DNA from: a virus
Taxonomy: Duplodnaviria > Heunggongvirae > Uroviricota > Caudoviricetes
Reading direction: 5' to 3' (one strand)
DNA length: 64,000 nucleotides
Virus record (IMG/VR): IMGVR_UViG_3300046522_000748
Part shown: in pieces, positions 1-64,000 of the stretch
How positions within the stretch are numbered: position 1 is the first letter of the stretch
Layout of the letters: the number at the start of each line of letters is the position of its first letter
Notes under the pieces: generated by a model
Seen by the model: the letters and a program-made list of their open reading frames with translations, nothing else
Database searches by the model: none
What the model was told of the DNA's origin: nothing
Translations under genes and position numbers: made by a program

Positions 1-430
1 GATCTCCAGGTGCTCATTGCTAAAGACTTGGGCACAAAAATCCCCTACACCTCCATGTTGAATGTGGGTGATGTCGGGGCAATACACCGTCGCTTGGATG
101 GGGCCTGTGCAATGACTGCCAGTGATGTCGAGAGTAAGGGTCTCATCGCAAATACGGCTTTCAATCTGCTGGAGAATTCTTTTTTCAGCGTAAATTTCGA
201 CTTTAAGGTCGTTGCTTTGTATCCATTCAACATCCATTCCACTCTCAAGAATAAGCTTATGAAATGGCGACAATGAGCGAATCTCTGTGTTCATTTCTCC
301 AGGCTCATAATCGTTAGAAGTAAATTTACAACTGTTGATAATTACGACGTGCTCATTTGAAGCTGTACTCATTGATTTTAACATGCGCTGCAAAAACCTC
401 ATTTATGTCCTTGTGTGGAATGAACGGCGA

Positions 431-772
431 TCAGCAATATGAAAAAAGAATTTTGTTGTTTTTCAGTTCATGCAAAATGAAAAATCTATATTCACTGTTA
501 AGCCTTGATAGGAAGCTTAGCAAATTATGGTTGCATTGCTGAACGAATGTTTCCGCCAGATGGTCGCCAAGGAGTTCGCCAAACAAGTAGACCAGCATGT
601 TTCTATTCATGTAATGAGAAAGCCGCTCCAGCATAATCACCTGACCAACGTAGGAAAAGGTTCCGTCGCCAACTAGCCGCTCTTTGTAGGTATCTATGTC
701 TTTTTTGGCGTCTTCGCTGAATTTCTCAAAGCGACTTTTGTCTTGCTTGGATTCTGTTATGCTCATTATCAA
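431..772 (-). CDS. hypothetical protein
   Basis: 113-aa ORF co-oriented with neighbours. Confidence 0.6.
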   Translation of the reverse strand: MIMSITESKQDKSRFEKFSEDAKKDIDTYKERLVGDGTFSYVGQVIMLERLSHYMNRNMLVYLFGELLGDHLAETFVQQCNHNLLSFLSRLNSEYRFFILHELKNNKILFSYC

Positions 773-811
773 TGTCCTTGAACTCTATGTTTCTGGAAGG
801 CTACTCCTGAC

Positions 812-1615
812 TCAGGGCTTCCCAGCTCCGTTAATGTAGGTCTCGTAAGCTGCCAGAAACCCAGGTCGATACTCGGCAACATCGCCTTGTAGGTGGTCTT
901 CAATTGTATCTTGTATCTTGGCATTCCAAAGCATATCGCGATAAGCATTGGAAAATTCATAGGCCAAAAACATTCTATTCACACATTTGAATTTTTCAAT
1001 GTCGTAAATCAGTTCGCCAACGCTGGTGATATGGGTGATCGCCACTCTATTTCCGTTGATAAGATCAATGGTTCGAGGTTTAGTCAGTTTCCCGATTTGC
1101 AGCCTAATGGGTCTATGGATTTCTTCTTCAGAAAACTCATAACCCCAATCATAACGCTGGCCGCTTTTGCTTTTAATTTTATTTATTTCAGAAAATTTGA
1201 AGTTCTTTTCGGTTCGCTCCATACCATCAATATCAAACCTGAAGTACTTCGAGTTATGTTGCTTCCTCTCTACCCAGAATAGTCGATCAACAAGCTCTGC
1301 CAGAACAGTTTCATTACGGTAATTTTTGGCATGTTCTACAGTGTCAAAATCCGTTAGAAATTCAACCATGTGCCGTGGATTATTGAGCCATTCGTTGGTG
1401 GGGGTGGTAATCGTTCGGGCCTCTACAGGCGAATAGCTACCGGCTTGATTGGTCTCAAAACTTAGAATGATCCCGTCTAGCCCGTTATTCTGATAGACAT
1501 CGTTTTTTTCGGAGGTGTACCAAGTCACTGTTTTTTTGAATGGGTTACCATCCTTAAGACTTGTGACTTTAATAGTCGTTGCTGGAGGAATGTCACGTAC
1601 GTCTGAAATTTTCAT
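812..1615 (-). CDS. hypothetical protein
   Basis: 267-aa ORF, ATG start, long for AT-rich DNA. Confidence 0.75.
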   Translation of the reverse strand: MKISDVRDIPPATTIKVTSLKDGNPFKKTVTWYTSEKNDVYQNNGLDGIILSFETNQAGSYSPVEARTITTPTNEWLNNPRHMVEFLTDFDTVEHAKNYRNETVLAELVDRLFWVERKQHNSKYFRFDIDGMERTEKNFKFSEINKIKSKSGQRYDWGYEFSEEEIHRPIRLQIGKLTKPRTIDLINGNRVAITHITSVGELIYDIEKFKCVNRMFLAYEFSNAYRDMLWNAKIQDTIEDHLQGDVAEYRPGFLAAYETYINGAGKP

Positions 1616-1628
1616 TGGCGATCCCTGA

Positions 1629-1832
1629 TCAGCAGAAGGGTGCTATCGATGGAATATCGAAATGGATTGGACTGTCAGACGATGGGCTGCCGGTGCTCTT
1701 CTTTTTATCTGACTTTTTCTTCTGGTTTTTTTCGGAGGTGGTTTTGCTCGACGTGGTGCTGGTGTAATTGCTTGAAGTGTCAGATGGTTCTGAAACATTA
1801 AAATCGAAATCAATTTCCATGGCTTGTCTCAC
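1629..1832 (-). CDS. small Ser/Lys-rich hypothetical protein
   Basis: 67-aa ORF 13 nt upstream of the 812..1615 gene. Confidence 0.45.
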   Translation of the reverse strand: MRQAMEIDFDFNVSEPSDTSSNYTSTTSSKTTSEKNQKKKSDKKKSTGSPSSDSPIHFDIPSIAPFC

Positions 1833-1914
1833 TGTTTTGTTAGGAATTCATGTGATTGGGCATGAGTAACGGAGGGCGCAACAATTAATTATTGTGCTGC
1901 CCCAATACGTGGGC

Positions 1915-2106
1915 TCAGGCATTATCTTTGGGTGGGTATTGCTTGTTGAAGGCGGCAATCATCGCCTCACTGCCCTTCTCGGCTAGCAATTTTCTCGCCC
2001 CCAACAAAACGGGATCATCGTCCTGGACGACGGAGGGGATCTCAAGCATGGTGTAAGGCCCGCGCTTTACGGCCTTGATCATTGTTTTTGGTTCATTATT
2101 TTCCAT
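1915..2106 (-). CDS. hypothetical protein
   Basis: Start re-assigned to MENNEPK (2106), overlapping the end of the upstream gene. Confidence 0.55.
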   Translation of the reverse strand: MENNEPKTMIKAVKRGPYTMLEIPSVVQDDDPVLLGARKLLAEKGSEAMIAAFNKQYPPKDNA

Positions 2107-2374
2107 AACTGGCCCACGCAGGTTGAATCGCGATGATGGTGTAGTGGCAGCCCAAGGCGTCACCGATGGAGTGTGAAAATGCGCGCCATCCTTTACGGTT
2201 GGAGCCATCGTGATCAGGCTCATCGCCGTAATCGGTTTCTTTCAACCAGATTGTCGCCAGTTGTGCTGCGCCAAAAGGATTGATGTCTCGGCCAAGTGGT
2301 TCTGAATGCCGGTCTTCATGCCAGAGAAAGATCATGGTAGGCACGCCATCGGCGTCCTCAATCAACCGTGTCAT
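2096..2374 (-). CDS. conserved phage/plasmid hypothetical protein, C-terminal part (DYGDEPDHDG...AIQPAWASYGK)
   Basis: Motif recalled from a mobile-element family; possibly the second half of a split gene. Confidence 0.65.
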   Translation of the reverse strand: MTRLIEDADGVPTMIFLWHEDRHSEPLGRDINPFGAAQLATIWLKETDYGDEPDHDGSNRKGWRAFSHSIGDALGCHYTIIAIQPAWASYGK

Positions 2375-2499
2375 CGGGTCTTCTCCTTGAGCTTGGCATA
2401 ACGAACGTGAGCCGCCTTGCCACCCGTCATGGCCAAGCGGATGACCAATTCAAGTTCTTGGTCGCCGATTGAGGTTACATCGATAGAAAGGTTATCCAA
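2371..2499 (-). CDS. 42-aa ORF (MDNLSIDVTSIG...), probable N-terminal part of the same family
   Basis: TTG start after AGGTGG; stop overlaps next start (ATGA); not in ORF track. Confidence 0.45.
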   Translation of the reverse strand: MDNLSIDVTSIGDQELELVIRLAMTGGKAAHVRYAKLKEKTR

Positions 2500-2526
2500 T
2501 GGAGCCACCTGTTCAATGTGAAGAAA

Positions 2527-2556
2527 TAAAAAAAGACCCGTCAGTGCGGGTCTTTT
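2527..2556 (-). terminator. intrinsic terminator of the candidate ncRNA
   Basis: AAAAGACCCG-tcagtg-CGGGTCTTTT hairpin followed by a U-run on the minus strand. Confidence 0.8.
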
Positions 2557-3080
2557 GGTCGAAGCCTTCCCGCCAGCTTCGTATTTTATCTAACATTCAG
2601 TCCTTCAGGCGTCTTAGCGGCTACGCCACCATTGGATCGGCTGTCGTTCTGGTGTCGCGGGTAACTCTGTTCGCGCATAGAGGCTTTGCCGACTCCGGCT
2701 CCGCCTTTGGGTATCGCTACTTGAAGCTGATTAGTGCCTCCGACAACCAAGATTCCGGTCTCTCAGTTGTTTTCGAGCTTCGAATTCCACAGGAACATGT
2801 GGATTTAATTCGACTGGGGCGTGACACGCAACAGGTCGAAACCTGAAGGATCATCTCTCTGCTATCCTGCGCACCTTCGACTCACAGGAGTGTTAGTCCC
2901 TCTGACCGCATTTGCCAGAGCCTATCTGCTAAACACATGGAATCATCCAGGTGTTGCTGGTCTACTAGGTCAGCACAGCGTTGACCTCATTACCACTCCC
3001 AGCCGTCGCCATGGAGTTTACGACCCTTGGCAGGGATTAACGGCAAAACAGCCAGCCATCAACCATCTGTTTCCTGCTTG
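2527..3080 (-). ncRNA. candidate large (~550 nt) structured non-coding RNA
   Basis: Own promoter and terminator, no sense ORF of 60 aa or more in the track, many helices including CAGGU-UUCG-ACCUG and a 9-bp long-range pair 2601-2609/2842-2850. Confidence 0.7.
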
Positions 3081-3086
3081 ACTTAC

Positions 3087-3115
3087 AATATATCGATCAG
3101 AACATCGCCTGTCAA
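3087..3115 (-). promoter_or_regulatory. sigma70 promoter for the candidate ncRNA
   Basis: TTGACA (3115-3110), 17 nt, TATATT (3092-3087). Confidence 0.8.
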
Positions 3116-3128
3116 CGTTTAAAGCTTA

Positions 3129-4388
3129 TTATTTCTCAAAAATCTGAGATAACGTTGCATCGAATAGTGTCAGGACGGTGGCGTGCTGTTCATATGCGCG
3201 GGCACTGACTTGTCCAATCCTAGCGTCCTCGACGGCAAATCCTGGTAGCTGATGAAGGTAGAGATTAATTTTCTCAATTAGACCACTAGAAATCTTATGG
3301 TCAAAGCTTAATTCAGCAAAATTATCAAGAGTGGCATAGCTTCTAAATGCATCGATATCGAGGGTTGCTCCATGAACATCTCGCCTATATACGAGATAGG
3401 AAGTCAGCCCTGACAGAAAACTTGAAACTCTGGACTTCCAAATATAATCAACGTTCTTTTCATCCAGCGCATCCATGAACAAATCGCGTATTTGCAGGGC
3501 CGTTCTGTGTTTCATCCGTGAGCACTCATCCTGTGATTCCTTCGCTCTATTTGGAGTCATAGGAGCGCATTCTGAATCGATATTGTTCAGAGCAGATTCA
3601 ATGTGCTCGTTTAGCTTATGTAATTCGAACGGATTTGCTTTTAGGAAAAATCTGGCCACGTCCAGTTCTGATGAGTTTTTTTGCCTGTAGTTCTTTTCAA
3701 CATGATTGAGCAAATGTGGTTCAAGCTCATTAAAAAATGAACGAGCTGCATCTTGAAAATGGAACATCCATGATTGTTCAAGGGTCCAGCGCATCAGTTC
3801 GTCTTCTTTACACGTTTTATTTCTTGTTACCTGTGACACATAGTTTTGCGCTCTAGCTCCATGCTTGTTATAGGCTTCATTCAAAAGATCCGGATCTAAA
3901 GATTCAAGATAGTTATTAGCTTGAAATGATTCAAAGCTAACACTTCCCTTTAGATAAGGATTAACAATTTCTGTATAGTAAATTTCACTGTCGATTATGT
4001 GATCGAATAGTGTCGGCTGAAGCCCTGGCTTGTTGGTCAACGAGCCGTGATACTTCAAAATCCAATCCTTGATACAGAACCCGATTAGCGGTTTTTTCTT
4101 ACCAAATTCAATATGGGCCATTTTTCGCAAAACCTCAACAAAATAGGCCATGGCTTTACTTGGCTCATGGATATTATCTGGTGATCTCTTATCGAGTTTT
4201 CCCGGCTTGGATTTAAGGGGTATGAAAGAAGCTTTAAACGCTTGCGCAGATTTAAAGCCTTTGTGCTTTGCCATTGCATTGAGGACTTGAGATCCCTTTA
4301 TAGCGGTGCCTTCAGGTAGGTTTTTTGCAACGCCATGAGCCAAAGACGAATAGTCCTCGAAGCTCAGCGTGGAGAGATTGCTTGTCAT
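3129..4388 (-). CDS. fusion protein: N-terminal small helical domain (Glyoxalase_8-like) plus C-terminal DotL/IcmO all-alpha-like domain
   Basis: N-term IKGSQVLNAMAKHKGFKSAQAF; C-term IWKSR..LVYRRD..GATLD..YLHQLPGF..QV..EQH. Confidence 0.75.
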   Translation of the reverse strand: MTSNLSTLSFEDYSSLAHGVAKNLPEGTAIKGSQVLNAMAKHKGFKSAQAFKASFIPLKSKPGKLDKRSPDNIHEPSKAMAYFVEVLRKMAHIEFGKKKPLIGFCIKDWILKYHGSLTNKPGLQPTLFDHIIDSEIYYTEIVNPYLKGSVSFESFQANNYLESLDPDLLNEAYNKHGARAQNYVSQVTRNKTCKEDELMRWTLEQSWMFHFQDAARSFFNELEPHLLNHVEKNYRQKNSSELDVARFFLKANPFELHKLNEHIESALNNIDSECAPMTPNRAKESQDECSRMKHRTALQIRDLFMDALDEKNVDYIWKSRVSSFLSGLTSYLVYRRDVHGATLDIDAFRSYATLDNFAELSFDHKISSGLIEKINLYLHQLPGFAVEDARIGQVSARAYEQHATVLTLFDATLSQIFEK

Positions 4389-4552
4389 AACAGATCCTTG
4401 GAATCCGCATTCGTTGTAGTGCCTCCGTTACCACATGCAGATTCAATAAGAATAAGTCATGAGTTTAAGAATTCCATTGAGCTATTTACCAAGATGGAGG
4501 CGGTAGGTCGCTAACCGATTATCAATATACCAAGCTGTAAATTAATATTCAA
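4389..4552 (-). promoter_or_regulatory. promoter plus structured 5' leader (motif copy A)
   Basis: TTGAAT-17-TATATT at 4552-4524; GCCTCC/GGAGGC closing stem; CATGACT..GCATG; shared with 25661-25879. Confidence 0.6.
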
Positions 4553-4573
4553 GTATAGCGACCGTTTGAATGC

Positions 4574-4927
4574 TTACTTCTTTTCGGGATCACAGAAGCT
4601 GGCAACTTCAATATCATAATCGCCAGTTTTTTCATTTTTAACGATGGACTTCAGATACTGCTGACAGAAAACCGGCCTGTCGTTCTCGGTGGAACGGATT
4701 TTATACAGCTTCAGACGATTTCCGGCCACGTCGCCCTCAATAAAAGAGACGTTATTCAGTGCGGGAGCGCTGTTAATTTCTAGCCCTGGGGTGGCGGGTG
4801 CCAATGCAGGTGTTGCTGCTTGAACTTCAGGTGCCTGTCGGTTCTGATGAGCACAGCCGGATAATATGAGCACCAAAAAAGCTGCGCCGAGGGTTGTGAT
4901 CGATTTTGCGCCGCATAAATTCAACAT
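4574..4927 (-). CDS. putative lipoprotein
   Basis: Hydrophobic signal ending in LSGC lipobox, then Pro/Ala linker. Confidence 0.7.
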   Translation of the reverse strand: MLNLCGAKSITTLGAAFLVLILSGCAHQNRQAPEVQAATPALAPATPGLEINSAPALNNVSFIEGDVAGNRLKLYKIRSTENDRPVFCQQYLKSIVKNEKTGDYDIEVASFCDPEKK

Positions 4928-4951
4928 CTTAATTCCTCTGAGTTATAGATA

Positions 4952-5548
4952 TTACATTCCGCTAATTACGAAAAGTGGGTCGAAAAATACCGTTCTGATC
5001 TTGTAATCGATGTGTTCGTCATACAAATGTCCCAAATAGATCGGGCTGATTTGATTGATGACCGTATGCAGCTGCTTGATGTGCTCAAGGCCATTATTTT
5101 TTGCATCGTCAGGCAATTCCCAGGCGGTCGCGATCTTGATGAACGCTGCTTCTGTTTGGGTTTGATCGCAAAAAAGAGGAATGCCATGAGTTGACTCAAC
5201 TATTTGCTTGTTGAGCCAGCTGAAAATATCTGATTGTGAGTCCGTGTCAGTGTTCGTTGGCTTGGGGTGCTGATACTGAACCCAGAAGGTAGAAATCAGG
5301 CTGCCGTTGTCGATATGCATATCTAGACACAGGCTGTATCGCGTATCAAACAGCGTGACCCCATCACCATCAAAGCGATCAAGATTTTTACTTTCACCCA
5401 AAAACACATCCAAGGTGAAATAGCCGCAACTCTCTTCATCCAAATCGGTGGAACTGGTGCCTTTCAGTGAGTCAAAAAGCGCTTTATGGTCATTGATGAG
5501 CATTCGAAGATATTGATGTGCAGACATTCTGGACTTCATGTGACCCAC
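4952..5548 (-). CDS. hypothetical protein
   Basis: 198-aa ORF. Confidence 0.7.
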   Translation of the reverse strand: MGHMKSRMSAHQYLRMLINDHKALFDSLKGTSSTDLDEESCGYFTLDVFLGESKNLDRFDGDGVTLFDTRYSLCLDMHIDNGSLISTFWVQYQHPKPTNTDTDSQSDIFSWLNKQIVESTHGIPLFCDQTQTEAAFIKIATAWELPDDAKNNGLEHIKQLHTVINQISPIYLGHLYDEHIDYKIRTVFFDPLFVISGM

Positions 5549-5575
5549 CTTGGATGTTGATATTTTCGTGGTTAC

Positions 5576-5602
5576 AAAAAAGCCCCATTACGGGGCTTTT
5601 TG
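5576..5602. terminator. bidirectional intrinsic terminator
   Basis: AAAAAAGCCCC-atta-c-GGGGCTTTTT. Confidence 0.75.
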
Positions 5603-5658
5603 GATGAACGGCATTTTGCCATGATGTGGCTGACAGATGCCTGTTCAGTAGTTTTTAA

Positions 5659-5958
5659 TCAGGCAGCACTCGATTGGGAGCTTTGTGCGAAGATTTCACG
5701 AACGCGACCGACGATGGCCTGGGTGAAATGCTTCAGCGGCTGATCCTTGTAAGCGTCTGCCAGTGGCATGCCATCGGCTTCCAGGTTCAGCGAGGCGGAC
5801 AGGCCGGTGTAGAACTTGCGTTCCTTCTCTTCGGACATGCCGTAGGTGGCTTGCCAGTATTGACGGCCAGCCATGATGTCTTCGACGATGGTGACTTCTT
5901 TTGCAGAGGCGTTGCGGTAAAATTCACTGGCGCGTTGTTTGTCGGCAGCAGATTTCAT
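5659..5958 (-). CDS. hypothetical protein
   Basis: 99-aa ORF with AAGGGA RBS, own promoter and terminator. Confidence 0.75.
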   Translation of the reverse strand: MKSAADKQRASEFYRNASAKEVTIVEDIMAGRQYWQATYGMSEEKERKFYTGLSASLNLEADGMPLADAYKDQPLKHFTQAIVGRVREIFAQSSQSSAA

Positions 5959-6113
5959 GTAGTGTTCCCTTGAGCGGATTCTGTAATGGTAGCGGCAGGA
6001 TATTCTGACGCATGATTGGGTAATTCGTTGTCTTCCGATGTTGGCGAGGTGGTTTCGTTTACCCTTCTCGCCTTTCGTGTTTCCAGTATATTAATGCTTA
6101 ATCACACTGTCAA
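5959..6113 (-). promoter_or_regulatory. promoter plus ~120-nt structured leader
   Basis: TTGACA (6113-6108)-17-TATACT (6090-6085); GGCGAG/CTCGCC stem; GGGTAA/TTACCC crossing pair. Confidence 0.55.
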
Positions 6114-6139
6114 CAGCATATTTCGATTATTCGATATTA

Positions 6140-6922
6140 TTATGCGGTTTCACCGATCAGCTGCTCCAGCGTGTAGAGGATGGCCTCTTCGTTCCGGTAC
6201 AGGCCGTGATCGATGTAACGGTTATTGGCTACACGAAATGGCCCACCGTCTTGCTGTGGGACAATTGAATGGCCACACACAAGGTACGGAATGCCGTCTG
6301 TAATGTAAGCATGCGATTCAGAATCCTTATTCAGCTCGGCGGCTTTGATTTTTGTGCGGCCCCATAGGCACTGGTGCAGCAGGTCGCTGTTTTGAGTGCT
6401 TAGAGATGATACAAAGTCCCATGGCAGTTCTTGCAACATTACCGCCAACTCCGTCCAGCTGGAGCCCATAGGCACTTCGCCATGAATGAGGCCGAGCAGT
6501 GGTGTCCCGTCATGATCCTGGTATTCGATGGCAATTGGAAGATACTTGATCGTTTCAATGAAATCTTCAAGCACCGCTCGTTTCTGATTCTCGATCCACT
6601 CTCCCCCATTGTTGTAGGAGATCCTGGAGTCTTTATCTTCACGGGAGTAATCGTGCATCAACACCTGACGGGCTGCGTGGGAGGTTACGCAGTCGTGATT
6701 ACCCTGAACCGCAAGAGCCCATCCTTCTTTAAGCAAGTCCGCTATACGATGGCTCTCTGGGCCTCTATCGCATAGATCCCCTGCCAAAAAAAGCCGGTCT
6801 TTGGATTTATCAAAACCAACACGTTCGAGTGCTTCTTCAATTTTAGAGATGCACCCATGCGCATCACCTGACCAGTAATCAGTCCCTTTGGTGTTGCGTT
6901 TCACTTCCATGAATTTCGTCAT
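6140..6922 (-). CDS. metallophosphoesterase, lambda NinI/PphA-like Ser/Thr protein phosphatase
   Basis: GDAHG, GDLCDRGP, GNHD, IHG and CGHS motifs. Confidence 0.9.
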   Translation of the reverse strand: MTKFMEVKRNTKGTDYWSGDAHGCISKIEEALERVGFDKSKDRLFLAGDLCDRGPESHRIADLLKEGWALAVQGNHDCVTSHAARQVLMHDYSREDKDSRISYNNGGEWIENQKRAVLEDFIETIKYLPIAIEYQDHDGTPLLGLIHGEVPMGSSWTELAVMLQELPWDFVSSLSTQNSDLLHQCLWGRTKIKAAELNKDSESHAYITDGIPYLVCGHSIVPQQDGGPFRVANNRYIDHGLYRNEEAILYTLEQLIGETA

Positions 6923-6937
6923 TAATTTAAACCTTGA

Positions 6938-7477
6938 TTATTGCTCGCCGGTAAATTGTACGGCACCCCAGCAGAAGGTCAATGCCAAAGCCAAGGCGCA
7001 GGATTTTAGTAGCCATGCGCAGCCACACACTAGCACTTGCTGGCGTCTCAACCGGCGCATTTCATCCTTCGTGGCCTGAATGATCTTGCTGGAAAAGCGA
7101 TTCCCCCGATTACAGAGGACACGGCACGAGTCCTCTACTTCGCAGCGTTGCACCTTGGCCATGACAGCGTACAAGCCTGAAAGGCCAACGACTCGATAGT
7201 AGGTTCGAGGGCCAACCTTGGCGGACAGCGTGTCCTTAATGCTCAGCAGGTTTCCACCAGCCATCCTTGTCATTGATGCCGCCACTTCTTGTGCTTGTGA
7301 GGCTGTCCGATACCATGAGGTTTCAATCGGTTCGTCGATGGTCAGCTTCTCGCCCTGGGTCAGTACAAATGGCCCATCTGAAATCATGAAGTGCTTACCG
7401 ACGATGCGAGCATCGTCAAAATCATCCGGCGGGGGTTGCTCTGTGCGACTTACTGCTTGTTCTGCGTTGAGGGTCAT
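6938..7477 (-). CDS. hypothetical membrane-anchored protein
   Basis: C-terminal hydrophobic helix; start MTLNAEQ. Confidence 0.6.
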   Translation of the reverse strand: MTLNAEQAVSRTEQPPPDDFDDARIVGKHFMISDGPFVLTQGEKLTIDEPIETSWYRTASQAQEVAASMTRMAGGNLLSIKDTLSAKVGPRTYYRVVGLSGLYAVMAKVQRCEVEDSCRVLCNRGNRFSSKIIQATKDEMRRLRRQQVLVCGCAWLLKSCALALALTFCWGAVQFTGEQ

Positions 7478-7491
7478 CAAAAAACCATGGA

Positions 7492-7989
7492 TTAAATGTA
7501 ATTGAACGTTTTTAGTGCGTAGAAGGCGGCGGCGATTGGGGCAAGAAGCGCGCACGCCTCGATCAAACGGAAGCCAAAGATCTGCGCGTTTTGATAGTCA
7601 ACAATTTGCTTCATGAGTGAAGGTGTCCACTCAAGCAAATTTCTTTTGTGCTCTTCCAGGTACTCGGTCGCTTCACGGGCTTGGGCCTCAGTCCCCGTCC
7701 GCTGTGTCGAGCAGATCGAGATGGTGGCGCTGGCGCGATAATAGTGCCAGAAGAAAAGCACTACTTTTGTGTCCAGGGTGTGATCGCTAAAGGCGGTGGC
7801 ACGGTAACGTTTGCCTGTTTCGAATACATATTCCCAGGCACCGAAAAGGTTGCGGCGCCACGGAGACTGAAGCACTGTACTGCATTCAATTCTCTGCCCT
7901 TCTGGTACAACCAGCGGTTCTTCATGAGTGACGATCTGTGCTTCGTTCTTTTTCCAAAATACAACTGAATCTGGCGCTTCTTGCGTCAT
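7492..7989 (-). CDS. hypothetical membrane-anchored protein
   Basis: C-terminal hydrophobic helix; start MTQEAPD after AGGAAG. Confidence 0.6.
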   Translation of the reverse strand: MTQEAPDSVVFWKKNEAQIVTHEEPLVVPEGQRIECSTVLQSPWRRNLFGAWEYVFETGKRYRATAFSDHTLDTKVVLFFWHYYRASATISICSTQRTGTEAQAREATEYLEEHKRNLLEWTPSLMKQIVDYQNAQIFGFRLIEACALLAPIAAAFYALKTFNYI

Positions 7990-8018
7990 GATGGAAACTT
8001 CCTGGCTGGAGCGTCGGA

Positions 8019-8225
8019 TTAAGGTTCGTACTTTTGGGTAAAGTCGTTGTTGTCCAGCGCCCATTGAGCGGCTTCGCGGGTTTGGTAGTATTCTTCCGAT
8101 TCGCGAGAGCATGGCCCTGAATCATCAAAGGTGCCGATGTAAAAGCCAGCCCCGCTTTCGAGGACTTTGAGCGGAAGCCGCTGTTTCAGGAATTCGTAAG
8201 CCAGTTTGCCATGAGGAACGTGCAT
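8019..8225 (-). CDS. conserved plasmid/ICE hypothetical protein
   Basis: LPLKVLESGAGFYIGT..GPCSRES.EYY motif recalled from conjugative elements; GAGGTG RBS. Confidence 0.8.
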   Translation of the reverse strand: MHVPHGKLAYEFLKQRLPLKVLESGAGFYIGTFDDSGPCSRESEEYYQTREAAQWALDNNDFTQKYEP

Positions 8226-8255
8226 GTCGTAAACACCTCAATAATTTATATGGAT

Positions 8256-8295
8256 ATTATACCAAAAAGCGCCACCCATGTCAATTGTGTTGACT
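8256..8295 (-). promoter_or_regulatory. sigma70 promoter with operator TGTCA-N7-TGACT (8279-8295)
   Basis: TTGACA-17-TATAAT. Confidence 0.75.
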
Positions 8296-8337
8296 TGAGT
8301 GGCGCTATTCAAGGTGCCTTTGTGGCAAGCTTGGCGA

Positions 8338-8901
8338 CTACAGCAGGCCTCGGAAGGTCAGGCTGATTCGCGGGCCGCAGGCAGCAGAGTGCTTGGGAAT
8401 GCGATGCAGATCCAGGTGCTGCATGCCAGCTGGCATTTCCAGCAAGCTGCCGGAGGCCAGACTGACCTTCACCACTTCAGCAGCTTCACCTTCGGGCACA
8501 CGAGGTGGCCTTGGCTTGAACCACAATTCGCGGACGGCGCCAAAGCTGTACACCAGGATCGGGCGCGAATGGTCGATGCTTGGGCTATCATCGGCGTGCC
8601 AGCCCAAGTGGTTATGCTGGTTTTCGTACCCATTGATGAACAGCGCTTCAAACTTGCAGCCGTACTGCGCCTCAGCTTGAGCCTGAATGCCCTTGCAGAT
8701 CTCATCCCACACCGGATTCGGGGTATACGTCCGTGCGTATGCGCCTTCACCATAGGTATACGGCTCACCCTTGTCGCTGAAGAAGACTTCTTTGCGCGGT
8801 GCTTCGCGCTGTTCCCATGGTAGATTTTTCCACAGGTGATCGAAGATCTCGGCGGCATTGGCAATCGCGTTGGGGGTGTAGATCGGCATCGTGGGCTTCA
8901 T
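8338..8901 (-). CDS. AlkB-family 2OG-Fe(II) dioxygenase
   Basis: GWHADD (HxD), distal H in LHRIPK, RISLTFR. Confidence 0.9.
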   Translation of the reverse strand: MKPTMPIYTPNAIANAAEIFDHLWKNLPWEQREAPRKEVFFSDKGEPYTYGEGAYARTYTPNPVWDEICKGIQAQAEAQYGCKFEALFINGYENQHNHLGWHADDSPSIDHSRPILVYSFGAVRELWFKPRPPRVPEGEAAEVVKVSLASGSLLEMPAGMQHLDLHRIPKHSAACGPRISLTFRGLL

Positions 8902-9101
8902 GTGTTCATTCCGTTTCTCGTGAGATTCCGTTTGTTGGAGTATCTGAGCGAGGATTATAGCAAGCCTGCGGCATTCGGTCAATGTCATTTACACTTCAAT
9001 ATTTTGTATTGGTGTACTTGCTGTTGGTCGAAATCATCAGTTCCGAATTTTGCCTTGACTGTCGCGCCAGCGCACCCAGCAGCACCGCTTGATACGTAGA
9101 T

Positions 9102-9275
9102 TCATAGCGAGATCACCCGATTAAGTAGCTCTTCAGTGACTTGGCTGTCCCGGTTCAATTTTCTCTGACGTTTATCGACTTCCAACATGCGTCGATCACG
9201 CTCTTCTTGACGTGCTGCACGCTCTTCAGGCGTAAGCTTCGCCCGAGCCTGCTCGATAAGATCTTCCAGTGTCAT
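9102..9275 (-). CDS. small helical hypothetical protein
   Basis: GGAGAG RBS; similar ends to 9354..9569 (MTLEDLI...TEELLNRV). Confidence 0.65.
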   Translation of the reverse strand: MTLEDLIEQARAKLTPEERAARQEERDRRMLEVDKRQRKLNRDSQVTEELLNRVISL

Positions 9276-9353
9276 GCTTCTCTCCCAGGCAATGGTTATT
9301 GTGTATCGATAAGTCAAAACGCCCACCGTGAAGTTCGGCGCATTAAAACCACA

Positions 9354-9569
9354 TCAAATGGTGCAGACTTTTCTCAGCAGCTCTGCCGTAGGCTGTTTAG
9401 CGGCAATCCGTTTCTCGCATTCAATGCTCCATTGGCGAATGCGTGCATAACTTTCTTCGCGGTTTTTTTCATTACGCAGAGTGATTTCGGCTGTTTCTTC
9501 CGGAGAAAGTTCACCGGCTTCGTACTTCTGCATTTTAATGGACAGATCGATCAGTGCTTTAAGGGACAT
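9354..9569 (-). CDS. small helical hypothetical protein, paralog of 9102..9275
   Basis: MSLKALI...TAELLRKV; AGGTG RBS. Confidence 0.65.
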   Translation of the reverse strand: MSLKALIDLSIKMQKYEAGELSPEETAEITLRNEKNREESYARIRQWSIECEKRIAAKQPTAELLRKVCTI

Positions 9570-9690
9570 GCTTCACCTATTAGTAGATGATCATTATATC
9601 GCTTATTGGGTGCTATTTAACAACAAAAGACCTGTGCCTGCTATTGCATGAAAAAGTCTATGGCGCCACACAGGGCGCCATATCGAGTGT

Positions 9691-10296
9691 TCAATGCTGG
9701 GATTTTAGATGGCCAGCCTTAACGATCTGGGTTTGCGCACCCTGTACGGCGGCATTCAGCTTCGTGGCTCGCTCCAGAGCCATTGCGGCTTGCGCTCTGA
9801 AAGCGTCCACGGCCAGCGTGCAGCCCGCCTCCAAGTCTTCTTCGTTGCATTGAAGCGAACACTCCGGCACAAAATCGCTGCCGCTCAACATCGGCTTGAG
9901 CAGTGCGTCGAATTTCACCCGGCTGCCATTGGTCTTTTCGTAGTGGTTGGCTATCTTCTTCACTTTCAGCGGCGTGACCTTAACTTGAAGGCATGTGGTA
10001 TTGCTTTCATGATCCTGTTCCATCCCAACGCGAATATGCAGCAGGGTATGGTCAAAACCCTTGGTCTTGAGATAGCCGGTCTCAACAACCACACGGGCTA
10101 GATGTAGCTGTTCGGGAGTCGCCACAAGGCGCTTCGAATCAACCATTCCGTTTCTCCAGCCGTGATAATAGCTGCGGCTTCGGTCGCTCCCAGGTTCGGC
10201 CTCCCCTTTGTATCCGGCCTGATACCCTTCCAGCATTTCAGCCTCATCGAGACTGGAAAGGTCTTCAATGGTTGCTGCGGATTGAAATTCGCTCAT
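9691..10296 (-). CDS. hypothetical protein with N-terminal Rmf-like motif
   Basis: EGYQAGYKG...SYYHGWRNG. Confidence 0.7.
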   Translation of the reverse strand: MSEFQSAATIEDLSSLDEAEMLEGYQAGYKGEAEPGSDRSRSYYHGWRNGMVDSKRLVATPEQLHLARVVVETGYLKTKGFDHTLLHIRVGMEQDHESNTTCLQVKVTPLKVKKIANHYEKTNGSRVKFDALLKPMLSGSDFVPECSLQCNEEDLEAGCTLAVDAFRAQAAMALERATKLNAAVQGAQTQIVKAGHLKSQH

Positions 10297-10349
10297 GTGT
10301 TGTCCCTCGCTGCGTTATCCGGCCAGTATCAGCCATTGATCTTGATCGA

Positions 10350-10718
10350 TCAAGTTGGGCCGATTGGAAGAAATCTTTTTTTCTTGTGGTCGTAACCAAT
10401 TTTTTTGTAAAAATCGAAAATAGTTCCGCTTTCCTCTATCAGCAACCCTGTGAATTGATTGTTGTACTCGGGGTTTGCTGCGCAATATTCATAAGTGCGT
10501 TGTGTATGCAATTCAAAGTGGAACGGCGCATCGTATGGGGCTGCTTTTCCAAACACTCGATTGGTTTCAAACTTGTCAAACGCCCAGGTGCTTACCTGAT
10601 GAACATATGAAAACTTTTCGTCCGATCCTGGGTTAACGATATGATGAAGCTTGATTGGCGCTTGCCGTTCAAACTCGACAATCCAATACTGAAACTTGTT
10701 GTTCAGCTCTGAATTCAC
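10350..10718 (-). CDS. hypothetical protein
   Basis: GTG start coupled to upstream stop. Confidence 0.6.
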   Translation of the reverse strand: MNSELNNKFQYWIVEFERQAPIKLHHIVNPGSDEKFSYVHQVSTWAFDKFETNRVFGKAAPYDAPFHFELHTQRTYEYCAANPEYNNQFTGLLIEESGTIFDFYKKIGYDHKKKRFLPIGPT

Positions 10719-11071
10719 GCAGTTGCTTCCTCTGTCATGGATGGGGCTTCATTGCCGATGGCAATGGCAACCGAGGGTTTTTCGCCGTCACGTTCGGCTC
10801 GATACGCTTTAAGTTTCACTGCCAAAGGCTCTTTGCGCTCCAGGCAAAAGGTGATGAATCGATCACGAGACACCGCCAATCGTACAGGCAGCGGTAGCGC
10901 CTCGTATGCCCCTTCAAAAAGGGAAGTAAGGCCAGCGTCGTCTGTGAGGCCGTTCTCGACCATCGAGAGCATTTTGGGGAACACCACATTTTCAACAGAC
11001 GCCCAGTGTTTCTCTAGAAATTCTGCTGGATTGGCTACGTTTGATAGTTTGTCTGCAATCTTTGAAAACAT
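10715..11071 (-). CDS. hypothetical protein
   Basis: 118 aa, GAAGGA RBS. Confidence 0.7.
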   Translation of the reverse strand: MFSKIADKLSNVANPAEFLEKHWASVENVVFPKMLSMVENGLTDDAGLTSLFEGAYEALPLPVRLAVSRDRFITFCLERKEPLAVKLKAYRAERDGEKPSVAIAIGNEAPSMTEEATA

Positions 11072-11243
11072 GATCCTTCCCCTATTATTAATCGCTTATT
11101 ATATAATTCTTTTCGTCTTTTGCAACCATTTGTGTCGAATGATATGGGTTGCTGATCCTGCTTTTGCCACCAAATTTGTTTGTGTGATTGACACCATCTT
11201 CGGGCTTCGATATACTCGCTGAAACTCTCAAGGCTCTCTCATC

Positions 11244-12101
11244 ATGTCCGTATTTATCGCCAAAGACCTCGGCCTTCAAGTCGTCAGCAATCTCGATTTC
11301 ATGTCCCGTCCTGGCATCTACTGGAAATGGGGGAGTACCATTTTTTCTGGCCATAGCTTCGGCACGGCATTGGGGCCAAAGCACTGTTTTTTCCAGGCCG
11401 GTTTCCATGATTTCGCTCACTGCATTGACTTCATTATGCGTGGCAAGCAGGATCGTGTGACCAGCAGTGGCTTGAGTTTTCACACACCCTGGCAGTTCGT
11501 TAATCCTGTGTTTGGTCATATGGACGGCGAGCCTAAAACCTCGCAAATCACTCGCTGTGAAGCTCGGGTCTTTGCGCTTCAGGCCTACCTGATGAACAAG
11601 GAGATGGGGTTCATCATCGACTCACTGGATTACGACGATGAGGGAATTCTGCGTGAAGCAGGTAAATTGTCTCACCTGCGTGAGAAATCGCAGGAAGAGT
11701 CTATGGAATGGAGCCGCTCCTACTCGCTGATCCAGGCAGTTTCCATTGAGGAATACGCTCGGGACAAGGGTGAACTGGAATACATCAAATGGCAGGATTC
11801 AGAGGTGTTCCTTAGCGAATACGGTTTTGGCTATAAATCTGGTCTGAACTATAAGGAGCGCTCGGTCCGCTGGAAGGAGTGCTTCGTCAACTTGATTATC
11901 GAAGAATACAACCGTTTCCAAAACCCGTTTGTAGAAAAGCGTATCAGTCGCGCTGTTACAGCTCTGGGGGAGCGCCTGCGGCGTTTTCATAAGGCTCATG
12001 GTTTCGTGCCAACCGATGATCATTTCGGAATTCGCCACGCAGGTATCGAAACGCAGAAACCTGCCTCAACCACCATTGTTTTGGAGGCTTACAATGCCTG
12101 A
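11244..12101 (+). CDS. hypothetical protein with zincin-like HDxxH...E motif
   Basis: FHDFAHC...EARVFALQ; promoter TTGACA-17-TATACT at 11188-11216. Confidence 0.7.
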   Translation: MSVFIAKDLGLQVVSNLDFMSRPGIYWKWGSTIFSGHSFGTALGPKHCFFQAGFHDFAHCIDFIMRGKQDRVTSSGLSFHTPWQFVNPVFGHMDGEPKTSQITRCEARVFALQAYLMNKEMGFIIDSLDYDDEGILREAGKLSHLREKSQEESMEWSRSYSLIQAVSIEEYARDKGELEYIKWQDSEVFLSEYGFGYKSGLNYKERSVRWKECFVNLIIEEYNRFQNPFVEKRISRAVTALGERLRRFHKAHGFVPTDDHFGIRHAGIETQKPASTTIVLEAYNA

Positions 12102-12333
12102 TGGAAATATTCGCGTCTGCGTCCTTCTTCATCCAGAGGCTTCAATAGAAGCTGGCGATGTTGTTCGGGGCATTGCTCCACAATTCTACCTCGACGATAT
12201 GCATAAGGCCGCTGCGGCTTGGGCCTGCGAGGAACCAATCGTAAGTGTGTACGCCGCCCAGGCTGTTTTTGAAAAACTACTACGGGATGGTTTTCAGCTT
12301 CGATGGCACACGCTGGGGCTTGATCGCATCTGA
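12094..12333 (+). CDS. hypothetical protein
   Basis: GGAGG RBS, overlaps upstream stop. Confidence 0.6.
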   Translation: MPDGNIRVCVLLHPEASIEAGDVVRGIAPQFYLDDMHKAAAAWACEEPIVSVYAAQAVFEKLLRDGFQLRWHTLGLDRI

Positions 12334-12340
12334 TATTTTT

Positions 12341-12380
12341 TGTCAGTGTGATTGACACTGCATTCGTTTATCGCTATACT
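12341..12380 (+). promoter_or_regulatory. sigma70 promoter with perfect operator TGTCA-N7-TGACA (12341-12357)
   Basis: TTGACA-17-TATACT. Confidence 0.8.
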
Positions 12381-12414
12381 GTTCCCATCAAATACAGGAA
12401 CAGGAGAGACGCGC

Positions 12415-13065
12415 ATGGCTATTACTCGATTTGATTTTGATCGCACGGGTAGCGCTGAACGTTCGCATGGATATGGTGCTTGGCCAGAAGGCGCGTACTG
12501 TCCTGTTGGCAGCTCCAACCTTGTCAGCGAACGTGAGCAGCGCTGTGGCGCCCTGGTACTCTGGGATGAGTACGTCGGCCTGTGCCTGTCTGACTATGAG
12601 CGTAATGGCTACGATGACTCTGATTTCTTCATGGAGATCTGGAATCCTGAAGCCCAGGCCGTTGAGACCATTTTGTTTGCAACCACTCGTGGATGGACGT
12701 ACCCAAGCTATGGCAGTCGTCCAGACGCTACGCCTGAGGTGCGTGAGCTGGCTGCCCAATGGCGGGAACAACAGCGTCAGCTGGCTCTAAAGCAAGAGCG
12801 TAAGGCGCGTGCGGATCTGGTTCGTAAAAAGCGTGCGCTGCTGTGGGAGCTGGCCAAGCGTCACGGTTTTTCGTTCTCGCGTATTCGCAAGCTGACGCGC
12901 ACTGAGCCTGAGCCCCGTGCAGACGCTGTGGTGGCGCTGCTCAAAAGCCAGAAGTTGCGCTCCCCCTTCCGCATCAATATGCAAGATCAGTTGGTAAAAT
13001 GGCTGAAGGACAGCGCGCCGAAGTATCCATCGCCTTTCAGCTTCAAGCAGTGGGAATACGTTTAG
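12415..13065 (+). CDS. conserved mobile-element hypothetical protein
   Basis: ERNGYDDSDF..TTRGWTYP..DATPEV motif; AGGAG RBS; terminator at 13081-13105. Confidence 0.8.
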   Translation: MAITRFDFDRTGSAERSHGYGAWPEGAYCPVGSSNLVSEREQRCGALVLWDEYVGLCLSDYERNGYDDSDFFMEIWNPEAQAVETILFATTRGWTYPSYGSRPDATPEVRELAAQWREQQRQLALKQERKARADLVRKKRALLWELAKRHGFSFSRIRKLTRTEPEPRADAVVALLKSQKLRSPFRINMQDQLVKWLKDSAPKYPSPFSFKQWEYV

Positions 13066-13194
13066 TATTTCTGCTAGAACAAAGCCCTCCTGAGTGAGGG
13101 CTTTTGCTTTTAAAGTCCATAAATTTACAGGCTTGCCAACTACGATCAATGCAATATAATACTGCAATAATATAAATTCGAAGCAGGTAATCTG

Positions 13195-14076
13195 ATGAGA
13201 GCCAAAACCGTAGAATCTGAGGAATCGTTAGCACGACTCATCAGTAATCAACTCGGCCTTGAGTTCGCTACAAGCGGTCAGCAAGACGCGCCGTCAATTG
13301 TCGTTTTTTCTGGAATTTCTGGATCTGGAAAAGAGGCGTTGTTAAAGCGAATTTGTGCAAGACTGGGGCTTACAGATTTGGCCTCACGTTCGCCGCTAGA
13401 GATACGCGACTGCGCTTCAGTTTATGAGGCTGATTGCGTCGTAAAATCAGGTCTTCCGGTATTCGCGACAGTACATGCAGCCAGCAACATGCAGGCTCTC
13501 GAACGTCTCTGCCATTTGAAGTTTACCCGTCATTGTGGTGTCGGTTGTGACCCGCTTGATGATTGTGGTGGCATTGGAATTAAGGATGGCTCTGTATTCG
13601 TCAATGTATCTGGAATTAAGGCAATCGGAAACGACTATTACACCTGGGCTGAATATCATGCCTTGAATTCAGGATCAATGGAGGGCACGACGCTAAAGAA
13701 CCGAATATTGTCCGGCGCCAACCACAGAAATGTCGATGCAATACGCTTTCACAAGAAAAGTGACGAGCAGTTGTCGTACGAAAAGACGATGGCAGTGCTC
13801 TCATCAGTGCCTGCCTTGGTATTTGAAGCCGATCTAAACGGAGTAAGCCTTCTGCCCGCTCATCCTCGGCCAAATCACCAAATCATAATGACATTCGAGG
13901 TTGCTGTTTTTGAGACTGACGATGGTAAAAATCCCAACATTTCAAATGAAATCAGTGGGGGGATTGGTCTTCTTGAGTCGGCAGTTGGCTCCCATAAAAT
14001 GCAGGCATTTGAGGCCATGTTTTGCGGAAAGATAGATCCAAATGAGTTTGAATTGAAATATGGCCTGATTGCATAA
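13195..14076 (+). CDS. degenerate PilT/DotB/GspE-like P-loop ATPase
   Basis: Walker A GISGSGKE, EIRD, His-box-like SGLPVFATVHAAS..ALERL; internally shortened. Confidence 0.6.
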   Translation: MRAKTVESEESLARLISNQLGLEFATSGQQDAPSIVVFSGISGSGKEALLKRICARLGLTDLASRSPLEIRDCASVYEADCVVKSGLPVFATVHAASNMQALERLCHLKFTRHCGVGCDPLDDCGGIGIKDGSVFVNVSGIKAIGNDYYTWAEYHALNSGSMEGTTLKNRILSGANHRNVDAIRFHKKSDEQLSYEKTMAVLSSVPALVFEADLNGVSLLPAHPRPNHQIIMTFEVAVFETDDGKNPNISNEISGGIGLLESAVGSHKMQAFEAMFCGKIDPNEFELKYGLIA

Positions 14077-14103
14077 AATACGCGACAAAAACTTCATCTC
14101 AAA

Positions 14104-14129
14104 TAAGCCCCTCGCGATGGGGCTTTTTT
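14104..14129 (+). terminator. intrinsic terminator
   Basis: AAGCCCC-tcgcgat-GGGGCTTTTTT. Confidence 0.7.
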
Positions 14130-14220
14130 GTGTCTGCAACTTTTTGGTCGGCGCATTACTTTATTAGATATTAATATCATGTAAACTACCGTCTTAAATA
14201 ACAATAATTCTGGAGCTTTC

Positions 14221-14586
14221 ATGATCACAAATACGCATTTGAAGGAGCTGTTTCAAGCAAGAGTACTCAGAAACAGCAAAGATCCAGGTGCCAACGAGAT
14301 GTGGGCTTTGCGAAGTCTAAAGCTGTTCGATATCGCAGTTGAGGTGGCTGAAGCTAACTTGAAAGAGGGTGAATTGCTGTCGGAGTTACATATCGTCAAT
14401 TGCGCAAAGCTGGAAGCGTTGGTGTCGTTTACTAATGAGCAAGGTCGTCAGGATGGACAGTTGTTTCGGTATTTAAGCGATCTTCCAGGGTTTGAGTGGG
14501 ATAAGCCATTGGGTACAGAGACGGAGCGGCAGCATATTTATCTCCTTGCACTCGTACAAAACTTTCTAGTGATCGAAAATTCTTAA
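14221..14586 (+). CDS. stand-alone DotL/IcmO all-alpha-like domain protein
   Basis: MWALRS..GELL..YLSDLPGF..RQHIYL. Confidence 0.65.
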   Translation: MITNTHLKELFQARVLRNSKDPGANEMWALRSLKLFDIAVEVAEANLKEGELLSELHIVNCAKLEALVSFTNEQGRQDGQLFRYLSDLPGFEWDKPLGTETERQHIYLLALVQNFLVIENS

Positions 14587-14599
14587 TCGGGGCGATACC

Positions 14600-15343
14600 A
14601 TGCAGGCTAACGAGAATTTTAAGAGCCGCTGTAGGGAGCTGCTGCGCCCAGGCATCGAGGATAAAGACAACGAATCTCAATGTATGTGGATGTACAGAAC
14701 GCTTCAGGTATTTGAAGCTGCGGTCGAGATCGTGGAATCACGCTTGAAAGATGGTGAATTGTTATCTGAACAACTCATTATTCAAAATTCATCCCTCTCA
14801 TCATTTCAAGCATATGTGAGCGGTGTTGGAGGCAAAAACAATAAGGTGTTAGATTATTTAAATGGCTTGCCGCTCTATTCCCTTGAGGGATTTAATGCGT
14901 CGGCGGCTAGGCATCATAAATTCGCGATGATGGCGCTGGAAGATTTTTTGCTCCCCGATAATGATGCTCGTAAAAAAGTCTGTGAGGCTAATGCCAAATT
15001 TGCTGAGTGGTGCAAAGAGACGATAACGAACACTTTACTAAAAGACGATGTAGGCCAGATGTGGGGGCCGCGAGCCATAATGCTGATTGATGCTTCAATG
15101 GAAATTCTAGGCGAGCCCCAAAGAAAAGATTGTATTGTTACCATGACTGACATAATTGCATGTCTGCAAATACCTGTTATGGCTATTTATGCTCTGATTC
15201 ATCCAGATTCAATAGCATGTCGATACCTTGATGGTTTGCCTGGATTTGAGCATGGTGTAGAGCCAGGATATGAGACGATACGTGAACATCAGTATACGTT
15301 GATAGGCTTAAAGTGTTTGCTTGGAGCGAGCGCATCAGCATAG
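14600..15343 (+). CDS. protein with two tandem DotL/IcmO all-alpha-like domains
   Basis: MWMYRT..YLNGLPLY..RHH and MWGPRAI..YLDGLPGF..REHQY. Confidence 0.65.
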   Translation: MQANENFKSRCRELLRPGIEDKDNESQCMWMYRTLQVFEAAVEIVESRLKDGELLSEQLIIQNSSLSSFQAYVSGVGGKNNKVLDYLNGLPLYSLEGFNASAARHHKFAMMALEDFLLPDNDARKKVCEANAKFAEWCKETITNTLLKDDVGQMWGPRAIMLIDASMEILGEPQRKDCIVTMTDIIACLQIPVMAIYALIHPDSIACRYLDGLPGFEHGVEPGYETIREHQYTLIGLKCLLGASASA

Positions 15344-15393
15344 CGAAACGAATAAGCCCGCGAGAGTCGCAGGCTTATCATTAGGGGAATCGA

Positions 15394-15948
15394 CTAGCCT
15401 TCCGTACCAGACAGCCAACCCGGCTCAGTGGCTGCTGCCAGCCATTCACGTAGCGAGCCAGCATCTTTACCCGGTTCATCCTCGCTTCCCCAGCGCTCAT
15501 CTAGCAGCGTGTCACCGGTAAGTGTCACATCATACGGTTCATCATCCCCGACAAGCTCATGCATCAGCTCCAGGGCTTGCTCAGGCGACGTGGCGGCGAA
15601 CCAGTCAGAGTCCCCGACTTGATAGCAGCCCAACCCTGCTGGGTGGATCTGATCGCCCAAAAGATCCTTGTTTGTTGATTGGCGAACAACACGGACACTC
15701 CGAATTTGACCCAGTGTTTCAAAGGCGTCGGGATCTTCGCGATGCCAATCATTTTCGCCGACAAACGTAGCTCGATCCCAGCGCCGGGTGCGTACACCGT
15801 TTTGAAGGATGCAAACCATGTAGTTGTCTGTCGTTCTGTTTTCTTTAACGATGCTCATGGCGTTCTCAACATCAGACGCAGGAATCGTTTTGTCTTCACC
15901 ACTGTTAGCGCGAACGGTTACTTCAATTTTTGATGAGTCTGACTGCAT
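15394..15948 (-). CDS. hypothetical protein
   Basis: 184-aa ORF; acidic C-terminal YQVGDSDWFAA..STE module. Confidence 0.7.
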   Translation of the reverse strand: MQSDSSKIEVTVRANSGEDKTIPASDVENAMSIVKENRTTDNYMVCILQNGVRTRRWDRATFVGENDWHREDPDAFETLGQIRSVRVVRQSTNKDLLGDQIHPAGLGCYQVGDSDWFAATSPEQALELMHELVGDDEPYDVTLTGDTLLDERWGSEDEPGKDAGSLREWLAAATEPGWLSGTEG

Positions 15949-16192
15949 ATTTAATTCTCGCGTTTCATGTTGCAGCTGTTGCGCGCCGTTGAGTCGGCGT
16001 CTGCAACACCTGTCGTTGATATTGGGGTGATGCCCTGTGGCAGTGGGTGCGCGCCTGTGGTTTCACTGGATGGGCTAGCACCATCCGCTGTCCGCCGCTC
16101 GCAGGCCCTATCGGAGTCGTCCTGCACCCACTCCACAAGGCACCAAGCCTCTGTGTTTGTAAGTTGTCATCGATTGGAAACTGGCATTGCCC

Positions 16193-16729
16193 TCACGACT
16201 TGGTGATGCCTTCCATTTTTTGCATAGCAGTGAGGTACTTGATCGGATTGCCGTAGTACAGATCATAAATGCCTTTGAAAAATTCGATGTTCTGGTCTTG
16301 CGTCATGAACACTTTCTTTGGCAGGTGAAAGGTGTACTCGCCGCTGTAATCGAATTCGAGCTTGGTTTTTGCGGTCAGTCCAATAATCAGATGACGGATG
16401 ATTGTTCTGGTTTTGTCGGCAACGCAGGCCGAGCCTTCATGGCGTTCCAGGTTGTGGCGAAAATGACTTTCCACATACGAGTAGTGCTTGAACAAAAACT
16501 GCACTTCGTAGTTTTGTCCAAAATAAGTGGTCAGCAGCCCATCGACCATGTTCCCTAGGGGGTAGATCAGCGACATATAGAACAGATCTGCATCCGTTTC
16601 TTCGACTGCATTGCACGCATACTCAATGGGCTTGAGGTGCTTGATGTGTTCGAATGTGGCGACCGATTCCGACTGAAAGCCCGTGAACAGTGCGTCCAGT
16701 ACAGCGGCCACTTCCTCTTTCTCCAGCAT
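16193..16729 (-). CDS. hypothetical protein
   Basis: 178 aa, AAGGA RBS. Confidence 0.7.
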   Translation of the reverse strand: MLEKEEVAAVLDALFTGFQSESVATFEHIKHLKPIEYACNAVEETDADLFYMSLIYPLGNMVDGLLTTYFGQNYEVQFLFKHYSYVESHFRHNLERHEGSACVADKTRTIIRHLIIGLTAKTKLEFDYSGEYTFHLPKKVFMTQDQNIEFFKGIYDLYYGNPIKYLTAMQKMEGITKS

Positions 16730-16770
16730 TTGAAGCGTCCTTTAGGTGATTATTCGTTTAATATATATGA

Positions 16771-16804
16771 AAAATGCCCTCGCTGCTTGAACGAGGGCAT
16801 TTTT
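16771..16804. terminator. bidirectional intrinsic terminator
   Basis: AAAATGCCCTCG..CGAGGGCATTTT. Confidence 0.75.
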
Positions 16805-16808
16805 GTTT

Positions 16809-17810
16809 TTACGATTTCAGTGCTTGAAGCGCCTCGTTCGTCACTCGAATGATCTCCAGCCGTTCAGGTGTTTCATCTTCCGGGTAGCAATCGACCCGCA
16901 GGGTCTGTTTGCGAAATTTGCCGCCGTAGCCGAGGTGCCCACCAAACCGCCATTCGTGGGTTGGGATTTTGCTGCACATATTGGAAACAAAGGCGTCTCT
17001 TCGGTCTTCAGGCGCACCGGCTTCTTCGACGAGCGCATCGTAGGCAATCTCAGCCTGACGGTAGCTCAGTGGCAACAGTCCATTGGCAGCGCCCAACTGC
17101 TCATCGGCAAACTGTTGTGCGACGTGAAGCACCTGCTGACAACGATCCAGGTTCAGCCAATCATGCTCATTTTCATCCATCTCTCGCAGGCTGCCTTCCA
17201 TGTCCACCCAGTGCGAAGAATTTGGTGCTACGAGCTTGATCGCTTCCAGTTGATCGGCGATGTTTTCGGCCCCCAGGCCACCGGCATAGCCGCAGGATAC
17301 CGGCAGGGGTGTCGGCCAGAAGTCAGGGCTAACGCCGCGTCCACCTGAAGCATCAAACAGCATGGCGTGGTTATCCAGTCCGCCCAGTGCTTCCCATAGC
17401 GAAGCATTGGCTTCGTTATGCTGCGTGATAAAGGTCAATTTGGGGTAAGTGGAGATCAAGTCCCGAAGGGCCTGAATGTCAATCGGCTTGCGCGCCTGAT
17501 TGAAGTTCAATTGAACGCGACCGCCTCGATGGTTCACTCGCACAAGCAGCTCGGTAACGACCGGCTCTTTCTCCAGCAGATCCGTAACGCCCTTTCCGCA
17601 TACGTGCATCGCAACGTTCACGTAAAACGGCAGTGAGCTGAACGCGCCGTTCAGAAACTCTACCGATGGGTAACGTCCAGGCTGGCCCTGAAGTTTCGGA
17701 GAATAGAGAAAGCCCCACTCTGCTGAACGATAGCGTGCCGAAAGATCAGTGATCCGGGGGAGATCAGAGTGTTCATCAACACCCGTCAATGTGCAGAGAG
17801 TCAGTCGCAT
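16809..17810 (-). CDS. phosphoribosylanthranilate-isomerase-like TIM-barrel protein with extra C-terminal domain
   Basis: TLTGVDE, EWGFL, LFDASGGRG, GYAGGLGAEN, WVDME; C-term EWRFGGHLGYGGKF. Confidence 0.75.
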   Translation of the reverse strand: MRLTLCTLTGVDEHSDLPRITDLSARYRSAEWGFLYSPKLQGQPGRYPSVEFLNGAFSSLPFYVNVAMHVCGKGVTDLLEKEPVVTELLVRVNHRGGRVQLNFNQARKPIDIQALRDLISTYPKLTFITQHNEANASLWEALGGLDNHAMLFDASGGRGVSPDFWPTPLPVSCGYAGGLGAENIADQLEAIKLVAPNSSHWVDMEGSLREMDENEHDWLNLDRCQQVLHVAQQFADEQLGAANGLLPLSYRQAEIAYDALVEEAGAPEDRRDAFVSNMCSKIPTHEWRFGGHLGYGGKFRKQTLRVDCYPEDETPERLEIIRVTNEALQALKS

Positions 17811-17823
17811 GGTGTTGATCCTT

Positions 17824-18132
17824 TTAAATGTTCATGTTGTAGCGTTGAATAACCACAACGTTTCGTTTGTTCTTGAAAATCAGCCGAGAAACCCCGCCGT
17901 TGAAGTGCCCGCAGCAATCATGCTCACAGTAGCAGGTTTGGCGAAAGTAATCGGCAAGGCTGCCTCGCAGAGTAAGGCGGGACGCGGAAAAGGAGGCAGG
18001 CAGTCGAATGTGGGTTACGATCACCTGACTTTCGCCATCGTCTTCCATGCGCATTCCACCAGGAATGGCTTTGACGGTGCCGATGAAATCCTCGGCATCG
18101 TCACTCGTGTAAAGATGAGCTTTATATGGCAT
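17824..18132 (-). CDS. hypothetical protein with CxCEHDCCG motif
   Basis: Cys/His cluster; AGGAGG RBS; promoter at 18160-18187. Confidence 0.75.
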   Translation of the reverse strand: MPYKAHLYTSDDAEDFIGTVKAIPGGMRMEDDGESQVIVTHIRLPASFSASRLTLRGSLADYFRQTCYCEHDCCGHFNGGVSRLIFKNKRNVVVIQRYNMNI

Positions 18133-18210
18133 TGCCTGCCTCCTTCTTCTGATGGAATCATTATACCGAAATCAACGCAATTGTCAATGTAAAAAACAAC
18201 GTAGACCGCA

Positions 18211-18741
18211 TTAAACGCGCATGGCTGAGATTTCCCGACAGAGGTTGTTGACTGAGGTTTGCATGGCGCTGGCTCTCAGGCGCAGTTGATCCACTTTACC
18301 TTTGATTTTTTCATCGCTGCTTCCGGCCATCTCCAGCAGCGTGACCAGAATTTCCTTGGCTTGTCGGTGGTCTTTGACATCCAGGAATTCGGCAGTCTGG
18401 TGCTTTAGAGCCCCGACCACATCAACGTAAAAATCATGAGCCTCTTGGCTGGAAATGTGTTTTGGCCATGTATCGTTTCGACCAAACCGCTCCATGAATT
18501 CCACATCCAGTTTCAGCAAGTCAACGTCTGCGTGCAGGATCTGCATTTCTTCCGGCTTGAAATCCGCTACGTAACCCCAGGACATACCGGCATCGAGAAT
18601 CAGTTTTCCGTTCTTGCGTTTGCAAATCCGGGTCGAGAAGTTGGTGTAATGAAGGCGTTGGTTGAGCGTGACCGCCAGCGCGACGATCATGCCTTCTGCA
18701 ATTGCATTTCCTTCCCGATCAATGCCGTTTGGATTGGTCAT
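18211..18741 (-). CDS. hypothetical protein
   Basis: 176 aa, GAGGA RBS. Confidence 0.7.
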   Translation of the reverse strand: MTNPNGIDREGNAIAEGMIVALAVTLNQRLHYTNFSTRICKRKNGKLILDAGMSWGYVADFKPEEMQILHADVDLLKLDVEFMERFGRNDTWPKHISSQEAHDFYVDVVGALKHQTAEFLDVKDHRQAKEILVTLLEMAGSSDEKIKGKVDQLRLRASAMQTSVNNLCREISAMRV

Positions 18742-19260
18742 GATGCATTCCTCGCCTGAATCCCGATAATTTGGGTTGAGTCAAAATAAAAAAGAGGGCC
18801 GAAGCCCCCTTTGGGTGCGTAATACCAAATTCTGTACGGGCGAGCCGCTGCCGGAGACACGTCTTGGGCGCAAAGCACCATTGTTAAATGGTTGATCTGA
18901 TCAGTCGAAACAACTCCCTCTTCGAGAGAGGGTCTCATTCCCAGGAGCTTAGAACGATGCACCTACTAGCACGCTTTCGCTTAAGAGTTGGTTACGTTCA
19001 TTACACCGTTACCATACAGCTAACTGATCAGATACTTTGCCGAACTTCTACTACGCTTGAGATTTAATAATAACAAAACAACAGAATGAAGTCAACATTT
19101 GCCTGAAATTAAGGCATCAGTAGTCGTTAATGCGACATATGTCAAGTTTTTAACACTGACATTTGTTGACTATTTCACTAGGTCTCGTTATATTTTCCCT
19201 CAGCGCTCTGTTCTGTGCGCCACCCACCATATTCGGAATTCATCACAGTCGGAGCAATTG

Positions 19261-20907
19261 ATGCAGTGGTTCAACAACTGTAATTTCCAGTACAAATTTC
19301 AGATTTCATTTTGCATGGTTTCCCTCATTTTGATCGGTATTTTTGGCTGGGCCTTCTGGGACAATGCAGAGAAAATGTCGATGAAAGGCCTTGATACTCA
19401 GCTTATGAGTGCAATCAGGGCCACCGAGTTCGTCATTGACCCGTCGCTTCATGACGCGGCCAGCAATGTCGGCAAAGACGCCAGCTTTGGCGCTGATCAG
19501 TCCTTGGCCCTAACGCGCTTGTCGAAAAAACTCGATGTGCCTGTTCTTTATACGTTCTTCCTGAATAGCCAGGGTGATGTTGTCTTCGGTGCGTCTTCGT
19601 TGAGCGATTCTGAAGCCAGAAGCGGCACGAACTACTACCTTCGCCATTATGACAATGCTGAAGCCAAGACGATCATCCGAGAAGTGCTGAAAACAGGTAA
19701 ATCAGACAGCCTTGAATACACTTCTCCTGAGGGTGAATACCGTGCCCTCTACGCCATGGCGACAACGCCAGCTGGTAACCGCTATGTGATCGTCGCTGAA
19801 ACCCCGTTGCATGACGTGAAAGCGGTTCGCAGTGCCGTGGTGCAGGAAGTCATGTTGGTGGCCATTGTGGTGTTTGCTGTGGCTGCACTTGCGGCATTCT
19901 TGATGGGCACCCTCATCTCCAGGCCTCTGAATGCATTCCTGTCGGCCTTGGATGAGTTGTCGTCTGGCACAGGTGACTTGACCCGAAAACTGCCCGTCAC
20001 CAGCCGTGATGAAACGGGTCGAATGGCTGAATCTTTCAACCGGTTTGTGATTTCGCTTCGAGACATGTTCATCGCTGTGCGGGATGACGCCTCCAAATTG
20101 CGGACTGGTTTTTCTGGCATGTCCAACATGATGGATGTGGTTAACAAAGACTCGCATGCTCAAAGCGACAAGGCAGCTGCCACAGCCGCAACGGTTGAGG
20201 AAATCACCGTCAGCATGAGCAACATTGCTACCAGCACTCAGGAAGCGGCACAGGTTGTTGAAGAGTCCAACAACAAATCGCACTCCAGTGCCGTATCTGT
20301 CGGCAAGGTGGTGAAGGAAATCGAGCAGATCAGTGCTCGTGTGGCGGAGCTGTCGGTGGTTGTTCAATCGCTGGATGATAAGTCGCGCAGCATTTCTGGC
20401 ATCGTCAGCGTGATCAAGGAAATCGCCGATCAAACCAACCTTCTGGCCCTCAATGCCGCTATTGAGGCTGCGCGGGCCGGTGAATCTGGTCGGGGTTTCG
20501 CTGTTGTGGCCGACGAGGTGCGCACCCTGGCAAACCGCACTGCCAGCGCTACGGTGCAAATTGGCGACATGATTCACGCCGTAGGTGCTGAAACCGCACA
20601 GGCCACGCAGAAAATGCGTCTGACCAGCGATTCGGTGGCAGCGGGTGTGCAGTTGTCTGCCGAAGCTCTGATTCAAATCGAGGGCATCGGCAATGACATG
20701 GATTCGATTGTTCAAACCATTCACGTCATCAATCAGGCAACCAAGGAACAGTCATCGGCCACTACTGAAATGGCTACGGCAGCCGAGTCCATCAATGTCG
20801 GTAGCCAGCAGAGTCGTGCCGTAATTCAAGAAGCCCAGCGTTCTCTGAGTGAACTGGACGACGTTGTTAATTCCTTGAACAAAATGGTTGGTCAATTCCG
20901 ACTCTGA
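19261..20907 (+). CDS. methyl-accepting chemotaxis protein
   Basis: Two TM helices, HAMP region ([15 protein letters not shown]), [34 protein letters not shown]; GGAG RBS before 19261. Confidence 0.95.
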
Positions 20908-21152
20908 TTTATTGATAAATAACCAGCCGCCATCGCTCATGCCATGGCGGCTTTTTTGTTTAATTGGAAATGGCGAGGAAAGGAAGAAGAGAGGAAGAGG
21001 CACGACCCCTGCTGGCCACCTTCCGTAGGAACTACGGGAAAGAACGTCAAACCAAATCATGATTTCCTGATTAATAATTGGTGAAGACGTAAGCGCAATC
21101 GGTGTATATTGACATGACGGAATTACAACACCAGGAATGTAAAGAGACAATC

Positions 21153-21434
21153 ATGGATAAGCAAACCCAATTACTGGAGCAACACAGAGAGGTGGTTGAG
21201 CGTATTCGGCACGGCTATCAAGCAATCGGCATCATTATTGTGATGAGCATAATCATTTTTTCGACCATCGCCGTTAGTGCCTTAACACACCCTGATCAAG
21301 GCCTTGTCCAGGCATTTGCAACATTGCTGATGTGCTGGCTGGCACCGTGTTGCGTTTTGAATACGGTGCGCCAGATCGTACTGTTAAAAGAAATAGCTAC
21401 TGCGCTCAATCACGAGATCAAGTCAGCGGGCTGA
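21153..21434 (+). CDS. small two-TM membrane protein
   Basis: Two hydrophobic segments. Confidence 0.6.
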   Translation: MDKQTQLLEQHREVVERIRHGYQAIGIIIVMSIIIFSTIAVSALTHPDQGLVQAFATLLMCWLAPCCVLNTVRQIVLLKEIATALNHEIKSAG

Positions 21435-21457
21435 ATAATTAAACGAGGAAAGCAGGC

Positions 21458-21742
21458 GTGGATGAATATTTATTGATGACAAAAGAACGGAAATCGCTTG
21501 AGAAGAAGATAAAGCATTACCAGCGCTTAATTTGGGCACTCAAAATTGGTGCCGTAATTATGATCCCAGCGCTCTTGGTGCTCAGTTATCTGGCTCAGGA
21601 TTTGCTGGATCGGCTGGTGCCTTTGGGATGGGTAGCACTGTCTCTTTGGACAACGCCTGCTGGTATTAAAGCATCGCGTAATTTAATTGCTACCTATGAG
21701 GCTAAATTGTCAGAGGTTATTACTGGTGAGAAGCTTGTTTGA
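21458..21742 (+). CDS. small two-TM membrane protein
   Basis: Two hydrophobic segments, same architecture as upstream gene. Confidence 0.6.
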   Translation: MDEYLLMTKERKSLEKKIKHYQRLIWALKIGAVIMIPALLVLSYLAQDLLDRLVPLGWVALSLWTTPAGIKASRNLIATYEAKLSEVITGEKLV

Positions 21743-21788
21743 TTCTGCCGGGCGTCTTGCTTATAAGGCGCCCAACACTTAAAAGAAT

Positions 21789-22076
21789 TTATCGATTTTT
21801 GCCTTTCATTTCATCCAATTCAATCATGTCCCAGTTTTCCTGGATTTTCGCTGACTTATCAACCACCGCTTGGTAAGCCAGGGCGTACAGCTTTGCCTGC
21901 TCCAGACTCGTGGCCATCTCGCAATGAAGGGCACGCAAACCGCTTCTGTCGATACGGGCATTAACGGCGACTTTGCCATCAACCTGAGCTTCAATGGACA
22001 TTGTGCGCATTGGTGATTGGGTAATATTATTTGACCAAACCTCCACAATGATCCTGTCTGTGTAATTATCTAGCAT
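21789..22076 (-). CDS. hypothetical protein
   Basis: GAGG RBS. Confidence 0.6.
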   Translation of the reverse strand: MLDNYTDRIIVEVWSNNITQSPMRTMSIEAQVDGKVAVNARIDRSGLRALHCEMATSLEQAKLYALAYQAVVDKSAKIQENWDMIELDEMKGKNR

Positions 22077-22095
22077 GTCGCCTCTTGTGCTTGTG

Positions 22096-22611
22096 TCAGT
22101 GTGTAAACGTCAACTGAATTTCAATGTCTTTTATAGCCTGTTCGATGAACAGGAAGTCGCCCAGCGGCTTGGTTGTGGTGTGCTCGACGTACCGGCACAG
22201 CAGCTTCTGCTTGAATTGATCGCGCAGCCCTTCCCACTCCGGCGCCGAGTCAATTTTTGATAGCACGGAAATGCCGTCGAGGTATTTCAAGACCTCTTGA
22301 ACGATCCGTCCTTTATGGACATTTTCGAACAAATATTCGTGTAGGACGCAGATCTTTTGACCCTCTTGGTCTACCAGTTCCATGCTGAAGTCCGTGTCGA
22401 TGCAAAGTGTGGCGAGCGTGGGCTTGCCTTCGCTCACGGCTTTTTGGCGCAGCTCTGCCTCTTTGGTCTGCCGATAGCTGCAAGTCGAGCTATGCCCTTC
22501 CAGGCTCCCATTAATGGCCGGTTCAGAGTGGCCGCACTGGGTGCAACACTGATATGGGTTTCGTCCGCCGATGGGTGCTTTGGGGAAGTCATGGTAAGAA
22601 ATTGCATTCAT
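22096..22611 (-). CDS. hypothetical protein with N-terminal Zn-binding motif
   Basis: CTQCG...H..C; downstream of operator promoter 22721-22760. Confidence 0.7.
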   Translation of the reverse strand: MNAISYHDFPKAPIGGRNPYQCCTQCGHSEPAINGSLEGHSSTCSYRQTKEAELRQKAVSEGKPTLATLCIDTDFSMELVDQEGQKICVLHEYLFENVHKGRIVQEVLKYLDGISVLSKIDSAPEWEGLRDQFKQKLLCRYVEHTTTKPLGDFLFIEQAIKDIEIQLTFTH

Positions 22612-22743
22612 CTGAAGTGATCCTCTATTTGTTCCTCAGCGGTCTCTGGTTGCTCCAAAGCTTCTTGGGTGTCAGCAATGATGATTTTGCTAATGACGGC
22701 TTATTTCTGATTTACGCTTTATTATATGCAGTTATTCAGCATA

Positions 22744-22760
22744 AGTCAATTACGCTGACC
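22744..22760. promoter_or_regulatory. operator AGTCA-N7-TGACC
   Basis: Overlaps -35 of minus-strand TTGACT-17-TATAAT. Confidence 0.6.
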
Positions 22761-22846
22761 TCGCCGCACCTCGCACACTGGCTGCCATCCACATTGACAA
22801 ATGCCTGTGTTTTGTTATGATACTCAAAATCAAGGAACTCGCAATT

Positions 22847-23962
22847 ATGACCAGTCGTATCATGCCGCTCCACCCAGCAGAAGGAACCTGTCAGCCGCAA
22901 ATCGAGCTGGTTCATCAGGTGATGCTGTGTGATGCCCGGCTATCAAACTGTCTGCCAGAGCAGACAATGAGGGCGCTGGGTGACATTGCGCAAATTGCCG
23001 GGGTTTACCACAGTAGTTTGATCGAGGGTTACGATGTCCAGCCGGAGGTGTTTCTCAACGCAATTGCTGCGGGTGAGGATACAGAGGTTGCTGAGGTTCG
23101 GTCACTCCATAAGGCGACCGTGGAATTGGCGAAGGCGGATCAATTTGGAATGCCCGCGTATTCGGCTGACTTTATCAAATCAGCCCACGGTCGGTTTTAC
23201 CGGCACGTCAATGAAGCGGTGGCGAACGAACTTATCCAGCAGCCAGGGGAATATCGTCGTCGCTTGGTATCGATTGGTAAGCACGTTCCTGTGGAGGATG
23301 AGGCAGTCCCGGCGATGATGGCCAAGTTGCAAGAGTCCTATCGATTCGCAGGGTCTAAGGCGCACAAAGTAATCAGTGTGCTTGGGCTTCATCACCGGTT
23401 GGCCTGGATTCACCCGTTTCTCGATGGAAACGGTCGGGTGTCGCGGATGGTGTTGCAGCTCGCTCTCCAGAACGAGGGGTTCAGTCGTGTGTGGTCGATT
23501 TCGCGGGGCCTATCACGCCTGCGTGATGACTATTACAAAGCGCTATCAGGTGCTGATCAGCCTCGCATGGGTGATCTCGATGGCCGGGGCAACCTCAGCA
23601 ACAAGCGGTACGTGGAGTTCATCAACTTCATGTTGCTCGTGTGTGGCGAGGAGATCCAGTATGCGCAAAACTGCCTGGATCGATCTCGATTGGCTGGCTG
23701 CATCGACGCTTATTTTCAGGATGCGTCGTTGCGCCCAGAGGGTGTGAGCGAAGACAGTCATCTCGCCTGGAAGGCGCTATTCTTTCAAGGGACGATGCCA
23801 AGGGGCGAATTCAAGCGCCTGATCCCTAAAGGTGATCGTACTGCCACGGGTCAAGTTGCTGCATTGGCGAAGGCTGGACTGGTGGTCACTAAAACCAGCC
23901 GTAGTGATCTGACGCCGAAGATTCCAATGCCATTGGCGCGGATGATCTTTCAGGATTTTTGA
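22847..23962 (+). CDS. Fic family protein
   Basis: HPFLDGNGRVSR catalytic motif; SSLIEG; promoter TTGACA..TATGAT at 22794-22821. Confidence 0.92.
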   Translation: MTSRIMPLHPAEGTCQPQIELVHQVMLCDARLSNCLPEQTMRALGDIAQIAGVYHSSLIEGYDVQPEVFLNAIAAGEDTEVAEVRSLHKATVELAKADQFGMPAYSADFIKSAHGRFYRHVNEAVANELIQQPGEYRRRLVSIGKHVPVEDEAVPAMMAKLQESYRFAGSKAHKVISVLGLHHRLAWIHPFLDGNGRVSRMVLQLALQNEGFSRVWSISRGLSRLRDDYYKALSGADQPRMGDLDGRGNLSNKRYVEFINFMLLVCGEEIQYAQNCLDRSRLAGCIDAYFQDASLRPEGVSEDSHLAWKALFFQGTMPRGEFKRLIPKGDRTATGQVAALAKAGLVVTKTSRSDLTPKIPMPLARMIFQDF

Positions 23963-24092
23963 CCGCGTGGAAGCAAAAAGCTCGGTGAATACTGCGCCAA
24001 GCTTCGTAACCATGCCGTACTTCGACCACAGTGTTTGCTATCATGGCCGCGCTTTGAGCCGAATCTCATCAAATAGTACAGAGGTCGCTACT

Positions 24093-24326
24093 ATGTCCCA
24101 GCTTGAAACTTCCCATGAAGACCAGCAGCGTCAGGAAAATGAATCGCGGTTTGCCGAGTCCTATGTTGCCAAGTGCGAACGGATCATCAAAGCCGCAGAC
24201 GCTATGACTCAGCAGGAAAAGCATGCGCTGGAGCTTTGGGAGCTGGAAAATATCACCGGAGACGGCAATCTTGGCACCAGTGATTGGCCGGGCTGGGATG
24301 AGGTGATTTCCCGCATTAGTCACTGA
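24093..24326 (+). CDS. hypothetical protein
   Basis: GAGG RBS; terminator 24355-24380. Confidence 0.65.
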   Translation: MSQLETSHEDQQRQENESRFAESYVAKCERIIKAADAMTQQEKHALELWELENITGDGNLGTSDWPGWDEVISRISH

Positions 24327-24562
24327 TGTGTGAAAGGTTATCGGAACGCAAATAAAAAGGCCCGGTATACACCGGGCCTTTGGATTGCTCTGACACTCCA
24401 CACATCAATACCTACCCATGCACTTCATCATGCATATACGCCAGTAAAGACAACACCATCGCTTTCGCTAAGTTATCAGCAGTTCAGTGCGGCCGACTCT
24501 GGTTATCGTTGTGTCAGTATTCGTATTGTATTAACCAACGTAAGTTCGGTCAATATTAATCT

Positions 24563-25606
24563 TTATCTTATTTCCAGACTCGATGTTTTATTCAAGTTGA
24601 CGAGGGCTCGCTCGCGAAGAAGATCATTGGCATCTCTTTTAAGAATGTCGGAAACTTTGCTTATGTTGCTCAGTAGATCGGGGCTCGACTCTGATTTGGC
24701 TGCTGACAAATAATGATTGGTCTCTGATTTCATTATTTTGGCGGCAAATTCAACGGCTCCGATATTGGGCGCTTGGTTTTCGCGAACTCGGGAGGGTTGT
24801 AATGACAGCTGAAGTACGTTCAGAGCCTCCGCGATACGCATCCCAGCTGTCAGGTTAAAAGCAGCCTTTAGATAGCTGGATGGAAGCTCTCGTGTCTTCA
24901 CGATCTCATCGATAAGTGCAATGCCAGTATTGCCTTCTTTTTGCATGACCGAGATTATGTCATGGGCGAATGGTGTGTTATCCAGAAGAGATTGGCACGC
25001 TACTGAAACCATCGGTGTCGGATAGCCATTAATTTCTTTTGCGGCGGATCTGAAGCCGAGTGCTAAATGAATATCGTCTTTTAAGTCATATAGCGTTTCC
25101 GATTGATTTCCTCCAATTATTTTATCTCGTGTTTCAAGATAAAGATTTTTCAGGCGCTCAAGTTTCTCCATCTCGGATTGAGGATCTTTATCCTTCAGGT
25201 GGTTTACAACAGTGCTGACAGAAAACAAATGACCGAGCGTCTCTGGTTTAATGAGTGCCAGGGAGAAGGTGCTGGTGGAGGATGCATTTTTGACAGTGTA
25301 TGTGCGTTCTGGTTCTTCATACAGCGCAGTCATGAACTGCTTAAAGGTCTGATCAAGGTCTCGGCCATTTACCGATTTTTTGGCGATATCTACAACATAT
25401 GTGCTGGAATCCCTTGGGACGAGAAACGATCCATCCCATGTGCCGTGAATCGGCATGGAAGCCATTTTTTGCTTGCTGAAACTGTTCTTGTCGAAAAGTT
25501 CGGGCTCGTTTTCTCTGGTCGTATTGACCAAGATGATCGCAACAACCTCCTCTCCCGGCTTTATTTCTTGGCTCGTAATCGCATCTGTCACGCTGAACGT
25601 TTTCAT
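24563..25606 (-). CDS. hypothetical protein
   Basis: 347-aa ORF, GGAG RBS. Confidence 0.75.
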   Translation of the reverse strand: MKTFSVTDAITSQEIKPGEEVVAIILVNTTRENEPELFDKNSFSKQKMASMPIHGTWDGSFLVPRDSSTYVVDIAKKSVNGRDLDQTFKQFMTALYEEPERTYTVKNASSTSTFSLALIKPETLGHLFSVSTVVNHLKDKDPQSEMEKLERLKNLYLETRDKIIGGNQSETLYDLKDDIHLALGFRSAAKEINGYPTPMVSVACQSLLDNTPFAHDIISVMQKEGNTGIALIDEIVKTRELPSSYLKAAFNLTAGMRIAEALNVLQLSLQPSRVRENQAPNIGAVEFAAKIMKSETNHYLSAAKSESSPDLLSNISKVSDILKRDANDLLRERALVNLNKTSSLEIR

Positions 25607-25660
25607 GAAAATCTCCCTGGTTATAATTTCATTGTATCATGAGGCCATCAGACATTCCCA

Positions 25661-25879
25661 TTGACAATTAATTGATGTAGTTGTACACTCTCTACATCAA
25701 ACGGATTTCTGGTATTCAGTGCCACCAAGACGTTGATGGCTTGACGAAGCTGCCCCGCTCGCCTCTTTCGAGGTTGGTTAAAACGTAACGAAGCACCCTA
25801 CTTCTCCATGACTGATCCTTCAGGCGCATGCAGTAGGTAATGAGCGGAACCGAAATCATCGTGCGATGGGGTGAACAGC
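25661..25879 (+). promoter_or_regulatory. promoter plus structured 5' leader (motif copy B)
   Basis: TTGACA-17-TACACT; CCGCTC/GAGCGG closing stem; CATGACT..GCATG; GGTAA. Confidence 0.6.
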
Positions 25880-26743
25880 ATGACAATCATTGACCGTTTC
25901 AATTCTCAGGAAGACTTCCTGAAATTTCGTGACCATCTCGGCACCGTGATGGCTGAAAAAATGAGCCTCCCACTGAAGCCGCGTAAGCTCGATGAGCTGG
26001 TAGCTATGGTGGTGGGCGCCAAGGACTTCAATACCGCGCTGGGCATGATTGCCAGTGCCCCGAAGGCCGCTGCTGAAGAAAGAATGATACTACCTGCCAT
26101 CCTGTCCACCACGGACGGCTCCCGGTCAGTGAAATTTGATGCTGCGATTTATTTTCACAACATTTCGGATAATCGATCCTTGTCGCTCATGCAGACATTG
26201 AAGGAAATTCTGGAGGGTGAAACTGCAATCGGTAGCGATCCCTTCATGGACATTGCAGAGTATTTCACTGAAATCAATTATCCTGTCTGCGATCTGTTTT
26301 GCCACGTACGTAATATAAATAAGTCAGGTGATCGCTGGCAGCCTATTGGACTTGAGTGCCATATTGAAACTAAAGATATCGTTGCGTATTTGATGGAGTA
26401 TGGGGAGACAGTTCTCGCCACCTGGGTGGATGCCTATGAAGCTGGATTCAGTATTGGGGATTGCGCTCAGGAGGCGACCTCTGCTATTCATCATGGAAAC
26501 ACTGATTGTGAAGTTGAAAAATTTCTGAGGTCTATGGGGAGTGATTTCCAAATCTCTTTTGTGCCCAAGATGCATACGCAGAGCTATTACAAGTGGACGT
26601 ATCAGGGGCGCTCCAGCGATGAGACCTCCAGTGAACTGTTCACTCGTATGGATGCAATTGTCAATTTTCTAGACAACAGCATTGAGAATCCAAAAACTGA
26701 CTTTATCGAAGAAACGGCGTTCCGTTGGCCGCACGAAATTTGA
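25880..26743 (+). CDS. protein with N-terminal Glyoxalase_8-like helical domain
   Basis: LKPRKLDELVAMVVGAKDFNTALG resembles N-terminus of 3129..4388. Confidence 0.7.
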   Translation: MTIIDRFNSQEDFLKFRDHLGTVMAEKMSLPLKPRKLDELVAMVVGAKDFNTALGMIASAPKAAAEERMILPAILSTTDGSRSVKFDAAIYFHNISDNRSLSLMQTLKEILEGETAIGSDPFMDIAEYFTEINYPVCDLFCHVRNINKSGDRWQPIGLECHIETKDIVAYLMEYGETVLATWVDAYEAGFSIGDCAQEATSAIHHGNTDCEVEKFLRSMGSDFQISFVPKMHTQSYYKWTYQGRSSDETSSELFTRMDAIVNFLDNSIENPKTDFIEETAFRWPHEI

Positions 26744-26889
26744 GTTCACTGGATTGAATAGGCCCTCGAAAGACAAGCCGTTCGCTTAGGGTGTTGAAAT
26801 TTTGGAGCGCATGGCCTTATTTGAGGCTATGCGCTTCATCATTTCGGGTATGCGCTCACCGCCGATAACGTGTCGAGTTATGTGTTCGT

Positions 26890-27588
26890 TCACATGCCAA
26901 ATGTCTGGTCGGCTGATAGATCTTTTTTGGTGCTATAGGTAATAGCTCTTTCAGTCTTGAACGCCTCAGCGGCTTTACCGTCATCACGCAGTGCGCGCAA
27001 AATCTTGAGGTCAACAACCGTGTGTCCGCCATGATCCATGTTCTTCTGAAGATCATTTTCTTTTGCCACAACCAGTTTATCACCCTCAACTTTCAGTTTA
27101 AGGCTTTTAACCGGCAACTGATCAAGCTCGGTTACTTTGGTTTCAAAAAGATCTCGTACGAGCTTGTCTCGATCAAACTGAAGCTCGGCACCAAAACCCT
27201 GAAGCGTGTCGAGTGCCCAGGACACCTGCGCACGATTCATGCCAGCAATGCGCAACTCCAGTGGCATAATCACAAATTGTTGACGCTGGCTGATCGAGTC
27301 ACTCTCACGATTGGGTACAATAGCAGGCTCGATTGCTTTAGCCTGATCAAGTGACTTATCAATCTCGGTCATTTTAGCTGCATAAAGATTAATTTCTTCC
27401 ATGCTGAGCCACTCAGGTTTTTCAGGAACTCGCTCATACAACTTTTTCATTTCTGAAATCTGATCTGCAACAGTAAGCATCATTAAGTGCTTTCTGGATG
27501 GGTGTTCAATGAAATACCGGCAATCCTGCTGCATGCGGGAAAGGCACATATAGTCGTAGCTAAAATCTTTGGCGTTTTCTTTTGGCAT
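26890..27588 (-). CDS. LPD11 (polyvalent-protein-associated) domain protein
   Basis: YMCLSRMQQDCRYF..KHL..QISEMKKLY..PEKPEWLSMEEI. Confidence 0.75.
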   Translation of the reverse strand: MPKENAKDFSYDYMCLSRMQQDCRYFIEHPSRKHLMMLTVADQISEMKKLYERVPEKPEWLSMEEINLYAAKMTEIDKSLDQAKAIEPAIVPNRESDSISQRQQFVIMPLELRIAGMNRAQVSWALDTLQGFGAELQFDRDKLVRDLFETKVTELDQLPVKSLKLKVEGDKLVVAKENDLQKNMDHGGHTVVDLKILRALRDDGKAAEAFKTERAITYSTKKDLSADQTFGM

Positions 27589-27812
27589 AATTATCAGCTC
27601 GAAATTGTTTAACTTGGCATAAGTATAGCATATAATTAAAGGCCATCATTAAAACAACACCTATCAATATCTTGGTTTTATCGCCCTTTGAAGGAAGTGC
27701 ATTAAGATATTAATAAGTGCCTTCTGGCTGTAAAATGGTTTTTCATCAAAATCACTGCTACGAATTTCATGGAAAATAAAATGAAAATACCTGCGAACTG
27801 GCCGGGTTTTTT

Positions 27813-28250
27813 TCATGGCGCGGAATAAATTCTTTGCTTCAGCCAGGAGAATCCATTTTGTTGACTCTGCAAGTACTCGCAGATCTCAGCAAGACTGGTT
27901 TCAAAGTTTTCTTTGCTGCCAAAACCCATTGCCAGATAGTCCGGTTTGCTCTGGGTTACCTCTTTTACAATTTCATTGAGGCGATCAATATTCCCTTGAC
28001 CAGGACGTTCGGATGGTTCAAGAAACACATCAGAAAGTCTATGGTACAGCGCGCTATCTGAAATTAGGTTGTCAGCGTCCGCTGGACTATTGAAACAGAA
28101 ATTCGTGCGAAAAGTAGTTGCCATGTGTAGTGTTCGCAAGTTCATAATCATCTTGTTTCGAAAAACGAACGACTTTGTTTTTAGTGTCAGATAAAACGAA
28201 TAGCTGACTGCGATAAGAATAATAATGTTCAGCAACAGTTGGAGGTTCAT
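27813..28250 (-). CDS. membrane-anchored hypothetical protein
   Basis: N-terminal TM helix. Confidence 0.6.
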   Translation of the reverse strand: MNLQLLLNIIILIAVSYSFYLTLKTKSFVFRNKMIMNLRTLHMATTFRTNFCFNSPADADNLISDSALYHRLSDVFLEPSERPGQGNIDRLNEIVKEVTQSKPDYLAMGFGSKENFETSLAEICEYLQSQQNGFSWLKQRIYSAP

Positions 28251-28361
28251 TTGCTTGCTCTTCCATTTATTGGTGGCCAAGGTACGGCGATCAATGATCA
28301 CTGTCAATTGTTGGGTACACGTGCAGCAGGCGCCGCACGTGTGGTTTTCGGTCTCAGTCGA

Positions 28362-29030
28362 TTAGCAGAGCGTTAGCTCGATCATGATGGTCTCGATCAT
28401 CTCCATCAGTGTCAGGCAGGGGCTTGCTTCGAAATAGGAGTCTCGTTGTCCGCGCAGGCAATCCAGGTCGTCGCGGTTAGCGTTGGCGAACGAGTGGATC
28501 GTTTCGATTTGCACGTTGCGCAGGCTGATCGGCAGGTGGAGCAACTGAGCGACGGAGTAACCTATCAGCGACAGCTTTCTGTCATCGCCTTGCTTGCGAC
28601 CGTCCAGGTAGACTCCGCACTCGACCTTTTTCGATGGCTTGTCCTCGTAGCGGATCTGGAATGCGCTGCATTGCACCCCTCGCGCTGCGGACGGGTGATC
28701 GTCTTTTGCCCAATCTACTCCTGCGAACGTGAGTTCGCTGAACTGAACGAGTTTGGTCTTTCTTAGTTCGAGGTAATCCAGTGCTTTGAATTTGCGTTTG
28801 CCTTTGGTGGCGCTCGCCTCTTTCAGGAAGCGTTGGGTTCGTAGTGACAGTTGGGTCAAAGCCGGGTAGCGGGTCAGCATCATCTTGAGGCTATTTAGGC
28901 TCAGGTGATCTTCGGTGCCGGGCAGCAGGGTGAGTTCTTCGGACAGGTGCGAGATTACCATCGCGTCTTTCACGGCTTTTGCGCCGCTGAAGAGTTCGCC
29001 GGTTTGGGTGTTGAAACTTATCATGGTCAT
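28362..29030 (-). CDS. hypothetical protein
   Basis: 222 aa, AAGGA RBS, long structured leader. Confidence 0.7.
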   Translation of the reverse strand: MTMISFNTQTGELFSGAKAVKDAMVISHLSEELTLLPGTEDHLSLNSLKMMLTRYPALTQLSLRTQRFLKEASATKGKRKFKALDYLELRKTKLVQFSELTFAGVDWAKDDHPSAARGVQCSAFQIRYEDKPSKKVECGVYLDGRKQGDDRKLSLIGYSVAQLLHLPISLRNVQIETIHSFANANRDDLDCLRGQRDSYFEASPCLTLMEMIETIMIELTLC

Positions 29031-29237
29031 ATCCTTTAATGGTTAAAGATTAGACATGATGTTCTCCTGATAAATAGGTGGTTTTGCGTGCCTGGATCTT
29101 TGCTGCGAAGCGCAGATCCAGGCGTTGCAGCATATGGCCAAGGCCCGTCGCGAGGTTCCGGTGCTACTCCAGCCTTCCCCGCCAAGACAAATAATATCCA
29201 GACTTAAATACCGTGTCAATAACAATTACTGTGGTTT

Positions 29238-29579
29238 TTAGTAATTGCTTAGAATGTCTGAATCATTCATATCTACATCGGGCAAATACTTCAGAAAGCG
29301 CAAGTGATTTATCCGAAACCAGACGCCAAAGTTAATCCATTCGCCGTCGCGGTCATACATTCGTAGTTCGCTGCTATAGGGCGGCTCATAGGAAATGAGT
29401 CCAATAGCCACACCTTGTGCAAAATGCAGCCCCGCTTCCTCGAACATGTCTTTGTAGCTGTAGAACTTGTCCCCATGGGCGCTGGCGATTCCGCCAGCAT
29501 CTTTAAGGCCGAGTTGGTCAAAGATGCTCTGAAGGTGCTTGTCGAGCCATTTGTAGTGGTTCACGTTTTGAGTGGGCAT
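29238..29579 (-). CDS. hypothetical protein
   Basis: AHGDKFYSY motif; promoter TTGACA-17-TATGAT at 29611-29639. Confidence 0.7.
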   Translation of the reverse strand: MPTQNVNHYKWLDKHLQSIFDQLGLKDAGGIASAHGDKFYSYKDMFEEAGLHFAQGVAIGLISYEPPYSSELRMYDRDGEWINFGVWFRINHLRFLKYLPDVDMNDSDILSNY

Positions 29580-29754
29580 GATGATCCATGAGCGCAAATA
29601 ATTTCGAGTAATCATACGGCATAAAGTAAAATGTGTCAATACAGAAAACACTCACCCAAAAGTGTAAGTGCGGCGCAGATAGTTTTTGTCATTGACAATT
29701 CACCTGCGGCTGACTACAATGGACGCATCTAAATCAGTCTCGTAGGGAACGTCG

Positions 29755-30624
29755 ATGAACAAGCAAACCATCAAGCTGGGCGAATCACCAAGCAGCGGCT
29801 CGGTCAGCGAGTGGCTGGAAGAGGCCTTTCAGTCCATCGACGCCGGTATTTTCAGCGGCGACGCCTTCGAGAGCCAAGATGCATTGGCTCGCTTCGACTA
29901 CTTTGTGGCTCGTTGGCAGCGCGGCCTCGTGAATGCTCGCGCCCACGTGGATCTGGAAACCAATGCCGAGCAGAGTCTGTCTGCATTGGCGACCGGCGCT
30001 GTTCCTGATCTTCATGCTGTCTTTGTCGAGCGCGCAGAAGTGCGCGATGGTCAACGTCGCGGGACGTTCCACTACTATCTGGAAGTACACGCGGATGAAG
30101 CGGCTGCTAAAGAGGCCAGCAATGCCTATGAGGTCTTCGATCTCCCGGCTTCGGCTCCCCTTTACTACATCCCGTGTTCCTCCTACGTTGCTCCTGGTTA
30201 CCATAAGGGCAAGCTGATCAATGTGGTGAACCGGGACGATGATAAGCCGGAAGTCGGGTTTCCGGACGAGATGATTGAGGCTGAGGATCAGCCGGTTACG
30301 GCGGAGCCAAAGATTTATGCTGTGGCGTTCCAGAACTTCGAGTCTGAAAAGCTCATGCTGACGCTGTATGCGGAAAAGTCTCATGCAGATGAGTTCTACA
30401 TGGCAAACAAACACCGTCCGGTCACTGTGAGCCAAATCGTCGTTCCAAACCGCTGCGCCGTGGCTGTGCTTATTGGCCATGACCTGAATCTGTTCCCGCA
30501 TGCCTTCGACGGCAAGCTGGTTGAGATCATTAACAGGGATGACATTATGTGGACTTCTGGCAATCTGAATACACCAGCGATTGAGCCTGACGTTCGTTAT
30601 GCGGCGACCTTCACGCCTAAATAA
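29755..30624 (+). CDS. hypothetical protein with internal duplication
   Basis: GKLINVVNRDD and GKLVEIINRDD; promoter TTGACA-17-TACAAT at 29692-29720. Confidence 0.75.
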   Translation: MNKQTIKLGESPSSGSVSEWLEEAFQSIDAGIFSGDAFESQDALARFDYFVARWQRGLVNARAHVDLETNAEQSLSALATGAVPDLHAVFVERAEVRDGQRRGTFHYYLEVHADEAAAKEASNAYEVFDLPASAPLYYIPCSSYVAPGYHKGKLINVVNRDDDKPEVGFPDEMIEAEDQPVTAEPKIYAVAFQNFESEKLMLTLYAEKSHADEFYMANKHRPVTVSQIVVPNRCAVAVLIGHDLNLFPHAFDGKLVEIINRDDIMWTSGNLNTPAIEPDVRYAATFTPK

Positions 30625-30705
30625 AGCGACAGCCAAACATCTTTCCATGATGCAGCTAGCCCGGCACAATCGCCGGGCTTTTCATTGGTTGATAGCGAGG
30701 TCTTT

Positions 30706-30903
30706 ATGGCGAAGAAAACTCCGGCCAGATCCCTTCAAGAGCGGATTCTGGATGCAGAAACCCGATGCGGACAGTGGCTCGCAGATGGCAATATGGCTGG
30801 AACGCCTGAGCGTGCTGCCTTTTGCTACCAGAAATCCCAATATTGGCTGGATCGTGCCAATTATCTGAGCGGTCGAACTGATCGACAACCGCCCAGGGAG
30901 TAA
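30706..30903 (+). CDS. small hypothetical protein
   Basis: GAGG RBS; WLADGN..KSQYWLDRAN. Confidence 0.65.
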   Translation: MAKKTPARSLQERILDAETRCGQWLADGNMAGTPERAAFCYQKSQYWLDRANYLSGRTDRQPPRE

Positions 30904-30906
30904 CGA

Positions 30907-31527
30907 TTAAATCCTGTAGTAGGATCGCAGATCATACCAAACGGTGTTAATGCCGTTTTCAGTTATGCAGCCGAGGTTTCTCGTTGGGTTTTTAACCCGC
31001 TCTCTTCTGAACTCGGCGCACAGCAGATCATTGATGGGCTGGCCTTTGAGATCCATGTTCAAGATCATTGCATCGCTGATCACGGTACGTTTGCCATCGG
31101 CATCAGTGCCTTGAAAACCTGCTTTGTACTCAAACGGGAAATTTCTTTCGTCCTCGCCCCACAGATCATCATTCGCGATGACTTCATCCATCGACTTTTT
31201 AAAATCAAAAGACTTGCGTTCTGGCTTTGGTGCTTCTGTTGCGGCCTCACTGTTATGGTCTTGTTGATTTTTGACCATCTTCCTGAGTTTGGTGAAATTT
31301 GTGATGGTTGATTCAGAATATTCAAATGCTTCAAACTGCCTAAAAACTGCTGGCACTATCGTCACTGCCTGATTATTAATCAGTGAATAGGTCATTGCGG
31401 CATTATAGTGATCTACGCTCTTATAGATGTGCTGTGAAAGCCAGTAGATACCAAGGAGCACAAGGGTCAAAACCATTGCTCGAATTGTTTTAAAGTAGTT
31501 GTATGAACTTTTATTGTCTCTGCTCAT
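30907..31527 (-). CDS. membrane-anchored protein, paralog of 31524..32045
   Basis: N-term TM; PI..LC..RNLGC..NGINTVW. Confidence 0.7.
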   Translation of the reverse strand: MSRDNKSSYNYFKTIRAMVLTLVLLGIYWLSQHIYKSVDHYNAAMTYSLINNQAVTIVPAVFRQFEAFEYSESTITNFTKLRKMVKNQQDHNSEAATEAPKPERKSFDFKKSMDEVIANDDLWGEDERNFPFEYKAGFQGTDADGKRTVISDAMILNMDLKGQPINDLLCAEFRRERVKNPTRNLGCITENGINTVWYDLRSYYRI

Positions 31528-32045
31528 TTATATAGTTCTTCCCAGATTGTATTAGTCCCATTTTTTGATAGGCAGCCATAATTGCGATTGCCGCGTTTTT
31601 CAAAACCCGTGGTCATGTAGTGTTTGCACAATGCATTACTGATCGGATTCATTTTGGTATCAGCGATCAATAGCAGCACATTTTTCACGCTGATCGAATT
31701 TCCGCTCATATCGACACCTTCAAACTCAGGCGCATAGTAAATGGGGTAAGGGTCGCCCAGCACGGCATGCGCTTTCTGTTCGACCATTTGTGAGACGACT
31801 TGTTTGTAATCAAATGGCTCGGGACTGTCCCTGTTCGATGCAGACATGTTTGACCACGTGTTCTGGTTCTGCTTGATTAGCACGGTGTTTGACACGCGCA
31901 GCATTTGAGCATCGATCTCGAAAAATGCTTTTTCCAGACGGCCCAGACTGTAAATGCTGTACCAAAAATACATCAGTGCAGCGAGCCCCATAAGAAATAC
32001 AGTAATGTACTGTCGCCCCAGGCTTTTCCTGACCCTTGTGTCCAT
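31524..32045 (-). CDS. membrane-anchored protein, paralog of 30907..31527
   Basis: N-term TM; PI..LC..RNYGC..NGTNTIW. Confidence 0.7.
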   Translation of the reverse strand: MDTRVRKSLGRQYITVFLMGLAALMYFWYSIYSLGRLEKAFFEIDAQMLRVSNTVLIKQNQNTWSNMSASNRDSPEPFDYKQVVSQMVEQKAHAVLGDPYPIYYAPEFEGVDMSGNSISVKNVLLLIADTKMNPISNALCKHYMTTGFEKRGNRNYGCLSKNGTNTIWEELYK

Positions 32046-32083
32046 AATGGCAACCCTTGAATTAAATAATTAGTCGTTTGTAA

Positions 32084-33409
32084 TTACAACAAGTCCCAGT
32101 TTTTCAACTTGTTGGTCAACTGTCCCAAGGCAATGCCAGGGTGATTAAATGTCGAGTTTGGCAGCCCATCCTGAAAAAGCAGGTCAGGCAGTGCGCTCAA
32201 TTGCTTGGCAGCAGCTCGAAGCTCCACGAGGGCGAATTCAGGATCAATAAAATGGCTGAGAGACTGGCATGCCAGCTTCCAGTCCATCGCTCCACCCACT
32301 TCGATGGGTCTTTTCCACTTCGTGGAGCGAGAAACGCCTTCGTCATCCATCGCCATCGGTGCCACGTCATAAAGCGGCGCCAGACGGATGCTGTTTTGTC
32401 CGCGAATAATCGCAATGTTTCGACCGTGGTTATCGGTATCACCCAATAGGCGTTTAATCAGATCCCGTCGCAGGTACTCGGCAATCAGCTCGGGGATTTG
32501 ATCTTGTTGTCCGGCCTGCCGCCACAATCCGGTGAGCAATTCGATGACCTGCCCATGTTCCATGTAGCTGCCTGGGACTATCACTTGCGCCAGCGAGTAG
32601 ATCGACTCGACAGCATGACGCTGAACAGAGCCCGAGACGATATCCCGATCAAACCGTGGCAGCCACAGGCTCGGACGCTCGCCCTCCTCCAATCGCATCT
32701 CAGGCGCCCTGATGGTATCGACGCCAAGCGAATGGAGGGCTTTGTAGTACAGGTATTCGCTGCGCAGAATAACTTGGTCTCTGGCCGTGCCGTTGTTTCT
32801 CGCAAATTTCACCAACCAATGCTTGGAGGCCTGCGCGTCGTCCAGGTCGCTATCGGGATAGAGCAGCCCCTGTGTCGTCTCAGTGAGCAGCACTTTTGGG
32901 GCCTCGCCACAGGCACCGAGTGCGGCCCGTATGTTTGCACCTTTAGATTGGGCAAAGTCGATAAACGAAGCGCTGTGGTCAGTGATGTCTTTGAGGCTAA
33001 AACCGATTGGCTCTCGACAGTCTGGGTCATCGACAGACTCCAGAATTCGCAGATGTCCTATCGGCGCCGGGGTGCAAGTCTCAAGTAGCAGGCCGTCACG
33101 ACTTCGCCCCTGTTGCTTGCTGATGTTCATATGCCGCAGCAATGCACGCTTGGCAGCGCCAGCAGGCGCGATGTCGAAGAGGAAAGCCGGTGATGTCGGG
33201 TATTGAAGACTGTCCCAGCTTAGTGGCGCCATGGCACTCACAGAGCGCGAGAAAACGCTGTGCAGATGTTCGATATTGTCGAGAACATAAGCCGGTTGGT
33301 AATTAACGCTGAAGCGCCCCGCCAGACCTTTCTCTGGTTCGTGCAGAATGAGTGCGGCAGTGTCATGCCATTGGTCATCCCAGTACGTCTGAAGGGTAAG
33401 ATTCTGCAT
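32084..33409 (-). CDS. hipA: HipA-family kinase (toxin), no adjacent antitoxin
   Basis: GACGEAPK, WLVKF, RFDR, DTDNHGRN, LAPLYD motifs. Confidence 0.88.
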   Translation of the reverse strand: MQNLTLQTYWDDQWHDTAALILHEPEKGLAGRFSVNYQPAYVLDNIEHLHSVFSRSVSAMAPLSWDSLQYPTSPAFLFDIAPAGAAKRALLRHMNISKQQGRSRDGLLLETCTPAPIGHLRILESVDDPDCREPIGFSLKDITDHSASFIDFAQSKGANIRAALGACGEAPKVLLTETTQGLLYPDSDLDDAQASKHWLVKFARNNGTARDQVILRSEYLYYKALHSLGVDTIRAPEMRLEEGERPSLWLPRFDRDIVSGSVQRHAVESIYSLAQVIVPGSYMEHGQVIELLTGLWRQAGQQDQIPELIAEYLRRDLIKRLLGDTDNHGRNIAIIRGQNSIRLAPLYDVAPMAMDDEGVSRSTKWKRPIEVGGAMDWKLACQSLSHFIDPEFALVELRAAAKQLSALPDLLFQDGLPNSTFNHPGIALGQLTNKLKNWDLL

Positions 33410-33439
33410 AAAAGCGCCAATTCACCGTGTGAAAAAACA

Positions 33440-33471
33440 AATCACCTAATGGAGCGACCCATTAGGTGATT
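33440..33471. repeat. 13-bp perfect inverted repeat upstream of hipA
   Basis: AATCACCTAATGG-agcgac-CCATTAGGTGATT. Confidence 0.7.
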
Positions 33472-33783
33472 ACTCGGAGATTTTACGAGTGGCCTACCGA
33501 ATATCCACCTCAGGGGAGCTGATTCTCGCCTTGTCCCCAATCGCATGTGCGACACCTGATCGCTCAGGTCACTAGGGTTAATCCGCAGTCACTCTTGTTA
33601 GGATCATAACTCAAGAGAAGAATGGTACGCTGGAATACACACTCATGCTCCCTCTGCAATTCACCGACATATATGCCGTGGGTGTCTCGCAGGCGACCAG
33701 CGCCGCCAATCAGCTTAATTAGCGTAGAGATGGTTACATAATATTCATTTATCTTGAATCTGTCAATCGTTTTCAGCCGCTGC

Positions 33784-34101
33784 TTAATGCGCACTCGCCT
33801 GAATCCAAACCTCTTCGCGACCATTGGCTTCGCATTCAAGAACGTCACCATCAGTAAACTCAATGGTCAATGACCGGCGTTCAGTAGAGCCGTCATAGTC
33901 AATCGAAGCGATGGTTTTACCGACACACTCGATGGGTGTACCTGATCCATTAAGCGACGTGTTCAACCACAGTTCGCCATGACCGGCAACGCTGATGGAA
34001 AGGACGCTGCTTCCGGTGAGGTTGAAATCGAAGCCAAACGAATTGTCCTGGACGAAATCCGTGCTTTCGATGGTCTCGCCGACAAGATCTTGAACGTCCA
34101 T
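33784..34101 (-). CDS. acidic hypothetical protein
   Basis: AGGAG RBS; operator promoter 34142-34182. Confidence 0.7.
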   Translation of the reverse strand: MDVQDLVGETIESTDFVQDNSFGFDFNLTGSSVLSISVAGHGELWLNTSLNGSGTPIECVGKTIASIDYDGSTERRSLTIEFTDGDVLECEANGREEVWIQASAH

Positions 34102-34165
34102 TCTTAGCTCCTGGGAATATCATTAACTGTGCAATCGGGCCATTATGACGACCCCCATGCACAAT

Positions 34166-34182
34166 TGTCAATACCAGTGACA
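34166..34182. promoter_or_regulatory. operator TGTCA-N7-TGACA
   Basis: Perfect site over minus-strand -35. Confidence 0.75.
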
Positions 34183-34185
34183 TTT

Positions 34186-34899
34186 TCAGTGGCTTTCGAG
34201 GGTCACCCACCAGCCACGAAAATCACTGTAATGTACGTAGAGTGCGCCATTGTCGCCAATGACCGGGCTGTGCATTGTGCAAAAAATCGTATCCTGCGTG
34301 CTTTCCTGATCGCTTTGGATACCCCAGGCATAGCCACCGAAATACGGTGCATCGCGTGGCACCAACTTGTTCGCATACTCCCAGTATTCATCCATCAAGG
34401 ACATGTCCTTCATGCTTTCGAATACGTCCACTGTTTCCGAAGGAACTGGCACCAGCCTCATGATGGAGTACTGATAAACAACCCCAGCCGGACGTGGCTT
34501 CCACTGAATCTCCTTCGCAGGACGCGAATCGAAATAGGTGATGCCTTTCCAATCGCCTCTCAGGTCGAGAAATACCCACAGTACACCCACGGAGGGTAGA
34601 TCAGGACAGTTCCTTGCCTGCCATGGAATTTCTTCAAGGTTTACTTGCAGCCAAAATGTTGGCCCATCCAATGGTGAGCCCGGCGAGCAGTATTGAATGG
34701 GGAAATCCGGGTTTTCAGGAATATCAGGAAGACCCAGCCAGTGGGTATAACCCATGGCTGGAAGGTCACCAACGGGCGGTGTCTTCAGTGACCCTTTGGT
34801 TGGCTTGAATACCGCTGCTTGCCGCGCCGCTCGTTCGATGGCGTGCGCATACACATTCAGGTCGCCGGGAATGGTTTGGTGATCAATCGGTGCAGGCAT
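34186..34899 (-). CDS. DUF1963/YwqG-like protein
   Basis: FWLQVNLEEIP..LPSVGVLWVF, FGGYAWGIQ, IGDNGALY. Confidence 0.7.
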   Translation of the reverse strand: MPAPIDHQTIPGDLNVYAHAIERAARQAAVFKPTKGSLKTPPVGDLPAMGYTHWLGLPDIPENPDFPIQYCSPGSPLDGPTFWLQVNLEEIPWQARNCPDLPSVGVLWVFLDLRGDWKGITYFDSRPAKEIQWKPRPAGVVYQYSIMRLVPVPSETVDVFESMKDMSLMDEYWEYANKLVPRDAPYFGGYAWGIQSDQESTQDTIFCTMHSPVIGDNGALYVHYSDFRGWWVTLESH

Positions 34900-34920
34900 G
34901 ATTTTTCTCGATGTGAGGTT

Positions 34921-35262
34921 TTAACGTGATGCGTCGTGATGGGCAGCCAACCAAAGCTCGGCCATTTCCTGGCGAATCCGGCGCAGGTCACGTGTGGCCC
35001 ACACCTTCATGATTTGTGCGTCACTCAATATGTCGAAGCAGCCGGTTTTGGTTTCCATTCGGACATACCAATGCTCGACGCCTTCAATTTCCCGTGAGGC
35101 GAGATGAGGCACAAACGCAACGTGGGCCATTTTTTTTCCTATCAGTTCTGGGGAGCACCGTTTGGGTGCGCACGTTGGTTCACCATTTGCGAGAATCTTC
35201 TGGATGGCCTGCCTTGAAGCCATCCCAGGCATAGAAGTAAGGGCCATTTCCTGCCTCAACAA
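34921..35262 (-). CDS. hypothetical protein (start uncertain)
   Basis: Fills operon gap. Confidence 0.5.
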   Translation of the reverse strand: MLRQEMALTSMPGMASRQAIQKILANGEPTCAPKRCSPELIGKKMAHVAFVPHLASREIEGVEHWYVRMETKTGCFDILSDAQIMKVWATRDLRRIRQEMAELWLAAHHDASR

Positions 35263-35425
35263 GCTCAGTAACCCATATTTTCACCACGTCGTAGTCGTCG
35301 TGGGACTCATAATCGAGCAAGGCGAGACTGGCAATTGCAGCGAGACCGTATTGGCCGGTTTTCACCTCAAGAGTTTGCTCTGGGCCACCATTGATTTGGA
35401 CGCAAAACATCGTTTTATCTGACAT
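35180..35425 (-). CDS. hypothetical protein
   Basis: GAAGGA RBS. Confidence 0.6.
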   Translation of the reverse strand: MSDKTMFCVQINGGPEQTLEVKTGQYGLAAIASLALLDYESHDDYDVVKIWVTELVEAGNGPYFYAWDGFKAGHPEDSRKW

Positions 35426-35520
35426 ATATTTTCCTTCAGAAACTGCTACGGCGCAAACGGCACCTCTTCTACTGACAAAGCCCCGAGAAACGGGGCTTTG
35501 TGTATGGCTTGATCAATAAC

Positions 35521-35706
35521 TCAATCGACTTTGTAGAGTGTGCCGATTTCCTTGACCTCGTACAGGTCAAAGTCATTATCATGAGGGATGCCAAGCTCAT
35601 TGCAGGCAGCAGAAACATCGCCACCAGTGATGCGATCCGGGAGCATCTGCCGTTCCTGGCACCATTCAGCGATGTCGTAAAGTTGCTTGGTGGTAAACCG
35701 CGTCAT
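35521..35706 (-). CDS. small hypothetical protein
   Basis: GGAGG RBS, coupled start; terminator 35477-35499. Confidence 0.65.
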   Translation of the reverse strand: MTRFTTKQLYDIAEWCQERQMLPDRITGGDVSAACNELGIPHDNDFDLYEVKEIGTLYKVD

Positions 35707-35891
35707 TGCTGCGCCTCCCCGGCTGGTTTTTTCTGATCCAAACTGTCATACCCGGCGATGAAGTCGTGCCACTGCTGGCAGCCTGGAAGCAGGTTTTTCA
35801 GCGCGGATTCTTTGATATCTATACCGTCCTGACGAGCCGATACACCAGCGTTATAGGCAATGGACGTTTCCTGTTCAGCGGTTGTACTCAT
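35703..35891 (-). CDS. small Rmf/CrpP-like protein
   Basis: AYNAGVSARQDG...WHDFIAGY; AGGAG RBS. Confidence 0.55.
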   Translation of the reverse strand: MSTTAEQETSIAYNAGVSARQDGIDIKESALKNLLPGCQQWHDFIAGYDSLDQKKPAGEAQQ

Positions 35892-35931
35892 TGAAAACTC
35901 CTGTGGTGATCGGTCGTGTCGGAATCCCGGA

Positions 35932-36351
35932 TTAAACGAAGGCAACTACTTTCTTCAGCGTCCGGATCACAGGTGTTTTTTCAAAGGGAACGAGGCAGTC
36001 AAAGCAGCCGGACTGGTAGAAATCGATGGTTTCACCGTCTGGATCATAGCCGCCCTCTTTGCTCAGGCGCTGCGCAATGACACGGTGGCCGTCAGGGTAG
36101 GTATCGTTGCCCGCATTGCCGCCGCCATCAAAGCGAGTGTCAATAACGATGTACTCACCACGGAAGGTGTCTGTCTTCAGCTTCTTCCTGGCGCCATTGT
36201 CGAGGATGTCGCCGACGCTGATGGTTTTTTTGGTGAGTTCTGTGTTTTTTGGCATGCCGGTGTAGACGAACATTTGGGGAATGCTCGCCCGAATCTTCAT
36301 CCCTTGGGTCACCGCGAACACATCGCCAACGTTCAAATATTGTTGAGTCAT
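35932..36351 (-). CDS. conserved hypothetical protein
   Basis: GGG..D.YPDGHRV..IDFYQSGCF; operator promoter 36393-36432. Confidence 0.75.
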   Translation of the reverse strand: MTQQYLNVGDVFAVTQGMKIRASIPQMFVYTGMPKNTELTKKTISVGDILDNGARKKLKTDTFRGEYIVIDTRFDGGGNAGNDTYPDGHRVIAQRLSKEGGYDPDGETIDFYQSGCFDCLVPFEKTPVIRTLKKVVAFV

Positions 36352-36415
36352 GAGTCTGTCCTTGTTCGCCTGCGCATGATTTATTGATGAGAAGTATAGC
36401 TTAAATCCAGGCCAT

Positions 36416-36432
36416 TGTCAATCATAATGACA
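36416..36432. promoter_or_regulatory. operator TGTCA-N7-TGACA
   Basis: Perfect site; TTGACA-17-TATACT. Confidence 0.8.
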
Positions 36433-36485
36433 CTGATGCGGCGTGCTTAATTTGTCTGCATGCCGCATCAGGCTCGGTTTTTCGC

Positions 36486-37226
36486 TTAGCCCTTGAGCTG
36501 TTCTGTCACCTTGGCCAGCTCAGCTTCAAGCTCTTTTTGCTTGGCCGTGAGGTGGCGTTTCATCAGGAATTTTTCAATACCGGTCTTCATCGACATCAGC
36601 AGCTTGCGCGAGATTTCCTGGTTGGTTGCTCGTGCCACCGCGCCGTACATTCTGAGGTTCAGCACACCATCGGCATCGTGACTGAAGGAAAAGCTCGATT
36701 TTGCGTCGGTCAGAAAACCTGACTGCCGGTATTTGTGCTTGAACTTCTCCAGCTGTGTTTGCATGTGATCGATCATCGACTCAACCGCCTTGCAGCCTTC
36801 GGCAAAACCATCGCCTTCATCGGTACTGAAGGTGAATTGATCGATGTCGCACAGTTCCTGTTCGATACGGGTTTCACCTTGCAGGTTGATTTTGTCCAGA
36901 TTGACCAGCCAGATTTCCTGGAGGTCATCCACGACCCAATCGATGACGCCACGATCTTGGCGTGTGGAAAGGATGAACTTGAATTGGGTGAAATCGACCG
37001 AGTTTAGATTGAGGCGATTGCCGGTGAAGGTCAGATCGCCGAGGGTCAGTTCTTCTTCGCCGGAAATCTTCAGGGCGCGCTTGACCGAAAATGGCGTGAG
37101 GTTGCCGCAACGAGCACCGTAACGATCATTAGGGATTTCGTAATGGCAGTTCATTGCCTTGTCCACAGTGAGAAAGGTAAACGGCCCTGCCGTTTTAGAA
37201 ACCAGAATGGCAATGAAGTCGCTCAT
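36486..37226 (-). CDS. hypothetical protein
   Basis: GAGGT RBS; operator promoter 37256-37295. Confidence 0.75.
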   Translation of the reverse strand: MSDFIAILVSKTAGPFTFLTVDKAMNCHYEIPNDRYGARCGNLTPFSVKRALKISGEEELTLGDLTFTGNRLNLNSVDFTQFKFILSTRQDRGVIDWVVDDLQEIWLVNLDKINLQGETRIEQELCDIDQFTFSTDEGDGFAEGCKAVESMIDHMQTQLEKFKHKYRQSGFLTDAKSSFSFSHDADGVLNLRMYGAVARATNQEISRKLLMSMKTGIEKFLMKRHLTAKQKELEAELAKVTEQLKG

Positions 37227-37278
37227 GGGACACCTCGATCATTAATATGGTATGAATTATACCCAGCAACAATCTCGA

Positions 37279-37295
37279 TGTCAACATGATTGACT
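37279..37295. promoter_or_regulatory. operator TGTCA-N7-TGACT
   Basis: TTGACA-17-TATAAT. Confidence 0.75.
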
Positions 37296-37308
37296 GTATT
37301 TTGTTTCG

Positions 37309-37725
37309 CTATTGCTTGGCGAGGAATGCTGCATGCACCTTGTCCAGGGTTTCCCGAAAAGCCAGAAGCCCTTCTGGGGTATCGATGTGGTAGCTGCCAA
37401 TGGCAAACCCTTTGAAGTCTTCGGGTGCTTGGCCACCGGCACAGCCGCTCACACGCGCCTCCCCGCCAAATTGATTATCCAGCTCTTTGGCGAACTCATA
37501 GGGAATGCCTGGGCCTTGGGCGATCCAGTAATACCACGAACGTTCAAAGCTCCAGCCCAAGTGGGAGCCAATGACGATGGTGTCCACCTCACGTGTGCCC
37601 ATTTTTTTGCGCATGAACTCTGGCGCTTTTTCAAAGCTGATCCCCGCAGCTTCCAGTTCAGACTGGTTTACATCGTCGGTCATTGGAACCCCGGCGAGAT
37701 TGGGAAACGTGTTGTGTTTTGGCAT
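37309..37725 (-). CDS. conserved hypothetical protein
   Basis: GWSFERSWYYW..GPGIP..YHIDTPEGL. Confidence 0.75.
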   Translation of the reverse strand: MPKHNTFPNLAGVPMTDDVNQSELEAAGISFEKAPEFMRKKMGTREVDTIVIGSHLGWSFERSWYYWIAQGPGIPYEFAKELDNQFGGEARVSGCAGGQAPEDFKGFAIGSYHIDTPEGLLAFRETLDKVHAAFLAKQ

Positions 37726-37740
37726 AACGACTCTCCTGAG

Positions 37741-38550
37741 TTAGATTGCGGGCGCACCCATGATTTTCCATTTGTTGTCCACCGGCACCAATGAGAGCAT
37801 GTCCAGGCGCTCCAGTTCTTCGTACAGCGGTTTAGCCATGTCGCTCAGCGTATAGAGGGACAGGTTGGCCAGCCAGAACATTTCGCTGATGCACACCTGA
37901 TTGTCTGCATTGGGGCGTTTGAGCATCCCGTTGATCATGGGCACGGCTTCAGCACTCAACGAAAACAGTTGTTCCTTCGGATTGAAGGCCGGTGCAGGCT
38001 TCTCGGTCTTGAGGCGATAGACGTTACCGCCTTCGTCGTAGTCCTTGGTTTCGCGGGTGGGCGAAACGAACAAATAAGGCTGCGCACATTCAAACACCCA
38101 ACGGGTCGGATCGACGATCTTGCCGTCTGGCGTTTCGATCCAGCCATGGTGAACCAGCGGCTTGCCGTAGAAAATGCTGCCGGGGGCGCTGGTGCCCAGA
38201 AAATGCCCGTAAACGGCGCGACCTTCAACCAGACCCGCTTTGAGAATCGCGCAGGCAATGCCGTAGCAGTTGCCCGGCCACTCGGAAAGTGGAATGTCGA
38301 TGGCGTCGGCCACATCTTCAGCCTTCAAGGAGTGAACGTTTTTGGTCGGCTTCTCCAGTACTTCTGGATAGTCCTCGGCCAGTGCTTTCAACGGCGTCAT
38401 ACCTTGATCAAACGCTTCGCGCCATGCATCACGGTCAGAGACGTTGATGTCAAACTTGCGCGCCAGCAGCTCCAGATCGTCGTACCAGTTCATGAACAGC
38501 AGGCTGTCACGATCATCATCGAAGTCATCGTCGCAAAAGTCGTCATTCAT
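37741..38550 (-). CDS. hypothetical protein with possible transglutaminase-like Cys-His-Asp triad
   Basis: GNCYGIA..HHGWIE..IVDPT. Confidence 0.65.
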   Translation of the reverse strand: MNDDFCDDDFDDDRDSLLFMNWYDDLELLARKFDINVSDRDAWREAFDQGMTPLKALAEDYPEVLEKPTKNVHSLKAEDVADAIDIPLSEWPGNCYGIACAILKAGLVEGRAVYGHFLGTSAPGSIFYGKPLVHHGWIETPDGKIVDPTRWVFECAQPYLFVSPTRETKDYDEGGNVYRLKTEKPAPAFNPKEQLFSLSAEAVPMINGMLKRPNADNQVCISEMFWLANLSLYTLSDMAKPLYEELERLDMLSLVPVDNKWKIMGAPAI

Positions 38551-38606
38551 TGTGCGTCTACTCTGCTCTTTCAGTGGTTTAACGGCGTCATCGACGCCTT
38601 GTGGGG

Positions 38607-38852
38607 TCAGTCAGCTTTGGATTCGAGTGCAGCTTGTTCTGCGCGTTTGGCAATACGAGGATCAATGACACCGAAACGCGAGTTGTTGCACGCCAGACCT
38701 GCGCCGATCATCAAGACACCGCTGGGGTCATCGCCAATAAAGGCGCGTTGTTCTTCTGCGTACAGGCGAATGCTTTCTTCACTCCAACCGGCTTTGCGTT
38801 GAATCTCAGCCACGGAGATCAATTGTTTTTCAAATTCTTCTTTGGTCATCAC
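38607..38852 (-). CDS. hypothetical protein
   Basis: AGGAAG RBS. Confidence 0.55.
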   Translation of the reverse strand: MMTKEEFEKQLISVAEIQRKAGWSEESIRLYAEEQRAFIGDDPSGVLMIGAGLACNNSRFGVIDPRIAKRAEQAALESKAD

Positions 38853-38907
38853 GTGCTTCCTGTTGTTGTATTCGGAGATTTGATTAAATTGGGCAGCAGG
38901 CTGCTGC

Positions 38908-39033
38908 CTAATTAGCCGAGCCGCTTACCACCATAAAAGCGCCGGTCAGGAGCAGGCCAACAACGATGACGCACCCCATGGAAATCAGGGCGTAGCGAAA
39001 CTCATCAGGCAATTCATTAACAAGTGCTTTCAT
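38908..39033 (-). CDS. 41-aa single-TM peptide
   Basis: MKALVNELPDEFRYALISMGCVIVVGLLLTGAFMVVSGSAN; below ORF-track cutoff. Confidence 0.45.
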   Translation of the reverse strand: MKALVNELPDEFRYALISMGCVIVVGLLLTGAFMVVSGSAN

Positions 39034-39155
39034 ATTTTTTACCGGGTCTGCGACCCAAAGTGACCAGCGGGGTGGCTCTCAACTCATAATTAGGTGGATC
39101 ATGCGCAGTGACATGATCCGGTGCGGCCAGTTGCTAGATTAGCTGGTGGAGCGGT

Positions 39156-39392
39156 TTAGCTGACGCGAGTGACGACGGAGCACGGAATCGGAATTTCGCC
39201 TTCCATGACCAGGAGTGCTTTGCACTGCGTGAAGTCAGTTGATTTGGCACCATTGGGCAGGCTGACCAGTGCGGTGGCGACGGCGGACTGCACTTGTTGA
39301 AGAGTACTGGTGCCCACGACGACGGTGCTGTCGCCAATGCTCAGGGCGTTGAGCTGCGCCTTGCGTGAGATGCCGGTTTTAATTTCTCGCAT
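39156..39392 (-). CDS. small hypothetical protein
   Basis: AGGA RBS. Confidence 0.65.
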   Translation of the reverse strand: MREIKTGISRKAQLNALSIGDSTVVVGTSTLQQVQSAVATALVSLPNGAKSTDFTQCKALLVMEGEIPIPCSVVTRVS

Positions 39393-39404
39393 GTTGATGT
39401 CCTG

Positions 39405-39680
39405 TTACAGAGTGAGAGAGCGCACAAGGCGGCTAAAGGCGGATTCGATAACGGAATCCAGGATAATGGCGCGAACATCCTGAGGGCGCACGCTGGCGCC
39501 GTTCTGCAAGAACCAAACAGCCACTTCTTCGTCCGTTACAAAGCCCTTTTCGGCCAGCTTGGCGCGTTTGAGGGCGTAGGCGGCTTGAACATCCGCATCG
39601 TCCCAGGCCCATTCGCGCTGTGGGCGGTAATAGGGGGTGCTGGTGTGTTCGGGTATGGGTTGCGGCCATTCTTCTGCCAT
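39405..39680 (-). CDS. hypothetical protein
   Basis: Start MAEEWP; operator promoter 39723-39762. Confidence 0.65.
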   Translation of the reverse strand: MAEEWPQPIPEHTSTPYYRPQREWAWDDADVQAAYALKRAKLAEKGFVTDEEVAVWFLQNGASVRPQDVRAIILDSVIESAFSRLVRSLTL

Positions 39681-39745
39681 GTCGCTTTCCGTCCTGAATG
39701 CATAATTGCTTGATTGGTAGTGATTATACTCAGGCTTAGTGAGTT

Positions 39746-39762
39746 TGTCAATGCTGCTGACC
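39746..39762. promoter_or_regulatory. operator TGTCA-N7-TGACC
   Basis: TTGACA-17-TATAAT. Confidence 0.7.
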
Positions 39763-39811
39763 ACGCTTTGATCGTCAACCGTGTTATAATATAGAAATAA
39801 GGGGGGTAGCC

Positions 39812-40126
39812 ATGAGTGATAATACGCAAATGAATCCGATGTGTACCACGGAGCGCTCCGAGCTTGCGCCGGTTTTGCCTGATGATCTGGCTGACTTGCC
39901 GGTGGTGGGCGTTAAAGACTTCATAGAGCGCTTTGCGACGGCACGTGGCGTTGTGTATCGGCGAACATACCTGGATGATTTGGCTGAAACCATCACTCGG
40001 CTGTCAGGCGATGATATACAGCTTGATCCTACTGAAAAACTACTGGTGACCCTGAAAAGACAAGGCCACCTCAGCGGGCCTCAAATCATGCGCCTGCTGG
40101 CGAACTATCTAAAGGAGAGAAGATGA
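39812..40126 (+). CDS. hypothetical protein
   Basis: Coupled to downstream gene. Confidence 0.7.
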   Translation: MSDNTQMNPMCTTERSELAPVLPDDLADLPVVGVKDFIERFATARGVVYRRTYLDDLAETITRLSGDDIQLDPTEKLLVTLKRQGHLSGPQIMRLLANYLKERR

Positions 40127-41193
40127 ATTACGACACACTGGAGCGTCAGTTGGCGGATGCGATCAAAACGAATACGATCAAAGGGGCCAATTTTAGGTCG
40201 CTCGACCCTAATATATTTTCCACGGTGGCTTTGAATCTCACCAGTGGGGCTGCCGATTATCGGGCTTTTGTTTATGCAAAGCCGTTGTTCGACACCCACC
40301 CTGCTCAGGATGTGCTGGCTGCGCTCAGCGCTCATTTCTATCGCAATTATCATGCGCATCGCCCCTTGATGGAGTTTCTCCACAAAGCACAGCGTGAATT
40401 GCCAGCGAGTATTTCGCCCGTCGCACAAGCCGCCATTGAATCCGCTCAAAAGAAGCTGGCGCTGTCGGGTGGGCCTTGTGCCGCAGAGGGACTGGCTTGG
40501 CTCAGTACGATCAAGAGTTCCAATCTAAAGGCTGAGCATGCGGCTGAGGTAGAGGCCGTAAGGGAGTATGGGATTAGCGCAACTTATTCGGATGATTACA
40601 CTGTTCGTTCGCGAGAAGGTCTTGAAGCCCGTATGCGTGACGACGCACTGGAATTGGTCAAACCGATTTTTGAATCGATTGGATTTGATTACTTTCCCAA
40701 GCAGGCGCCGCGCATGGAGATCGGTATGGTTAATTTCTCACTGTTGGGAATGCCTGGGCTTGCTGATGCCGACTCGACGCCCAAAAACTCGCTCGATAAA
40801 TTATCGCAAACACTGCTCAAATTTGGTGGCGAGTTGCAGGCCGAGCACAACAAGTTCGCGGATAAAGTCGCCAAAGTGGTTGATCATGACACGCCAACTT
40901 ATGGGTGGGGGCCACGGGGCAATATCTTTTACGCACAGGCGAAAGAGTTGTTTCTGTCCATCGATAGGCAGGATTTGAGATCTCTCAAGGTTGAGCTAAT
41001 GGAAATCAAAAACAACACATTGGAGTCAATACGCGATTATTCAGTGACACCGGGTGTCAGCCGCAGCATTCAGACTCAAGAGGTCATGGCGTCCTACCAG
41101 CAGTTCCTGAAAGTGTTTGATCGTGCGCACCCCGATTATCACGCTGGAGTCCAGAAGCCCGCTCCAACATCGTCATTGGCGGCAGGGATGTAA
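40123..41193 (+). CDS. hypothetical protein
   Basis: 356 aa, AAGGAG RBS, terminator 41196-41224. Confidence 0.75.
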   Translation: MNYDTLERQLADAIKTNTIKGANFRSLDPNIFSTVALNLTSGAADYRAFVYAKPLFDTHPAQDVLAALSAHFYRNYHAHRPLMEFLHKAQRELPASISPVAQAAIESAQKKLALSGGPCAAEGLAWLSTIKSSNLKAEHAAEVEAVREYGISATYSDDYTVRSREGLEARMRDDALELVKPIFESIGFDYFPKQAPRMEIGMVNFSLLGMPGLADADSTPKNSLDKLSQTLLKFGGELQAEHNKFADKVAKVVDHDTPTYGWGPRGNIFYAQAKELFLSIDRQDLRSLKVELMEIKNNTLESIRDYSVTPGVSRSIQTQEVMASYQQFLKVFDRAHPDYHAGVQKPAPTSSLAAGM

Positions 41194-41236
41194 CGAAAAG
41201 GCCAAGCGATTGCTTGGCCTTTTCAATCTGAGTTAA

Positions 41237-41437
41237 TCAGTAACCCAGGTCTTGAACCAGCGTAAACACCATCGGCTCATTGCTGCCAGGAGCAACGTAG
41301 TCCGGCGCCACCTCTTTCAGAAAAGCTACCAGCGTTCCGGCTCGCTCTTGTTCGGCCAGTTTCGCCAGCGAGGCTTCTTTGCCGAGGCTGGTGAAGTACG
41401 AGTGATCACGCGGTTTTTCTTCGTAAAAGTCTGGCAT
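41237..41437 (-). CDS. small hypothetical protein
   Basis: 66-aa ORF. Confidence 0.55.
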   Translation of the reverse strand: MPDFYEEKPRDHSYFTSLGKEASLAKLAEQERAGTLVAFLKEVAPDYVAPGSNEPMVFTLVQDLGY

Positions 41438-41462
41438 ATGACATCTTCTCTTTGGCTGATTA

Positions 41463-41747
41463 TTAAGTCGCGCTCGACGCGGCGGCGCGCACTGTCGTTT
41501 CGTTTTCTCTTACAAACTTATGAACTGCACCACGCACTTCTGTGTCGGAAAAGCCCCAGCAAATGCCTTGCCCCAAAGTGTTTTCTGGAATCAGCATAAA
41601 CAGCGACTTTTGCTGTGCTGGCGTAGGCTCATCAAATCCGATATCGGCCAGTGCGTCATGAAAGACGTAGATATCATCATCATCCTCACTGGTGTTGTTC
41701 CAAAAAGCGTCACGTACGGCTTGTAAGCGTTTATCGTAATCTGTCAT
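41463..41747 (-). CDS. hypothetical protein
   Basis: WGFSDTEVR motif. Confidence 0.65.
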   Translation of the reverse strand: MTDYDKRLQAVRDAFWNNTSEDDDDIYVFHDALADIGFDEPTPAQQKSLFMLIPENTLGQGICWGFSDTEVRGAVHKFVRENETTVRAAASSAT

Positions 41748-41817
41748 GGTGTTTACTCTGTTAAGGTTTGCTTATTACTAGGGGTTGGCTGCCCGGTGTA
41801 CCGGGCAGCCTGAAATT

Positions 41818-42051
41818 TCAGCGGGCGCGGAGTTCGTTGATTTTCGCTTCGTCAGCACGGTGTTGAGCCAGGGCGTCGATGTGGCGCTGGCTACCTTCGG
41901 CGGCACGGGCTTCGACATAGGCCAATGCCGAGGCATCGTCTGCGAAGATATTGGCTTCATCGTCGCGTTCAATCTCCATCAGGCCTGCGCCATTGTAATC
42001 AAACAGATCCCAGCCTTCAGCGGCGTTGGCATTGCGTGCAGATTGTTCCAT
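41818..42051 (-). CDS. hypothetical protein
   Basis: A.AEGWDLF..IERDDE..F.DD..A; GGAG RBS. Confidence 0.65.
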   Translation of the reverse strand: MEQSARNANAAEGWDLFDYNGAGLMEIERDDEANIFADDASALAYVEARAAEGSQRHIDALAQHRADEAKINELRAR

Positions 42052-42115
42052 TGGTGTAGCTCCAAGTGACAAGAGGGTTGATTGAGAGGCGATTAGGAAA
42101 TGAGGGCCTGACAGA

Positions 42116-42238
42116 TCACTCTGTCAGGGGCTTCTTGTGCTTCTTGTAGCCTGCCCGCTCGGCCTTGCGGCGATCCACCTGCACCGAGGCGCGGCAGAAC
42201 TTGTGAGCGTGCTTGGCAACGAAGTTTTGAGCTTTCAT
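42116..42238 (-). CDS. 40-aa basic peptide, ArfA-like composition
   Basis: MKAQNFVAKHAHKFCRASVQVDRRKAERAGYKKHKKPLTE; AAGGA RBS; operator promoter 42274-42313; not in ORF track. Confidence 0.65.
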   Translation of the reverse strand: MKAQNFVAKHAHKFCRASVQVDRRKAERAGYKKHKKPLTE

Positions 42239-42296
42239 TTTCACGTCCTTCATTGAGCTTGGGTATGTCGATCATTCTACACAAAACTCGCATGAT

Positions 42297-42313
42297 TGTC
42301 AATCAGAATGACA
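42297..42313. promoter_or_regulatory. operator TGTCA-N7-TGACA
   Basis: Perfect site; TTGACA-17-TAGAAT. Confidence 0.8.
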
Positions 42314-42405
42314 CAAAATATCTTGCAGGCATGCCCCTTGAAAATCACATTGACATACACCCTTATTATGCATATAGTATCGTAAATTATCAAGGATTCT
42401 CCATC

Positions 42406-42876
42406 ATGGGCACACGTGTTAGCTACCGAATCGGCGAGTCGGTTGTTCTGTATTCCAACAACAGTCATGCTGACGAAGACCCGGAGGCCCTGTTCAGGGA
42501 GTACGTTGAGCGTTATTCAGACCGGCCTCAAAAACTGGTGGAAGAACTGCTCGAACTCACCTACGAGGACTCCTCTGGCCTCAACAAAGCCGGTGATCCG
42601 ATGTTCCGGATTGACTTTGCGCCCGGTGACTTTGAAAAACTCATTGTGGCCAAGCTCACTCGCAACGATGTGCTGGAGGTCGAGCAGTACGATTCCACTG
42701 ACGCCACCAGCCTGGATCTGCGCAAAAAGCTCCGGCATGCCTTCAGCATGGAGTTCAACGGCGGCGAGTTCATTTCGACTGGCGATCCGGTCATGCATCA
42801 GGAAATGACCAGCGCACGCGCTTGGGCGGAATGGGGCTACGATCAGGCCATTCTCCAGGGCTTGCTGAAACGCTGA
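42406..42876 (+). CDS. hypothetical protein
   Basis: AAGGA RBS; promoter TTGACA-17-TATAGT at 42350-42378. Confidence 0.7.
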   Translation: MGTRVSYRIGESVVLYSNNSHADEDPEALFREYVERYSDRPQKLVEELLELTYEDSSGLNKAGDPMFRIDFAPGDFEKLIVAKLTRNDVLEVEQYDSTDATSLDLRKKLRHAFSMEFNGGEFISTGDPVMHQEMTSARAWAEWGYDQAILQGLLKR

Positions 42877-42935
42877 TTGGCGCTCTTTCTTTTTTACTGC
42901 CCATCAGGGTGGCCACAACTTCTTACGGAGCTTCC

Positions 42936-43556
42936 ATGCTGACTCAAACTCGCCAAATCCCGCTTGAATTGCTTGAGCGTCTCCTCAATGAACCCATGTC
43001 GGTCGGTATGGAGCGCGAGCTAAAGGCGCTGGCCAGCGATGAGCCGACCTATCTCGTGCCCATCAGTGCTGATGGAAAGTCTGTGCTGATCGATGGTTTC
43101 GGCCTCGTGCCGCTTGATTATGAGAGCGTCACTGGCCCTTCCATCATCCCGTCCGAGATGGGGTTGATGCCTGCTCGATTGTCCGCTGAAAATGGCGCCA
43201 AGTTCATCCTGTCGGGTGAGTTTTATGAGACCATTCGCTGTGCTTGCCCGCAGTGCTGGGGCGAGGATGAACCCGATCCTGAGTGCGAGTTCTGCGCAGG
43301 TCAGGGTGAATTCGACACTCGCGTCCAGGTGACATGGGACACCATCAAAGACATCTATGCCAAGGCGTTTGATCGCATGGCGGCGCGTCCACAAAAGCTC
43401 GACATCAACGTTGAGCGCGAACGTTTCGAAACGTGGTTCCGCAAACAGTACCGGATGCCGGAAAGCGTCGAATTTTCCTGGGAGGCCGATGGCATCCAGA
43501 AAATGCTCGAAGGCTGGATTGCCCATGGCAAAGTGACCGGCGCAACTGTGCAGTAA
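42936..43556 (+). CDS. phage-type protein with CxxC..CxxC.G.G zinc ribbon
   Basis: LSAENGAK..LSGEF..CPQC..CEFCAGQG..VTWDTIKDIY. Confidence 0.75.
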   Translation: MLTQTRQIPLELLERLLNEPMSVGMERELKALASDEPTYLVPISADGKSVLIDGFGLVPLDYESVTGPSIIPSEMGLMPARLSAENGAKFILSGEFYETIRCACPQCWGEDEPDPECEFCAGQGEFDTRVQVTWDTIKDIYAKAFDRMAARPQKLDINVERERFETWFRKQYRMPESVEFSWEADGIQKMLEGWIAHGKVTGATVQ

Positions 43557-43614
43557 AACTTGACAGTTGGGCTGGATCATCAGTTGCCAGCCCCCTGAAT
43601 TCGGAGTGTGTTAA

Positions 43615-43938
43615 ATGGCTTGGCGTTTTGTAAAGCAGCCAAATGGCTTGCTGGCTCGTTTTTCTGAAGTCGTTGATCAGTTCACTGATGGAAACCTGAG
43701 TGTGGCTGAAGCTGTGACGCTGTGCATCACTGACTATGGTATGGATGAGGCTTCGGCAAGTCGCAAAGTCCAAGCAGCAGTAGAGGATCGTGACAGTTTG
43801 TTGCCAAGCACTCCAGGCAATGGTCATGACCGCTGGGACGAAGCTCTGGAGGCCATACGTTTTCAGCATGGCGAAGAGGCCTTGGCTACGGTGATGGCGG
43901 AAATGGGATTTGCCGCAGACGGGGCACTCAAAGCATGA
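43615..43938 (+). CDS. conserved hypothetical protein
   Basis: MAWRFVKQPNGLLARFSEVVD motif. Confidence 0.7.
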   Translation: MAWRFVKQPNGLLARFSEVVDQFTDGNLSVAEAVTLCITDYGMDEASASRKVQAAVEDRDSLLPSTPGNGHDRWDEALEAIRFQHGEEALATVMAEMGFAADGALKA

Positions 43939-44428
43939 GTGTTTTCCCTAGATGACTGGTTCCGCAGTTGGAGCAACTGGCATGCAATATGATCGGTGTC
44001 GGTTTCCGAAATAAATGCGAAATACTGGAAATACCCTGAAGGTTAAGATGATGAACAGGACAACCGAAAAAGTTAGCATCGGCCATTATTTGGTCAGTAC
44101 TGTCGAGTGCGGCCAGTTCAGCGTCTCCAAGCACGAAGGGGCGTGGATACTGCGCAATGAAGGTCATTTTATCGACCGCTTCCCTACCAAAAAGGAAGCC
44201 ATGTACGAGATTTCCGAGCGACAGCGAATAGTGCGCCACGGCAACTGGAAAAACAGCAATGGATCAGATCCAGGCAGCTAAGATGTTGTAAGCGCACAGT
44301 TGCTCCCGTTGTTTCCATAGCTGGGGCCGTCTTTGACTCTGCTTCTTTTTTCGCAGCCCTTCCCGTCTTTACTGGCATCACCTATCCTTCGCGGATTGTT
44401 CCTACTATCAGCGAATCGGGGTGGCTTA

Positions 44429-45283
44429 GTGGAAGACAGGGAGTTGCTGTACCAATTGTTGGCGAAACAGGATTGGGACGAGATCGCCAAGATCTTGTAC
44501 CGCAACGCCCAAAATCCTGGCACTCGGATTGACCCGATTGTGCAGCAAGCAGTCACCTATTTTGAGGCTGATTTTTTTGCCTTCACGGCGTCGCTGCCCG
44601 CTGAAATGCGAGTCAAGAAATTCGAATACACCAGCCTGATCATCGAGCTTAGTCGTCACGGATTCAGCAATAATTTTGTCGCTCAATTTATCGATGAGCG
44701 CCTGAAGCTCATGAAAGAAATGAATAGCTCGGCCTTGCTGAGCTATGCCATGAGCCACCAGGAAAGGCCGCTGGCCAAGGAAATCATCCGGGAAATTCAG
44801 GCCGCAAAACCAGAAGCGGTGGCTGCCGGTCGGCGTGAGAACATGTCGATTCGTGCCACGGAGGTGGCTCCAGGCAAGGCTCAGACCATCCGGTTGTTCA
44901 AGTCCAAGCAAGAGCAGAACTTCTACGAGGCCGTTCGCCGTGTCTTCCCCACTTACCACCCCTACCCCAACGTGGCACTCAGTTGCGTGCTGGATTATGC
45001 CGCGATCAAAGATCGGCTGACAGAGGCTCAGCGCGGCTACTTCTTCAGGGCGATCATCGACAGCGTGGTGTTTGATGCCATGAGTGGCTATGAGCCAAAA
45101 TACTTTATCGAACTGGACAGTTCTTTCCATGACTCCCCGCAGGCCAGTGCCAACGATGCGTTAAAAGACGCCATTTTCAACGCAGCCAACACCAAGTTGA
45201 TCCGCATCCGTCCTCTGAATGCAAAAGCCTCATCGGTGGAGGAATTTGAGCGATTGGTATCGGAGGTCATGCGCCACGGCTGA
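44429..45283 (+). CDS. DUF2726 (PD-(D/E)xK nuclease-like) domain protein
   Basis: EQNFY..PNVAL..IDSVVFD..FIELDSSFHD..DALKDAI..LIRIR. Confidence 0.8.
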   Translation: MEDRELLYQLLAKQDWDEIAKILYRNAQNPGTRIDPIVQQAVTYFEADFFAFTASLPAEMRVKKFEYTSLIIELSRHGFSNNFVAQFIDERLKLMKEMNSSALLSYAMSHQERPLAKEIIREIQAAKPEAVAAGRRENMSIRATEVAPGKAQTIRLFKSKQEQNFYEAVRRVFPTYHPYPNVALSCVLDYAAIKDRLTEAQRGYFFRAIIDSVVFDAMSGYEPKYFIELDSSFHDSPQASANDALKDAIFNAANTKLIRIRPLNAKASSVEEFERLVSEVMRHG

Positions 45284-45339
45284 ACAAAATCCGTCCATTA
45301 AAAATGTTAAACTGTCCCTATACACGGGGACAGTACAAC

Positions 45340-45891
45340 ATGATGGACATGGCTAAATTTATTCAGGAAACACTGTTTCGAGACTCGAAGGTTCGGGGCG
45401 CGGACGGCGCGCTGCTGGTGCTTTACCATGGCACAACCAGCACGTTTACAGACTTTGATGTCGTTAAAAACCCTTCAGGGTATGGCAATTTGCGCGGCTT
45501 TTATTTTACCTCCGACCGTTCGGCGGCTGAAGACTACGGGCCGGTGGTGATGGCGGTGCATCTGGATTTTAAAAACCCTTTTATCGGCAATCCATTTACC
45601 CATTATGCCCAGGTGCATGGCATCGAGAAGCCTGGGTTTGGTTCTCGCCCCGAGGTCTTTGCCAAGTACAAAGCCGTGACTCACACCGTGGTAAAGGACT
45701 ATCTGATTGCACAAGGATTTGACGCGGTGATCATCGAGGCTCAGGACAACTATTTGGCCCACGACGAATACATTGCCTTCAATCGAGAGCAAATCAAGGT
45801 GATTTCATCTGAACGCATGGTTGAGGTGGAGTTGGAGGCCAAGGCTCCGGCGAGACATGTTGCAACAGCGGGGATAGGGATGGAGATGTAG
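45340..45891 (+). CDS. ADP-ribosyltransferase-like domain of polyvalent proteins, stand-alone
   Basis: LYHGT..F..FD, GFYFTSD, GFDAVII, EYIAF..QIK. Confidence 0.75.
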   Translation: MMDMAKFIQETLFRDSKVRGADGALLVLYHGTTSTFTDFDVVKNPSGYGNLRGFYFTSDRSAAEDYGPVVMAVHLDFKNPFIGNPFTHYAQVHGIEKPGFGSRPEVFAKYKAVTHTVVKDYLIAQGFDAVIIEAQDNYLAHDEYIAFNREQIKVISSERMVEVELEAKAPARHVATAGIGMEM

Positions 45892-45936
45892 CACCAGCCG
45901 GGCAGATCCTGCCCGACTGGTTAGTACAACGGCTGA

Positions 45937-46956
45937 TCAGAAGCCGCGATACGTCGTAGCACGCGTCCACAGTCGAACGATGACCGTTTCCAGCACTGAC
46001 GCAGCAGCGAAGCCCAAGCGCGCTTTCAGACCGCGCTTCTTTGGCAATTCGAACTGCACTTGTATCAGATTGTTATCCATCGCTTTTTTTGCCAGATACT
46101 CATCGCTGGTCATCAGCATATCGACAAGTTTCTTTTCTGCGGCCTCGGAGCCGAACCACGATTCGCCCGTGGCAATTTCATCCATCGCCAGCCCAGGTCG
46201 ATATTTGCTGACAAAAGTTTTGAACAGTCCGTGGACAGCATCCACTTCATCCTGAAATTTCTGGCGACCGGCTTCGGTGTTTTCACCCATGGTGGTCAGG
46301 GTGCGCTTGAACTCACCGGCAGTGATCAATTCATAATCGATGCCATGCTTTTTCAGCAGCTTGTTGAAATTGGGCATGGAGGCCACGACGCCGATGGAGC
46401 CCAGGATTGCAAACGGTGCGCTGATCACCTTGTTAGCGATACAGGCCATCATGTAACCACCGCTGGCGGCAACCTTGTCCACACAAATGGTCAGAGGTAC
46501 ACCAGCTTCGCGAATCCGCGCCAGTTGGGAGGCGGCAAGGCCATACCCATGCACTGCGCCACCGGGTGATTCGAGACGGACAACCACTTCATCCTGGTGC
46601 GCTGCATCACTCAAAATGGCGGTGACTTCATTGCGTAGAGACTCCACTGCCGAAGCTTCAATATCGCCATTGAAATCCAAGACATAGACCTTGTGTCTTT
46701 TTTCGTTGAAATCGGCATCCTTGATGGCTTTTTTAGCTGCTTTGCGTCTCGCCTTGCTCATGCAGGCGTGTTGAAGGGTTGTATTCAGCTTGCTGTAGAA
46801 TTCATTGAGGCTGGTGACTTTCAGCTCGCCTTCTTTGCGGCGGCTTTTGCCACGAGACATGGCAAAAATGCCCACCATGGCAGCAAATACCAGCAGGACT
46901 GTGAGGGATTTGGCAAGAAAACCGGCGTAATCGAGGAGTAGCGGCATGGGTTCCAT
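45937..46956 (-). CDS. sohB: S49 family peptidase SohB
   Basis: N-term TM, VYVLDFNGDI, RLESPGG.VHGYGLAASQL, DKVAASGGYMMAC, TAGEFKRTLT. Confidence 0.93.
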   Translation of the reverse strand: MEPMPLLLDYAGFLAKSLTVLLVFAAMVGIFAMSRGKSRRKEGELKVTSLNEFYSKLNTTLQHACMSKARRKAAKKAIKDADFNEKRHKVYVLDFNGDIEASAVESLRNEVTAILSDAAHQDEVVVRLESPGGAVHGYGLAASQLARIREAGVPLTICVDKVAASGGYMMACIANKVISAPFAILGSIGVVASMPNFNKLLKKHGIDYELITAGEFKRTLTTMGENTEAGRQKFQDEVDAVHGLFKTFVSKYRPGLAMDEIATGESWFGSEAAEKKLVDMLMTSDEYLAKKAMDNNLIQVQFELPKKRGLKARLGFAAASVLETVIVRLWTRATTYRGF

Positions 46957-47095
46957 CTTCAAAATTATGGCGCACGACAGGTGTGCCAAGCTTGGTGATT
47001 ATTATGACGGTTGCTGCGCAAATGTCAATATGAATTACCAATTTCTACGGATGAAACCCGCCTAAACAAACAATTATAGTGGAGTAACTGGCTTA

Positions 47096-47983
47096 TTAAC
47101 CTTTGAGGTACAGGTTCGACCAGTTCTCAACGATCACGCCCGGCATGTCGTACAGGCCTTCGCCGCTTTGCCATGGCAACACACGCAATTCAGCTTCACG
47201 CGAACGGGCGCTGTAGCCAGCCTTCAGTACGAAGTCGAAAGAGAAGCCAAGGTGCAGGCGACCGACTTCATCGCTGTGGTCATTGATAATGCCGTTGAAT
47301 TTCAATTCACCGGCAGACATGACCGGTACATCTTGGTCTTCTGGTTTGTCGGAGTCTTTGACGAACACTACCAGTTCTTCCTCCAGTTCACGCTGGATGT
47401 TCAATTTCACGGTGGCGATGAAGTCGATTACGCTGTTGACTTGAACCACATCCACCATGTCCACATGGCCACCGAACGCCACGCTTACCTTGCCTTCCAA
47501 GCGACCTTCGCTGACGCCTTTGCCGCGCAGGTAAGGCAGCAACAGCAGGTCATTATCACGAACAGTCACGTATGGCAGCACCTGACGGTAAGCGTCATCA
47601 CCAATTTTGGTGGTGTGAACGAGATCGGTATCGGCTGGCCCGATAAAAGAGACGCTCAATCCGCCTGGATGAGCTGACTGGGCGAGAAGAGCGGACATGA
47701 TCGAGTCACGAAAGGTCTCATCGCCACTTTTGTCACTACGAATGGTGATTTGAACGTGTTCGGCGCCCTCCTCAACGGCGGTGAGATTAAATCCACCACG
47801 CTCGGCGTTGTTTGAAAAATCCAACCATTGACGCTGGCGGATAACGAGGCCTTCTTGCAGCTTACTGAAGTCATCGACGGTGACAGTGCGGTCAAACCCC
47901 TCTTGGAATAACTTCTCTGCGTGTTCACGGGCAATGGCAAGAATGAATTCTGGATAATGTTTAACTTTTGCTGCTTGGGTCAT
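47096..47983 (-). CDS. NUDIX-like phosphoesterase
   Basis: YRQVLPY, E.RL.GK.S..FGGHVD, RELEEE, GIIND..DEVGRLHLG. Confidence 0.75.
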   Translation of the reverse strand: MTQAAKVKHYPEFILAIAREHAEKLFQEGFDRTVTVDDFSKLQEGLVIRQRQWLDFSNNAERGGFNLTAVEEGAEHVQITIRSDKSGDETFRDSIMSALLAQSAHPGGLSVSFIGPADTDLVHTTKIGDDAYRQVLPYVTVRDNDLLLLPYLRGKGVSEGRLEGKVSVAFGGHVDMVDVVQVNSVIDFIATVKLNIQRELEEELVVFVKDSDKPEDQDVPVMSAGELKFNGIINDHSDEVGRLHLGFSFDFVLKAGYSARSREAELRVLPWQSGEGLYDMPGVIVENWSNLYLKG

Positions 47984-48165
47984 TAGGAGGTCTCATTGTG
48001 ACAGTATGGAGTTTATAGACAAAATCAGGCCCACCCCGGCGAATTTTTGCTGGGCGACCCGACATGCTTTCATGTTTATTATCTATGAAAACCATCTGAC
48101 AAGTAAAGACCAACGAAAAAACCTCCAGTTAAGGAGGCTTTTTGCGAACGTTGAAACTGAGGTGA

Positions 48166-48654
48166 TTATTCGGCCAGCAGCTTCAAGGCCAATTCGGTCT
48201 GATCGACCACATTGAGGTAACCGGTGAGAATTGCTTCCAGTTCTTCAGCCTTGGCGAAATAGTTCTGGCCGTGATTGCTCAGCACCAGCTTGCGGCCTTC
48301 ATCGGTGTTGACCAAAGAGCCTTCGGCGTCACTTTCCCAGCCGCAATGCATCACTGGGAATTTCATGATGGCGTCATAGGCAACGCCGTTGACGACCACT
48401 GCATCCTTCAGATGCTTGGCCTTGAGCAACGCACCACGCTTCGCTAGAAACTGAACGTCAAAGTCCTCGCCAAACACATCTTTGAGCAGTTGAGCTTCAT
48501 GGTTATCAGCGAAGTGCAATTCAAACTGAACCCAGAATTCAATCTCCCAATCCTGCATTTGTTCTACGGACGTGCAGGCTTCGATATCAAAATCACGAGC
48601 TGGTTTACCCATGACGATCATGTTTTTGATGGCTTCGATTTCATTTACGTTCAT
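48166..48654 (-). CDS. hypothetical protein
   Basis: GWESD..LVLSNHG motif; AAGGTG RBS. Confidence 0.7.
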   Translation of the reverse strand: MNVNEIEAIKNMIVMGKPARDFDIEACTSVEQMQDWEIEFWVQFELHFADNHEAQLLKDVFGEDFDVQFLAKRGALLKAKHLKDAVVVNGVAYDAIMKFPVMHCGWESDAEGSLVNTDEGRKLVLSNHGQNYFAKAEELEAILTGYLNVVDQTELALKLLAE

Positions 48655-48703
48655 GGCTTCATTACACCTTTTTAAATATTTTAGCTATTTGCACTGAGGC
48701 TAC

Positions 48704-48731
48704 TTGACATCGTTGTTTCTGATAGTAAGAT
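48704..48731 (+). promoter_or_regulatory. tRNA promoter
   Basis: TTGACA-16-TAAGAT just upstream of the tRNA. Confidence 0.7.
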
Positions 48732-48743
48732 TACATTCATTGA

Positions 48744-48820
48744 CGCGGGGTGGAGCAGTCTGGTAGCTCGACGGGCTCATAACCCGTAGGTCGTAGGTTC
48801 AAATCCTGCCCCCGCAACCA
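48744..48820 (+). tRNA. tRNA-fMet (CAT)
   Basis: 77-nt cloverleaf, C1:A72 mismatch, GGG/CCC anticodon stem, CAT anticodon, GTTCAAA T-loop, encoded CCA. Confidence 0.97.
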
Positions 48821-48828
48821 ATCAAATG

Positions 48829-48854
48829 AAAAGCCGCTCTCTGAGCGGCTTTTT
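48829..48854 (+). terminator. terminator after tRNA
   Basis: AAAAGCCGCTC-tct-GAGCGGCTTTTT. Confidence 0.8.
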
Positions 48855-48926
48855 GCTTTGTCTGCTTAGTGTAGCCAGACCTCGGGCATTTGTCAATGAT
48901 GCAAACGTCTGAGGTTGGCTAAAGCA

Positions 48927-49940
48927 TCAGGGAACTTTGGTAATTTTCACCCTGAAATAAGCATTGGAAAGATAACCAGCGCCGTTCCAGACGTTGGTGA
49001 CGGAAGGGTTTCCCTCCACACTCATTGAGGCGTCAATTTTCATTGTACATGCTGTGTCTCCGTCACAGGAATCTTGGCTAATCACAGGGGTGCCCACCGT
49101 AACACTGGAGTCATGACCAGCATTGAATCCAATAATTTCATATGTCAATCGAGCGTAATACGGCTGTGGTGTGAACTCAAAAACACCATTTCCTTTTATC
49201 CAAGTTCCGAACCCAGGTATCGGTGGCGTGGATTGACCGACCAAAATGTCAGTAATAATGGATACTGATTTGGTTCCTGTTGCACTTTTCGTTTGAGTTT
49301 GATTGGTGACGCTTCTTGAATCTGATAGCTCCGTTTTAATTGGCCCAGCAACTCCTATTATCCTGTAGCGTACGGAGTAATTTTCGGTGTACGAGCAATC
49401 TTCTGCTGTTTGCGTAAACGGAGTGCCTACATCAATAGATGTGACTAATGGAGTCCATGCTGTACATACCGGCGTTCCCACTGTTATCCAACCAGCAGAC
49501 ACAATGGTCAGATCTCTGGAGGATGTACCGTCGTTGAATGTTTGAATTTCAGTGATCGGATCTCCAGCATTTCTAAACTCATGCGTCGTCGTTTCTTGCT
49601 CGCGGTTTTGTTTAACTCGTGACTTCTGAACAGAACAATCATTGGAGGTTTGCTGAGCGGCGCCAACAGCCAGGGTTTTCAAACTTGGAGACCATGTAGT
49701 GCATGCGCCGACTGCGCCGCTCACTGTCCACTCCGTGTATGAGGGCGTTGCAGTCAACCATTGCGGAGTGACCGGTGGTTTCTCTGGCTCTTGTGGTGTT
49801 GAGCTGCCGCTATCATGCTTAACGGCAGTCATCCCTTGCAGCGCGCCCTGATAACGATAACTTGTGTCGGCAGATGATAAGCCCGAGTAGGTAATCAATA
49901 ATGATGAGAGCAGTACTACTTTTAACGAATTCATTTTCAT
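48927..49940 (-). CDS. secreted Thr-rich protein with Cys/Trp repeats
   Basis: Signal peptide; two W..C..W.P..G..QT..C units. Confidence 0.75.
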   Translation of the reverse strand: MKMNSLKVVLLSSLLITYSGLSSADTSYRYQGALQGMTAVKHDSGSSTPQEPEKPPVTPQWLTATPSYTEWTVSGAVGACTTWSPSLKTLAVGAAQQTSNDCSVQKSRVKQNREQETTTHEFRNAGDPITEIQTFNDGTSSRDLTIVSAGWITVGTPVCTAWTPLVTSIDVGTPFTQTAEDCSYTENYSVRYRIIGVAGPIKTELSDSRSVTNQTQTKSATGTKSVSIITDILVGQSTPPIPGFGTWIKGNGVFEFTPQPYYARLTYEIIGFNAGHDSSVTVGTPVISQDSCDGDTACTMKIDASMSVEGNPSVTNVWNGAGYLSNAYFRVKITKVP

Positions 49941-50129
49941 TTCCCTAAGCATACTTTTTTGTTATTGCCATCATTTGCCAATAAAGAAATTGATTGTTTT
50001 TTACTTTTAGCACTTTCAATTGGATTATTGTCGATTTGTCAATAATAGTAGTTATTAATTATTTTAAATATTACACACTTTTGGTGAGTTTTTAACGTCA
50101 GGTTAGAAAATGTTGAAAATATTTATAAG

Positions 50130-50161
50130 AAAAAAGCCCTGATAAAATCAGGGCTTTTTTT
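50130..50161. terminator. bidirectional intrinsic terminator
   Basis: AAAAAAGCCCTGAT-aaa-ATCAGGGCTTTTTT. Confidence 0.75.
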
Positions 50162-50175
50162 GTTAATTAGTTGCT

Positions 50176-51009
50176 TTAAGCAAGCAACATAGTTTTTGAT
50201 TCTGTTGTTCTTTTTCTTGCATAGCGACCACGACCAGTGCGTTGAGTGCGAATCTGACAGATCTTGCGCACTTGCTCTTTCCAATTGGGGTTACCGGTCG
50301 GTCGTCGATCCGCCACGTATTCGTAAATTGCTGGCAAATCCGCCTCGCCCCCATAACTGTCGAGCGCTTCCAGTACCAGTTCCGCCCAACTTGAACGGCC
50401 ATTGATCAGTGCTTCCTGAACATCCTCCGGAAGCTGGCCGACAAAAGCCTGCTCATGAAACAGACTGAAGCCGACCAACAAACGTTTTTCGTCCTTGGTG
50501 AAGATCGCAAAACACAAAGGCTTCTCCAGTCCAGGGTAAATATTCCGGGGAATCATCTCCTGGTACAGACTCCATTGCTCGTTGTAGCGCGCTACTCGAC
50601 TGGCCGTTTGAAAGAAGTACGTTGGCAGGATCATGCCGATCTGACCTTCGGCGGCAAGCCAGTTAATCGCCTTCTCCAGAAAGGTGTCGAAGAGTGCTGT
50701 CTTGAAGGGCGGGTTGCCAATAAAAAGGGTTGGTCGCTCGGGCAGTACCGCATCGCGGATATCCGAGGTAATGATGAGTCGTCCAGTATTCTTTCTCGCC
50801 CGTTCAGCCTCTACTGGGTCGATTTCTATCCCCATAGCCGGTACGTGAGATGGAATCGCCTCAAGAAAGCGTCCAGGGCCACACATGGGCTCAACCACAA
50901 AGTCATTGCTGCCGAGGTGGCTGAAATGCCTTCTGACCAATGCTTCAGCGACCCATGCCGGGGTGAAATATTGATCCAATTGTCTGACTTTGGCGGTGAG
51001 AATTGTCAT
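50176..51009 (-). CDS. SAM-dependent amino-DNA methyltransferase (orphan) with C-terminal helical domain
   Basis: QYFTP, EPMCGPGRF, GIEID, GNPPF. Confidence 0.85.
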   Translation of the reverse strand: MTILTAKVRQLDQYFTPAWVAEALVRRHFSHLGSNDFVVEPMCGPGRFLEAIPSHVPAMGIEIDPVEAERARKNTGRLIITSDIRDAVLPERPTLFIGNPPFKTALFDTFLEKAINWLAAEGQIGMILPTYFFQTASRVARYNEQWSLYQEMIPRNIYPGLEKPLCFAIFTKDEKRLLVGFSLFHEQAFVGQLPEDVQEALINGRSSWAELVLEALDSYGGEADLPAIYEYVADRRPTGNPNWKEQVRKICQIRTQRTGRGRYARKRTTESKTMLLA

Positions 51010-51127
51010 GGTGTGGATTCCGCGATTCCCAAAAATAACAAAAGCGCCTTTAGCGCTCGATTGAGGTTAGTTTAACGAAACTTCGAGATTATGTCAATAT
51101 CAAAAACATGGTGATTATTAGTGCCAA

Positions 51128-51310
51128 TCAGTCTCCTCCATCTCCACCACCATCGCTGTCGCTGTCGCTGTCGGAATCATAAAAGCTGCTGGAGCCCGAT
51201 TGTTTATTGCTCGATGGGTCTGGTGCAACAGCAAAGAGAGCAAGGACCAATGAGACTAGTATTGCGAATATAATTATAGTGCTTATGAGATTTAAGTTGA
51301 TCATATTCAT
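51128..51310 (-). CDS. single-TM peptide with Ser/Asp/Gly tail
   Basis: Hydrophobic N-term, DSDSDSDSDGGGDGGD. Confidence 0.6.
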   Translation of the reverse strand: MNMINLNLISTIIIFAILVSLVLALFAVAPDPSSNKQSGSSSFYDSDSDSDSDGGGDGGD

Positions 51311-51334
51311 GTGGATTTACCTGAGTTGCATTGG

Positions 51335-51613
51335 TTAATCACCACCACCGCCTCCTCCACCATCACCGCCACAACTACCTCCGCTATCACCGCCACAGCT
51401 ATGACCACCAGAGTCACCGAAACCGAACCATCCGCTGCTATTGTCCGTGTCTCTTGATCTGCCGCTGCCCGAGGAGCTTCTAAAGCCACTTGAGCCATGA
51501 CTACTGCTTCTGGATGCACCTTTCTTCCGCGAGTTGCTAGCTCCTTTTGCGAGCATCACAATTAAACTCAGCGGTAATACGACTGCTGCTGTTAAAATCA
51601 ATACCTCTATCAT
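51335..51613 (-). CDS. single-TM peptide with Ser/Gly tail
   Basis: Hydrophobic N-term, GGHSCGGDSGGSCGGDGGGGGGGD; GAGGA RBS. Confidence 0.65.
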   Translation of the reverse strand: MIEVLILTAAVVLPLSLIVMLAKGASNSRKKGASRSSSHGSSGFRSSSGSGRSRDTDNSSGWFGFGDSGGHSCGGDSGGSCGGDGGGGGGGD

Positions 51614-51747
51614 TTTCGATCCTCAGTTTGATTATTATTGTGCTTTGAACCGCACCTATAATATCAACCAAATAATCGAATAGATCAACATTTATTTAAT
51701 GCAAAAAGCCAGTAGCCGTTAAGCTACTGGCTTTTTTATGAGGGAAT

Positions 51748-52005
51748 TTACTTAACGTCGGCGACCTTAAGTTGCGCTTGGTGGAATGCGCCCTGCGCTT
51801 CTGAAAAGCTCCCGCCTTCGTAAATGGTGTCGTAGCCCAGGGTTACCTTGTAGCCGCCACCGATAAAGACACCAAAAATGAGTCGAGATGTCACGCCTTT
51901 TTGTTTTGCGTGCGGAATTGAGATGGAGGCGTATTCAACCAGCTTGTTTTTGCTCCATTCTTCAAAATCGCCTTTCACAATTTCGTTCATCGTCGATATC
52001 TCCAT
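51748..52005 (-). CDS. hypothetical protein
   Basis: Operator promoter 52018-52057; terminator 51703-51737. Confidence 0.65.
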   Translation of the reverse strand: MEISTMNEIVKGDFEEWSKNKLVEYASISIPHAKQKGVTSRLIFGVFIGGGYKVTLGYDTIYEGGSFSEAQGAFHQAQLKVADVK

Positions 52006-52040
52006 GGGAATGGCGCTATTCTACTGCCACCACACCAAAT

Positions 52041-52057
52041 TGTCAACATCAATGACA
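52041..52057. promoter_or_regulatory. operator TGTCA-N7-TGACA
   Basis: Perfect site; TTGACA-17-TAGAAT. Confidence 0.8.
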
Positions 52058-52058
52058 A

Positions 52059-52679
52059 TTAATTCTTCGCATGCATGTTTTGATGGGCATTCCAGATTAA
52101 TTGTTTGAGCAATTCGACAATGCCGTGAGCGACAGCAGGGGAAAAGCCAATTTTGGCTTCAGGATCAGTCAGCGCGGCATCAGCCTTGGCGTCTGACTCA
52201 ATCAGACTGAGTGGGATCTCAAGTGCTTCCGTTGCGGACTCGTGAGCAATAATCTTCAAGCCATCTGTGGTGCCATAGGCTTGTTTCACTGCCTCAGTAA
52301 GGCCCAATATCATTTCAGACAAGAAGCCATTTCGCTCACTGACAGGTTTCAGCATTTCTGAATTAACGTCCGCCTCCATCTCACTCAGCGCGAAGCTGTA
52401 TTGCCTTCCTTGATGAACCACATTGATCTCAATGAAACGAGCAATGGCCCATTCAGGAAGCTGCTCGCTGTACTCTACCGCCGTTTGAGAGGCCTCATTG
52501 CCAAGCACAAAGGCTTCTACTTCGACGACCAACTCCTCGGCCAGTGTATGATAGAGGCCATTATTTAATGCCTGAGCATAAAGAATCATGTGTTCTTCTG
52601 TGCTGAAGACATATCGAACAGTCACAGGGGGTTCGTGGTGAGGGAATTTAACTTGGGTGGTGCCGACTATATAGGTCAT
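52059..52679 (-). CDS. hypothetical protein
   Basis: 206-aa ORF. Confidence 0.7.
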   Translation of the reverse strand: MTYIVGTTQVKFPHHEPPVTVRYVFSTEEHMILYAQALNNGLYHTLAEELVVEVEAFVLGNEASQTAVEYSEQLPEWAIARFIEINVVHQGRQYSFALSEMEADVNSEMLKPVSERNGFLSEMILGLTEAVKQAYGTTDGLKIIAHESATEALEIPLSLIESDAKADAALTDPEAKIGFSPAVAHGIVELLKQLIWNAHQNMHAKN

Positions 52680-52831
52680 ATCAATACATTTCTCTTATTG
52701 TTGGTTTCACGTATTTTACATTAAAAGCTAGCAAAAACATATAATTACGGATTAACGATAATTTGATTTTCTTTCGCCCAACAAAAAAAGAGGCCGAAGC
52801 CTCTTTTATCTGTTTGACGCCTATAATCAGG

Positions 52832-53401
52832 TCAAGCCGTGCAAACCGCCCAGCCCGGCAGCTCCGACACCACCTCCAGGCCAAAGTCGGCGGGGTTGGT
52901 AAACAGCTCACCGTTGGCGTTAATCAGTGAATCTTCCAGATCGGCGTGTTCGTCTTCTGTGGCTGGGGTAAAGCTGTCTTCGATAGCTCGATTTCGCTGA
53001 ACCAACGCCGCTACCAGCGTCTCCGTGGAGGCATCCAGCACGACCATCGCGATGCGTTCCGATTTGTCATCATCGAATAGATGGCCCCATCCCCCAACAA
53101 TGAATTTTTTCTCACTGGCTTCCGTAACCCAGTACGGCAGGCTGGTGACATCTTGAAGGCCGTAATCAGCAGGCCTTCCAAAAAGCTCGCTGTTTGCATT
53201 GATCAGAGAATCCTGCAATTCTCGATGTTCTTCCTTGGTCGCTGGAGTCAGGTGTTTTTCATCCTCACCTTTTCGGCGGTATATCATGGCTGCCACCAGA
53301 TGCCGCGTTGCAGTATCGATCACAATCAGGGTCGCACTTTCTTCTGGCTTGCCTTCAAAATGGTGCGCCCATAGGCCGGTGAGGTATGCTTTTTCGCTCA
53401 T
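52832..53401 (-). CDS. two-repeat hypothetical protein
   Basis: Two ~90-aa units ending DSLINAN.ELF..PAD.GL...LP.W. Confidence 0.75.
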   Translation of the reverse strand: MSEKAYLTGLWAHHFEGKPEESATLIVIDTATRHLVAAMIYRRKGEDEKHLTPATKEEHRELQDSLINANSELFGRPADYGLQDVTSLPYWVTEASEKKFIVGGWGHLFDDDKSERIAMVVLDASTETLVAALVQRNRAIEDSFTPATEDEHADLEDSLINANGELFTNPADFGLEVVSELPGWAVCTA

Positions 53402-53540
53402 TGCTGTACTCCGTCAGGTCAGTAATTTGACCATGATTCAAAGATTGGTAGAAAACATCTGGGTACGATGCCCGAAATTCCTGAATTTACTTCGATGCCT
53501 GATGCCAGCTTACGCTGAAGTGGCCAGCCGGTTGTTCTCC

Positions 53541-53900
53541 CTACCCGAAGACTTCCCTGAGATGCTCGGCGGCGCTGAGCAGGCCGAAGACCTCGCAGGT
53601 CGTCGCCAGATCCAGTGCCTGCGCCATAGTGGAATCCTGGCGTTGCGGTAGCTGGCCGATGTACGGGTGGCAGGCATCCAGGTCGAGCCGATGTTCAGCG
53701 CTTCGCACAATCATTACACGCAGATCGCGAATGTAATCGGCGGCGTCATACAGCCCCAGCCAGTTGGCCAGCACGTGGGCGTCCACAAGCTGCCCTTCCT
53801 TCACGTCCAGGCTCACTGCAAAGAGCGGGATGCGCTCAAGCACCTCGGCCAAACTGAATTGTTCTGCGCGAATCGGCAGGGTTACCTTGGAAGAGAGCAT
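53541..53900 (-). CDS. hypothetical protein
   Basis: GAGG RBS. Confidence 0.6.
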   Translation of the reverse strand: MLSSKVTLPIRAEQFSLAEVLERIPLFAVSLDVKEGQLVDAHVLANWLGLYDAADYIRDLRVMIVRSAEHRLDLDACHPYIGQLPQRQDSTMAQALDLATTCEVFGLLSAAEHLREVFG

Positions 53901-53966
53901 GGGGGACTACCTCGACCATCGCTGGGCCACTTAAGGGGCGAGTATCGCCCCTTGTATAGGGTTGGA

Positions 53967-54308
53967 TCAGATGTCTTGACGCGAGCGTTCGCTGTCGTTG
54001 GCCAAGGCGCGGAAATCTTCCCACTTCATGGCAACGATGCGCTCAAAGAGTTCGACTTGTTCTTGGCTCGGGCCGAAATAACCTGAGTCCTGTTTGCCGA
54101 GGTTGTCAGTGACCACAAAGCCCCTGCGGTCGCCCTCGGGTTCTTTCAGGATGGCGACGCCGTTCATTTCAGACCCAATCAGACCCATCGCATTGTAGGC
54201 ACCGTACACCAGTACGCGGAATTTGCCATTTGGGCCGAAGTCCACAATCTTGTCAGAGGTGACCCCAACGAACTGGGCTACGGTAGGGTGGGTGCTGATA
54301 ACGGTCAT
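53967..54308 (-). CDS. conserved hypothetical protein
   Basis: VLVYGAYNAMGLIGSE.NG..SGYFGPS; operator promoter 54340-54379. Confidence 0.75.
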   Translation of the reverse strand: MTVISTHPTVAQFVGVTSDKIVDFGPNGKFRVLVYGAYNAMGLIGSEMNGVAILKEPEGDRRGFVVTDNLGKQDSGYFGPSQEQVELFERIVAMKWEDFRALANDSERSRQDI

Positions 54309-54362
54309 CGTGGCATTCCTGACTGGTTTTGATGTGCCCATTATACAGCGCATGGGCACTTA

Positions 54363-54379
54363 TGTCAATACAATTGACA
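54363..54379. promoter_or_regulatory. operator TGTCA-N7-TGACA
   Basis: Perfect site; TTGACA-17-TATAAT. Confidence 0.8.
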
Positions 54380-54380
54380 A

Positions 54381-55169
54381 TTAAGCGGCGTTTAGTGCCA
54401 AACCTCGCGCCACCACCTGTGCTTCAAAGCTTTCGAGCAGTTCAGTGGTCGAGGCAAGCTTGGTTTCAGGCCCGAAACCTACCAGGGTATTAGCTGCCAG
54501 TTCCAAAATCTTGGCGCGATGCTCGTGGTATGCGACGGTTTTGGCATCGTTCCAGTCTTCAAGAAATTGAATTTGCCCCATCACGCAGAGCACTGCTTGG
54601 CGAATGGGCTCGCCCAGCTCCATTGCTTCTTTGTCGGCAACTTTTCGGTGTTGATCCATTTCTGGATACAGGTACTGGCCTGCTTCAATGGCATCCAGAA
54701 CTTCGTCATCACACAGCATTTCGAAAAGATTTTTTTGTAGAGTCGAATGGGTCTCGCGCAATTGCAGAATCCACTCGGCGGTAGGGGTCAATGTCTCAAG
54801 ACGTTGACCGTAGAAGACTGCTGCATCACGCTTCTCATCAAACGTGGTGAAGGAGATGTGGAAGCCTCGGGCCTGAATCACTGCGCAGGCGGAATAGTCG
54901 CAGCATTCCGGGTAGGCGCGTTTGCTCGGTAGCATGGCCTGGATTTCAACCGACGTGCCTTGCAGGTGGTTGATCACCAGTTGATCATGGTTGTACGTCA
55001 GAACATGGATGACGCCATCTTCCAGGTAGGTGTGGATAGTGCCTGCGCCGTCGCAGTGATAGCCATAGATCAAGGTGCGAGAAATATGCGGATCGCGAAT
55101 GTCGGAAATCGAGAGGCAGGTCGGCTGGGCTTCCACGTGGCAAAGGTTTTCGTAGGCTTCTTTGTTCAT
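54381..55169 (-). CDS. hypothetical protein, paralog family with 55226..56044 and 59129..59500
   Basis: RTLIYGY..HTYLEDG..PSKRAYPECCD..C; operator promoter 55197-55236. Confidence 0.75.
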   Translation of the reverse strand: MNKEAYENLCHVEAQPTCLSISDIRDPHISRTLIYGYHCDGAGTIHTYLEDGVIHVLTYNHDQLVINHLQGTSVEIQAMLPSKRAYPECCDYSACAVIQARGFHISFTTFDEKRDAAVFYGQRLETLTPTAEWILQLRETHSTLQKNLFEMLCDDEVLDAIEAGQYLYPEMDQHRKVADKEAMELGEPIRQAVLCVMGQIQFLEDWNDAKTVAYHEHRAKILELAANTLVGFGPETKLASTTELLESFEAQVVARGLALNAA

Positions 55170-55219
55170 GAGAGGTACTCAATTGGGAATGGTGTCAGTA
55201 TAGTCATTGTCGCCGCAAT

Positions 55220-55236
55220 TGTCAATCACATTGACA
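55220..55236. promoter_or_regulatory. operator TGTCA-N7-TGACA
   Basis: Perfect site; TTGACA-17-TATACT. Confidence 0.8.
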
Positions 55237-56044
55237 CTTTGGCGTTGAAATCGCTCAACCCCAACTTATCAGCGGCTTCGCGGATATCCATAAAGAGTTT
55301 GATGATCTTAAATGCATAATCCTCAGGCGGCTCAACGGGCTCTGTTTGTGCCTTGATTTTTTCTTCGAGAAGATCATCATGAAATTTCACAATGGTCTGC
55401 AACAACAGTTCAAAATCCAGGTGATCCTGAGTGGTCAGCTTTGTCAGGCTGTCGAGGTTTTCTGCGACCCGCTGAAGATGACGGATGGGCCGACTCAGAT
55501 CATGCTCTTCGGCAAAAATGCGTTGTTCGCGATTGTTTTCGCCTAGTGTGGCTGGAAAGTTATTCTGGATAGTCGCAGTCGCGAGCTGACGCGTTTCGGC
55601 GCGCACACGTTGGCAGAGTGCTACCAGATCCAGTCGTTCTTTTGGCGGTGCGGCCAATTGCCCCCAGGTTTTGCCATGCAGAGCCTGTTGCACCCACTGC
55701 GCATCAGACACTTCAAACTTGATGTTGGCTCCGCGTTCCACCAAAAGGCGGCACAGTTCGGCATCACAAGCGTTCGCAAAAGCGTGAATATTGGGGACAA
55801 ACGTTTCCAGTGCCAGCGACTCGCCCCTCCAACACTGGGTCATCCGCCCCTTGTCATTGTAATTGAAGGCGATAAAACGCCCTTCGCAGATATACACATG
55901 ATGGTGAAACAGCTCGGAATTCAGCATGGAGGCGCCGAAAATAACCGTGCGGTTGCTCTGATCAGACAACTCGGTCACGTGGATTCGAACTTTGTTTGGT
56001 TGTCGTTGCAGTACCAACAGGGCTTCATATTGCGCTGGTTTCAT
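55226..56044 (-). CDS. hypothetical protein, paralog of 54381..55169
   Basis: RTVIFG..HVYICEG..P..ACDAELC. Confidence 0.7.
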   Translation of the reverse strand: MKPAQYEALLVLQRQPNKVRIHVTELSDQSNRTVIFGASMLNSELFHHHVYICEGRFIAFNYNDKGRMTQCWRGESLALETFVPNIHAFANACDAELCRLLVERGANIKFEVSDAQWVQQALHGKTWGQLAAPPKERLDLVALCQRVRAETRQLATATIQNNFPATLGENNREQRIFAEEHDLSRPIRHLQRVAENLDSLTKLTTQDHLDFELLLQTIVKFHDDLLEEKIKAQTEPVEPPEDYAFKIIKLFMDIREAADKLGLSDFNAKVSM

Positions 56045-56091
56045 CTCGTTCTTCCGTAATCAAGGGCTGGAAAGCAGCGCAATGCAGCCGC

Positions 56092-56403
56092 CTAGTTGGC
56101 TGGGTTCGGGTAGTGACGCACAATGCTGGTCGGAATTGCATGCGCGATTCCGGAACTGGTTTGCATCCAGTGCTGAACGTCATAGCCCAGCTTGATGGCC
56201 TTGTTCACGGCATCTGGAAGCGAGTAGCAATCCTCGATGTTGACGAAATCAACATCGTTGTTCTCTTTCCTCAGGTGGATGTAGAACCCTTTGCCAGGAT
56301 TGCGTTTATTGAAGTCTGGATCATCGTCCATCACCAGCAGCATCTTTGGCAGATTCGCTGGCGGCGTTGCGTCGATGACTTTAAAATCGCTGGGCTTGGT
56401 CAT
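56092..56403 (-). CDS. hypothetical protein
   Basis: Operator promoter 56441-56480. Confidence 0.65.
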   Translation of the reverse strand: MTKPSDFKVIDATPPANLPKMLLVMDDDPDFNKRNPGKGFYIHLRKENNDVDFVNIEDCYSLPDAVNKAIKLGYDVQHWMQTSSGIAHAIPTSIVRHYPNPAN

Positions 56404-56463
56404 GGGAATACCTGTAAGCGCATTTGTTTGTGTGATGGCCAGTATAGCTGGCATACGCACAAC

Positions 56464-56480
56464 TGTCAATGCAAATGACA
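56464..56480. promoter_or_regulatory. operator TGTCA-N7-TGACA
   Basis: Perfect site; TTGACA-17-TATACT. Confidence 0.8.
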
Positions 56481-56587
56481 TTTTTCCGAGTATTATCTGT
56501 ACCTATAATGGAGGGTGTTTTTGTGTTTATGATATTGACATGATGACCTGATATCGCTATACTGGGCACATTCCAAAGGAGATCGTC

Positions 56588-57367
56588 ATGTCGTTCAAAC
56601 ACCTGACCCCTGCACACACAATCAAGATGCGCCAAGCGGTCGCTGAAATGAGCGGCATCATCGCTGTGGCTCAGACGATTAAAGATCCAGTGCTGTCGGC
56701 AAGCATCGTCAGTAAGACCCAGTACGCCATTGACGAGCTGAAGGCGCGTTACGCTGAAATCGAAAATGAAGACGGCACCGTGTTGGTCAAACACCCTGCC
56801 ATCGGTTACGTGACTGTCGATGAGGCCTTGTGCGAAGAGCCTGTGCGCCTGTTTGCCTCCAAAGTGCAGTCGCTGAGCACCAACCGGATTCGCCTGTACG
56901 GCGCCGACGCACTGGTTGGCGTTGACGGCAACGTCACCTACGTCAACCGCAAGTTGATCATTGATGTTGAAATGACTCAAATGGCGTTTGCGTCCCTGTT
57001 GGCCAATCCTGGCCGTGGCGAGTATGCCGCGACCATCCGTGAGTTGAATGGCGTGCCTGTCAGCTATGACGGCGACCTGAACAGCAAGCGCGGCAAACTG
57101 ATGTTCAATGAATCCCTGAATTCCACCGAAGGCATGGCTCAATGGGCTGTGAAGCTGGTCGAGCAAGCTCAAGAGGCTGCCAACAAGGGTGGTACTCTGA
57201 GCAAAGGGGCTCGCGCTGAGATGGACAAAAATGCGGAAGTCCTGAGTAGCTGGACAGAAAGCAACCCGGCGTTCTACGCCCAGCTTCTGGCTGACTTCAC
57301 CGCTTCGACGACCACTGACATGAAGATGGAAATCATGTCCGCCACCAAATTCATGGGGAAAAAATAA
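56588..57367 (+). CDS. hypothetical protein, first of a coupled pair
   Basis: AAGGAG RBS; promoter TTGACA-17-TATACT at 56535-56563. Confidence 0.8.
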   Translation: MSFKHLTPAHTIKMRQAVAEMSGIIAVAQTIKDPVLSASIVSKTQYAIDELKARYAEIENEDGTVLVKHPAIGYVTVDEALCEEPVRLFASKVQSLSTNRIRLYGADALVGVDGNVTYVNRKLIIDVEMTQMAFASLLANPGRGEYAATIRELNGVPVSYDGDLNSKRGKLMFNESLNSTEGMAQWAVKLVEQAQEAANKGGTLSKGARAEMDKNAEVLSSWTESNPAFYAQLLADFTASTTTDMKMEIMSATKFMGKK

Positions 57368-58284
57368 TGAGCCACTATTTCTCGATTCGTGATTTGGGTT
57401 TGACTCTTGAAGAGGCTCAAGCCCTGCGTGACTGCGCCATCGAGCGCCAGCCTGAGCTGGTCAAGGTGGTTGGCGAATACGCGCTCAAAGAGGAAGAGCG
57501 CACGCTGAAGGATTTGCGTAGTGCAGCGGAAGCCAACAAGATTCCCCATGAAAAGGTGGGTGAACTGCTGGCCATTCGCAACTTTTCTCGTGACAAGCTG
57601 ACGGCTGAACATATGACTCCGCTGATTTTCGAAGCGAAGTTCAATTCGGAGCACGGCGTGTTCACTGAACATGAAAGCTTTGGTTGCATGTCCAACCATT
57701 CGAGCACCAGCACGCACCCGACTTTCGTGGGCACCCCGACGCTGGACAGCAGCATGGTCAACTTGCGCTTTCACCGCGCTCAGTTGAGCTGCGACCGTTT
57801 TTCCAGTGAAGAACCTTCCATGGATTCGACTCGGGCGCTGGGTGAATTTGATTTGTCCGCTGATCAGTTCGCCGGTCTGATGCGTGAGCGCAACTCGGGC
57901 AGCCCTTGTGCCATCGGTCGTGACGGCTCGAAATTGCTGGACGCACCGCCGCGCATGATTTCCAGCGTGACCATCGCTGCCGAAACAAAGCTGAAGGCCA
58001 AGGCGATTGTTGCGCCATTGATGCAAGCGTGCAAAACCATGCGTGAACATTTGGCTGGCGCCGCGAAGATCAGTACCAAGGCCGATTATGCTTTGCTGAT
58101 TCAGCATGCGCTGAATGTTCAGGAGGCGATGGACTTGGTGCGCCCTCCCCTGCGCGCCCTGTTGGCTGAAACAGCAGGCCTGCTGGCGGAGTCTTCGACC
58201 AAGCAACTGATGTCGGAGATTGCCGAACCGCTCAAGGCCTTGGGGATGGACGCTGCTGAAGTGCTGCGCTTGATGAACCACTAA
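57367..58284 (+). CDS. hypothetical protein, second of a coupled pair
   Basis: TAATG overlap; EFDLSADQFAGLM..GSPC resembles DVEMTQMAFASLL of partner. Confidence 0.8.
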   Translation: MSHYFSIRDLGLTLEEAQALRDCAIERQPELVKVVGEYALKEEERTLKDLRSAAEANKIPHEKVGELLAIRNFSRDKLTAEHMTPLIFEAKFNSEHGVFTEHESFGCMSNHSSTSTHPTFVGTPTLDSSMVNLRFHRAQLSCDRFSSEEPSMDSTRALGEFDLSADQFAGLMRERNSGSPCAIGRDGSKLLDAPPRMISSVTIAAETKLKAKAIVAPLMQACKTMREHLAGAAKISTKADYALLIQHALNVQEAMDLVRPPLRALLAETAGLLAESSTKQLMSEIAEPLKALGMDAAEVLRLMNH

Positions 58285-58374
58285 GTCTCAGTAACGCGGG
58301 TCAAAGGAGGGGGCGATGAGAATCGCCCTTTTCTTTGGTTGCCAGCAAAACCACTGATAATTAAAGGAGTCTTT

Positions 58375-58566
58375 ATGGAATCGTGGGTAAACGAAAAAGA
58401 ACATCACGTTGCGTTTTTTGAACGCAAAGTCCAGGCACTCGGATTGCCTATCGAGAAAACAAAGGCGGAAGGTTGCTATCAAGATCCTACTGTTGAGCAA
58501 CTGTGGGCGTTCTACCGACTGGGTGTAGAACAAGAGAACCAAGAGTGGCAGAAGGACTACTGCTGA
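58375..58566 (+). CDS. small hypothetical protein
   Basis: AAGGAG RBS. Confidence 0.6.
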   Translation: MESWVNEKEHHVAFFERKVQALGLPIEKTKAEGCYQDPTVEQLWAFYRLGVEQENQEWQKDYC

Positions 58567-58620
58567 CTTTGACTGCGCAGAGCGCTATAATATTCAACTA
58601 TTGAACACGGACATTTACCC

Positions 58621-59091
58621 ATGATTGCCACCTCGCTGAATACCGCACATGCCTTTTTGCTCCTCGCATCCACTGAGGGCATGAGGCTGACGAACCTGCG
58701 ATTGCAGCGTTTGGTGATCATTGCGCATGGCGCTCATCTCGCGGCGTACAATGAGCCGCTATTCAGGGAGCCGGTACTTGCCTGGGATTTTGGTCCTGTC
58801 GTTTCAGATCTCTATGATTCTTTGAGGCATTACGGATCTGGGTATGTCGATTGCGAGGGGCCAGGAGTGCATCAGTCCCTTCTGGCTCTGAATCATGGCG
58901 CAAGTCAGGCCATACGAGCCGCTTGGGAGGCCTACAAGGCTTACGATGAGTCGCGGCTTGGTCAGTGCCTAAAGGGTATCAAAAGTCCTTGGTACGGCGT
59001 CTGGAATGGTCGTGGCACACGCTATACGGTCATTTCGAACGAGCTGTTCAAAGAATACTACGCCAACAAGATCAGAAGGCTGGCCGCTTAA
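58621..59091 (+). CDS. Panacea (DUF4065/SocA/GepA) antitoxin-domain protein, orphan
   Basis: LTNLRLQRL..AHG..PLF.E...AWDFGPVV..LY, SPW. Confidence 0.85.
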   Translation: MIATSLNTAHAFLLLASTEGMRLTNLRLQRLVIIAHGAHLAAYNEPLFREPVLAWDFGPVVSDLYDSLRHYGSGYVDCEGPGVHQSLLALNHGASQAIRAAWEAYKAYDESRLGQCLKGIKSPWYGVWNGRGTRYTVISNELFKEYYANKIRRLAA

Positions 59092-59128
59092 AATGCCCAT
59101 CTGATCTTGGGCTCACTTATGAATATTT

Positions 59129-59500
59129 TTAATCAACCAGCGCTGGTGAAATCGGCTGTACTTTGATTTCGCCCTCTGTAAAATTCAGAGGAACACCACG
59201 CTTCAAAATCTCAAGACAAAATCCGTGATCCGATGTTACTGGATAGACAAAATCCGGAACCATGAAATCCGTATCCATTTCATTGCCTGCTTGGAAATCA
59301 AGCATCCTGCGAGATGGGGTGTAATGCATGCAGCACAGGCGATTATTTTCCAGGTAAGTGTGAATATAACGGCCATCTTTCCTATGACCCAAGAGTATCG
59401 TGCGGTCTACATCATTGTCCGGTACATCGTCCCATGAAATTTCAACATTCGGGGTTGGGGTTTTGAATTGTTTGAGTGCTTCAAGCTGTTCTGGAGTCAT
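59129..59500 (-). CDS. hypothetical protein, paralog of 54381..55169 N-terminal domain
   Basis: DRTILLG..HTYLEN..VYP..SD..FC..G..LNFT. Confidence 0.7.
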   Translation of the reverse strand: MTPEQLEALKQFKTPTPNVEISWDDVPDNDVDRTILLGHRKDGRYIHTYLENNRLCCMHYTPSRRMLDFQAGNEMDTDFMVPDFVYPVTSDHGFCLEILKRGVPLNFTEGEIKVQPISPALVD

Positions 59501-59549
59501 GGAATAAATCCTTCGGTATGCCCACCAAAAAAATGATGGGAGTGTTTAA

Positions 59550-60083
59550 TTAAAAGTAAATCGATTTATCTTGATTATGATGTTTGCACTCCAGCACTTC
59601 GCCCGTCAGCGCATCAACCAGTCGTGATTCGATAACCCATGAATCAGCATCCAGGTGCATCTCGGGAAGTTCTTTTTCAAAAAGATCTCTCGCGTGATTT
59701 TCATGGAAAATGGTCATCCATTCAGGATCTTTGTGATATGGCTTGCGAGAAGGCCCATCCATGGAGGCGTAATATACTGCGCCACACGCTGATGCATATT
59801 CAATCCTGCAATTGCGCTGTGAACTTTTAAAATAGTCTTCACCAAGATCTCGAATGGATTGCTGAACCTCCTCAAGAGTACAGTTTCGGTCTACTGCCCA
59901 ATCATTTTTTCTATGCCAATTGGGTAGGCCAAACAGTCGCCACTCGAAGACATTTTGATCGCTAAGGCCATTCGAAAAAACACCAACAGGCACATCATTG
60001 TAAAGCACTTGAATATAAACATCTCGAAGTGGATAGTTATCAACTGCTTTTTCTTCGGGTGCAAGTTGCTTGAAGGTAAACAT
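59550..60083 (-). CDS. paralog-array protein 4
   Basis: MFTFKQL..PVGVFSN..W.L..VDALTGE. Confidence 0.7.
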   Translation of the reverse strand: MFTFKQLAPEEKAVDNYPLRDVYIQVLYNDVPVGVFSNGLSDQNVFEWRLFGLPNWHRKNDWAVDRNCTLEEVQQSIRDLGEDYFKSSQRNCRIEYASACGAVYYASMDGPSRKPYHKDPEWMTIFHENHARDLFEKELPEMHLDADSWVIESRLVDALTGEVLECKHHNQDKSIYF

Positions 60084-60086
60084 GAC

Positions 60087-60344
60087 CTACTCCTGCTCTT
60101 GAGTTTTTGGCTTTTCGCTCTTTGCAGTCACTTGATCAATGAGCCTGTCAGCATTGCATGCCTTTGCGAATGGGCCAGGAATTGCAAAACACTCAAAAAA
60201 ACTGCCTTCATTCGGTTGCATCGCTTTCTCGCTCACCGGTTCCGGTGAGTTTGGCTGCATATACAAAATAATCACAGCGCCGCCACCCATTCCCAGCAGG
60301 AAGACCATTTGGACTGCAATCCATATCAGCACCCGATTGTTCAT
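60087..60344 (-). CDS. small membrane-anchored protein
   Basis: N-terminal TM. Confidence 0.55.
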   Translation of the reverse strand: MNNRVLIWIAVQMVFLLGMGGGAVIILYMQPNSPEPVSEKAMQPNEGSFFECFAIPGPFAKACNADRLIDQVTAKSEKPKTQEQE

Positions 60345-60929
60345 TCAGATGTCCACCCGTTGTTCATAAAGCATGGGGGCGTCCACGTAGTTTATCAGCA
60401 GTTCTTCACCGGTCATATCATCCATGATCATGCTTTTTGTAATAAAGTCGCCAGTCACATCCAGGATTGGATTATCGTTGGTGAGCGATTTAAGGGCGTT
60501 TTCAGCATCAACATAAGTGAAAGGATGAGCCTCCATCCGTCCATTGACGATTGGGTAACAGGCTTTGCCATCCTTGCCGATTGCATGGCTTCGGAAATAG
60601 CAAAATCCATAGGCAGAGATGTGCATGATGATCGATGACCGCTCAGGAACTGTGAGCGACTCGAATCGCATCAATCGCACTTTGGAGAGTGCTTCTCGTA
60701 GCGTCAGCTCTGGCATCTCGAAAACACGTCGATCTGCCGTGCGAATGAGCTTCCAATTACAAACGGGATCACGCACATCGTTGCCTTCGCTTTTCGGATC
60801 ATCCTGATGGGTCAGCACCGCAAGTTGCTTTCTCGTGGCTACATCCAATACGGCGACATTCAAAACGCTCGGTGTTGAGCCATGCAGCGTATAAAACTCT
60901 ATGCTTGAATTGGGGGTATGTTGAGGCAT
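60345..60929 (-). CDS. paralog-array protein 3
   Basis: LAVLT..WKL.R..SAYG..DDMTGE. Confidence 0.65.
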   Translation of the reverse strand: MPQHTPNSSIEFYTLHGSTPSVLNVAVLDVATRKQLAVLTHQDDPKSEGNDVRDPVCNWKLIRTADRRVFEMPELTLREALSKVRLMRFESLTVPERSSIIMHISAYGFCYFRSHAIGKDGKACYPIVNGRMEAHPFTYVDAENALKSLTNDNPILDVTGDFITKSMIMDDMTGEELLINYVDAPMLYEQRVDI

Positions 60930-60972
60930 GACTCATTATCCGGACATTTGATGGTTTTTGATTGCGGCGCGT

Positions 60973-61515
60973 TTAGCTTGTAGCCTTGTCGTACAGCGTT
61001 GCCGATTGTTTGTTCTCAATTGCTTTCGATTTGATGACGATACCGTCAGAAATATTGGCAACAGTGACTTCCACAAACCAATCACCAGGAATCGAAACTC
61101 CCAATGGTCGATAATGATCTTCTGCCTGTTCAAACATCGCCAAACATTGATCTCGGCTCATCGCCAGTGCTCGGGTTTCATCTTGTATCAAGCCATAACG
61201 TGAGTCACTATAGTGCAGACTCAGGCCATATGCGGTTTTGAAGGTCAGTCGGTATTTCGGCTGGAGGTCTTGAATAACAACTGTCTGAACGTAATCCAGC
61301 GCATCCTTCGTCGAAGGAAAAGTTCGGTTGTCGAACAGTGCCATGTGATCACTCAGGCGATAAAGTACCCACCGCTGCTGTTTTTTGTCAGCATCCGAAT
61401 GCGATTGTCCTGATCCACGGTGATTGCTCAAAATGGCTACTGGTGCTCCATCTTTCAATACGTGGTAGCTACTGACAAAAGTTTTTTGAGAGTTGAGTTT
61501 AGCGAATTCGTACAT
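60973..61515 (-). CDS. paralog-array protein 2
   Basis: MYEFAKL..SYHVLKDGAPVAILS..TAYG..GDWFV. Confidence 0.75.
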   Translation of the reverse strand: MYEFAKLNSQKTFVSSYHVLKDGAPVAILSNHRGSGQSHSDADKKQQRWVLYRLSDHMALFDNRTFPSTKDALDYVQTVVIQDLQPKYRLTFKTAYGLSLHYSDSRYGLIQDETRALAMSRDQCLAMFEQAEDHYRPLGVSIPGDWFVEVTVANISDGIVIKSKAIENKQSATLYDKATS

Positions 61516-61571
61516 GTGGATCTCCTTTGCCCGTTCCAGCTCCGCTGTCCCGGAATAATGACCAGCGGTGG

Positions 61572-62105
61572 TTAGCCCTGGTGCTCGTAGCGGATTTCAC
61601 TTTGCCCGAGACGTTCGGTAGCGATGGTTTGGCCGTTCTCAAAAGCGACTAGTTCGGCTTTCACTAGCCAATCGCCTGAAATCAATGGCCGCAACTTCAA
61701 AAGTCGATTTTCATTCTTCAAGAGTGAAATGCCTTCTTCAAGAGACATCGTTGTGCATTCGTCAGGATCGGTAACGAGTTCATCGTCTTTATTGAAGGCG
61801 ACACTGAAAAACAACGTAAATCCGTAAGCAGTATCGACCATGAGGTAGCAAGTGCTATAAGCGACCTCTGGCTCGATGTTGATAGCGCAAGTCAACCGTT
61901 TGGCTTGCTCCAAGGTCATCGCCTTGTCGAATCCCGGTACTTCAGAACCATCTGCAAGTCGGAACAGTGCCCACGAATGAATGTCGGACACGCGACTCGG
62001 TGTGCCCAGGCAGTCACTCAAGATAGCCACTGGCTTTCCGTTTTGAAGCACGTGGAAGCTGGTCGTGATGGCTCTGTCTGACTTGAGTTGAATAAATTCG
62101 TACAT
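61572..62105 (-). CDS. paralog-array protein 1
   Basis: MYEFIQL..SFHVLQNGKPVAILS..TAYG..GDWLV. Confidence 0.75.
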   Translation of the reverse strand: MYEFIQLKSDRAITTSFHVLQNGKPVAILSDCLGTPSRVSDIHSWALFRLADGSEVPGFDKAMTLEQAKRLTCAINIEPEVAYSTCYLMVDTAYGFTLFFSVAFNKDDELVTDPDECTTMSLEEGISLLKNENRLLKLRPLISGDWLVKAELVAFENGQTIATERLGQSEIRYEHQG

Positions 62106-62154
62106 GCGCGGTTCCTTTGGTCTTTTCGAGCCATTACTGGCTATGACGGTGCCG

Positions 62155-62334
62155 TCAGCGAGTGTTGGTCGGCTTGGTCAGCGCGATAATGTCGCCAAGC
62201 TTGGGCAGTGCGGTTGCGACGGCCATGATCGTCAATACGAACTTCCAGAACACGGCGGGCTCTTGTAGGTAGGAACCGGCGAGCGTCAGGAAGGCCCACT
62301 CAAGGAAAAAGCCGATACCGTCTAGAAAATTCAT
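62155..62334 (-). CDS. 59-aa membrane peptide
   Basis: MNFLDGIGFFLEWAFLTLAG..; first ORF after operator promoter 62367-62406; not in ORF track. Confidence 0.55.
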   Translation of the reverse strand: MNFLDGIGFFLEWAFLTLAGSYLQEPAVFWKFVLTIMAVATALPKLGDIIALTKPTNTR

Positions 62335-62389
62335 TGTGCGCCCTGTGCCGTGCTGTAAATGAGAAAATCATACCCGCGACCACCTCCGC

Positions 62390-62406
62390 TGTCAATATTA
62401 TTGACA
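62390..62406. promoter_or_regulatory. operator TGTCA-N7-TGACA
   Basis: Perfect site; TTGACA-17-TATGAT. Confidence 0.8.
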
Positions 62407-62430
62407 AAAGCAAGGCGAGTAGATTTTGTG

Positions 62431-62724
62431 CTATTCGACAGGGATTTCTAGCAGCTCGGAGCCGAAGTCTACTAGGGTGTTGATGTGGTAGTCGATATTG
62501 AGCACCAGATCTGCCAAGCCGTAATTGAGGTCGGCTCCACAAAGATTCAATTGAAGCTCGTTGTCATGGCAGGTGCCTTGAGGATCGTCCTTTGCAGCTT
62601 GACGCAGAAGGGTCATTTGCTCCCGTGCTACTTGTACTGCTGTTTCTGCTGGATGAAGTCCAACAAAAAACATTTTGGTGAGAACGGTATCGGTCGCTTG
62701 GTCAATCAGTCGCTGACGGTTCAT
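62431..62724 (-). CDS. hypothetical protein
   Basis: Operator promoter 62756-62795. Confidence 0.65.
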   Translation of the reverse strand: MNRQRLIDQATDTVLTKMFFVGLHPAETAVQVAREQMTLLRQAAKDDPQGTCHDNELQLNLCGADLNYGLADLVLNIDYHINTLVDFGSELLEIPVE

Positions 62725-62778
62725 GCTCGGTAGCCTTTGCTTAAATAATGCTTAAAGTATAACAACAGCCTGAGCAAT

Positions 62779-62795
62779 TGTCAATTGCAGTGACA
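62779..62795. promoter_or_regulatory. operator TGTCA-N7-TGACA
   Basis: Perfect site; TTGACA-17-TATACT. Confidence 0.8.
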
Positions 62796-62796
62796 T

Positions 62797-63456
62797 TTAT
62801 CCGGCTTTTTTGTCAACTTCCTCAAGGACGGCTGGAAAAATGACTTCCCAGAAATGCTCCCAACCGGGGTTTACTTTTTGTACCATGGGAAGCGGTTCCT
62901 GATTTTTACCGGCGTGGTCTCGATAGGTGATCAGGTATTGCATGATCGAGGATGGTGCGGGCTCCCCTTCTGGGTTACTCATTTGAACCTTGCCTTCTGG
63001 TGTTACCGGGCTGGCCAAAAGAAACAGAAATTCTTCCTCAGTGAAATCGGTTGGAAATTCGTTTTCCAGTGCCTGGGTGATTCTGACGTGGGCTTCATCG
63101 GCATTCTCATCCAGTGCTGATGGATTTTCTTGAAAGAAGATGTAGGCCTGCGTCGTTTCCAGCCTGACGGCGTTAATACTGGAAACAAAGTCCAGGATTT
63201 CAAATTCACACTCCTCTTCAGCTTTTTCACGGAGGATGCTGTGAATTTTTTCATTAAATGAAAGTTGATGCTCGGTGGCCGTCCGCGCCCTGAAGTAGAA
63301 ATTCAACTTCAGAGATGGGGCACGTACATCCAGCGTCACGCAGTCAGTGTTTTCGGAGATATCGATATACGCGGCAACCGAATCTTTTTGGTATTTAATC
63401 GAAAGACGAGCGTATTTAGATACTTCAATGGTGGCGCTGGTGGTCATCACATTCAC
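62797..63456 (-). CDS. hypothetical protein
   Basis: 219-aa acidic ORF. Confidence 0.7.
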   Translation of the reverse strand: MNVMTTSATIEVSKYARLSIKYQKDSVAAYIDISENTDCVTLDVRAPSLKLNFYFRARTATEHQLSFNEKIHSILREKAEEECEFEILDFVSSINAVRLETTQAYIFFQENPSALDENADEAHVRITQALENEFPTDFTEEEFLFLLASPVTPEGKVQMSNPEGEPAPSSIMQYLITYRDHAGKNQEPLPMVQKVNPGWEHFWEVIFPAVLEEVDKKAG

Positions 63457-63483
63457 TCTGATTATTAGTAGGTGGTGTTTTTT

Positions 63484-63591
63484 CTATTTGGCCGGGCTAA
63501 TACACGTGTTTTCCAGGCGAGCAAAAGCGGCATCCACTGAAGATTGCATCAGAGCACTGAGGTCGATGATGGGCAAACCGTTTCCAGACAT
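63484..63591 (-). CDS. 35-aa ORF
   Basis: First ORF after operator promoter 63619-63658. Confidence 0.35.
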   Translation of the reverse strand: MSGNGLPIIDLSALMQSSVDAAFARLENTCISPAK

Positions 63592-63641
63592 GGCTTTTAC
63601 TCGATATTTAATGATGGAAGTATAATGATCTCAATCCTTTT

Positions 63642-63658
63642 TGTCAACCACAATGACT
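63642..63658. promoter_or_regulatory. operator TGTCA-N7-TGACT
   Basis: TTGACA-17-TATACT. Confidence 0.75.
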
Positions 63659-64000
63659 AAGCGTGACGCTCTGTTCTTGCCGCTGATGTAAAAGGTCGGC
63701 AGGTAATCTCGATTGGCTTTACAGGCATTCAGGACTGAGGTAAAACAGATGGAACGGGCTTCACATCTGATGCAAGGAAATGGACATGCCAGCGAGAACA
63801 CTCCCCTTTTTATGTGCTCAACGTGACATTGAAAATGCGTGTGAATGCCTGGATGATCTATTTAAGGAATTCGGTCACAAGCATTCTTTGCACCCTGATC
63901 AGGCGCTTGATCTTGCTCAGGGATATTTTAACAAGGCGATTGGTTCGCTTGAGCGCTATTCGACCGCAAGCCCTCCGCCGACTGACCGTGGCTTTGCAAT

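What the first reader, a model, noticed from the sequence alone, without database searches (positions are those of the whole stretch)
2527..3115. Stand-alone ~550-nt structured non-coding RNA gene
Seen: a near-consensus promoter (TTGACA-17-TATATT, 3115-3087) and an intrinsic terminator (2556-2527) bracket ~550 nt with no sense-strand ORF in the track, in a region otherwise packed with genes. The interval is dense in helices (plus-strand text): GAAGC/GCTTC (2561-2580), GGCGT/ACGCC (2608-2627), TCGAATT-CCAC/GTGG-AATTCGA (2780-2813), a UUCG-capped CAGGU/ACCUG hairpin on the transcript (2832-2845), CTCTG/CAGAG (2900-2920), AACAC-TGGA/TCCA-GTGTT (2932-2955), AGGTCA/TGACCT (2967-2987), plus a perfect 9-bp long-range pair TCCTTCAGG (2601-2609) with CCTGAAGGA (2842-2850) that competes with the UUCG hairpin. 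Established: mobile elements carry large ornate RNAs such as ROOL and GOLLD, which are known mainly from Firmicutes and environmental sequences. Inference: a divergent member or a new class of large ncRNA on a likely Pseudomonas-associated replicon. I could not match it by eye to tmRNA, RNase P, SRP or an intron.
Basis: partly seen in the sequence, partly recalled or inferred. Interest (0 to 1): 0.88.

Follow-up and report, generated by a model that had tools for sequence, protein, structure and literature searches.

The report
New large RNA on giant plasmid
This gene-free stretch is a real gene for a folded non-coding RNA of about 550 bases on a giant (1.1-million-base) soil mobile element; it shows up alone and abundantly in four independent soil RNA data sets, matches no catalogued RNA family, and its job is unknown.

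Summary
Confirmed as a stand-alone non-coding RNA gene (minus strand, about 3080 to 2527), with corrections. Promoter and terminator are present and kept in nine related loci (about 85-97% identical); one promoter variant has a replaced spacer but keeps both boxes. In four metatranscriptomes from four studies, contigs cover only 2546-3069 (depth 11-211); one flank contig appears, at depth 2.2. No reading frame survives in relatives. The core changes at 4-5% of sites, against 12-48% at silent sites of neighbouring genes. Twelve pairs show two-sided changes, but from only about three sequence types. Folding energy alone is unremarkable. Rfam, ARAGORN and two models built here find no link to ROOL, GOLLD, tmRNA, RNase P or introns; remote ROOL kinship is not excluded. 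Best reading: a new family that behaves like ROOL (abundant, mobile-element-borne, variable linker); self-assembly through invariant loops is inferred, not shown. The host is unproven. The scan reported other new large phage RNAs but no look-alike on other DNA.

The parts
3087..3115 (-). sigma-70 type promoter (-35 at 3115-3110, -10 at 3092-3087); lacks the palindromic operator that overlaps many other promoters of this replicon
   Evidence: both boxes and the 17-nt spacing are kept in L002/L005 although the spacer and upstream DNA differ
2527..3080 (-). non-coding RNA gene, about 524 nt body plus 30 nt terminator; start inferred near 3080-3079
   Evidence: invariance begins at 3080; RNA contigs cover 2546-3069 only; no conserved ORF
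3030..3077 (-). 5' hairpin: invariant 5-bp base, 8-nt purine-rich bulge, upper stem of variable length
   Evidence: 1 two-sided and 3 one-sided changes, none broken in the 6 pairs counted
2995..3025 (-). bulged hairpin 3017-2995, or an H-type pseudoknot using 3024-3020/3009-3005; the two cannot be told apart
   Evidence: 2 one-sided compatible changes
2900..2987 (-). three consecutive hairpins (2987-2967, 2955-2932, 2920-2900), each with compensatory changes
2733..2890 (-). conserved core: hairpin 2889-2865 (11-nt loop), UUCG-type hairpin 2848-2829, bulged hairpin 2813-2780, hairpin 2770-2743 whose loop holds the palindrome CCGG; proposed closing helix 2820-2816/2741-2736 (invariant, so untested)
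   Evidence: 4-5% substitutions; one-sided changes all compatible in two of the hairpins
2663..2728 (-). variable linker domain: nested covarying helices, entered through an AGUA/GAA-type internal loop
   Evidence: 28-34% substitutions yet 6 two-sided pairs
2615..2631 (-). small variable hairpin
   Evidence: 88% paired in the sequence-based alignment
2557..2581 (-). 3' hairpin (2581-2576/2565-2560) followed by ACCA; its loop (2573-2569) can pair with 2661-2657 as a pseudoknot
   Evidence: 2 one-sided compatible changes in the stem; pseudoknot invariant, -11 kcal/mol, untested
2527..2556 (-). intrinsic terminator, stem invariant, no effective antiterminator
   Evidence: pairing probability 1.0 in five full-length folds
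3129..4388 (-). upstream 419-aa gene of unknown function; not a constant partner
   Evidence: absent in L007-L011, present in L001, L002, L005, L012
2096..2503 (-). downstream gene, 143-146 aa in relatives, split here into 42 + 92 aa by a 28-nt deletion; constant neighbour, partly because it was used to find most loci

Best explanation
A new family of large, stand-alone, trans-acting structured RNA that works like ROOL and GOLLD. SUPPORTED BY DATA: it has its own conserved promoter and terminator, accumulates far above neighbouring mRNAs, codes for no protein, and keeps about ten hairpins, a strongly conserved core and a variable linker domain. INFERRED: host sigma-70 polymerase makes it without the replicon's operator control. 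It folds into a compact pseudoknotted unit. Its invariant loops pair with one another (2880-2875 with 2841-2836; the self-complementary CCGG loop near 2759-2756; 2573-2569 with 2661-2657), within and between copies, to give a stable RNA-only oligomer with a tolerant linker. The particle would act as a scaffold or decoy that favours persistence of the giant replicon. The cellular target is not known.
For: RNA contigs of four studies limited to 2546-3069: a 521-nt contig at depth 211, others at 103, 15 and 11-15. Nine homologues with promoter and terminator kept. Substitutions spread evenly over codon positions (24/25/28) against 7/6/52 in a neighbouring gene; core 4-5% against 12.5-48% at silent sites. 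12 two-sided pairs and 28 cells against 11.6 +/- 2.3 in shuffles. The proposed loop-loop pair accepts both observed changes as G-U or G-C. ROOL precedent: 581 nt on average (PMC5737381); cages with kissing loops and a variable linker (PMC12286853); abundant and stable on a megaplasmid, and deletion lowers plasmid copy number (PMC5643018). The motif AGUAGC before the linker lies at position 360 here and at 365 and 335 in two ROOLs.
Against: No experiment on oligomer state. The large raiA RNA is a monomer and HEARO needs a protein (PMC12286853), so size alone does not imply a cage. All long-range and loop-loop pairs are invariant or one-sided only, and the same segments have several equally good partners. 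Four-base palindromes in loops are common by chance. The homologues fall into about three types, so covariation reflects few events. Contigs give no strand or ends, and the runs were chosen because they hold this stretch. No tRNA island nearby: the only tRNA in the window is 45 kb away.
Confidence: 0.45

Rival explanations
1. A protein-dependent RNA, like OLE: the RNA is the scaffold of a ribonucleoprotein with a partner encoded by the replicon or host, possibly the downstream 143-aa protein.
For: Long invariant unpaired stretches could be protein sites. The downstream gene follows the terminator by about 25 nt in all loci.
Against: The downstream gene is split in this window while the RNA is intact. 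A 35%-identical relative of it (L006) has no RNA beside it. The upstream gene is missing in 5 of 9 loci. Most loci were found through the downstream gene, so linkage is partly by selection.
Confidence: 0.22
2. It is a very divergent ROOL RNA rather than a new family.
For: Similar length. A 5-bp stem with a purine-rich 5' bulge, a run of three hairpins, and an AGUA/GAA loop leading into a variable linker at about two thirds of the length resemble the Rfam ROOL layout.
Against: The ROOL model gives no match at E up to 10, whole or in 230-nt pieces, while true ROOLs score 130 and 358 bits. My models score at most 4 bits inside two ROOLs. I found no long helix joining the two ends, and only 9 nt lie where ROOL has about 27 nt with its closing helix. 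The pairwise test is weak: ROOL against ROOL gave only z = 2.8.
Confidence: 0.13
3. A ribozyme (intron-derived or RNase P-like) acting in trans.
For: A very conserved core of about 160 nt. ORF-less group IIC introns are known to cut nucleic acids (PMC12990946).
Against: No match to intron, RNase P or self-cleaving ribozyme models. A group I P7-like AGUC strand is changed in run X19. A domain-5-like segment is not conserved. It interrupts no gene.
Confidence: 0.08
4. A 5' leader or attenuator that controls the downstream genes.
For: The next gene starts about 25 nt after the terminator with no convincing promoter in between. The loop at 2573-2569 could pair with the terminator's 5' arm. One run has the downstream region at depth 2.2 against 103.
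Against: The alternative pairing is worth -8 to -10 kcal/mol against -20 to -24 for the terminator, which forms with probability 1.0 in five homologues. Simple read-through explains a 2% signal.
Confidence: 0.06
5. A tRNA-like decoy: the 3' hairpin followed by ACCA is released or trimmed and acts as an acceptor-stem mimic.
For: Invariant 6-bp hairpin plus ACCA just before the terminator. Thg1 and a nucleotidyltransferase-like gene lie within 10 kb in relatives.
Against: Noticed after the fact; the last A belongs to the terminator's A run. RNA contigs run on into the terminator, to 2549 and 2546. ARAGORN finds no tRNA or tmRNA.
Confidence: 0.04
6. Not a functional RNA: a conserved intergenic stretch or a decayed or antisense gene.
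For: Folding energy is unremarkable. An antisense ORF of 63-86 aa recurs over the 5' part.
Against: Selective presence in RNA runs, conservation above silent sites, no codon pattern, frame-breaking indels and compensatory changes.
Confidence: 0.02

Closest known systems
ROOL RNA (Rfam RF03087), especially the Ligilactobacillus salivarius megaplasmid copy (PMC5643018)
   Same: Stand-alone RNA of 520-580 nt on a megaplasmid, very abundant, many hairpins, variable linker entered through an AGUA/GAA-type loop at a similar position.
   Different: No model or sequence match; no long helix joining the 5' and 3' ends; core spacing does not fit ROOL's closing helix; has an intrinsic terminator directly after the body; not beside tRNAs; probably a proteobacterial host.
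GOLLD RNA (Rfam RF02032)
   Same: Large RNA of mobile elements with a variable linker; found here twice on a 910-kb Pseudomonas plasmid.
   Different: No match in either direction; GOLLD often exceeds 800 nt and may carry a tRNA in its linker; this RNA carries none.
OLE RNA and raiA motif RNA
   Same: Large, highly conserved, abundant bacterial RNAs of unclear biochemistry.
   Different: No Rfam match; no constant protein partner shown; so far limited to one giant-replicon family.
Plasmid-borne tmRNA (e.g. pMP7017, PMC10832533)
   Same: Highly transcribed RNA gene on a megaplasmid.
   Different: No tRNA-like domain, no conserved tag frame, no ARAGORN or Rfam hit.

Membership tests
ROOL (RF03087) | Covariance-model score at or above 99.1 bits | tested here: not met
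   no match at E up to 10; positive controls 130 and 358 bits
ROOL (RF03087) | Long helix pairing the 5' end with the 3' end | tested here: not met
   the 5' 52 nt form a local covarying hairpin; no conserved end-to-end helix in the enumeration
ROOL (RF03087) | Variable linker closed by a helix next to an AGUA/GAA internal loop | tested here: met
   the motif reads AAUA in L001, L002 and L005
ROOL (RF03087) | Core helix enclosing two hairpins, with the conserved loop-junction kissing pair (bridge B4) | tested here: inconclusive
   spacing does not fit by manual comparison, but the core is too invariant to fix long-range pairs
ROOL / GOLLD | Self-assembly into RNA-only cages | not testable with these tools
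   needs mass photometry or cryo-EM
ROOL / GOLLD | Often near tRNA genes or in prophages | tested here: not met
   only tRNA at 48744; no capsid or other virion family among 61 proteins scanned; this feature is frequent, not universal
GOLLD (RF02032) | Conserved 3' domain matching the model at 150 bits | tested here: not met
   positive control 196 bits; reverse test
tmRNA | tRNA-like domain and conserved tag reading frame | tested here: not met
RNase P RNA | Conserved regions matching Rfam models | tested here: not met
Group I / group II intron | Catalytic core (P7, or domain 5 triad) and exon context | tested here: not met
   no Rfam hit; look-alike segments not conserved; own promoter and terminator
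CsrB/RsmZ-type sponge | Many GGA motifs in hairpin loops | tested here: not met
   12 GGA against 11.9 expected
Riboswitch / attenuator leader | Alternative structure that competes with the terminator | tested here: not met

The most novel reading that the evidence does not exclude
A further, unrelated class of natural RNA-only cage or oligomer, the first tied to megabase-size soil replicons of probably proteobacterial hosts, built with its own loop-loop contacts and serving the maintenance or protection of the replicon.
Probability: 0.3. Interest if true: 0.82.

Novelty: new variant of a known kind. Interest (0 to 1): 0.62.

Why it matters
Only a handful of bacterial non-coding RNA classes exceed 500 nt, and the function of ROOL and GOLLD is an open question. 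PMC12286853 states that it remains to be determined whether cage formation is common among large natural RNAs. A new family that is visibly abundant in soil, peat and paddy RNA offers a direct test with one in vitro transcript. It also marks an uncharacterised family of megabase replicons, most of whose proteins match no known family.

Tried and rejected
No homologue outside the replicon family was found. BLASTN of plasmids and phages: none. Pattern scans of viral, metagenome and genome collections gave nothing or chance seeds that did not extend. 401 genomes of one gammaproteobacterial order and 4 more gave only short chance matches; I could not confirm any of them as Pseudomonas. Five giant Pseudomonas plasmids were negative by BLAST and by both models, without a positive control in that search. 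The best of those hits lies inside a 419-aa reading frame. No whole genome is held. Two ROOL searches failed technically. The chemoreceptor search of plasmids gave no match at 1e-30 and says nothing on the host. Atlas and family searches left both neighbours unexplained. Lack of cover on the flanks in RNA runs is only a weak hint, and no DNA run was laid beside them. In one search I entered the loop-loop helix (helix 9) one base out of register, so its 64% is an error that slightly lowers the totals; the correct register is. The relatives X8, X15, X17 and X19 were rebuilt from the difference tables and may miss changes near contig ends. No protein fold or complex job was sent, since no binding claim is made.

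Full report
Observation. The longest sense ORF is 54 aa. Folding energy is not strong evidence: z = -2.9 with the terminator but -1.6 without, and 5 of 15 control stretches of the window do as well. Relatives give -2.6 and -3.2; a true ROOL gives -1.1, so a modest z is not evidence against either.

Setting. The upstream protein is recorded on a contig of 1,136,521 bases, and the best holders of the DNA are rhizosphere metagenomes. The window carries a chemoreceptor, HipA, Fic, SohB, polyvalent-protein domains and PilI, and no virion family among the proteins scanned. SohB matches Pseudomonas megaplasmids best, at 54%; a nearby 346-aa protein matches Pseudomonas and Xanthomonas plasmids at about 30%. 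A giant plasmid of a proteobacterial host is my inference, not a result. Many promoters of the window carry a palindromic operator; the RNA promoter does not.

Homologues. Neighbour proteins led to nine loci from Logan, JGI and ENA, about 85-97% identical. Invariance begins at 3080. In L002 and L005 the spacer and upstream DNA are replaced, yet both promoter boxes and the 17-nt spacing remain. The 419-aa upstream gene is absent from five loci. The downstream gene is split in this window by a 28-nt deletion.

Not coding. Substitutions fall evenly on the three frame positions (24/25/28 against L001), unlike a neighbouring gene (7/6/52). Indels of 1, 4 and 5 nt occur and no sense ORF is shared. 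The core (2890-2733) differs at 4-5% of sites, the linker (2732-2665) at 28-34%, and four-fold degenerate sites of three neighbours at 12.5, 22 and 48%.

Transcription. Eight of 24 listed holders are RNA runs. In four runs from four studies (two soil, one peat, one rice paddy) the contigs lie at 2549-3069 (521 nt, depth 211), 2578-2977 (103), 2546-3044 (15) and 2591-3054 (11-15). The only other contig covers 1924-2143 at depth 2.2. Contigs give no strand or ends and the runs were picked for holding this stretch, so this is supportive rather than proof. Four studies stopping inside the same promoter-terminator interval is what a discrete abundant RNA predicts.

Structure. RNAalifold finds 12 two-sided pairs. 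A curated structure of 131 pairs is 97.1% paired, with 28 two-sided cells against 11.6 +/- 2.3 in shuffles and at most 5 when slid. That structure was derived from these sequences, which form only about three types, so the figure overstates independence. Local hairpins and the linker domain are supported. Long-range pairs cannot be fixed, because the invariant segments have several possible partners. Candidates are a 6-bp loop-loop pair that tolerates both observed changes, a self-complementary loop and a 3' pseudoknot.

Known families. Rfam gives nothing at the curated cut-offs and only noise at E up to 10, also in 230-nt pieces. ARAGORN finds no tmRNA. Two models built from the family find no second copy in the window and nothing in two ROOLs or two GOLLDs with filters off. 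One likeness to ROOL remains: the AGUA/GAA loop and helix that close a variable linker at a similar position. Pairwise tests are too weak to exclude remote kinship, so I leave that at 13%.

How it most likely works. The closest behaviour is that of the L. salivarius megaplasmid ROOL: constitutive, stable, very abundant, dispensable for growth, with an effect on plasmid copy number (PMC5643018). ROOL and GOLLD form cages through kissing loops, with a variable linker inside (PMC12286853, PMC12990946). This RNA has the same kind of anatomy. I therefore commit to a trans-acting, self-assembling scaffold or decoy at 0.45. My rough odds: real ncRNA 0.95, stand-alone and trans-acting 0.85, new family 0.8; the oligomer step is the weak link. 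An attenuator is unlikely because the terminator has no real competitor.

Verdict. A real and apparently undescribed large RNA family of a known general kind, so far confined to one giant-replicon family. My literature searches found no description of it, but they cover open-access text only. The scan has reported several other new large phage RNAs and no look-alike of this one. Interest 0.62.

Noticed in passing
L018 1501-1906 and 2362-2823 (CP136011.1, 122456-123778): Two tandem GOLLD RNAs (196 and 193 bits) on the 910-kb plasmid of Pseudomonas sp. FeN3W; the second carries a tRNA in its linker.
   Followed up: partly
window 12341, 34166, 36416, 42297, 52041, 54363, 55220, 56464, 62390, 62779: Ten perfect TGTCA-N7-TGACA palindromes, most overlapping the -35 box of strong promoters; a replicon-wide operator, absent from the RNA promoter.
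   Followed up: partly
window 2096-2503: The downstream gene is split by a 28-nt deletion relative to L007 and probably starts at TTG; real or an assembly feature of this sample.
   Followed up: partly
L007 9320-9420: Loci that lack the 419-aa gene keep DNA resembling its 3' end, which suggests loss by deletion.
   Followed up: no
L001 16692-17732; L007 19324-20196: A 346-aa protein with a nucleotidyltransferase-like GDID motif (PHROG 24943; relatives on 63 plasmids) and a Thg1 gene lie within 10 kb of the RNA, hinting at an RNA-end repair region.
   Followed up: partly
window 3129-4388, residues 279-419: Atlas models place this C-terminal part weakly near domains of type IV coupling proteins (TM about 0.3-0.4, low-confidence model).
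   Followed up: no
run X15, window 2591-2936: One contig has L001-type changes in the core but a window-type linker, suggesting recombination between RNA variants.
   Followed up: no
window 48744-48820: A single tRNA with a CAT anticodon, with a TTGACA promoter-like site at 48704.
   Followed up: no
window 4574-4927: The 117-aa gene, upstream of the RNA in the window and in eight of the nine loci, has a lipoprotein-type signal (LSGC).
   Followed up: no

Follow-up and report, generated by a model that had tools for sequence, protein, structure and literature searches.

Two genes on opposite strands of a 64,000-nucleotide stretch of viral DNA (the window) are each preceded by a leader carrying similar sequence elements in the same order, which raises the question of whether the two leaders belong to one RNA family and whether the protein domain encoded directly downstream acts on the RNA in front of it. 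An earlier note on this DNA had described sigma70-like promoters with 17-bp spacing before both leaders, and both are present (TTGACA-17-TACACT and TTGAAT-17-TATATT). The elements it listed as shared, namely a 5' arm, UUGGU(U)AAA, CAUGACU...GCAUG, GGUAA and a complementary 3' arm, were likewise found where it had placed them (Table 1). Here we report that both leaders are confirmed to exceed chance, and that they represent a previously uncatalogued family of structured 5'-UTR RNAs upstream of genes encoding a three-helix domain.

Table 1. Positions of the two leaders, their predicted structural elements and the genes behind them in the window
Feature	Position	Strand	Remarks
Leader B promoter, TTGACA-17-TACACT	25661..25689	+	-35/-10 pair kept in homologous loci
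Leader B upstream hairpin H1, invariant GGAUU	25695..25737	+	RNAalifold, 5 close B-type leaders
Leader B core RNA motif	25736..25850	+	models R1/R2 score 113-120 bits
Leader B P0 hairpin	25738-25751	+	followed by linker GCC
Leader B P1 5' arm	25755-25760	+	
Leader B P2 hairpin	25761-25774	+	
Leader B junction UUGGUUAAAACG	25774-25785	+	
Leader B composite P3	25797-25837	+	
Leader B UAAU	25838-25841	+	
Leader B P1 3' arm	25842-25847	+	
Leader B predicted expression platform, ~30 nt	25848..25882	+	duplex and constraint folding; alternative partner is the P3 region
Leader B SD GGGG	25868-25871	+	
Leader B AUG	25880-25882	+	
Gene B (P0002, 287 aa)	25880..26743	+	
Gene B conserved three-helix N-terminal domain, residues 1-60	25880-26059	+	
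Leader A promoter, TTGAAT-17-TATATT, TG ahead of -10	4552-4524	-	
Leader A core RNA motif, divergent variant without P2	4418..4519	-	second-best match of B-only models in the window
Leader A P0	4516-4506	-	
Leader A P1 5' arm GCCUCC	4501-4496	-	
Leader A junction UUGGUAAAUAGC	4492-4481	-	
Leader A P3	4461-4434	-	
Leader A GGUAAC	4432-4427	-	
Leader A P1 3' arm GGAGGC	4426-4421	-	
Leader A predicted expression platform	4386..4420	-	sequestered in MFE fold by pairing with 4461-4428
Leader A SD AAGGA	4399-4395	-	
Leader A AUG	4388-4386	-	
Gene A (P0001, 419 aa)	3129..4388	-	
Gene A predicted three-helix domain, residues 1-55	4388-4224	-	nearly invariant in two relatives

The Rfam scan that the earlier note had proposed left both leaders without a family: at the gathering threshold Rfam 15 recognized a tRNA alone in the entire window, and at E<=10 it gave no relevant match to leader A or B. 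Structure in the family is evident from covariation. Across 18 distinct sequences (13 in an earlier set), double changes occur in 24 of 25 modelled pairs, paired cells amount to 85.7% overall, and the covariation score is 0.604 versus 0.247 in shuffles (0/500), dropping to 0.158 or less once the pairing partners are slid. Pairing is tightest in P0 and P1 (97-98%), and the closing stem P1, at 97% with double changes in all six of its pairs, bears out the covariation that had been read from the differing arms of A and B. The outer stem of P3 is only 71% paired and P3 is poorly defined. G-U pairs indicate the sense strand of the motif. The P0 hairpin, immediately 5' of the closing stem, is common to A and B and was absent from the earlier list of elements. 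Conserved unpaired nucleotides lie in the P0 loop, a GCCCC linker, the GGUCAAAACG junction and GNAAY, the motif ends 26-38 nt before the AUG at every locus, and in 26 of 28 pairs the leader core is conserved at least as well as the DNA coding for the N-terminal domain. B-type leaders additionally carry the H1 hairpin, whose basal stem shows compensatory changes in five close B-type leaders (RNAalifold), and in eight loci the end of the -10 hexamer stands 47 nt upstream of the P0 block. In gene B itself differences at third codon positions dominate, indicating that selection acts on the protein.

A look upstream of other genes for the domain, also proposed earlier, found the motif at all 17 loci whose proteins begin with the same three-helix domain of ~60 aa, including the most divergent domain members and the Pseudomonas sp. 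Leaf58 megaplasmid pBASL58, which has a single gene for the domain and a single strong motif. The carriers are giant Dot/Icm-type plasmids and related elements, Pseudomonas-type megaplasmids and Streptomyces chromosomes. In Streptomyces the motif stands ahead of four of five canonical Pfam Glyoxalase_8 genes, and a reciprocal BLAST search with the Streptomyces leader over 401 genomes yielded five full-length matches, each adjoining the domain; one copy is decayed. A Streptomyces locus that counts against a strict link (L153) has kept the domain and lost the leader except for its final ~35 nt. The domain always occupies residues 1-60 of the protein, while the neighbouring genes vary from locus to locus and offer no metabolic hint, and the C-termini likewise differ across loci. 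Because the leader directly adjoins the domain, a measure of co-inheritance would be expected even if the two were functionally unlinked. The idea of a portable leader-plus-domain cassette is strongly supported: promoter, leader and ~60-aa N-terminal domain form one conserved unit before variable C-termini, from the plasmid-borne loci to the Glyoxalase_8 genes of Streptomyces.

The leaders also share a second, competing pairing. In each of 15 leaders the SD/AUG region can pair instead with the motif's 3' half, always at a negative z (mean -2.65, Stouffer Z -10.3; -2.1 to -3.7 in the Streptomyces leaders), whereas the control with the 5' half of the motif is null (-0.07; Stouffer -0.3). Folds with P1 enforced and with P1 blocked differ on average by only +0.56 kcal/mol, and the probability that the ribosome-binding site is unpaired is 0.56 in the former and 0.29 in the latter; the sequestering hairpin is the MFE structure of roughly half the leaders and of every one from Streptomyces. 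Predicted states so nearly isoenergetic suggest a bistable translational switch, and a conserved platform able to sequester both SD and AUG makes a regulatory role well founded. In computational terms the leaders combine two of the marks of a riboswitch, a covarying aptamer-like structure and an exclusive fold governing access to SD and AUG. Leaving the effector aside, we consider it very probable, on the strength of these folding predictions, that the leaders are cis-acting bistable translational switches in the 5' UTR.

The model we propose has two folds. In the first, the RNA would adopt a compact multi-helix motif consisting of the P0 hairpin with its G(G/A)CG loop and the closing P1 around P2 and composite P3, with conserved unpaired junctions (GGUCAAAACG-like and GNAAY), and the SD and AUG ~30 nt downstream would remain accessible. 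In the second, the 5' strand of P3 and the junction following it would pair colinearly with that same 30-nt stretch, burying the SD and start codon and breaking P1 and P3. A binder of the conserved junctions or of the P0 loop may set the balance between them. The likeliest such effector, we infer from co-occurrence across phyla and the constant position at residues 1-60, is the three-helix domain encoded directly downstream, which would exert feedback control through the mRNA that encodes it, perhaps co-translationally, with promoter, leader and domain travelling jointly ahead of varied C-terminal domains. For this reading as a whole, comprising the switch, the domain as its effector and the travelling cassette, we would put the probability at about 0.45.

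Autoregulation by the N-terminal domain is plausible on this model. Leaders bound by their own gene product include those of the ribosomal proteins S15 and L20, the ThrRS operator and the targets of phage T4 RegA and gp32, and the present family resembles them in that a structured leader adjoins, consistently and upstream, the gene of the presumed binder, and access to SD and AUG controls initiation. It differs in that the presumed binder is a small predicted N-terminal domain, without a known RNA-binding fold, that is reused ahead of many unrelated C-termini, which would make the operator-plus-domain pair portable. Several observations count against the role. The ESM-Atlas shows this module joined to many further domains, among them a ClpX zinc finger, Clp_N, Lon N and ankyrin. 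The charge of the domain is near neutral (mean +1.7), comparison of its model with experimentally determined structures gave no significant match (Foldseek E>1, VIA Z<=4.2) and no informative one among RNA-binding folds, and stabilizing P1 would turn translation on, an unusual sign for autoregulation. We offer only tentatively, and as somewhat doubtful, the narrower version in which the nascent first ~60 residues bind the junction core of their own leader, possibly in cis during translation, and flip the SD/AUG switch as a self-contained portable feedback device.

The same switch could instead be flipped by a small molecule or by a trans factor (an element- or host-encoded protein or sRNA, for example of Csr/Rsm type), the N-terminal domain being merely a functional module that the regulated proteins share. 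We regard this as rather unlikely, with evidence on both sides. Conserved unpaired junctions within covarying stems and a mutually exclusive platform are the classical riboswitch layout, GGA motifs are found both in H1, upstream of the core, and at the SD, and the domain shows neither an RNA-binding fold nor strongly basic charge. As in translational riboswitches and orphan Rfam candidates, a multi-helix aptamer-like 5'-UTR fold has covarying stems and conserved junction nucleotides, and part of the aptamer can pair alternatively with the SD and start codon; the family differs from them in lacking an Rfam 15 entry even at the permissive threshold, and it suggests no candidate ligand. The genes under its control have a protein domain in common and not a pathway, with C-termini and neighbours differing, whereas the genes of a riboswitch regulon indicate a metabolite; pBASL58 pairs one motif with one domain gene; and hosts ranging from Pseudomonas-type megaplasmids to Streptomyces chromosomes make a common element-encoded trans factor unlikely. 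A ligand-free device, kinetic or thermal, is more improbable still. In the refolding of hok-type mRNAs, and in RNA thermometers, exposure of the SD and AUG depends on which alternative long-range pairing forms, and folding order could matter. Here the motif, being 5' to the competing sequence, would form first, allowing brief translation until the RNA relaxed into the more stable sequestering hairpin, or the hairpin might melt with temperature; either would give a burst of expression, for instance on entering a new cell. The closeness of the predicted states in energy and the frequency of the sequestering hairpin as MFE structure, above all in Streptomyces, suit such a device. It would, however, leave unexplained both the conserved unpaired P0 loop, linker, junction and GNAAY and the sequence invariance of leader A described below, and hok-type RNAs and thermometers have no conserved multi-junction core, invariant unpaired nucleotides or tie to a protein domain.

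A separate doubt concerns leader A, whose resemblance to B might be chance or convergence, with N-termini that are unrelated helical segments. Covariance models built from B-type leaders only (R1 and R2) rank leader A second among their matches in the 64-kb window, with the whole model length aligned, at 15.3 bits (E 0.037) and 17.5 bits (E 0.012), and the next chance match reaches ~8 bits, so that besides B it is the sole match above noise there. In a 205-kb search its E-value is 0.12 and chance matches of ~15 bits occur, which makes the score by itself borderline. Leader A also lacks P2 and H1, and no additional A-type relatives able to add covariation were found. Against chance resemblance, it sits downstream of a promoter, in a 5' UTR and in the correct orientation, its motif ends 29 nt before the AUG, inside the family's range, and it keeps the order P0, linker, P1, junction, P3, GGUAA. 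Its MFE fold (-37.6 kcal/mol, z -2.8) sequesters the SD, and its alternative hairpin is the strongest of the family (duplex z -6.6 and -5.8 in two runs). All 135 nt are 100% identical in two relatives (L119 and L120), although flanks are at 84-92% and the remaining gene at 62-88%; the leader is invariant across three elements, while the C-terminus of gene A is divergent, and the complete proteins of A and its more distant relative share 51% identity. Position, strand, AUG distance and alternative hairpin complement the borderline score, and leader A is a divergent member of leader B's RNA family, with a modest model score.

The N-termini had been described as similar to one another and to Glyoxalase_8, and each half of that description stands in part. 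Sequence comparison relates A and B in no way: BLASTP was not significant, hhalign gave a probability of 0.2-0.3%, and the B-type domain HMM matched gene B alone among all ORFs of the window. Support for kinship comes from predicted structure and Atlas neighbours. AlphaFold places helices at 10-28/34-45/50-59 in B (pLDDT 88) and, in the same layout, at 10-23/32-42/48-53 in A (pLDDT 74), and the nearest ESM-Atlas neighbours of both, by features and structure, are Glyoxalase_8-bearing clusters, some of them shared; TM-by-query is 0.63-0.76 to clusters that are 100% PF20066, which for short helical stretches serves as a lead only. Kinship of the two domains is thus suggested by modelling and undetectable by sequence, and taken with the evidence for leader A it makes a chance or convergent resemblance unlikely. 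Pfam Glyoxalase_8 (PF20066) itself does not match P0001 or P0002 at E<=1. Seven of ten individually listed B-family members match its positions ~19-64 below threshold (best 18.3 bits, against a whole-protein gathering cut-off of 23.7 bits; lowest E-value 7.6e-4 among 66 B-family proteins scanned), and the leader-carrying Streptomyces proteins pass at 51-55 bits over positions 4-57. The likeness concerns the N-terminal ~57 profile positions, weak in the B family and in the same register as in Streptomyces; the glyoxalase-like remainder of the profile is matched by none of the C-termini.

This work adds to the catalogue beyond Rfam 15 a well-supported RNA family whose predicted two-state expression platform is unusually clear, and links this RNA, in two phyla, with a protein module for whose function it provides a concrete and testable hypothesis; the cultured and completely sequenced Pseudomonas sp. 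Leaf58, with pBASL58, and the Streptomyces strains make testing practical. Should the domain prove to be the ligand, a modular operator-plus-repressor unit would have been reused in evolution before many different proteins, on giant plasmids as on other kinds of mobile element, of relevance to the biology of gene regulation and to synthetic dosage control. Were the feedback cassette true, any C-terminal cargo behind it would inherit the same dosage control, and the family would represent a new RNA class together with a first function, RNA binding, for the N-terminal module of Glyoxalase_8.

Leaders A and B, the 5' untranslated RNAs of genes A and B, lie on opposite strands of the window (see the table below). 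All of the ordered elements that the earlier note had named are found in both, and the two leaders share an additional small hairpin, P0, immediately 5' of the closing stem P1 (GGUU-AGCG-ACC in leader A and GCUU-GACG-AAGC in leader B), which is followed in each by U(A/G)CC and then by the 5' arm. No intrinsic terminator was found in either leader, and no Rfam 15 family matched leader A or leader B, even at E<=10; a tRNA gene (63 bits) is the sole Rfam match within the window at gathering threshold. Both proteins are recorded on a contig of 1,136,521 bases. Products of the genes around A and B include a metallophosphatase, a chemoreceptor and a 2OG-Fe(II) oxygenase, besides Fic, HipA and LPD11-domain proteins.

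Promoters, genes A and B and selected neighbouring genes in the window
Feature	Position	Strand	Remark
Promoter of leader A	4552-4524	-	TTGAAT-17-TATATT
Gene A	3129-4388	-	419 aa; leader A between promoter and its ATG
Promoter of leader B	25661-25689	+	TTGACA-17-TACACT
Gene B	25880-26743	+	287 aa; leader B between promoter and its ATG
Methyl-accepting chemotaxis protein	19099-20907	+	near gene B
Fic-domain gene	22817-23962	+	near gene B
LPD11 (polyvalent-protein-associated) gene	26890-27588	-	near gene B
HipA-like kinase	32084-33409	-	near gene B
tRNA gene	48744-48817	+	

Homologues of protein B are scarce, with seven in an index of 5.8-billion proteins, and their upstream regions align well even at 35-39% protein identity. 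A profile built on residues 1-62, covering the B-type N-domain, recovered 62 representative clusters. The domain occupies roughly residues 1-60 in all of them except P0058 (762 aa), which the profile matches partially at seven internal places. The total lengths of the proteins with the N-terminal domain lie between 53 and 423 aa, most of them in the range 150-420; the domain is therefore N-terminal and joined to C-termini that vary. DNA was examined for four close relatives (L121-L124), five metagenome loci (L125-L129), three mid-range loci (L139-L141), the three most divergent members (L146/L147, L148 and L149) and a single annotated record, the 904-kb megaplasmid pBASL58 of Pseudomonas sp. 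Leaf58 (L142). The earlier note had expected the leader to precede other genes with this domain, and the motif is indeed present, on the same strand, in every locus examined, with 26-38 nt between its end and the start codon.

The linkage between leader RNA and N-domain is strict. On pBASL58, an MPF_I megaplasmid of the pMPPla107 family (PMC6482414), a single domain gene goes with a single strong motif (86.5 bits), which lies 28 nt ahead of the annotated start. Another, weak match at 348105-348226 (18.5 bits) is attributed to chance, as it lies inside a coding sequence, 183 nt from the next gene, and that gene lacks the domain. Neighbouring genes differ among motif-carrying loci. On pBASL58 the gene with the motif is preceded, at a distance of about 800 bp, by one for an RtcB-family RNA ligase (L142:1865-3085, pBASL58 130724-131944), and a lytic transglycosylase and SSB lie downstream; in L146/L147 a DNA-ligase-like gene directly follows the domain gene, and L123 and L124 keep synteny of Fic and a 220-aa gene with the B-type gene.

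Read from the 5' end, the motif has first the hairpin P0, whose loop is G(G/A)CG. A GCCCC-like linker leads to the 5' arm of P1, which is followed by the hairpin P2, variable in sequence, by a conserved junction (GGUCAAAACG and near variants of it) and by a stretch that varies. The composite helix P3, GNAAY (GGUAAU, GGCAAC, GAUAAC and similar) and the 3' arm of P1 complete it. We show that this leader RNA is conserved and covarying. Among 18 distinct sequences aligned by the model, an alignment that is fitted to the model and hence biased towards structure, pairing holds in 85.7% of cells and two-sided changes occur in 24 of 25 pairs; the covariation score is 0.604, as against 0.247 when shuffled (0/500) and at most 0.158 for slid partners. 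In this set pairing reaches 97-98% in P0 and P1, and P3 is less well defined (71-84%). The covariation suspected earlier in the closing stem was thus borne out, P1 remaining paired with entirely different arms across loci (CCGCUC/GAGCGG, CCGCCC/GGGCGG, CCGCUU/AAGCGG, UCUAUUC/GAAUAGA, CUGCUC/GAGCAG and CUACCC/GGGUAG), and it is the slid controls together with these wholly different arms that argue for a real signal. G-U pairs on the sense strand identify the molecule as an mRNA-strand RNA. In 26 of 28 pairs the core of the leader is at least as conserved as the N-domain coding DNA next to it. Differences within that coding DNA cluster at the third positions of codons, which indicates selection on the domain as protein and on the leader as RNA.

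Several other readings of these sequences were rejected. A single-strand DNA promoter or origin is ruled out by the opposite strands of A and B, by the G-U pairs marking the sense transcript and by the ordinary double-strand promoters conserved upstream. Small leader ORFs vary between loci on inspection, excluding a conserved leader peptide, and a hammerhead-like core suggested by CUGAU lacks the other core elements and any Rfam match. A loose pattern (CATGACT..GCATG..GGTAA) gave more than 118 loci in viral contigs, with none of the 100 screened (L001-L100) real by covariance model. A tighter one (P0 loop, GCCCCGC and junction) gave none in viral contigs and nine chance-like matches in genome contigs, with low model scores and in diverse high-GC taxa. 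Genome contigs scanned with the B-type domain alignment yielded no confirmed relative, nor did tblastn of the domain against phages yield a match.

Seven of ten B-family proteins match positions ~19-64 of the Pfam Glyoxalase_8 profile (PF20066), weakly and below threshold, in a constant register. Among 401 Streptomycetaceae genomes, a PF20066 search identified five genes whose match is confined to profile positions 4-57 (51-55 bits). The B-type model places the motif directly upstream of two of them, on the same strand (19.3 bits, E 4e-4 to 1e-3; 13.8 bits), and homology brings the number that carry it to four out of five, with P0 GGCU-CGGUGC-AGCC, P1 GCUCGCG/CGCGAGC, P2 CCUUUCAAGG, junction UUGGGUGAAUGCACCG, GACAA preceding the 3' arm and the AUG 34-35 nt away. 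In the fifth (L153:1270-1500, genome G488), a natural leaderless variant, unrelated sequence stands in place of the leader, of which only the final ~35 nt, including the Shine-Dalgarno (SD) sequence, are retained. Conversely, BLAST of the Streptomyces leader against the 401 genomes returned five full-length matches, all five beside the domain. One copy has decayed by deletion and frameshift (L158:1501-1700, Streptomyces genome G634); its leader is intact, and its domain gene is without helix 1 and otherwise out of frame with the ATG. A 401-genome Actinomycetota sample gave a single weak PF20066 match (L152), with no model match upstream. Based on the Streptomyces results, the RNA-domain pairing spans Pseudomonadota mobile elements and Actinomycetota chromosomes.

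Leader A is probably a member of the same family. Covariance models built from B-type leaders only place it second in the 64-kb window and at full length (R1, 15.3 bits, E 0.037; R2, 17.5 bits, E 0.012; next match ~8 bits), a score that is borderline on its own since chance matches in a 205-kb search reach similar values. It also lacks P2 and the upstream hairpin H1. For this leader only, an accidental resemblance is an unlikely alternative. Independent evidence argues for membership: leader A lies in a 5' untranslated region, behind a promoter and on the correct strand, it ends 29 nt before the AUG, within the family range, and no other member shows the family's alternative hairpin as strongly. 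Two further elements also have all 135 nt of it at 100% identity, as against 84% for their upstream flank, 85-92% for their N-domain coding DNA and 62-88% for the remainder of the gene. No further A-type relatives were found in the index, and megablast of window 3000-9000 against plasmids and phages gave no match.

The proposal that the N-terminal domains of A and B are related is favoured weakly by structure and finds no demonstrable support in sequence comparison. The B-type domain is confidently predicted as three helices (pLDDT 88), and the A-type model matches that helix layout (pLDDT 74). By features (0.83-0.85) as well as structure (TM by query 0.63-0.76), the nearest ESM Atlas neighbours of both are Glyoxalase_8-bearing clusters, some common to A and B. 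Against solved structures, the N-domain model found only weak, non-specific helical matches with Foldseek and VIA-align, and PHROGs, PADLOC and PDB sequence searches gave no significant match for the proteins. The N-domain is nearly neutral in charge. In the Atlas, the Glyoxalase_8 N-module of other bacteria is reported as fused to a ClpX zinc finger, Clp_N, a Lon substrate-binding domain, ankyrin or LRR repeats, which hints at an adaptor or interaction module.

When folded in silico without constraint, many leaders form a long hairpin instead of the motif. In this hairpin the ~30 nt that separate P1 from the AUG are taken up, colinearly, by pairing with the P3 5' strand and the junction after it, setting a pyrimidine-rich stretch against the SD and the conserved CAUGA against the start-codon UCAUG. 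The best duplex between the motif 3' half and the ribosome-binding region is stabler than with dinucleotide-shuffled regions in all 15 leaders (mean z -2.65; leader A about -6; Stouffer Z -10.3, which overstates independence as the leaders are related sequences), as against a mean z of -0.07 for the motif 5' half; Streptomyces leaders also form such a hairpin over SD and AUG (z -2.1 to -3.7). This predicted competitor helix is thus conserved, and its colinearity would explain the constant motif-to-AUG distance. Enforcing rather than blocking P1 changes mean MFE by only +0.56 kcal/mol, and the SD-AUG stretch has a computed unpaired probability of 0.56 with P1 enforced and 0.29 with it blocked. 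Given the helix statistics and the lack of an intrinsic terminator, the leader is best read as a bistable translational switch whose P1-closed state would be permissive.

We propose that the encoded N-domain may act on its own leader to set this switch (probability about 0.35-0.45). It is favoured as effector because it is the only feature common to the regulated genes, because the linkage persists through deep divergence and inter-phylum transfer, and because it always emerges ahead of the rest of the protein. A small molecule or trans-acting factor setting the same bistable fold is a weaker candidate, and a ligand-free kinetic or thermal device, for which the near-equal predicted energies of the two states are of interest, is improbable. 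GGA motifs recur in the upstream hairpin H1 (window 25702-25706 in leader B; about 620-640 in L141) and also at the SD (window 4405-4395 in leader A); GGAUU in H1 does not vary among five close B-type leaders, and the H1 loop of L141 is CAGGAUG. These motifs resemble CsrA/RsmA-type binding sites, and an additional Csr/Rsm control layer is possible.

Leaders of this type are a real RNA family, without a match in Rfam 15 and with a clear predicted switch. What the earlier note observed is borne out for the RNA, and only weakly for a relation between the two proteins. The earlier interpretation of leader and N-domain as one cassette is well supported, the two being strictly linked while C-termini and neighbours vary.

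Follow-up and report, generated by a model that had tools for sequence, protein, structure and literature searches.

Around half of the strong promoters of a 64-kb stretch of a giant soil plasmid carry an inverted repeat that overlaps the -35 box

Described regulators with comparable operators

The operators of ArdK, a KorA/ArdK family protein of the IncW plasmid R388, have (A)TTGACA arms, and the -35 box of the promoter serves as one of them (PMC9723621). The helix-turn-helix domain of ArdK resembles sigma region 4, and the protein also represses an engineered inverted repeat with the upstream arm inverted, for which a 3-bp gap is best (PMC9723621). In R388, strong and tightly repressed promoters lead to a transcriptional overshoot after conjugation (PMC3937220).

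ArdK is the closest precedent for the dyad TGTCA-N7-TGACA described here, which recurs in the window (the whole stretch of DNA analysed, 64 kb). A first-pass annotation of this DNA had already drawn the comparison with ArdK, and the TTGACA arms of the R388 operators, one of them being the -35 box, make it closer than was claimed (PMC9723621). As in the ArdK regulon of R388 and the ArdK/CUP system of the IncN plasmid pKM101, a putative plasmid repressor would act on strong sigma-70 promoters, and the dyad arm, ATTGACA, matches that of the R388 Pssb operator (PMC9723621). However, the natural operators of ArdK consist of direct repeats, with a 4-bp gap and TGxCA arms 10 bp apart, and a direct repeat with a gap of 3-6 bp is the mark of the ArdK subfamily. 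The window dyad is instead an inverted repeat with a 5-bp gap between the hexamers and arms 12 bp apart from centre to centre; given this distance, its binder may belong to another family. The numbers differ as well, with five ArdK promoters in R388 and 20 dyad promoters in 64 kb here.

In the IncP-1 plasmids (RK2/RP4), a few plasmid repressors, KorA, KorB and TrbA, similarly use shared palindromic operators at most strong backbone promoters. The KorB operators, about a dozen, lie at varied distances, and the IncP-1 Kor/TrbA operator sequences are unrelated to TTGACA arms. KorA operators are inverted repeats on the -10 box (PMC9723621), whereas the window dyad is located further upstream, over the -35 box.

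In Bacillus subtilis, the TnrA/GlnR box, TGTNANAWWWTNTNACA, is a 17-bp inverted repeat of the form TGTNA-N7-TNACA (PMC4475385). The window dyad shares its length of 17 bp, the outer arms TGTNA and TNACA and the 7-nt gap. Nevertheless, the inner positions are opposite, A7/T11 in the TnrA/GlnR box (TGTNANAWWWTNTNACA) but T7 (16/20) and A11 (17/20) here, and the centre is A/T-rich in the former and not A/T-restricted in the latter. Moreover, TnrA/GlnR boxes belong to a Firmicute nitrogen regulon controlled by a cellular MerR-type factor and keep no fixed distance to the -35 box. Class II sites of CRP and FNR are also palindromic and overlap the -35 region. These are 16-bp TGTGA-N6-TCACA or 14-bp TTGAT-N4-ATCAA elements that are centred at -41.5, accompany poor -35 boxes and activate transcription, while the window dyad has a 7-nt gap, a centre at -38 and consensus -35 boxes.

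The dyad and its promoter context

The exact dyad occurs ten times in the window, compared to a mean of 0.09 in 100 dinucleotide shuffles, none of which reached ten sites (maximum 2). All ten perfect sites of the first-pass annotation were recovered at their coordinates, together with its five outer-base variants and its weaker variants carrying TGTTT (n = 5), TGCCA or nGTAA (Table 1), confirming that the motif is real. In a histogram of arm offsets from -40 to +40, the N7 spacing alone was enriched, with 20 strand-counts and at most 2 at all other offsets, and no enrichment of direct TGACA repeats was observed at any offset in the window.

We defined strong promoters by at least 10 of 12 matching consensus positions and counted 39 in the window; first-order Markov simulations gave 7.0 (maximum 14). 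About half of them are marked by the dyad: a distal arm is present in 20 of the 39 (TGTCA in 10, nGTCA in 5 and TGTTT in 5), in a fixed register at exactly -46 to -42. The dinucleotide GT at -45/-44 was found in 25 of the 39, against approximately 2.4 expected. At all 20 dyad promoters the proximal arm is the -35 hexamer; 19 of them have TTGACA, and the spacer measures 17 nt in 18. These promoters, TTGACA-17-TATAMT, are at or near consensus, which makes an activator unnecessary. The architecture annotated for the main sites held for 15 of 15: in each, the proximal arm is part of TTGAC(A/T), and a spacer of 17 nt (18 at 34166) leads to (T/C)ANNNT.

The extended form TGTCAnT-N3-AnTGACA constitutes the actual dyad, a 17-bp element that occupies -46 to -30 and is centred at -38. 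Of the 20 dyad promoters, 16 have T at -40 and 17 have A at -36, the latter being frequent also without a distal arm (12/19 promoters), while position -41, where a divergent -35 box would have its first T, carries zero information. Because T(-40) mirrors A(-36) and -41 is uninformative, the selected half-site is AnTGACA rather than a second -35 box. Hence, of the earlier description of the gap, the constant length of 7 nt stands, but the fully variable sequence does not. The flanks and spacers of the dyad promoters contain 0.0-0.2 bit of information, so the sites are not copies of one cassette.

The strong promoters of tRNA, a putative ncRNA, the MCP gene and others fall outside the dyad set, and the absence of a distal arm at the tRNA-Met (48704) and ncRNA (3115) promoters was verified. 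On their distal side, 0 of the 20 dyad sites have a -10-like hexamer, compared to a background rate of 4%. Divergent promoter pairs do occur in the window (22749/22794, 29639/29692, 42302/42350 and 56469/56535), with separate -35 boxes 45-70 bp apart. The genes downstream of the dyads are small, and none of them matches a Pfam family, in agreement with their annotation as small unknown genes. None of the first genes behind a dyad in the window resembles a DNA-binding protein; autoregulation is therefore not visible there.

Table 1. Dyad sites, variants and control promoters in the window
Feature	Position	Strand	Promoter	Genes and remarks
Perfect dyad	12341..12357	+	TTGACA-17-TATACT	first gene 12415-13065, 216 aa, without Pfam match
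Perfect dyad	34166..34182	-	TTGACA-18-CATAAT	first gene 33784-34101, 105 aa, pI 4.1
Perfect dyad	36416..36432	-	TTGACA-17-TATACT	operon, first gene 35932-36351, 139 aa
Perfect dyad	42297..42313	-	TTGACA-17-TAGAAT	40-aa basic ORF 42116-42238, then 41818-42051 (77 aa)
Perfect dyad	52041..52057	-	TTGACA-17-TAGAAT	first gene 51748-51990, 80 aa
Perfect 7+7 dyad, TGTCAAT-ACA-ATTGACA	54363..54379	-	12/12	first gene 53967-54308, 113 aa, acidic
Perfect 7+7 dyad	55220..55236	-	TTGACA-17-TATACT	first gene 54381-55169, 262 aa
Perfect dyad	56464..56480	-	TTGACA-17-TATACT	first gene 56092-56403, 103 aa; divergent from 56535 promoter
Perfect 7+7 dyad	62390..62406	-	TTGACA-17-TATGAT	long leader or 59-aa ORF, then 61572-62105 (177 aa)
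Perfect dyad	62779..62795	-	TTGACA-17-TATACT	first gene 62431-62724, 97 aa
Distal arm AGTCA	8279..8295	-	12/12	first gene 8019-8225, 68 aa
Distal arm GGTCA	22744..22760	-	-35 = TTGACT	first gene 22096-22611, 171 aa
Distal arm AGTCA	37279..37295	-	12/12	first gene 36486-37226, 246 aa
Distal arm GGTCA	39746..39762	-	12/12	genes 39405-39680, 39156-39392
Distal arm AGTCA	63642..63658	-	TTGACA-17-TATACT	
Distal arm TGTTT	11177..11193	+		first gene 11244-12101, 285 aa
Distal arm TGTTT	18182..18198	-		genes 17824-18132, 16809-17810
Distal arm TGTTT	29634..29650	-		first gene 29238-29579, 113 aa
Distal arm TGTTT	51092..51108	-		first gene 50176-51009, 277 aa, methyltransferase-like
Distal arm TGTTT	56524..56540	+		operon 56588-57367 / 57367-58284, conserved in Pseudomonas megaplasmids
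Weak variant, distal arm TGCCA	22783..22799	+		promoter of Fic-domain gene 22847-23962
Weak variant, distal arm nGTAA	29214			
Weak variant, distal arm nGTAA	47023			
Control, tRNA-Met promoter	48704..48731	+	TTGACA-16-TAAGAT	strong; ACTGA in place of distal arm
Control, promoter before gene-free stretch (putative ncRNA)	3087..3115	-	TTGACA-17-TATATT	AGCTT in place of distal arm

Regulator search and related megaplasmids

No recognisable regulator gene is present among the window proteins, as the first-pass annotation had stated. A clear helix-turn-helix domain was found in 0 of the 100 proteins, the matches being limited to one weak FeoC-like match and one HTH_72 match that could not be assigned to a protein. 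KORA (PF16509) had no match among the 100 proteins of this 64-kb window, which is part of a much larger element. Likewise, neither a KorA-like protein (phmmer with a KorA-like query) nor a sigma factor nor a MerR-family Pfam match was detected in the window.

By sequence comparison, the element is related to the pMPPla107-type Pseudomonas megaplasmids. Plasmids of this type have about 1 Mb, I-type conjugation genes, many tRNA genes and a G+C content below that of the host. In the window, a PilI-family match, one tRNA and 45-53% G+C were found. Among 72,556 plasmid records, orthologues of the operon 56588-58284 were confined to these ~1-Mb Pseudomonas plasmids. Amino acid identities are 54% and 46% for the plasmid of Pseudomonas sp. 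FeN3W (CP136011.1), 28% (259-aa gene) and 27% (305-aa gene) for pMPPla107, and 26% (305-aa gene) for pPL1 of P. silesiensis (NZ_CP143488.1); FeN3W and the pPL1 strain are both cultured.

In the FeN3W plasmid and pPL1, the dyad of the window occurs at chance level, with 2-3 sites per ~1 Mb. A different dyad, TTGACA-N3-TGTCAA, is present there in 10 and 13 exact copies, respectively, compared to approximately 0.06 expected, and is lacking from the window. The two dyads have in common the (A)TTGACA arm, the -35 box as one arm and the occurrence at many dispersed consensus promoters. In the relatives, however, the partner arm is located downstream of the -35 box, within the spacer (-35 to -21); the distance between the arms is 8 bp, and their relative orientation is opposite to that in the window. 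As far as we found, TTGACA-N3-TGTCAA dyads have no earlier description in the literature. In the FeN3W plasmid, where this other dyad occurs ten times, Pfam detected no KorA gene but one weak KORA match inside a sigma factor; pPL1 has KORA-type genes, none with an adjoining dyad, and pMPPla107 has no KORA genes. The FeN3W plasmid carries its own sigma-70-family factor gene behind a dyad.

Candidate binding factors and mode of action

We assign a probability of about 0.6 to the reading that a dimeric, sequence-specific DNA-binding protein uses the dyad as its operator, the gene for it most likely lying on the same giant plasmid outside the window. An operator placed over the -35 box, as originally proposed, fits the fixed register, the symmetry extending beyond the hexamer, the activator-free consensus promoters and the lack of a divergent -10 element; we infer that the binder would be a repressor and plasmid-borne. 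With the promoter's own -35 hexamer as its proximal half-site, such a protein would compete with sigma region 4. The bound dimer would cover the surface needed by sigma-70 region 4 as well as the proximal alpha-CTD position, so that near-maximal promoters would shut down. The quality of the distal arm would rank the sites, TGTCA first, then nGTCA, then TGTTT or nGTAA, and these graded arms would yield tiers of repression.

Alternatively, a positive factor centred at -38, a class-II-type activator or a sigma-appropriating protein, might touch sigma region 4 and time a class of genes, as phages do with positive factors at their middle and late promoters. Class II activators, and lambda cI at PRM, reach sigma region 4 from the position that the dyad occupies, the element has phage-like features, with many ORFans, tRNA genes and single-gene units, and the sigma-70-family gene of the FeN3W relative would suit such a role. 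We nevertheless regard this as unlikely, because activator-dependent promoters usually have poor -35 boxes, whereas the dyad promoters are near consensus, and because the proximal arm overlies the -35 hexamer instead of replacing it, which would make the factor a competitor of sigma region 4 for these bases.

Slightly less probable still is a global regulator of the host chromosome that binds the dyad and plugs the plasmid genes into a host signal. That no regulator gene was seen in the window would agree with it, and the TnrA/GlnR box with its identical 17-bp geometry illustrates that such cellular regulators exist (PMC4475385). However, 401 genomes of one gammaproteobacterial order have 0-4 extended dyads each, compared to 9 in the window, with one exception in which 9 extended dyads all lie within a tandem repeat. 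At this density, ~200-fold under that of the window, no chromosomal regulon with the dyad is visible in the sampled order, which may not be that of the host. The chance counts in the related megaplasmids and their use of another dyad favour an element-specific factor, too.

It is highly improbable that a DNA methyltransferase targets the dyad, with -35 methylation setting promoter strength and distinguishing unmethylated or hemimethylated incoming DNA from established DNA. Type I-like specificity subunits typically recognise bipartite symmetric targets with a gap of 6-8 nt, and the dyad has such a form; in addition, a methyltransferase-like protein is encoded behind the variant at 51092. Yet the gradual decay of the half-site from TGTCA through nGTCA and TGTTT to nGTAA better suits graded protein affinity, the strict coupling to the -35 box and the symmetry of T(-40) and A(-36) are expected of a transcription-factor dimer, and a specificity subunit was not seen in the window. 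Least probable of all is that the distal arm is a back-to-back second -35 box, a remnant or a working part of divergent promoters with a common control region and without a dedicated binder: in phage contigs, a pattern scan revealed many loci of Firmicute phages in which TGTCAA-N5-TTGACA is common to two perfect divergent promoters, so this architecture exists in nature, but the window sites lack the distal-side -10 (0/20) and an informative first T of the would-be divergent hexamer, and the real divergent pairs keep their -35 boxes separate.

With the dyad read as an operator, the genes behind it may have an anti-defence or takeover role, for which one methyltransferase-like gene and the generally acidic proteome are the sole hints. 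Most likely, one plasmid repressor docking at the dyad keeps dozens of unknown genes off together. Newly transferred DNA, being free of the repressor, would then fire the dyad promoters and express these genes in a burst, by analogy to R388.

A dyad in fixed register with strong promoters

Ten copies of the palindrome TGTCA-N7-TGACA (from here: the dyad) lie in the window, which spans 64 kb; dinucleotide shuffles averaged 0.09 copies and gave two at most. All ten copies had been placed correctly by the first-pass annotation, and its five outer-base variants (nGTCA; together with the perfect copies, the main sites) and the weaker variants it listed were likewise found. As an internal control, TGTCA offsets relative to TGACA were counted on both strands from -40 to +40; the N7 spacing yielded 20 strand-counts and every other offset at most two. 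The gap had been described as always 7 nt long and of variable sequence. Its length is indeed the sole enriched spacing, but its sequence is not fully variable, with T at -40 in 16 and A at -36 in 17 of 20 dyad promoters, neither position having been used for defining the class. The two positions mirror each other about -38, extending the dyad to TGTCAnT-N3-AnTGACA. Since A at -36 was also common in promoters without the upstream half-site (12/19), T at -40 alone clearly marks the class.

Oriented along transcription, all main sites consist of the upstream half-site (the distal arm), six bases, TTGACA, a spacer of 17 nt (16-18) and a TATAAT-like hexamer. The proximal arm thus lies within the -35 box of a near-consensus promoter at each of them, as had been proposed, and these sites ranked at 11-12 of 12 consensus matches in a separate promoter scan. 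At a threshold of 10/12 matches, the window has 39 promoters, whereas first-order Markov simulations yielded 7.0 (maximum 14). Nearly all of these strong promoters are intergenic, with a start codon and Shine-Dalgarno sequence 17-60 nt downstream. The distal arm was present at exactly -46 to -42 in 20 of the 39, as TGTCA in ten, nGTCA in five and TGTTT in five; another five strong promoters have nGTAA or nGTTT at this position. G at -45 together with T at -44 was found in 25/39 strong promoters, with approximately 2.4 expected. The earlier statement that the tRNA and ncRNA promoters lack the second half-site was borne out (promoters at 48704 and 3115), and further strong promoters without the arm are listed in the table.

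Ownership of the dyad by a host regulator is made less likely by the count of extended dyads, of which the window has nine and 401 evenly drawn genomes from one gammaproteobacterial order, which may not be that of the host, have 0-4 each; the exception is one genome with nine, all inside a tandem repeat. Among the matches listed (unranked) in promoter-plus-operator scans of viral_contigs and genome_contigs, there were single sites, mostly in Clostridia or phage, and no carrier of many sites. As for a divergent promoter, position -41, the would-be first T of its -35 hexamer, carries no information, and beyond the distal arm, a hexamer resembling a -10 box was found at 0/20 dyad sites versus a background of 4%. 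Low-G+C phage contigs contain perfectly symmetric divergent promoters in which TGTCAA-N5-TTGACA comprises both -35 boxes, back to back; the window has this 17-mer too, but in the phage contigs it serves two promoters. An origin of the sites as cassette copies or duplications was rejected because flanks (-65 to -47) and spacers contain only 0.0-0.2 bit, hence the sites are independent.

Coordinates of features in the window and in other replicons (L-numbers are handles of matched loci)
Feature	Position (strand)	Remark
Strong promoter without distal arm	48704	tRNA-Met
Strong promoter without distal arm	3115	gene-free stretch
Strong promoters without distal arm	19166, 19095	MCP gene and its divergent neighbour
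Strong promoters without distal arm	6113, 24553, 25661, 33766, 48896	
Promoter with weak nGTAA arm only	47028	SohB-like protease
ORF directly behind the perfect-dyad promoter 42302	42116-42238 (-)	40 aa, very basic (pI 10.5), good ribosome-binding site
FeoC-like match	42936-43553	sub-threshold in Pfam
HipA-like kinase	32084-33409 (-)	toxin-antitoxin/defence type
Fic/SoFic-like protein	22847-23962 (+)	toxin-antitoxin/defence type
Likely SocA/Panacea-type antitoxin	58621-59091 (+)	toxin-antitoxin/defence type; assignment of the SocA match to this gene is a guess
TGTTT-type dyad at 51092	51082-51165	stretch replaced by 67 other letters in the relative from sequencing run X9
Two-gene operon	56524-58284; L120:19414-21529; L260:8946-10693	259 and 305 aa; conserved across the whole megaplasmid family
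Sigma-70-family factor, FeN3W plasmid	L263:776-1668 (~850,000)	276 aa; gene preceded by a TTGACG-N3-TGTCAA dyad; region 4 weakly matched by the Pfam KORA model
TrfB/KorA-like open frame, pPL1	L266:1243-1848 (~173,300-173,700)	202 aa; two tandem HTH domains in one chain
Back-to-back -35 boxes in phage	L002, L004, L013, L016, L034, L038, L054, L062, L068	viral_contigs

The element, its relatives and their second dyad

Megablast of the window against phage and plasmid collections gave no match at the DNA level, and its sequence is absent from the viral_contigs collection, in which a protein-alignment scan also gave no match. A sensitive search, and tblastn with the operon 56588-58284, found matches in only three of 72,556 plasmids, namely the FeN3W plasmid of Pseudomonas sp. 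(CP136011.1, 910 kb; 54% and 46% amino acid identity), pPL1 of P. silesiensis (NZ_CP143488.1, 1.17 Mb) and pMPPla107 (972 kb). On this protein similarity, the window can be assigned to an element that is distantly related to the pMPPla107 megaplasmid family. A first metagenome scan for the element or close relatives gave no match, and a second returned one pMPPla107-like contig of 942 kb with neither the dyad nor the second dyad described below in the part searched. Window DNA is present in rhizosphere and soil metagenomes, and among four runs compared, run X9 contained a relative at approximately 90-95% identity. The replaced stretch in this relative (see table) hints at turnover of promoter regions between close relatives.

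In the FeN3W plasmid, pPL1 and pMPPla107, TGTCA-N7-TGACA was found at chance level (3, 2 and 3 copies) and TGTCAA-N5-TTGACA not at all. A second dyad, TTGACA-N3-TGTCAA (the N3 dyad), occurs there 10, 13 and 2 times, respectively, with approximately 0.06 expected; other TTGACA/TGTCAA spacings gave 0-2 copies in the same searches. In the FeN3W plasmid and pPL1 (loci L121-L135 and L269-L296), its left arm mostly serves as -35 box to a good promoter, the partner arm lies within the spacer at -26 to -21, and the arm is preceded by A, as in the window dyad. It is kept in one orthologous gene pair of these two plasmids. The window has no copy of the N3 dyad and no homologues of the first genes behind the N3 dyads of these two plasmids. 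In the window, the promoter of operon 56588-58284 carries an upstream arm of the TGTTT type; in its FeN3W orthologue, an N3 dyad directly adjoins the -10 box, and the orthologues in pPL1 and pMPPla107 have neither dyad. Judged from these sequences, the conserved operon directly shows a turnover of putative operators across megaplasmid lineages. No paper was found in a literature search for either dyad, written in several ways.

Genes behind the dyads and candidate binders

The first genes of the 20 dyad promoters encode mostly acidic proteins of 35-285 aa, none assigned to Pfam families at E <= 0.01 apart from 50176-51009, which has a weak methylase-like match. The window proteome is itself acidic (61/100 proteins with pI <6, median pI 5.6), and about 85% of it matches no Pfam family. 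The approximately 15 of 100 proteins with matches cover MCP, HipA, Fic, SohB, LPD11, ART-PolyVal, 2OG oxygenase, phosphatases, PilI, SocA and DUF2726.

No credible DNA-binding protein was found in the window by Pfam (100 proteins, about 80 of them individually), phmmer and ESM Atlas. One HTH_72 Pfam match was obtained among the window proteins, not tied to a particular protein; ESM Atlas returned nothing for two candidate proteins, and phmmer with a KorA-like and with a sigma factor query gave no match. Besides the tandem-domain frame in the table, pPL1 has a separate 75-aa single-domain TrfB/KorA-like copy. No dyad lies near either gene, so that these genes are not supported as binders of the N3 dyad.

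The dyad as a putative operator

The fixed register of the palindrome, its symmetry beyond the sigma contacts, promoters that need no activator and the lack of a divergent promoter argue for an operator, on which a symmetric dimer would compete with sigma region 4. The binder would probably repress these promoters and may be plasmid-borne, and the arm variants may reflect graded affinity. A burst from the dyad promoters may follow transfer, and the genes under their control are candidates for an anti-defence role.

In plasmid R388, five strong promoters are repressed by ArdK, which acts on (A)TTGACA arms; in the Pssb operator, GTATTGACACCTATTGACA, the second arm is the -35 box, and the closest structural likeness of the ArdK HTH is to a sigma factor (PMC9723621). 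ArdK also represses engineered operators with the upstream arm inverted, a 3-bp gap being best, because TGxCA is nearly identical read on either strand, and across the KorA/ArdK family the repeats are direct or inverted and their gaps vary (PMC9723621). The strong, tightly repressed promoters of R388 overshoot after conjugation (PMC3937220). The window dyad has the same topology as the engineered inverted operator but a 5-bp gap, placing its arms 12 bp apart, not 10. By analogy, it may work like an ArdK operator. Family membership is not claimed because the window dyad lacks the direct-repeat feature, no KORA-family gene was found among the 100 window proteins, and the KORA-type genes of the relatives are unlinked to dyads, with none detected in the FeN3W plasmid. 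The TnrA/GlnR box has an equal 17-bp geometry but differs at the inner positions (PMC4475385).

A pMPPla107-type megaplasmid has about a thousand genes, mostly of unknown function, and its costs to a new host are marked (PMC4105467, PMC8544880). We found nothing published on how transcription is controlled in these plasmids; neither promoters nor regulators are mentioned in the family paper. We tentatively propose, with a probability of roughly three in ten, that in these ~1-Mb megaplasmids one small regulator uses the -35 hexamer as half-site at several hundred near-consensus promoters and thereby places them all under one switch. Operator geometry would be rewired lineage by lineage: the window has an inverted arm 12 bp upstream, the FeN3W plasmid and pPL1 have an arm 8 bp downstream, and pMPPla107 has few such operators or none. 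The ORFan cargo of each lineage would then be under a private, 'immunity-like' control and would be released in a burst when the plasmid enters a new cell. Since two cultured Pseudomonas megaplasmids carry the second geometry, the idea can be tested at the bench before the soil element is cultivated. If true, no plasmid-borne regulon described so far would come close in size to this one, with a single operator set into the -35 boxes of half the strong promoters; such a regulon would account for how the element could keep its cargo silent and would mark those unknown genes that form one co-regulated class, possibly expressed on entry.
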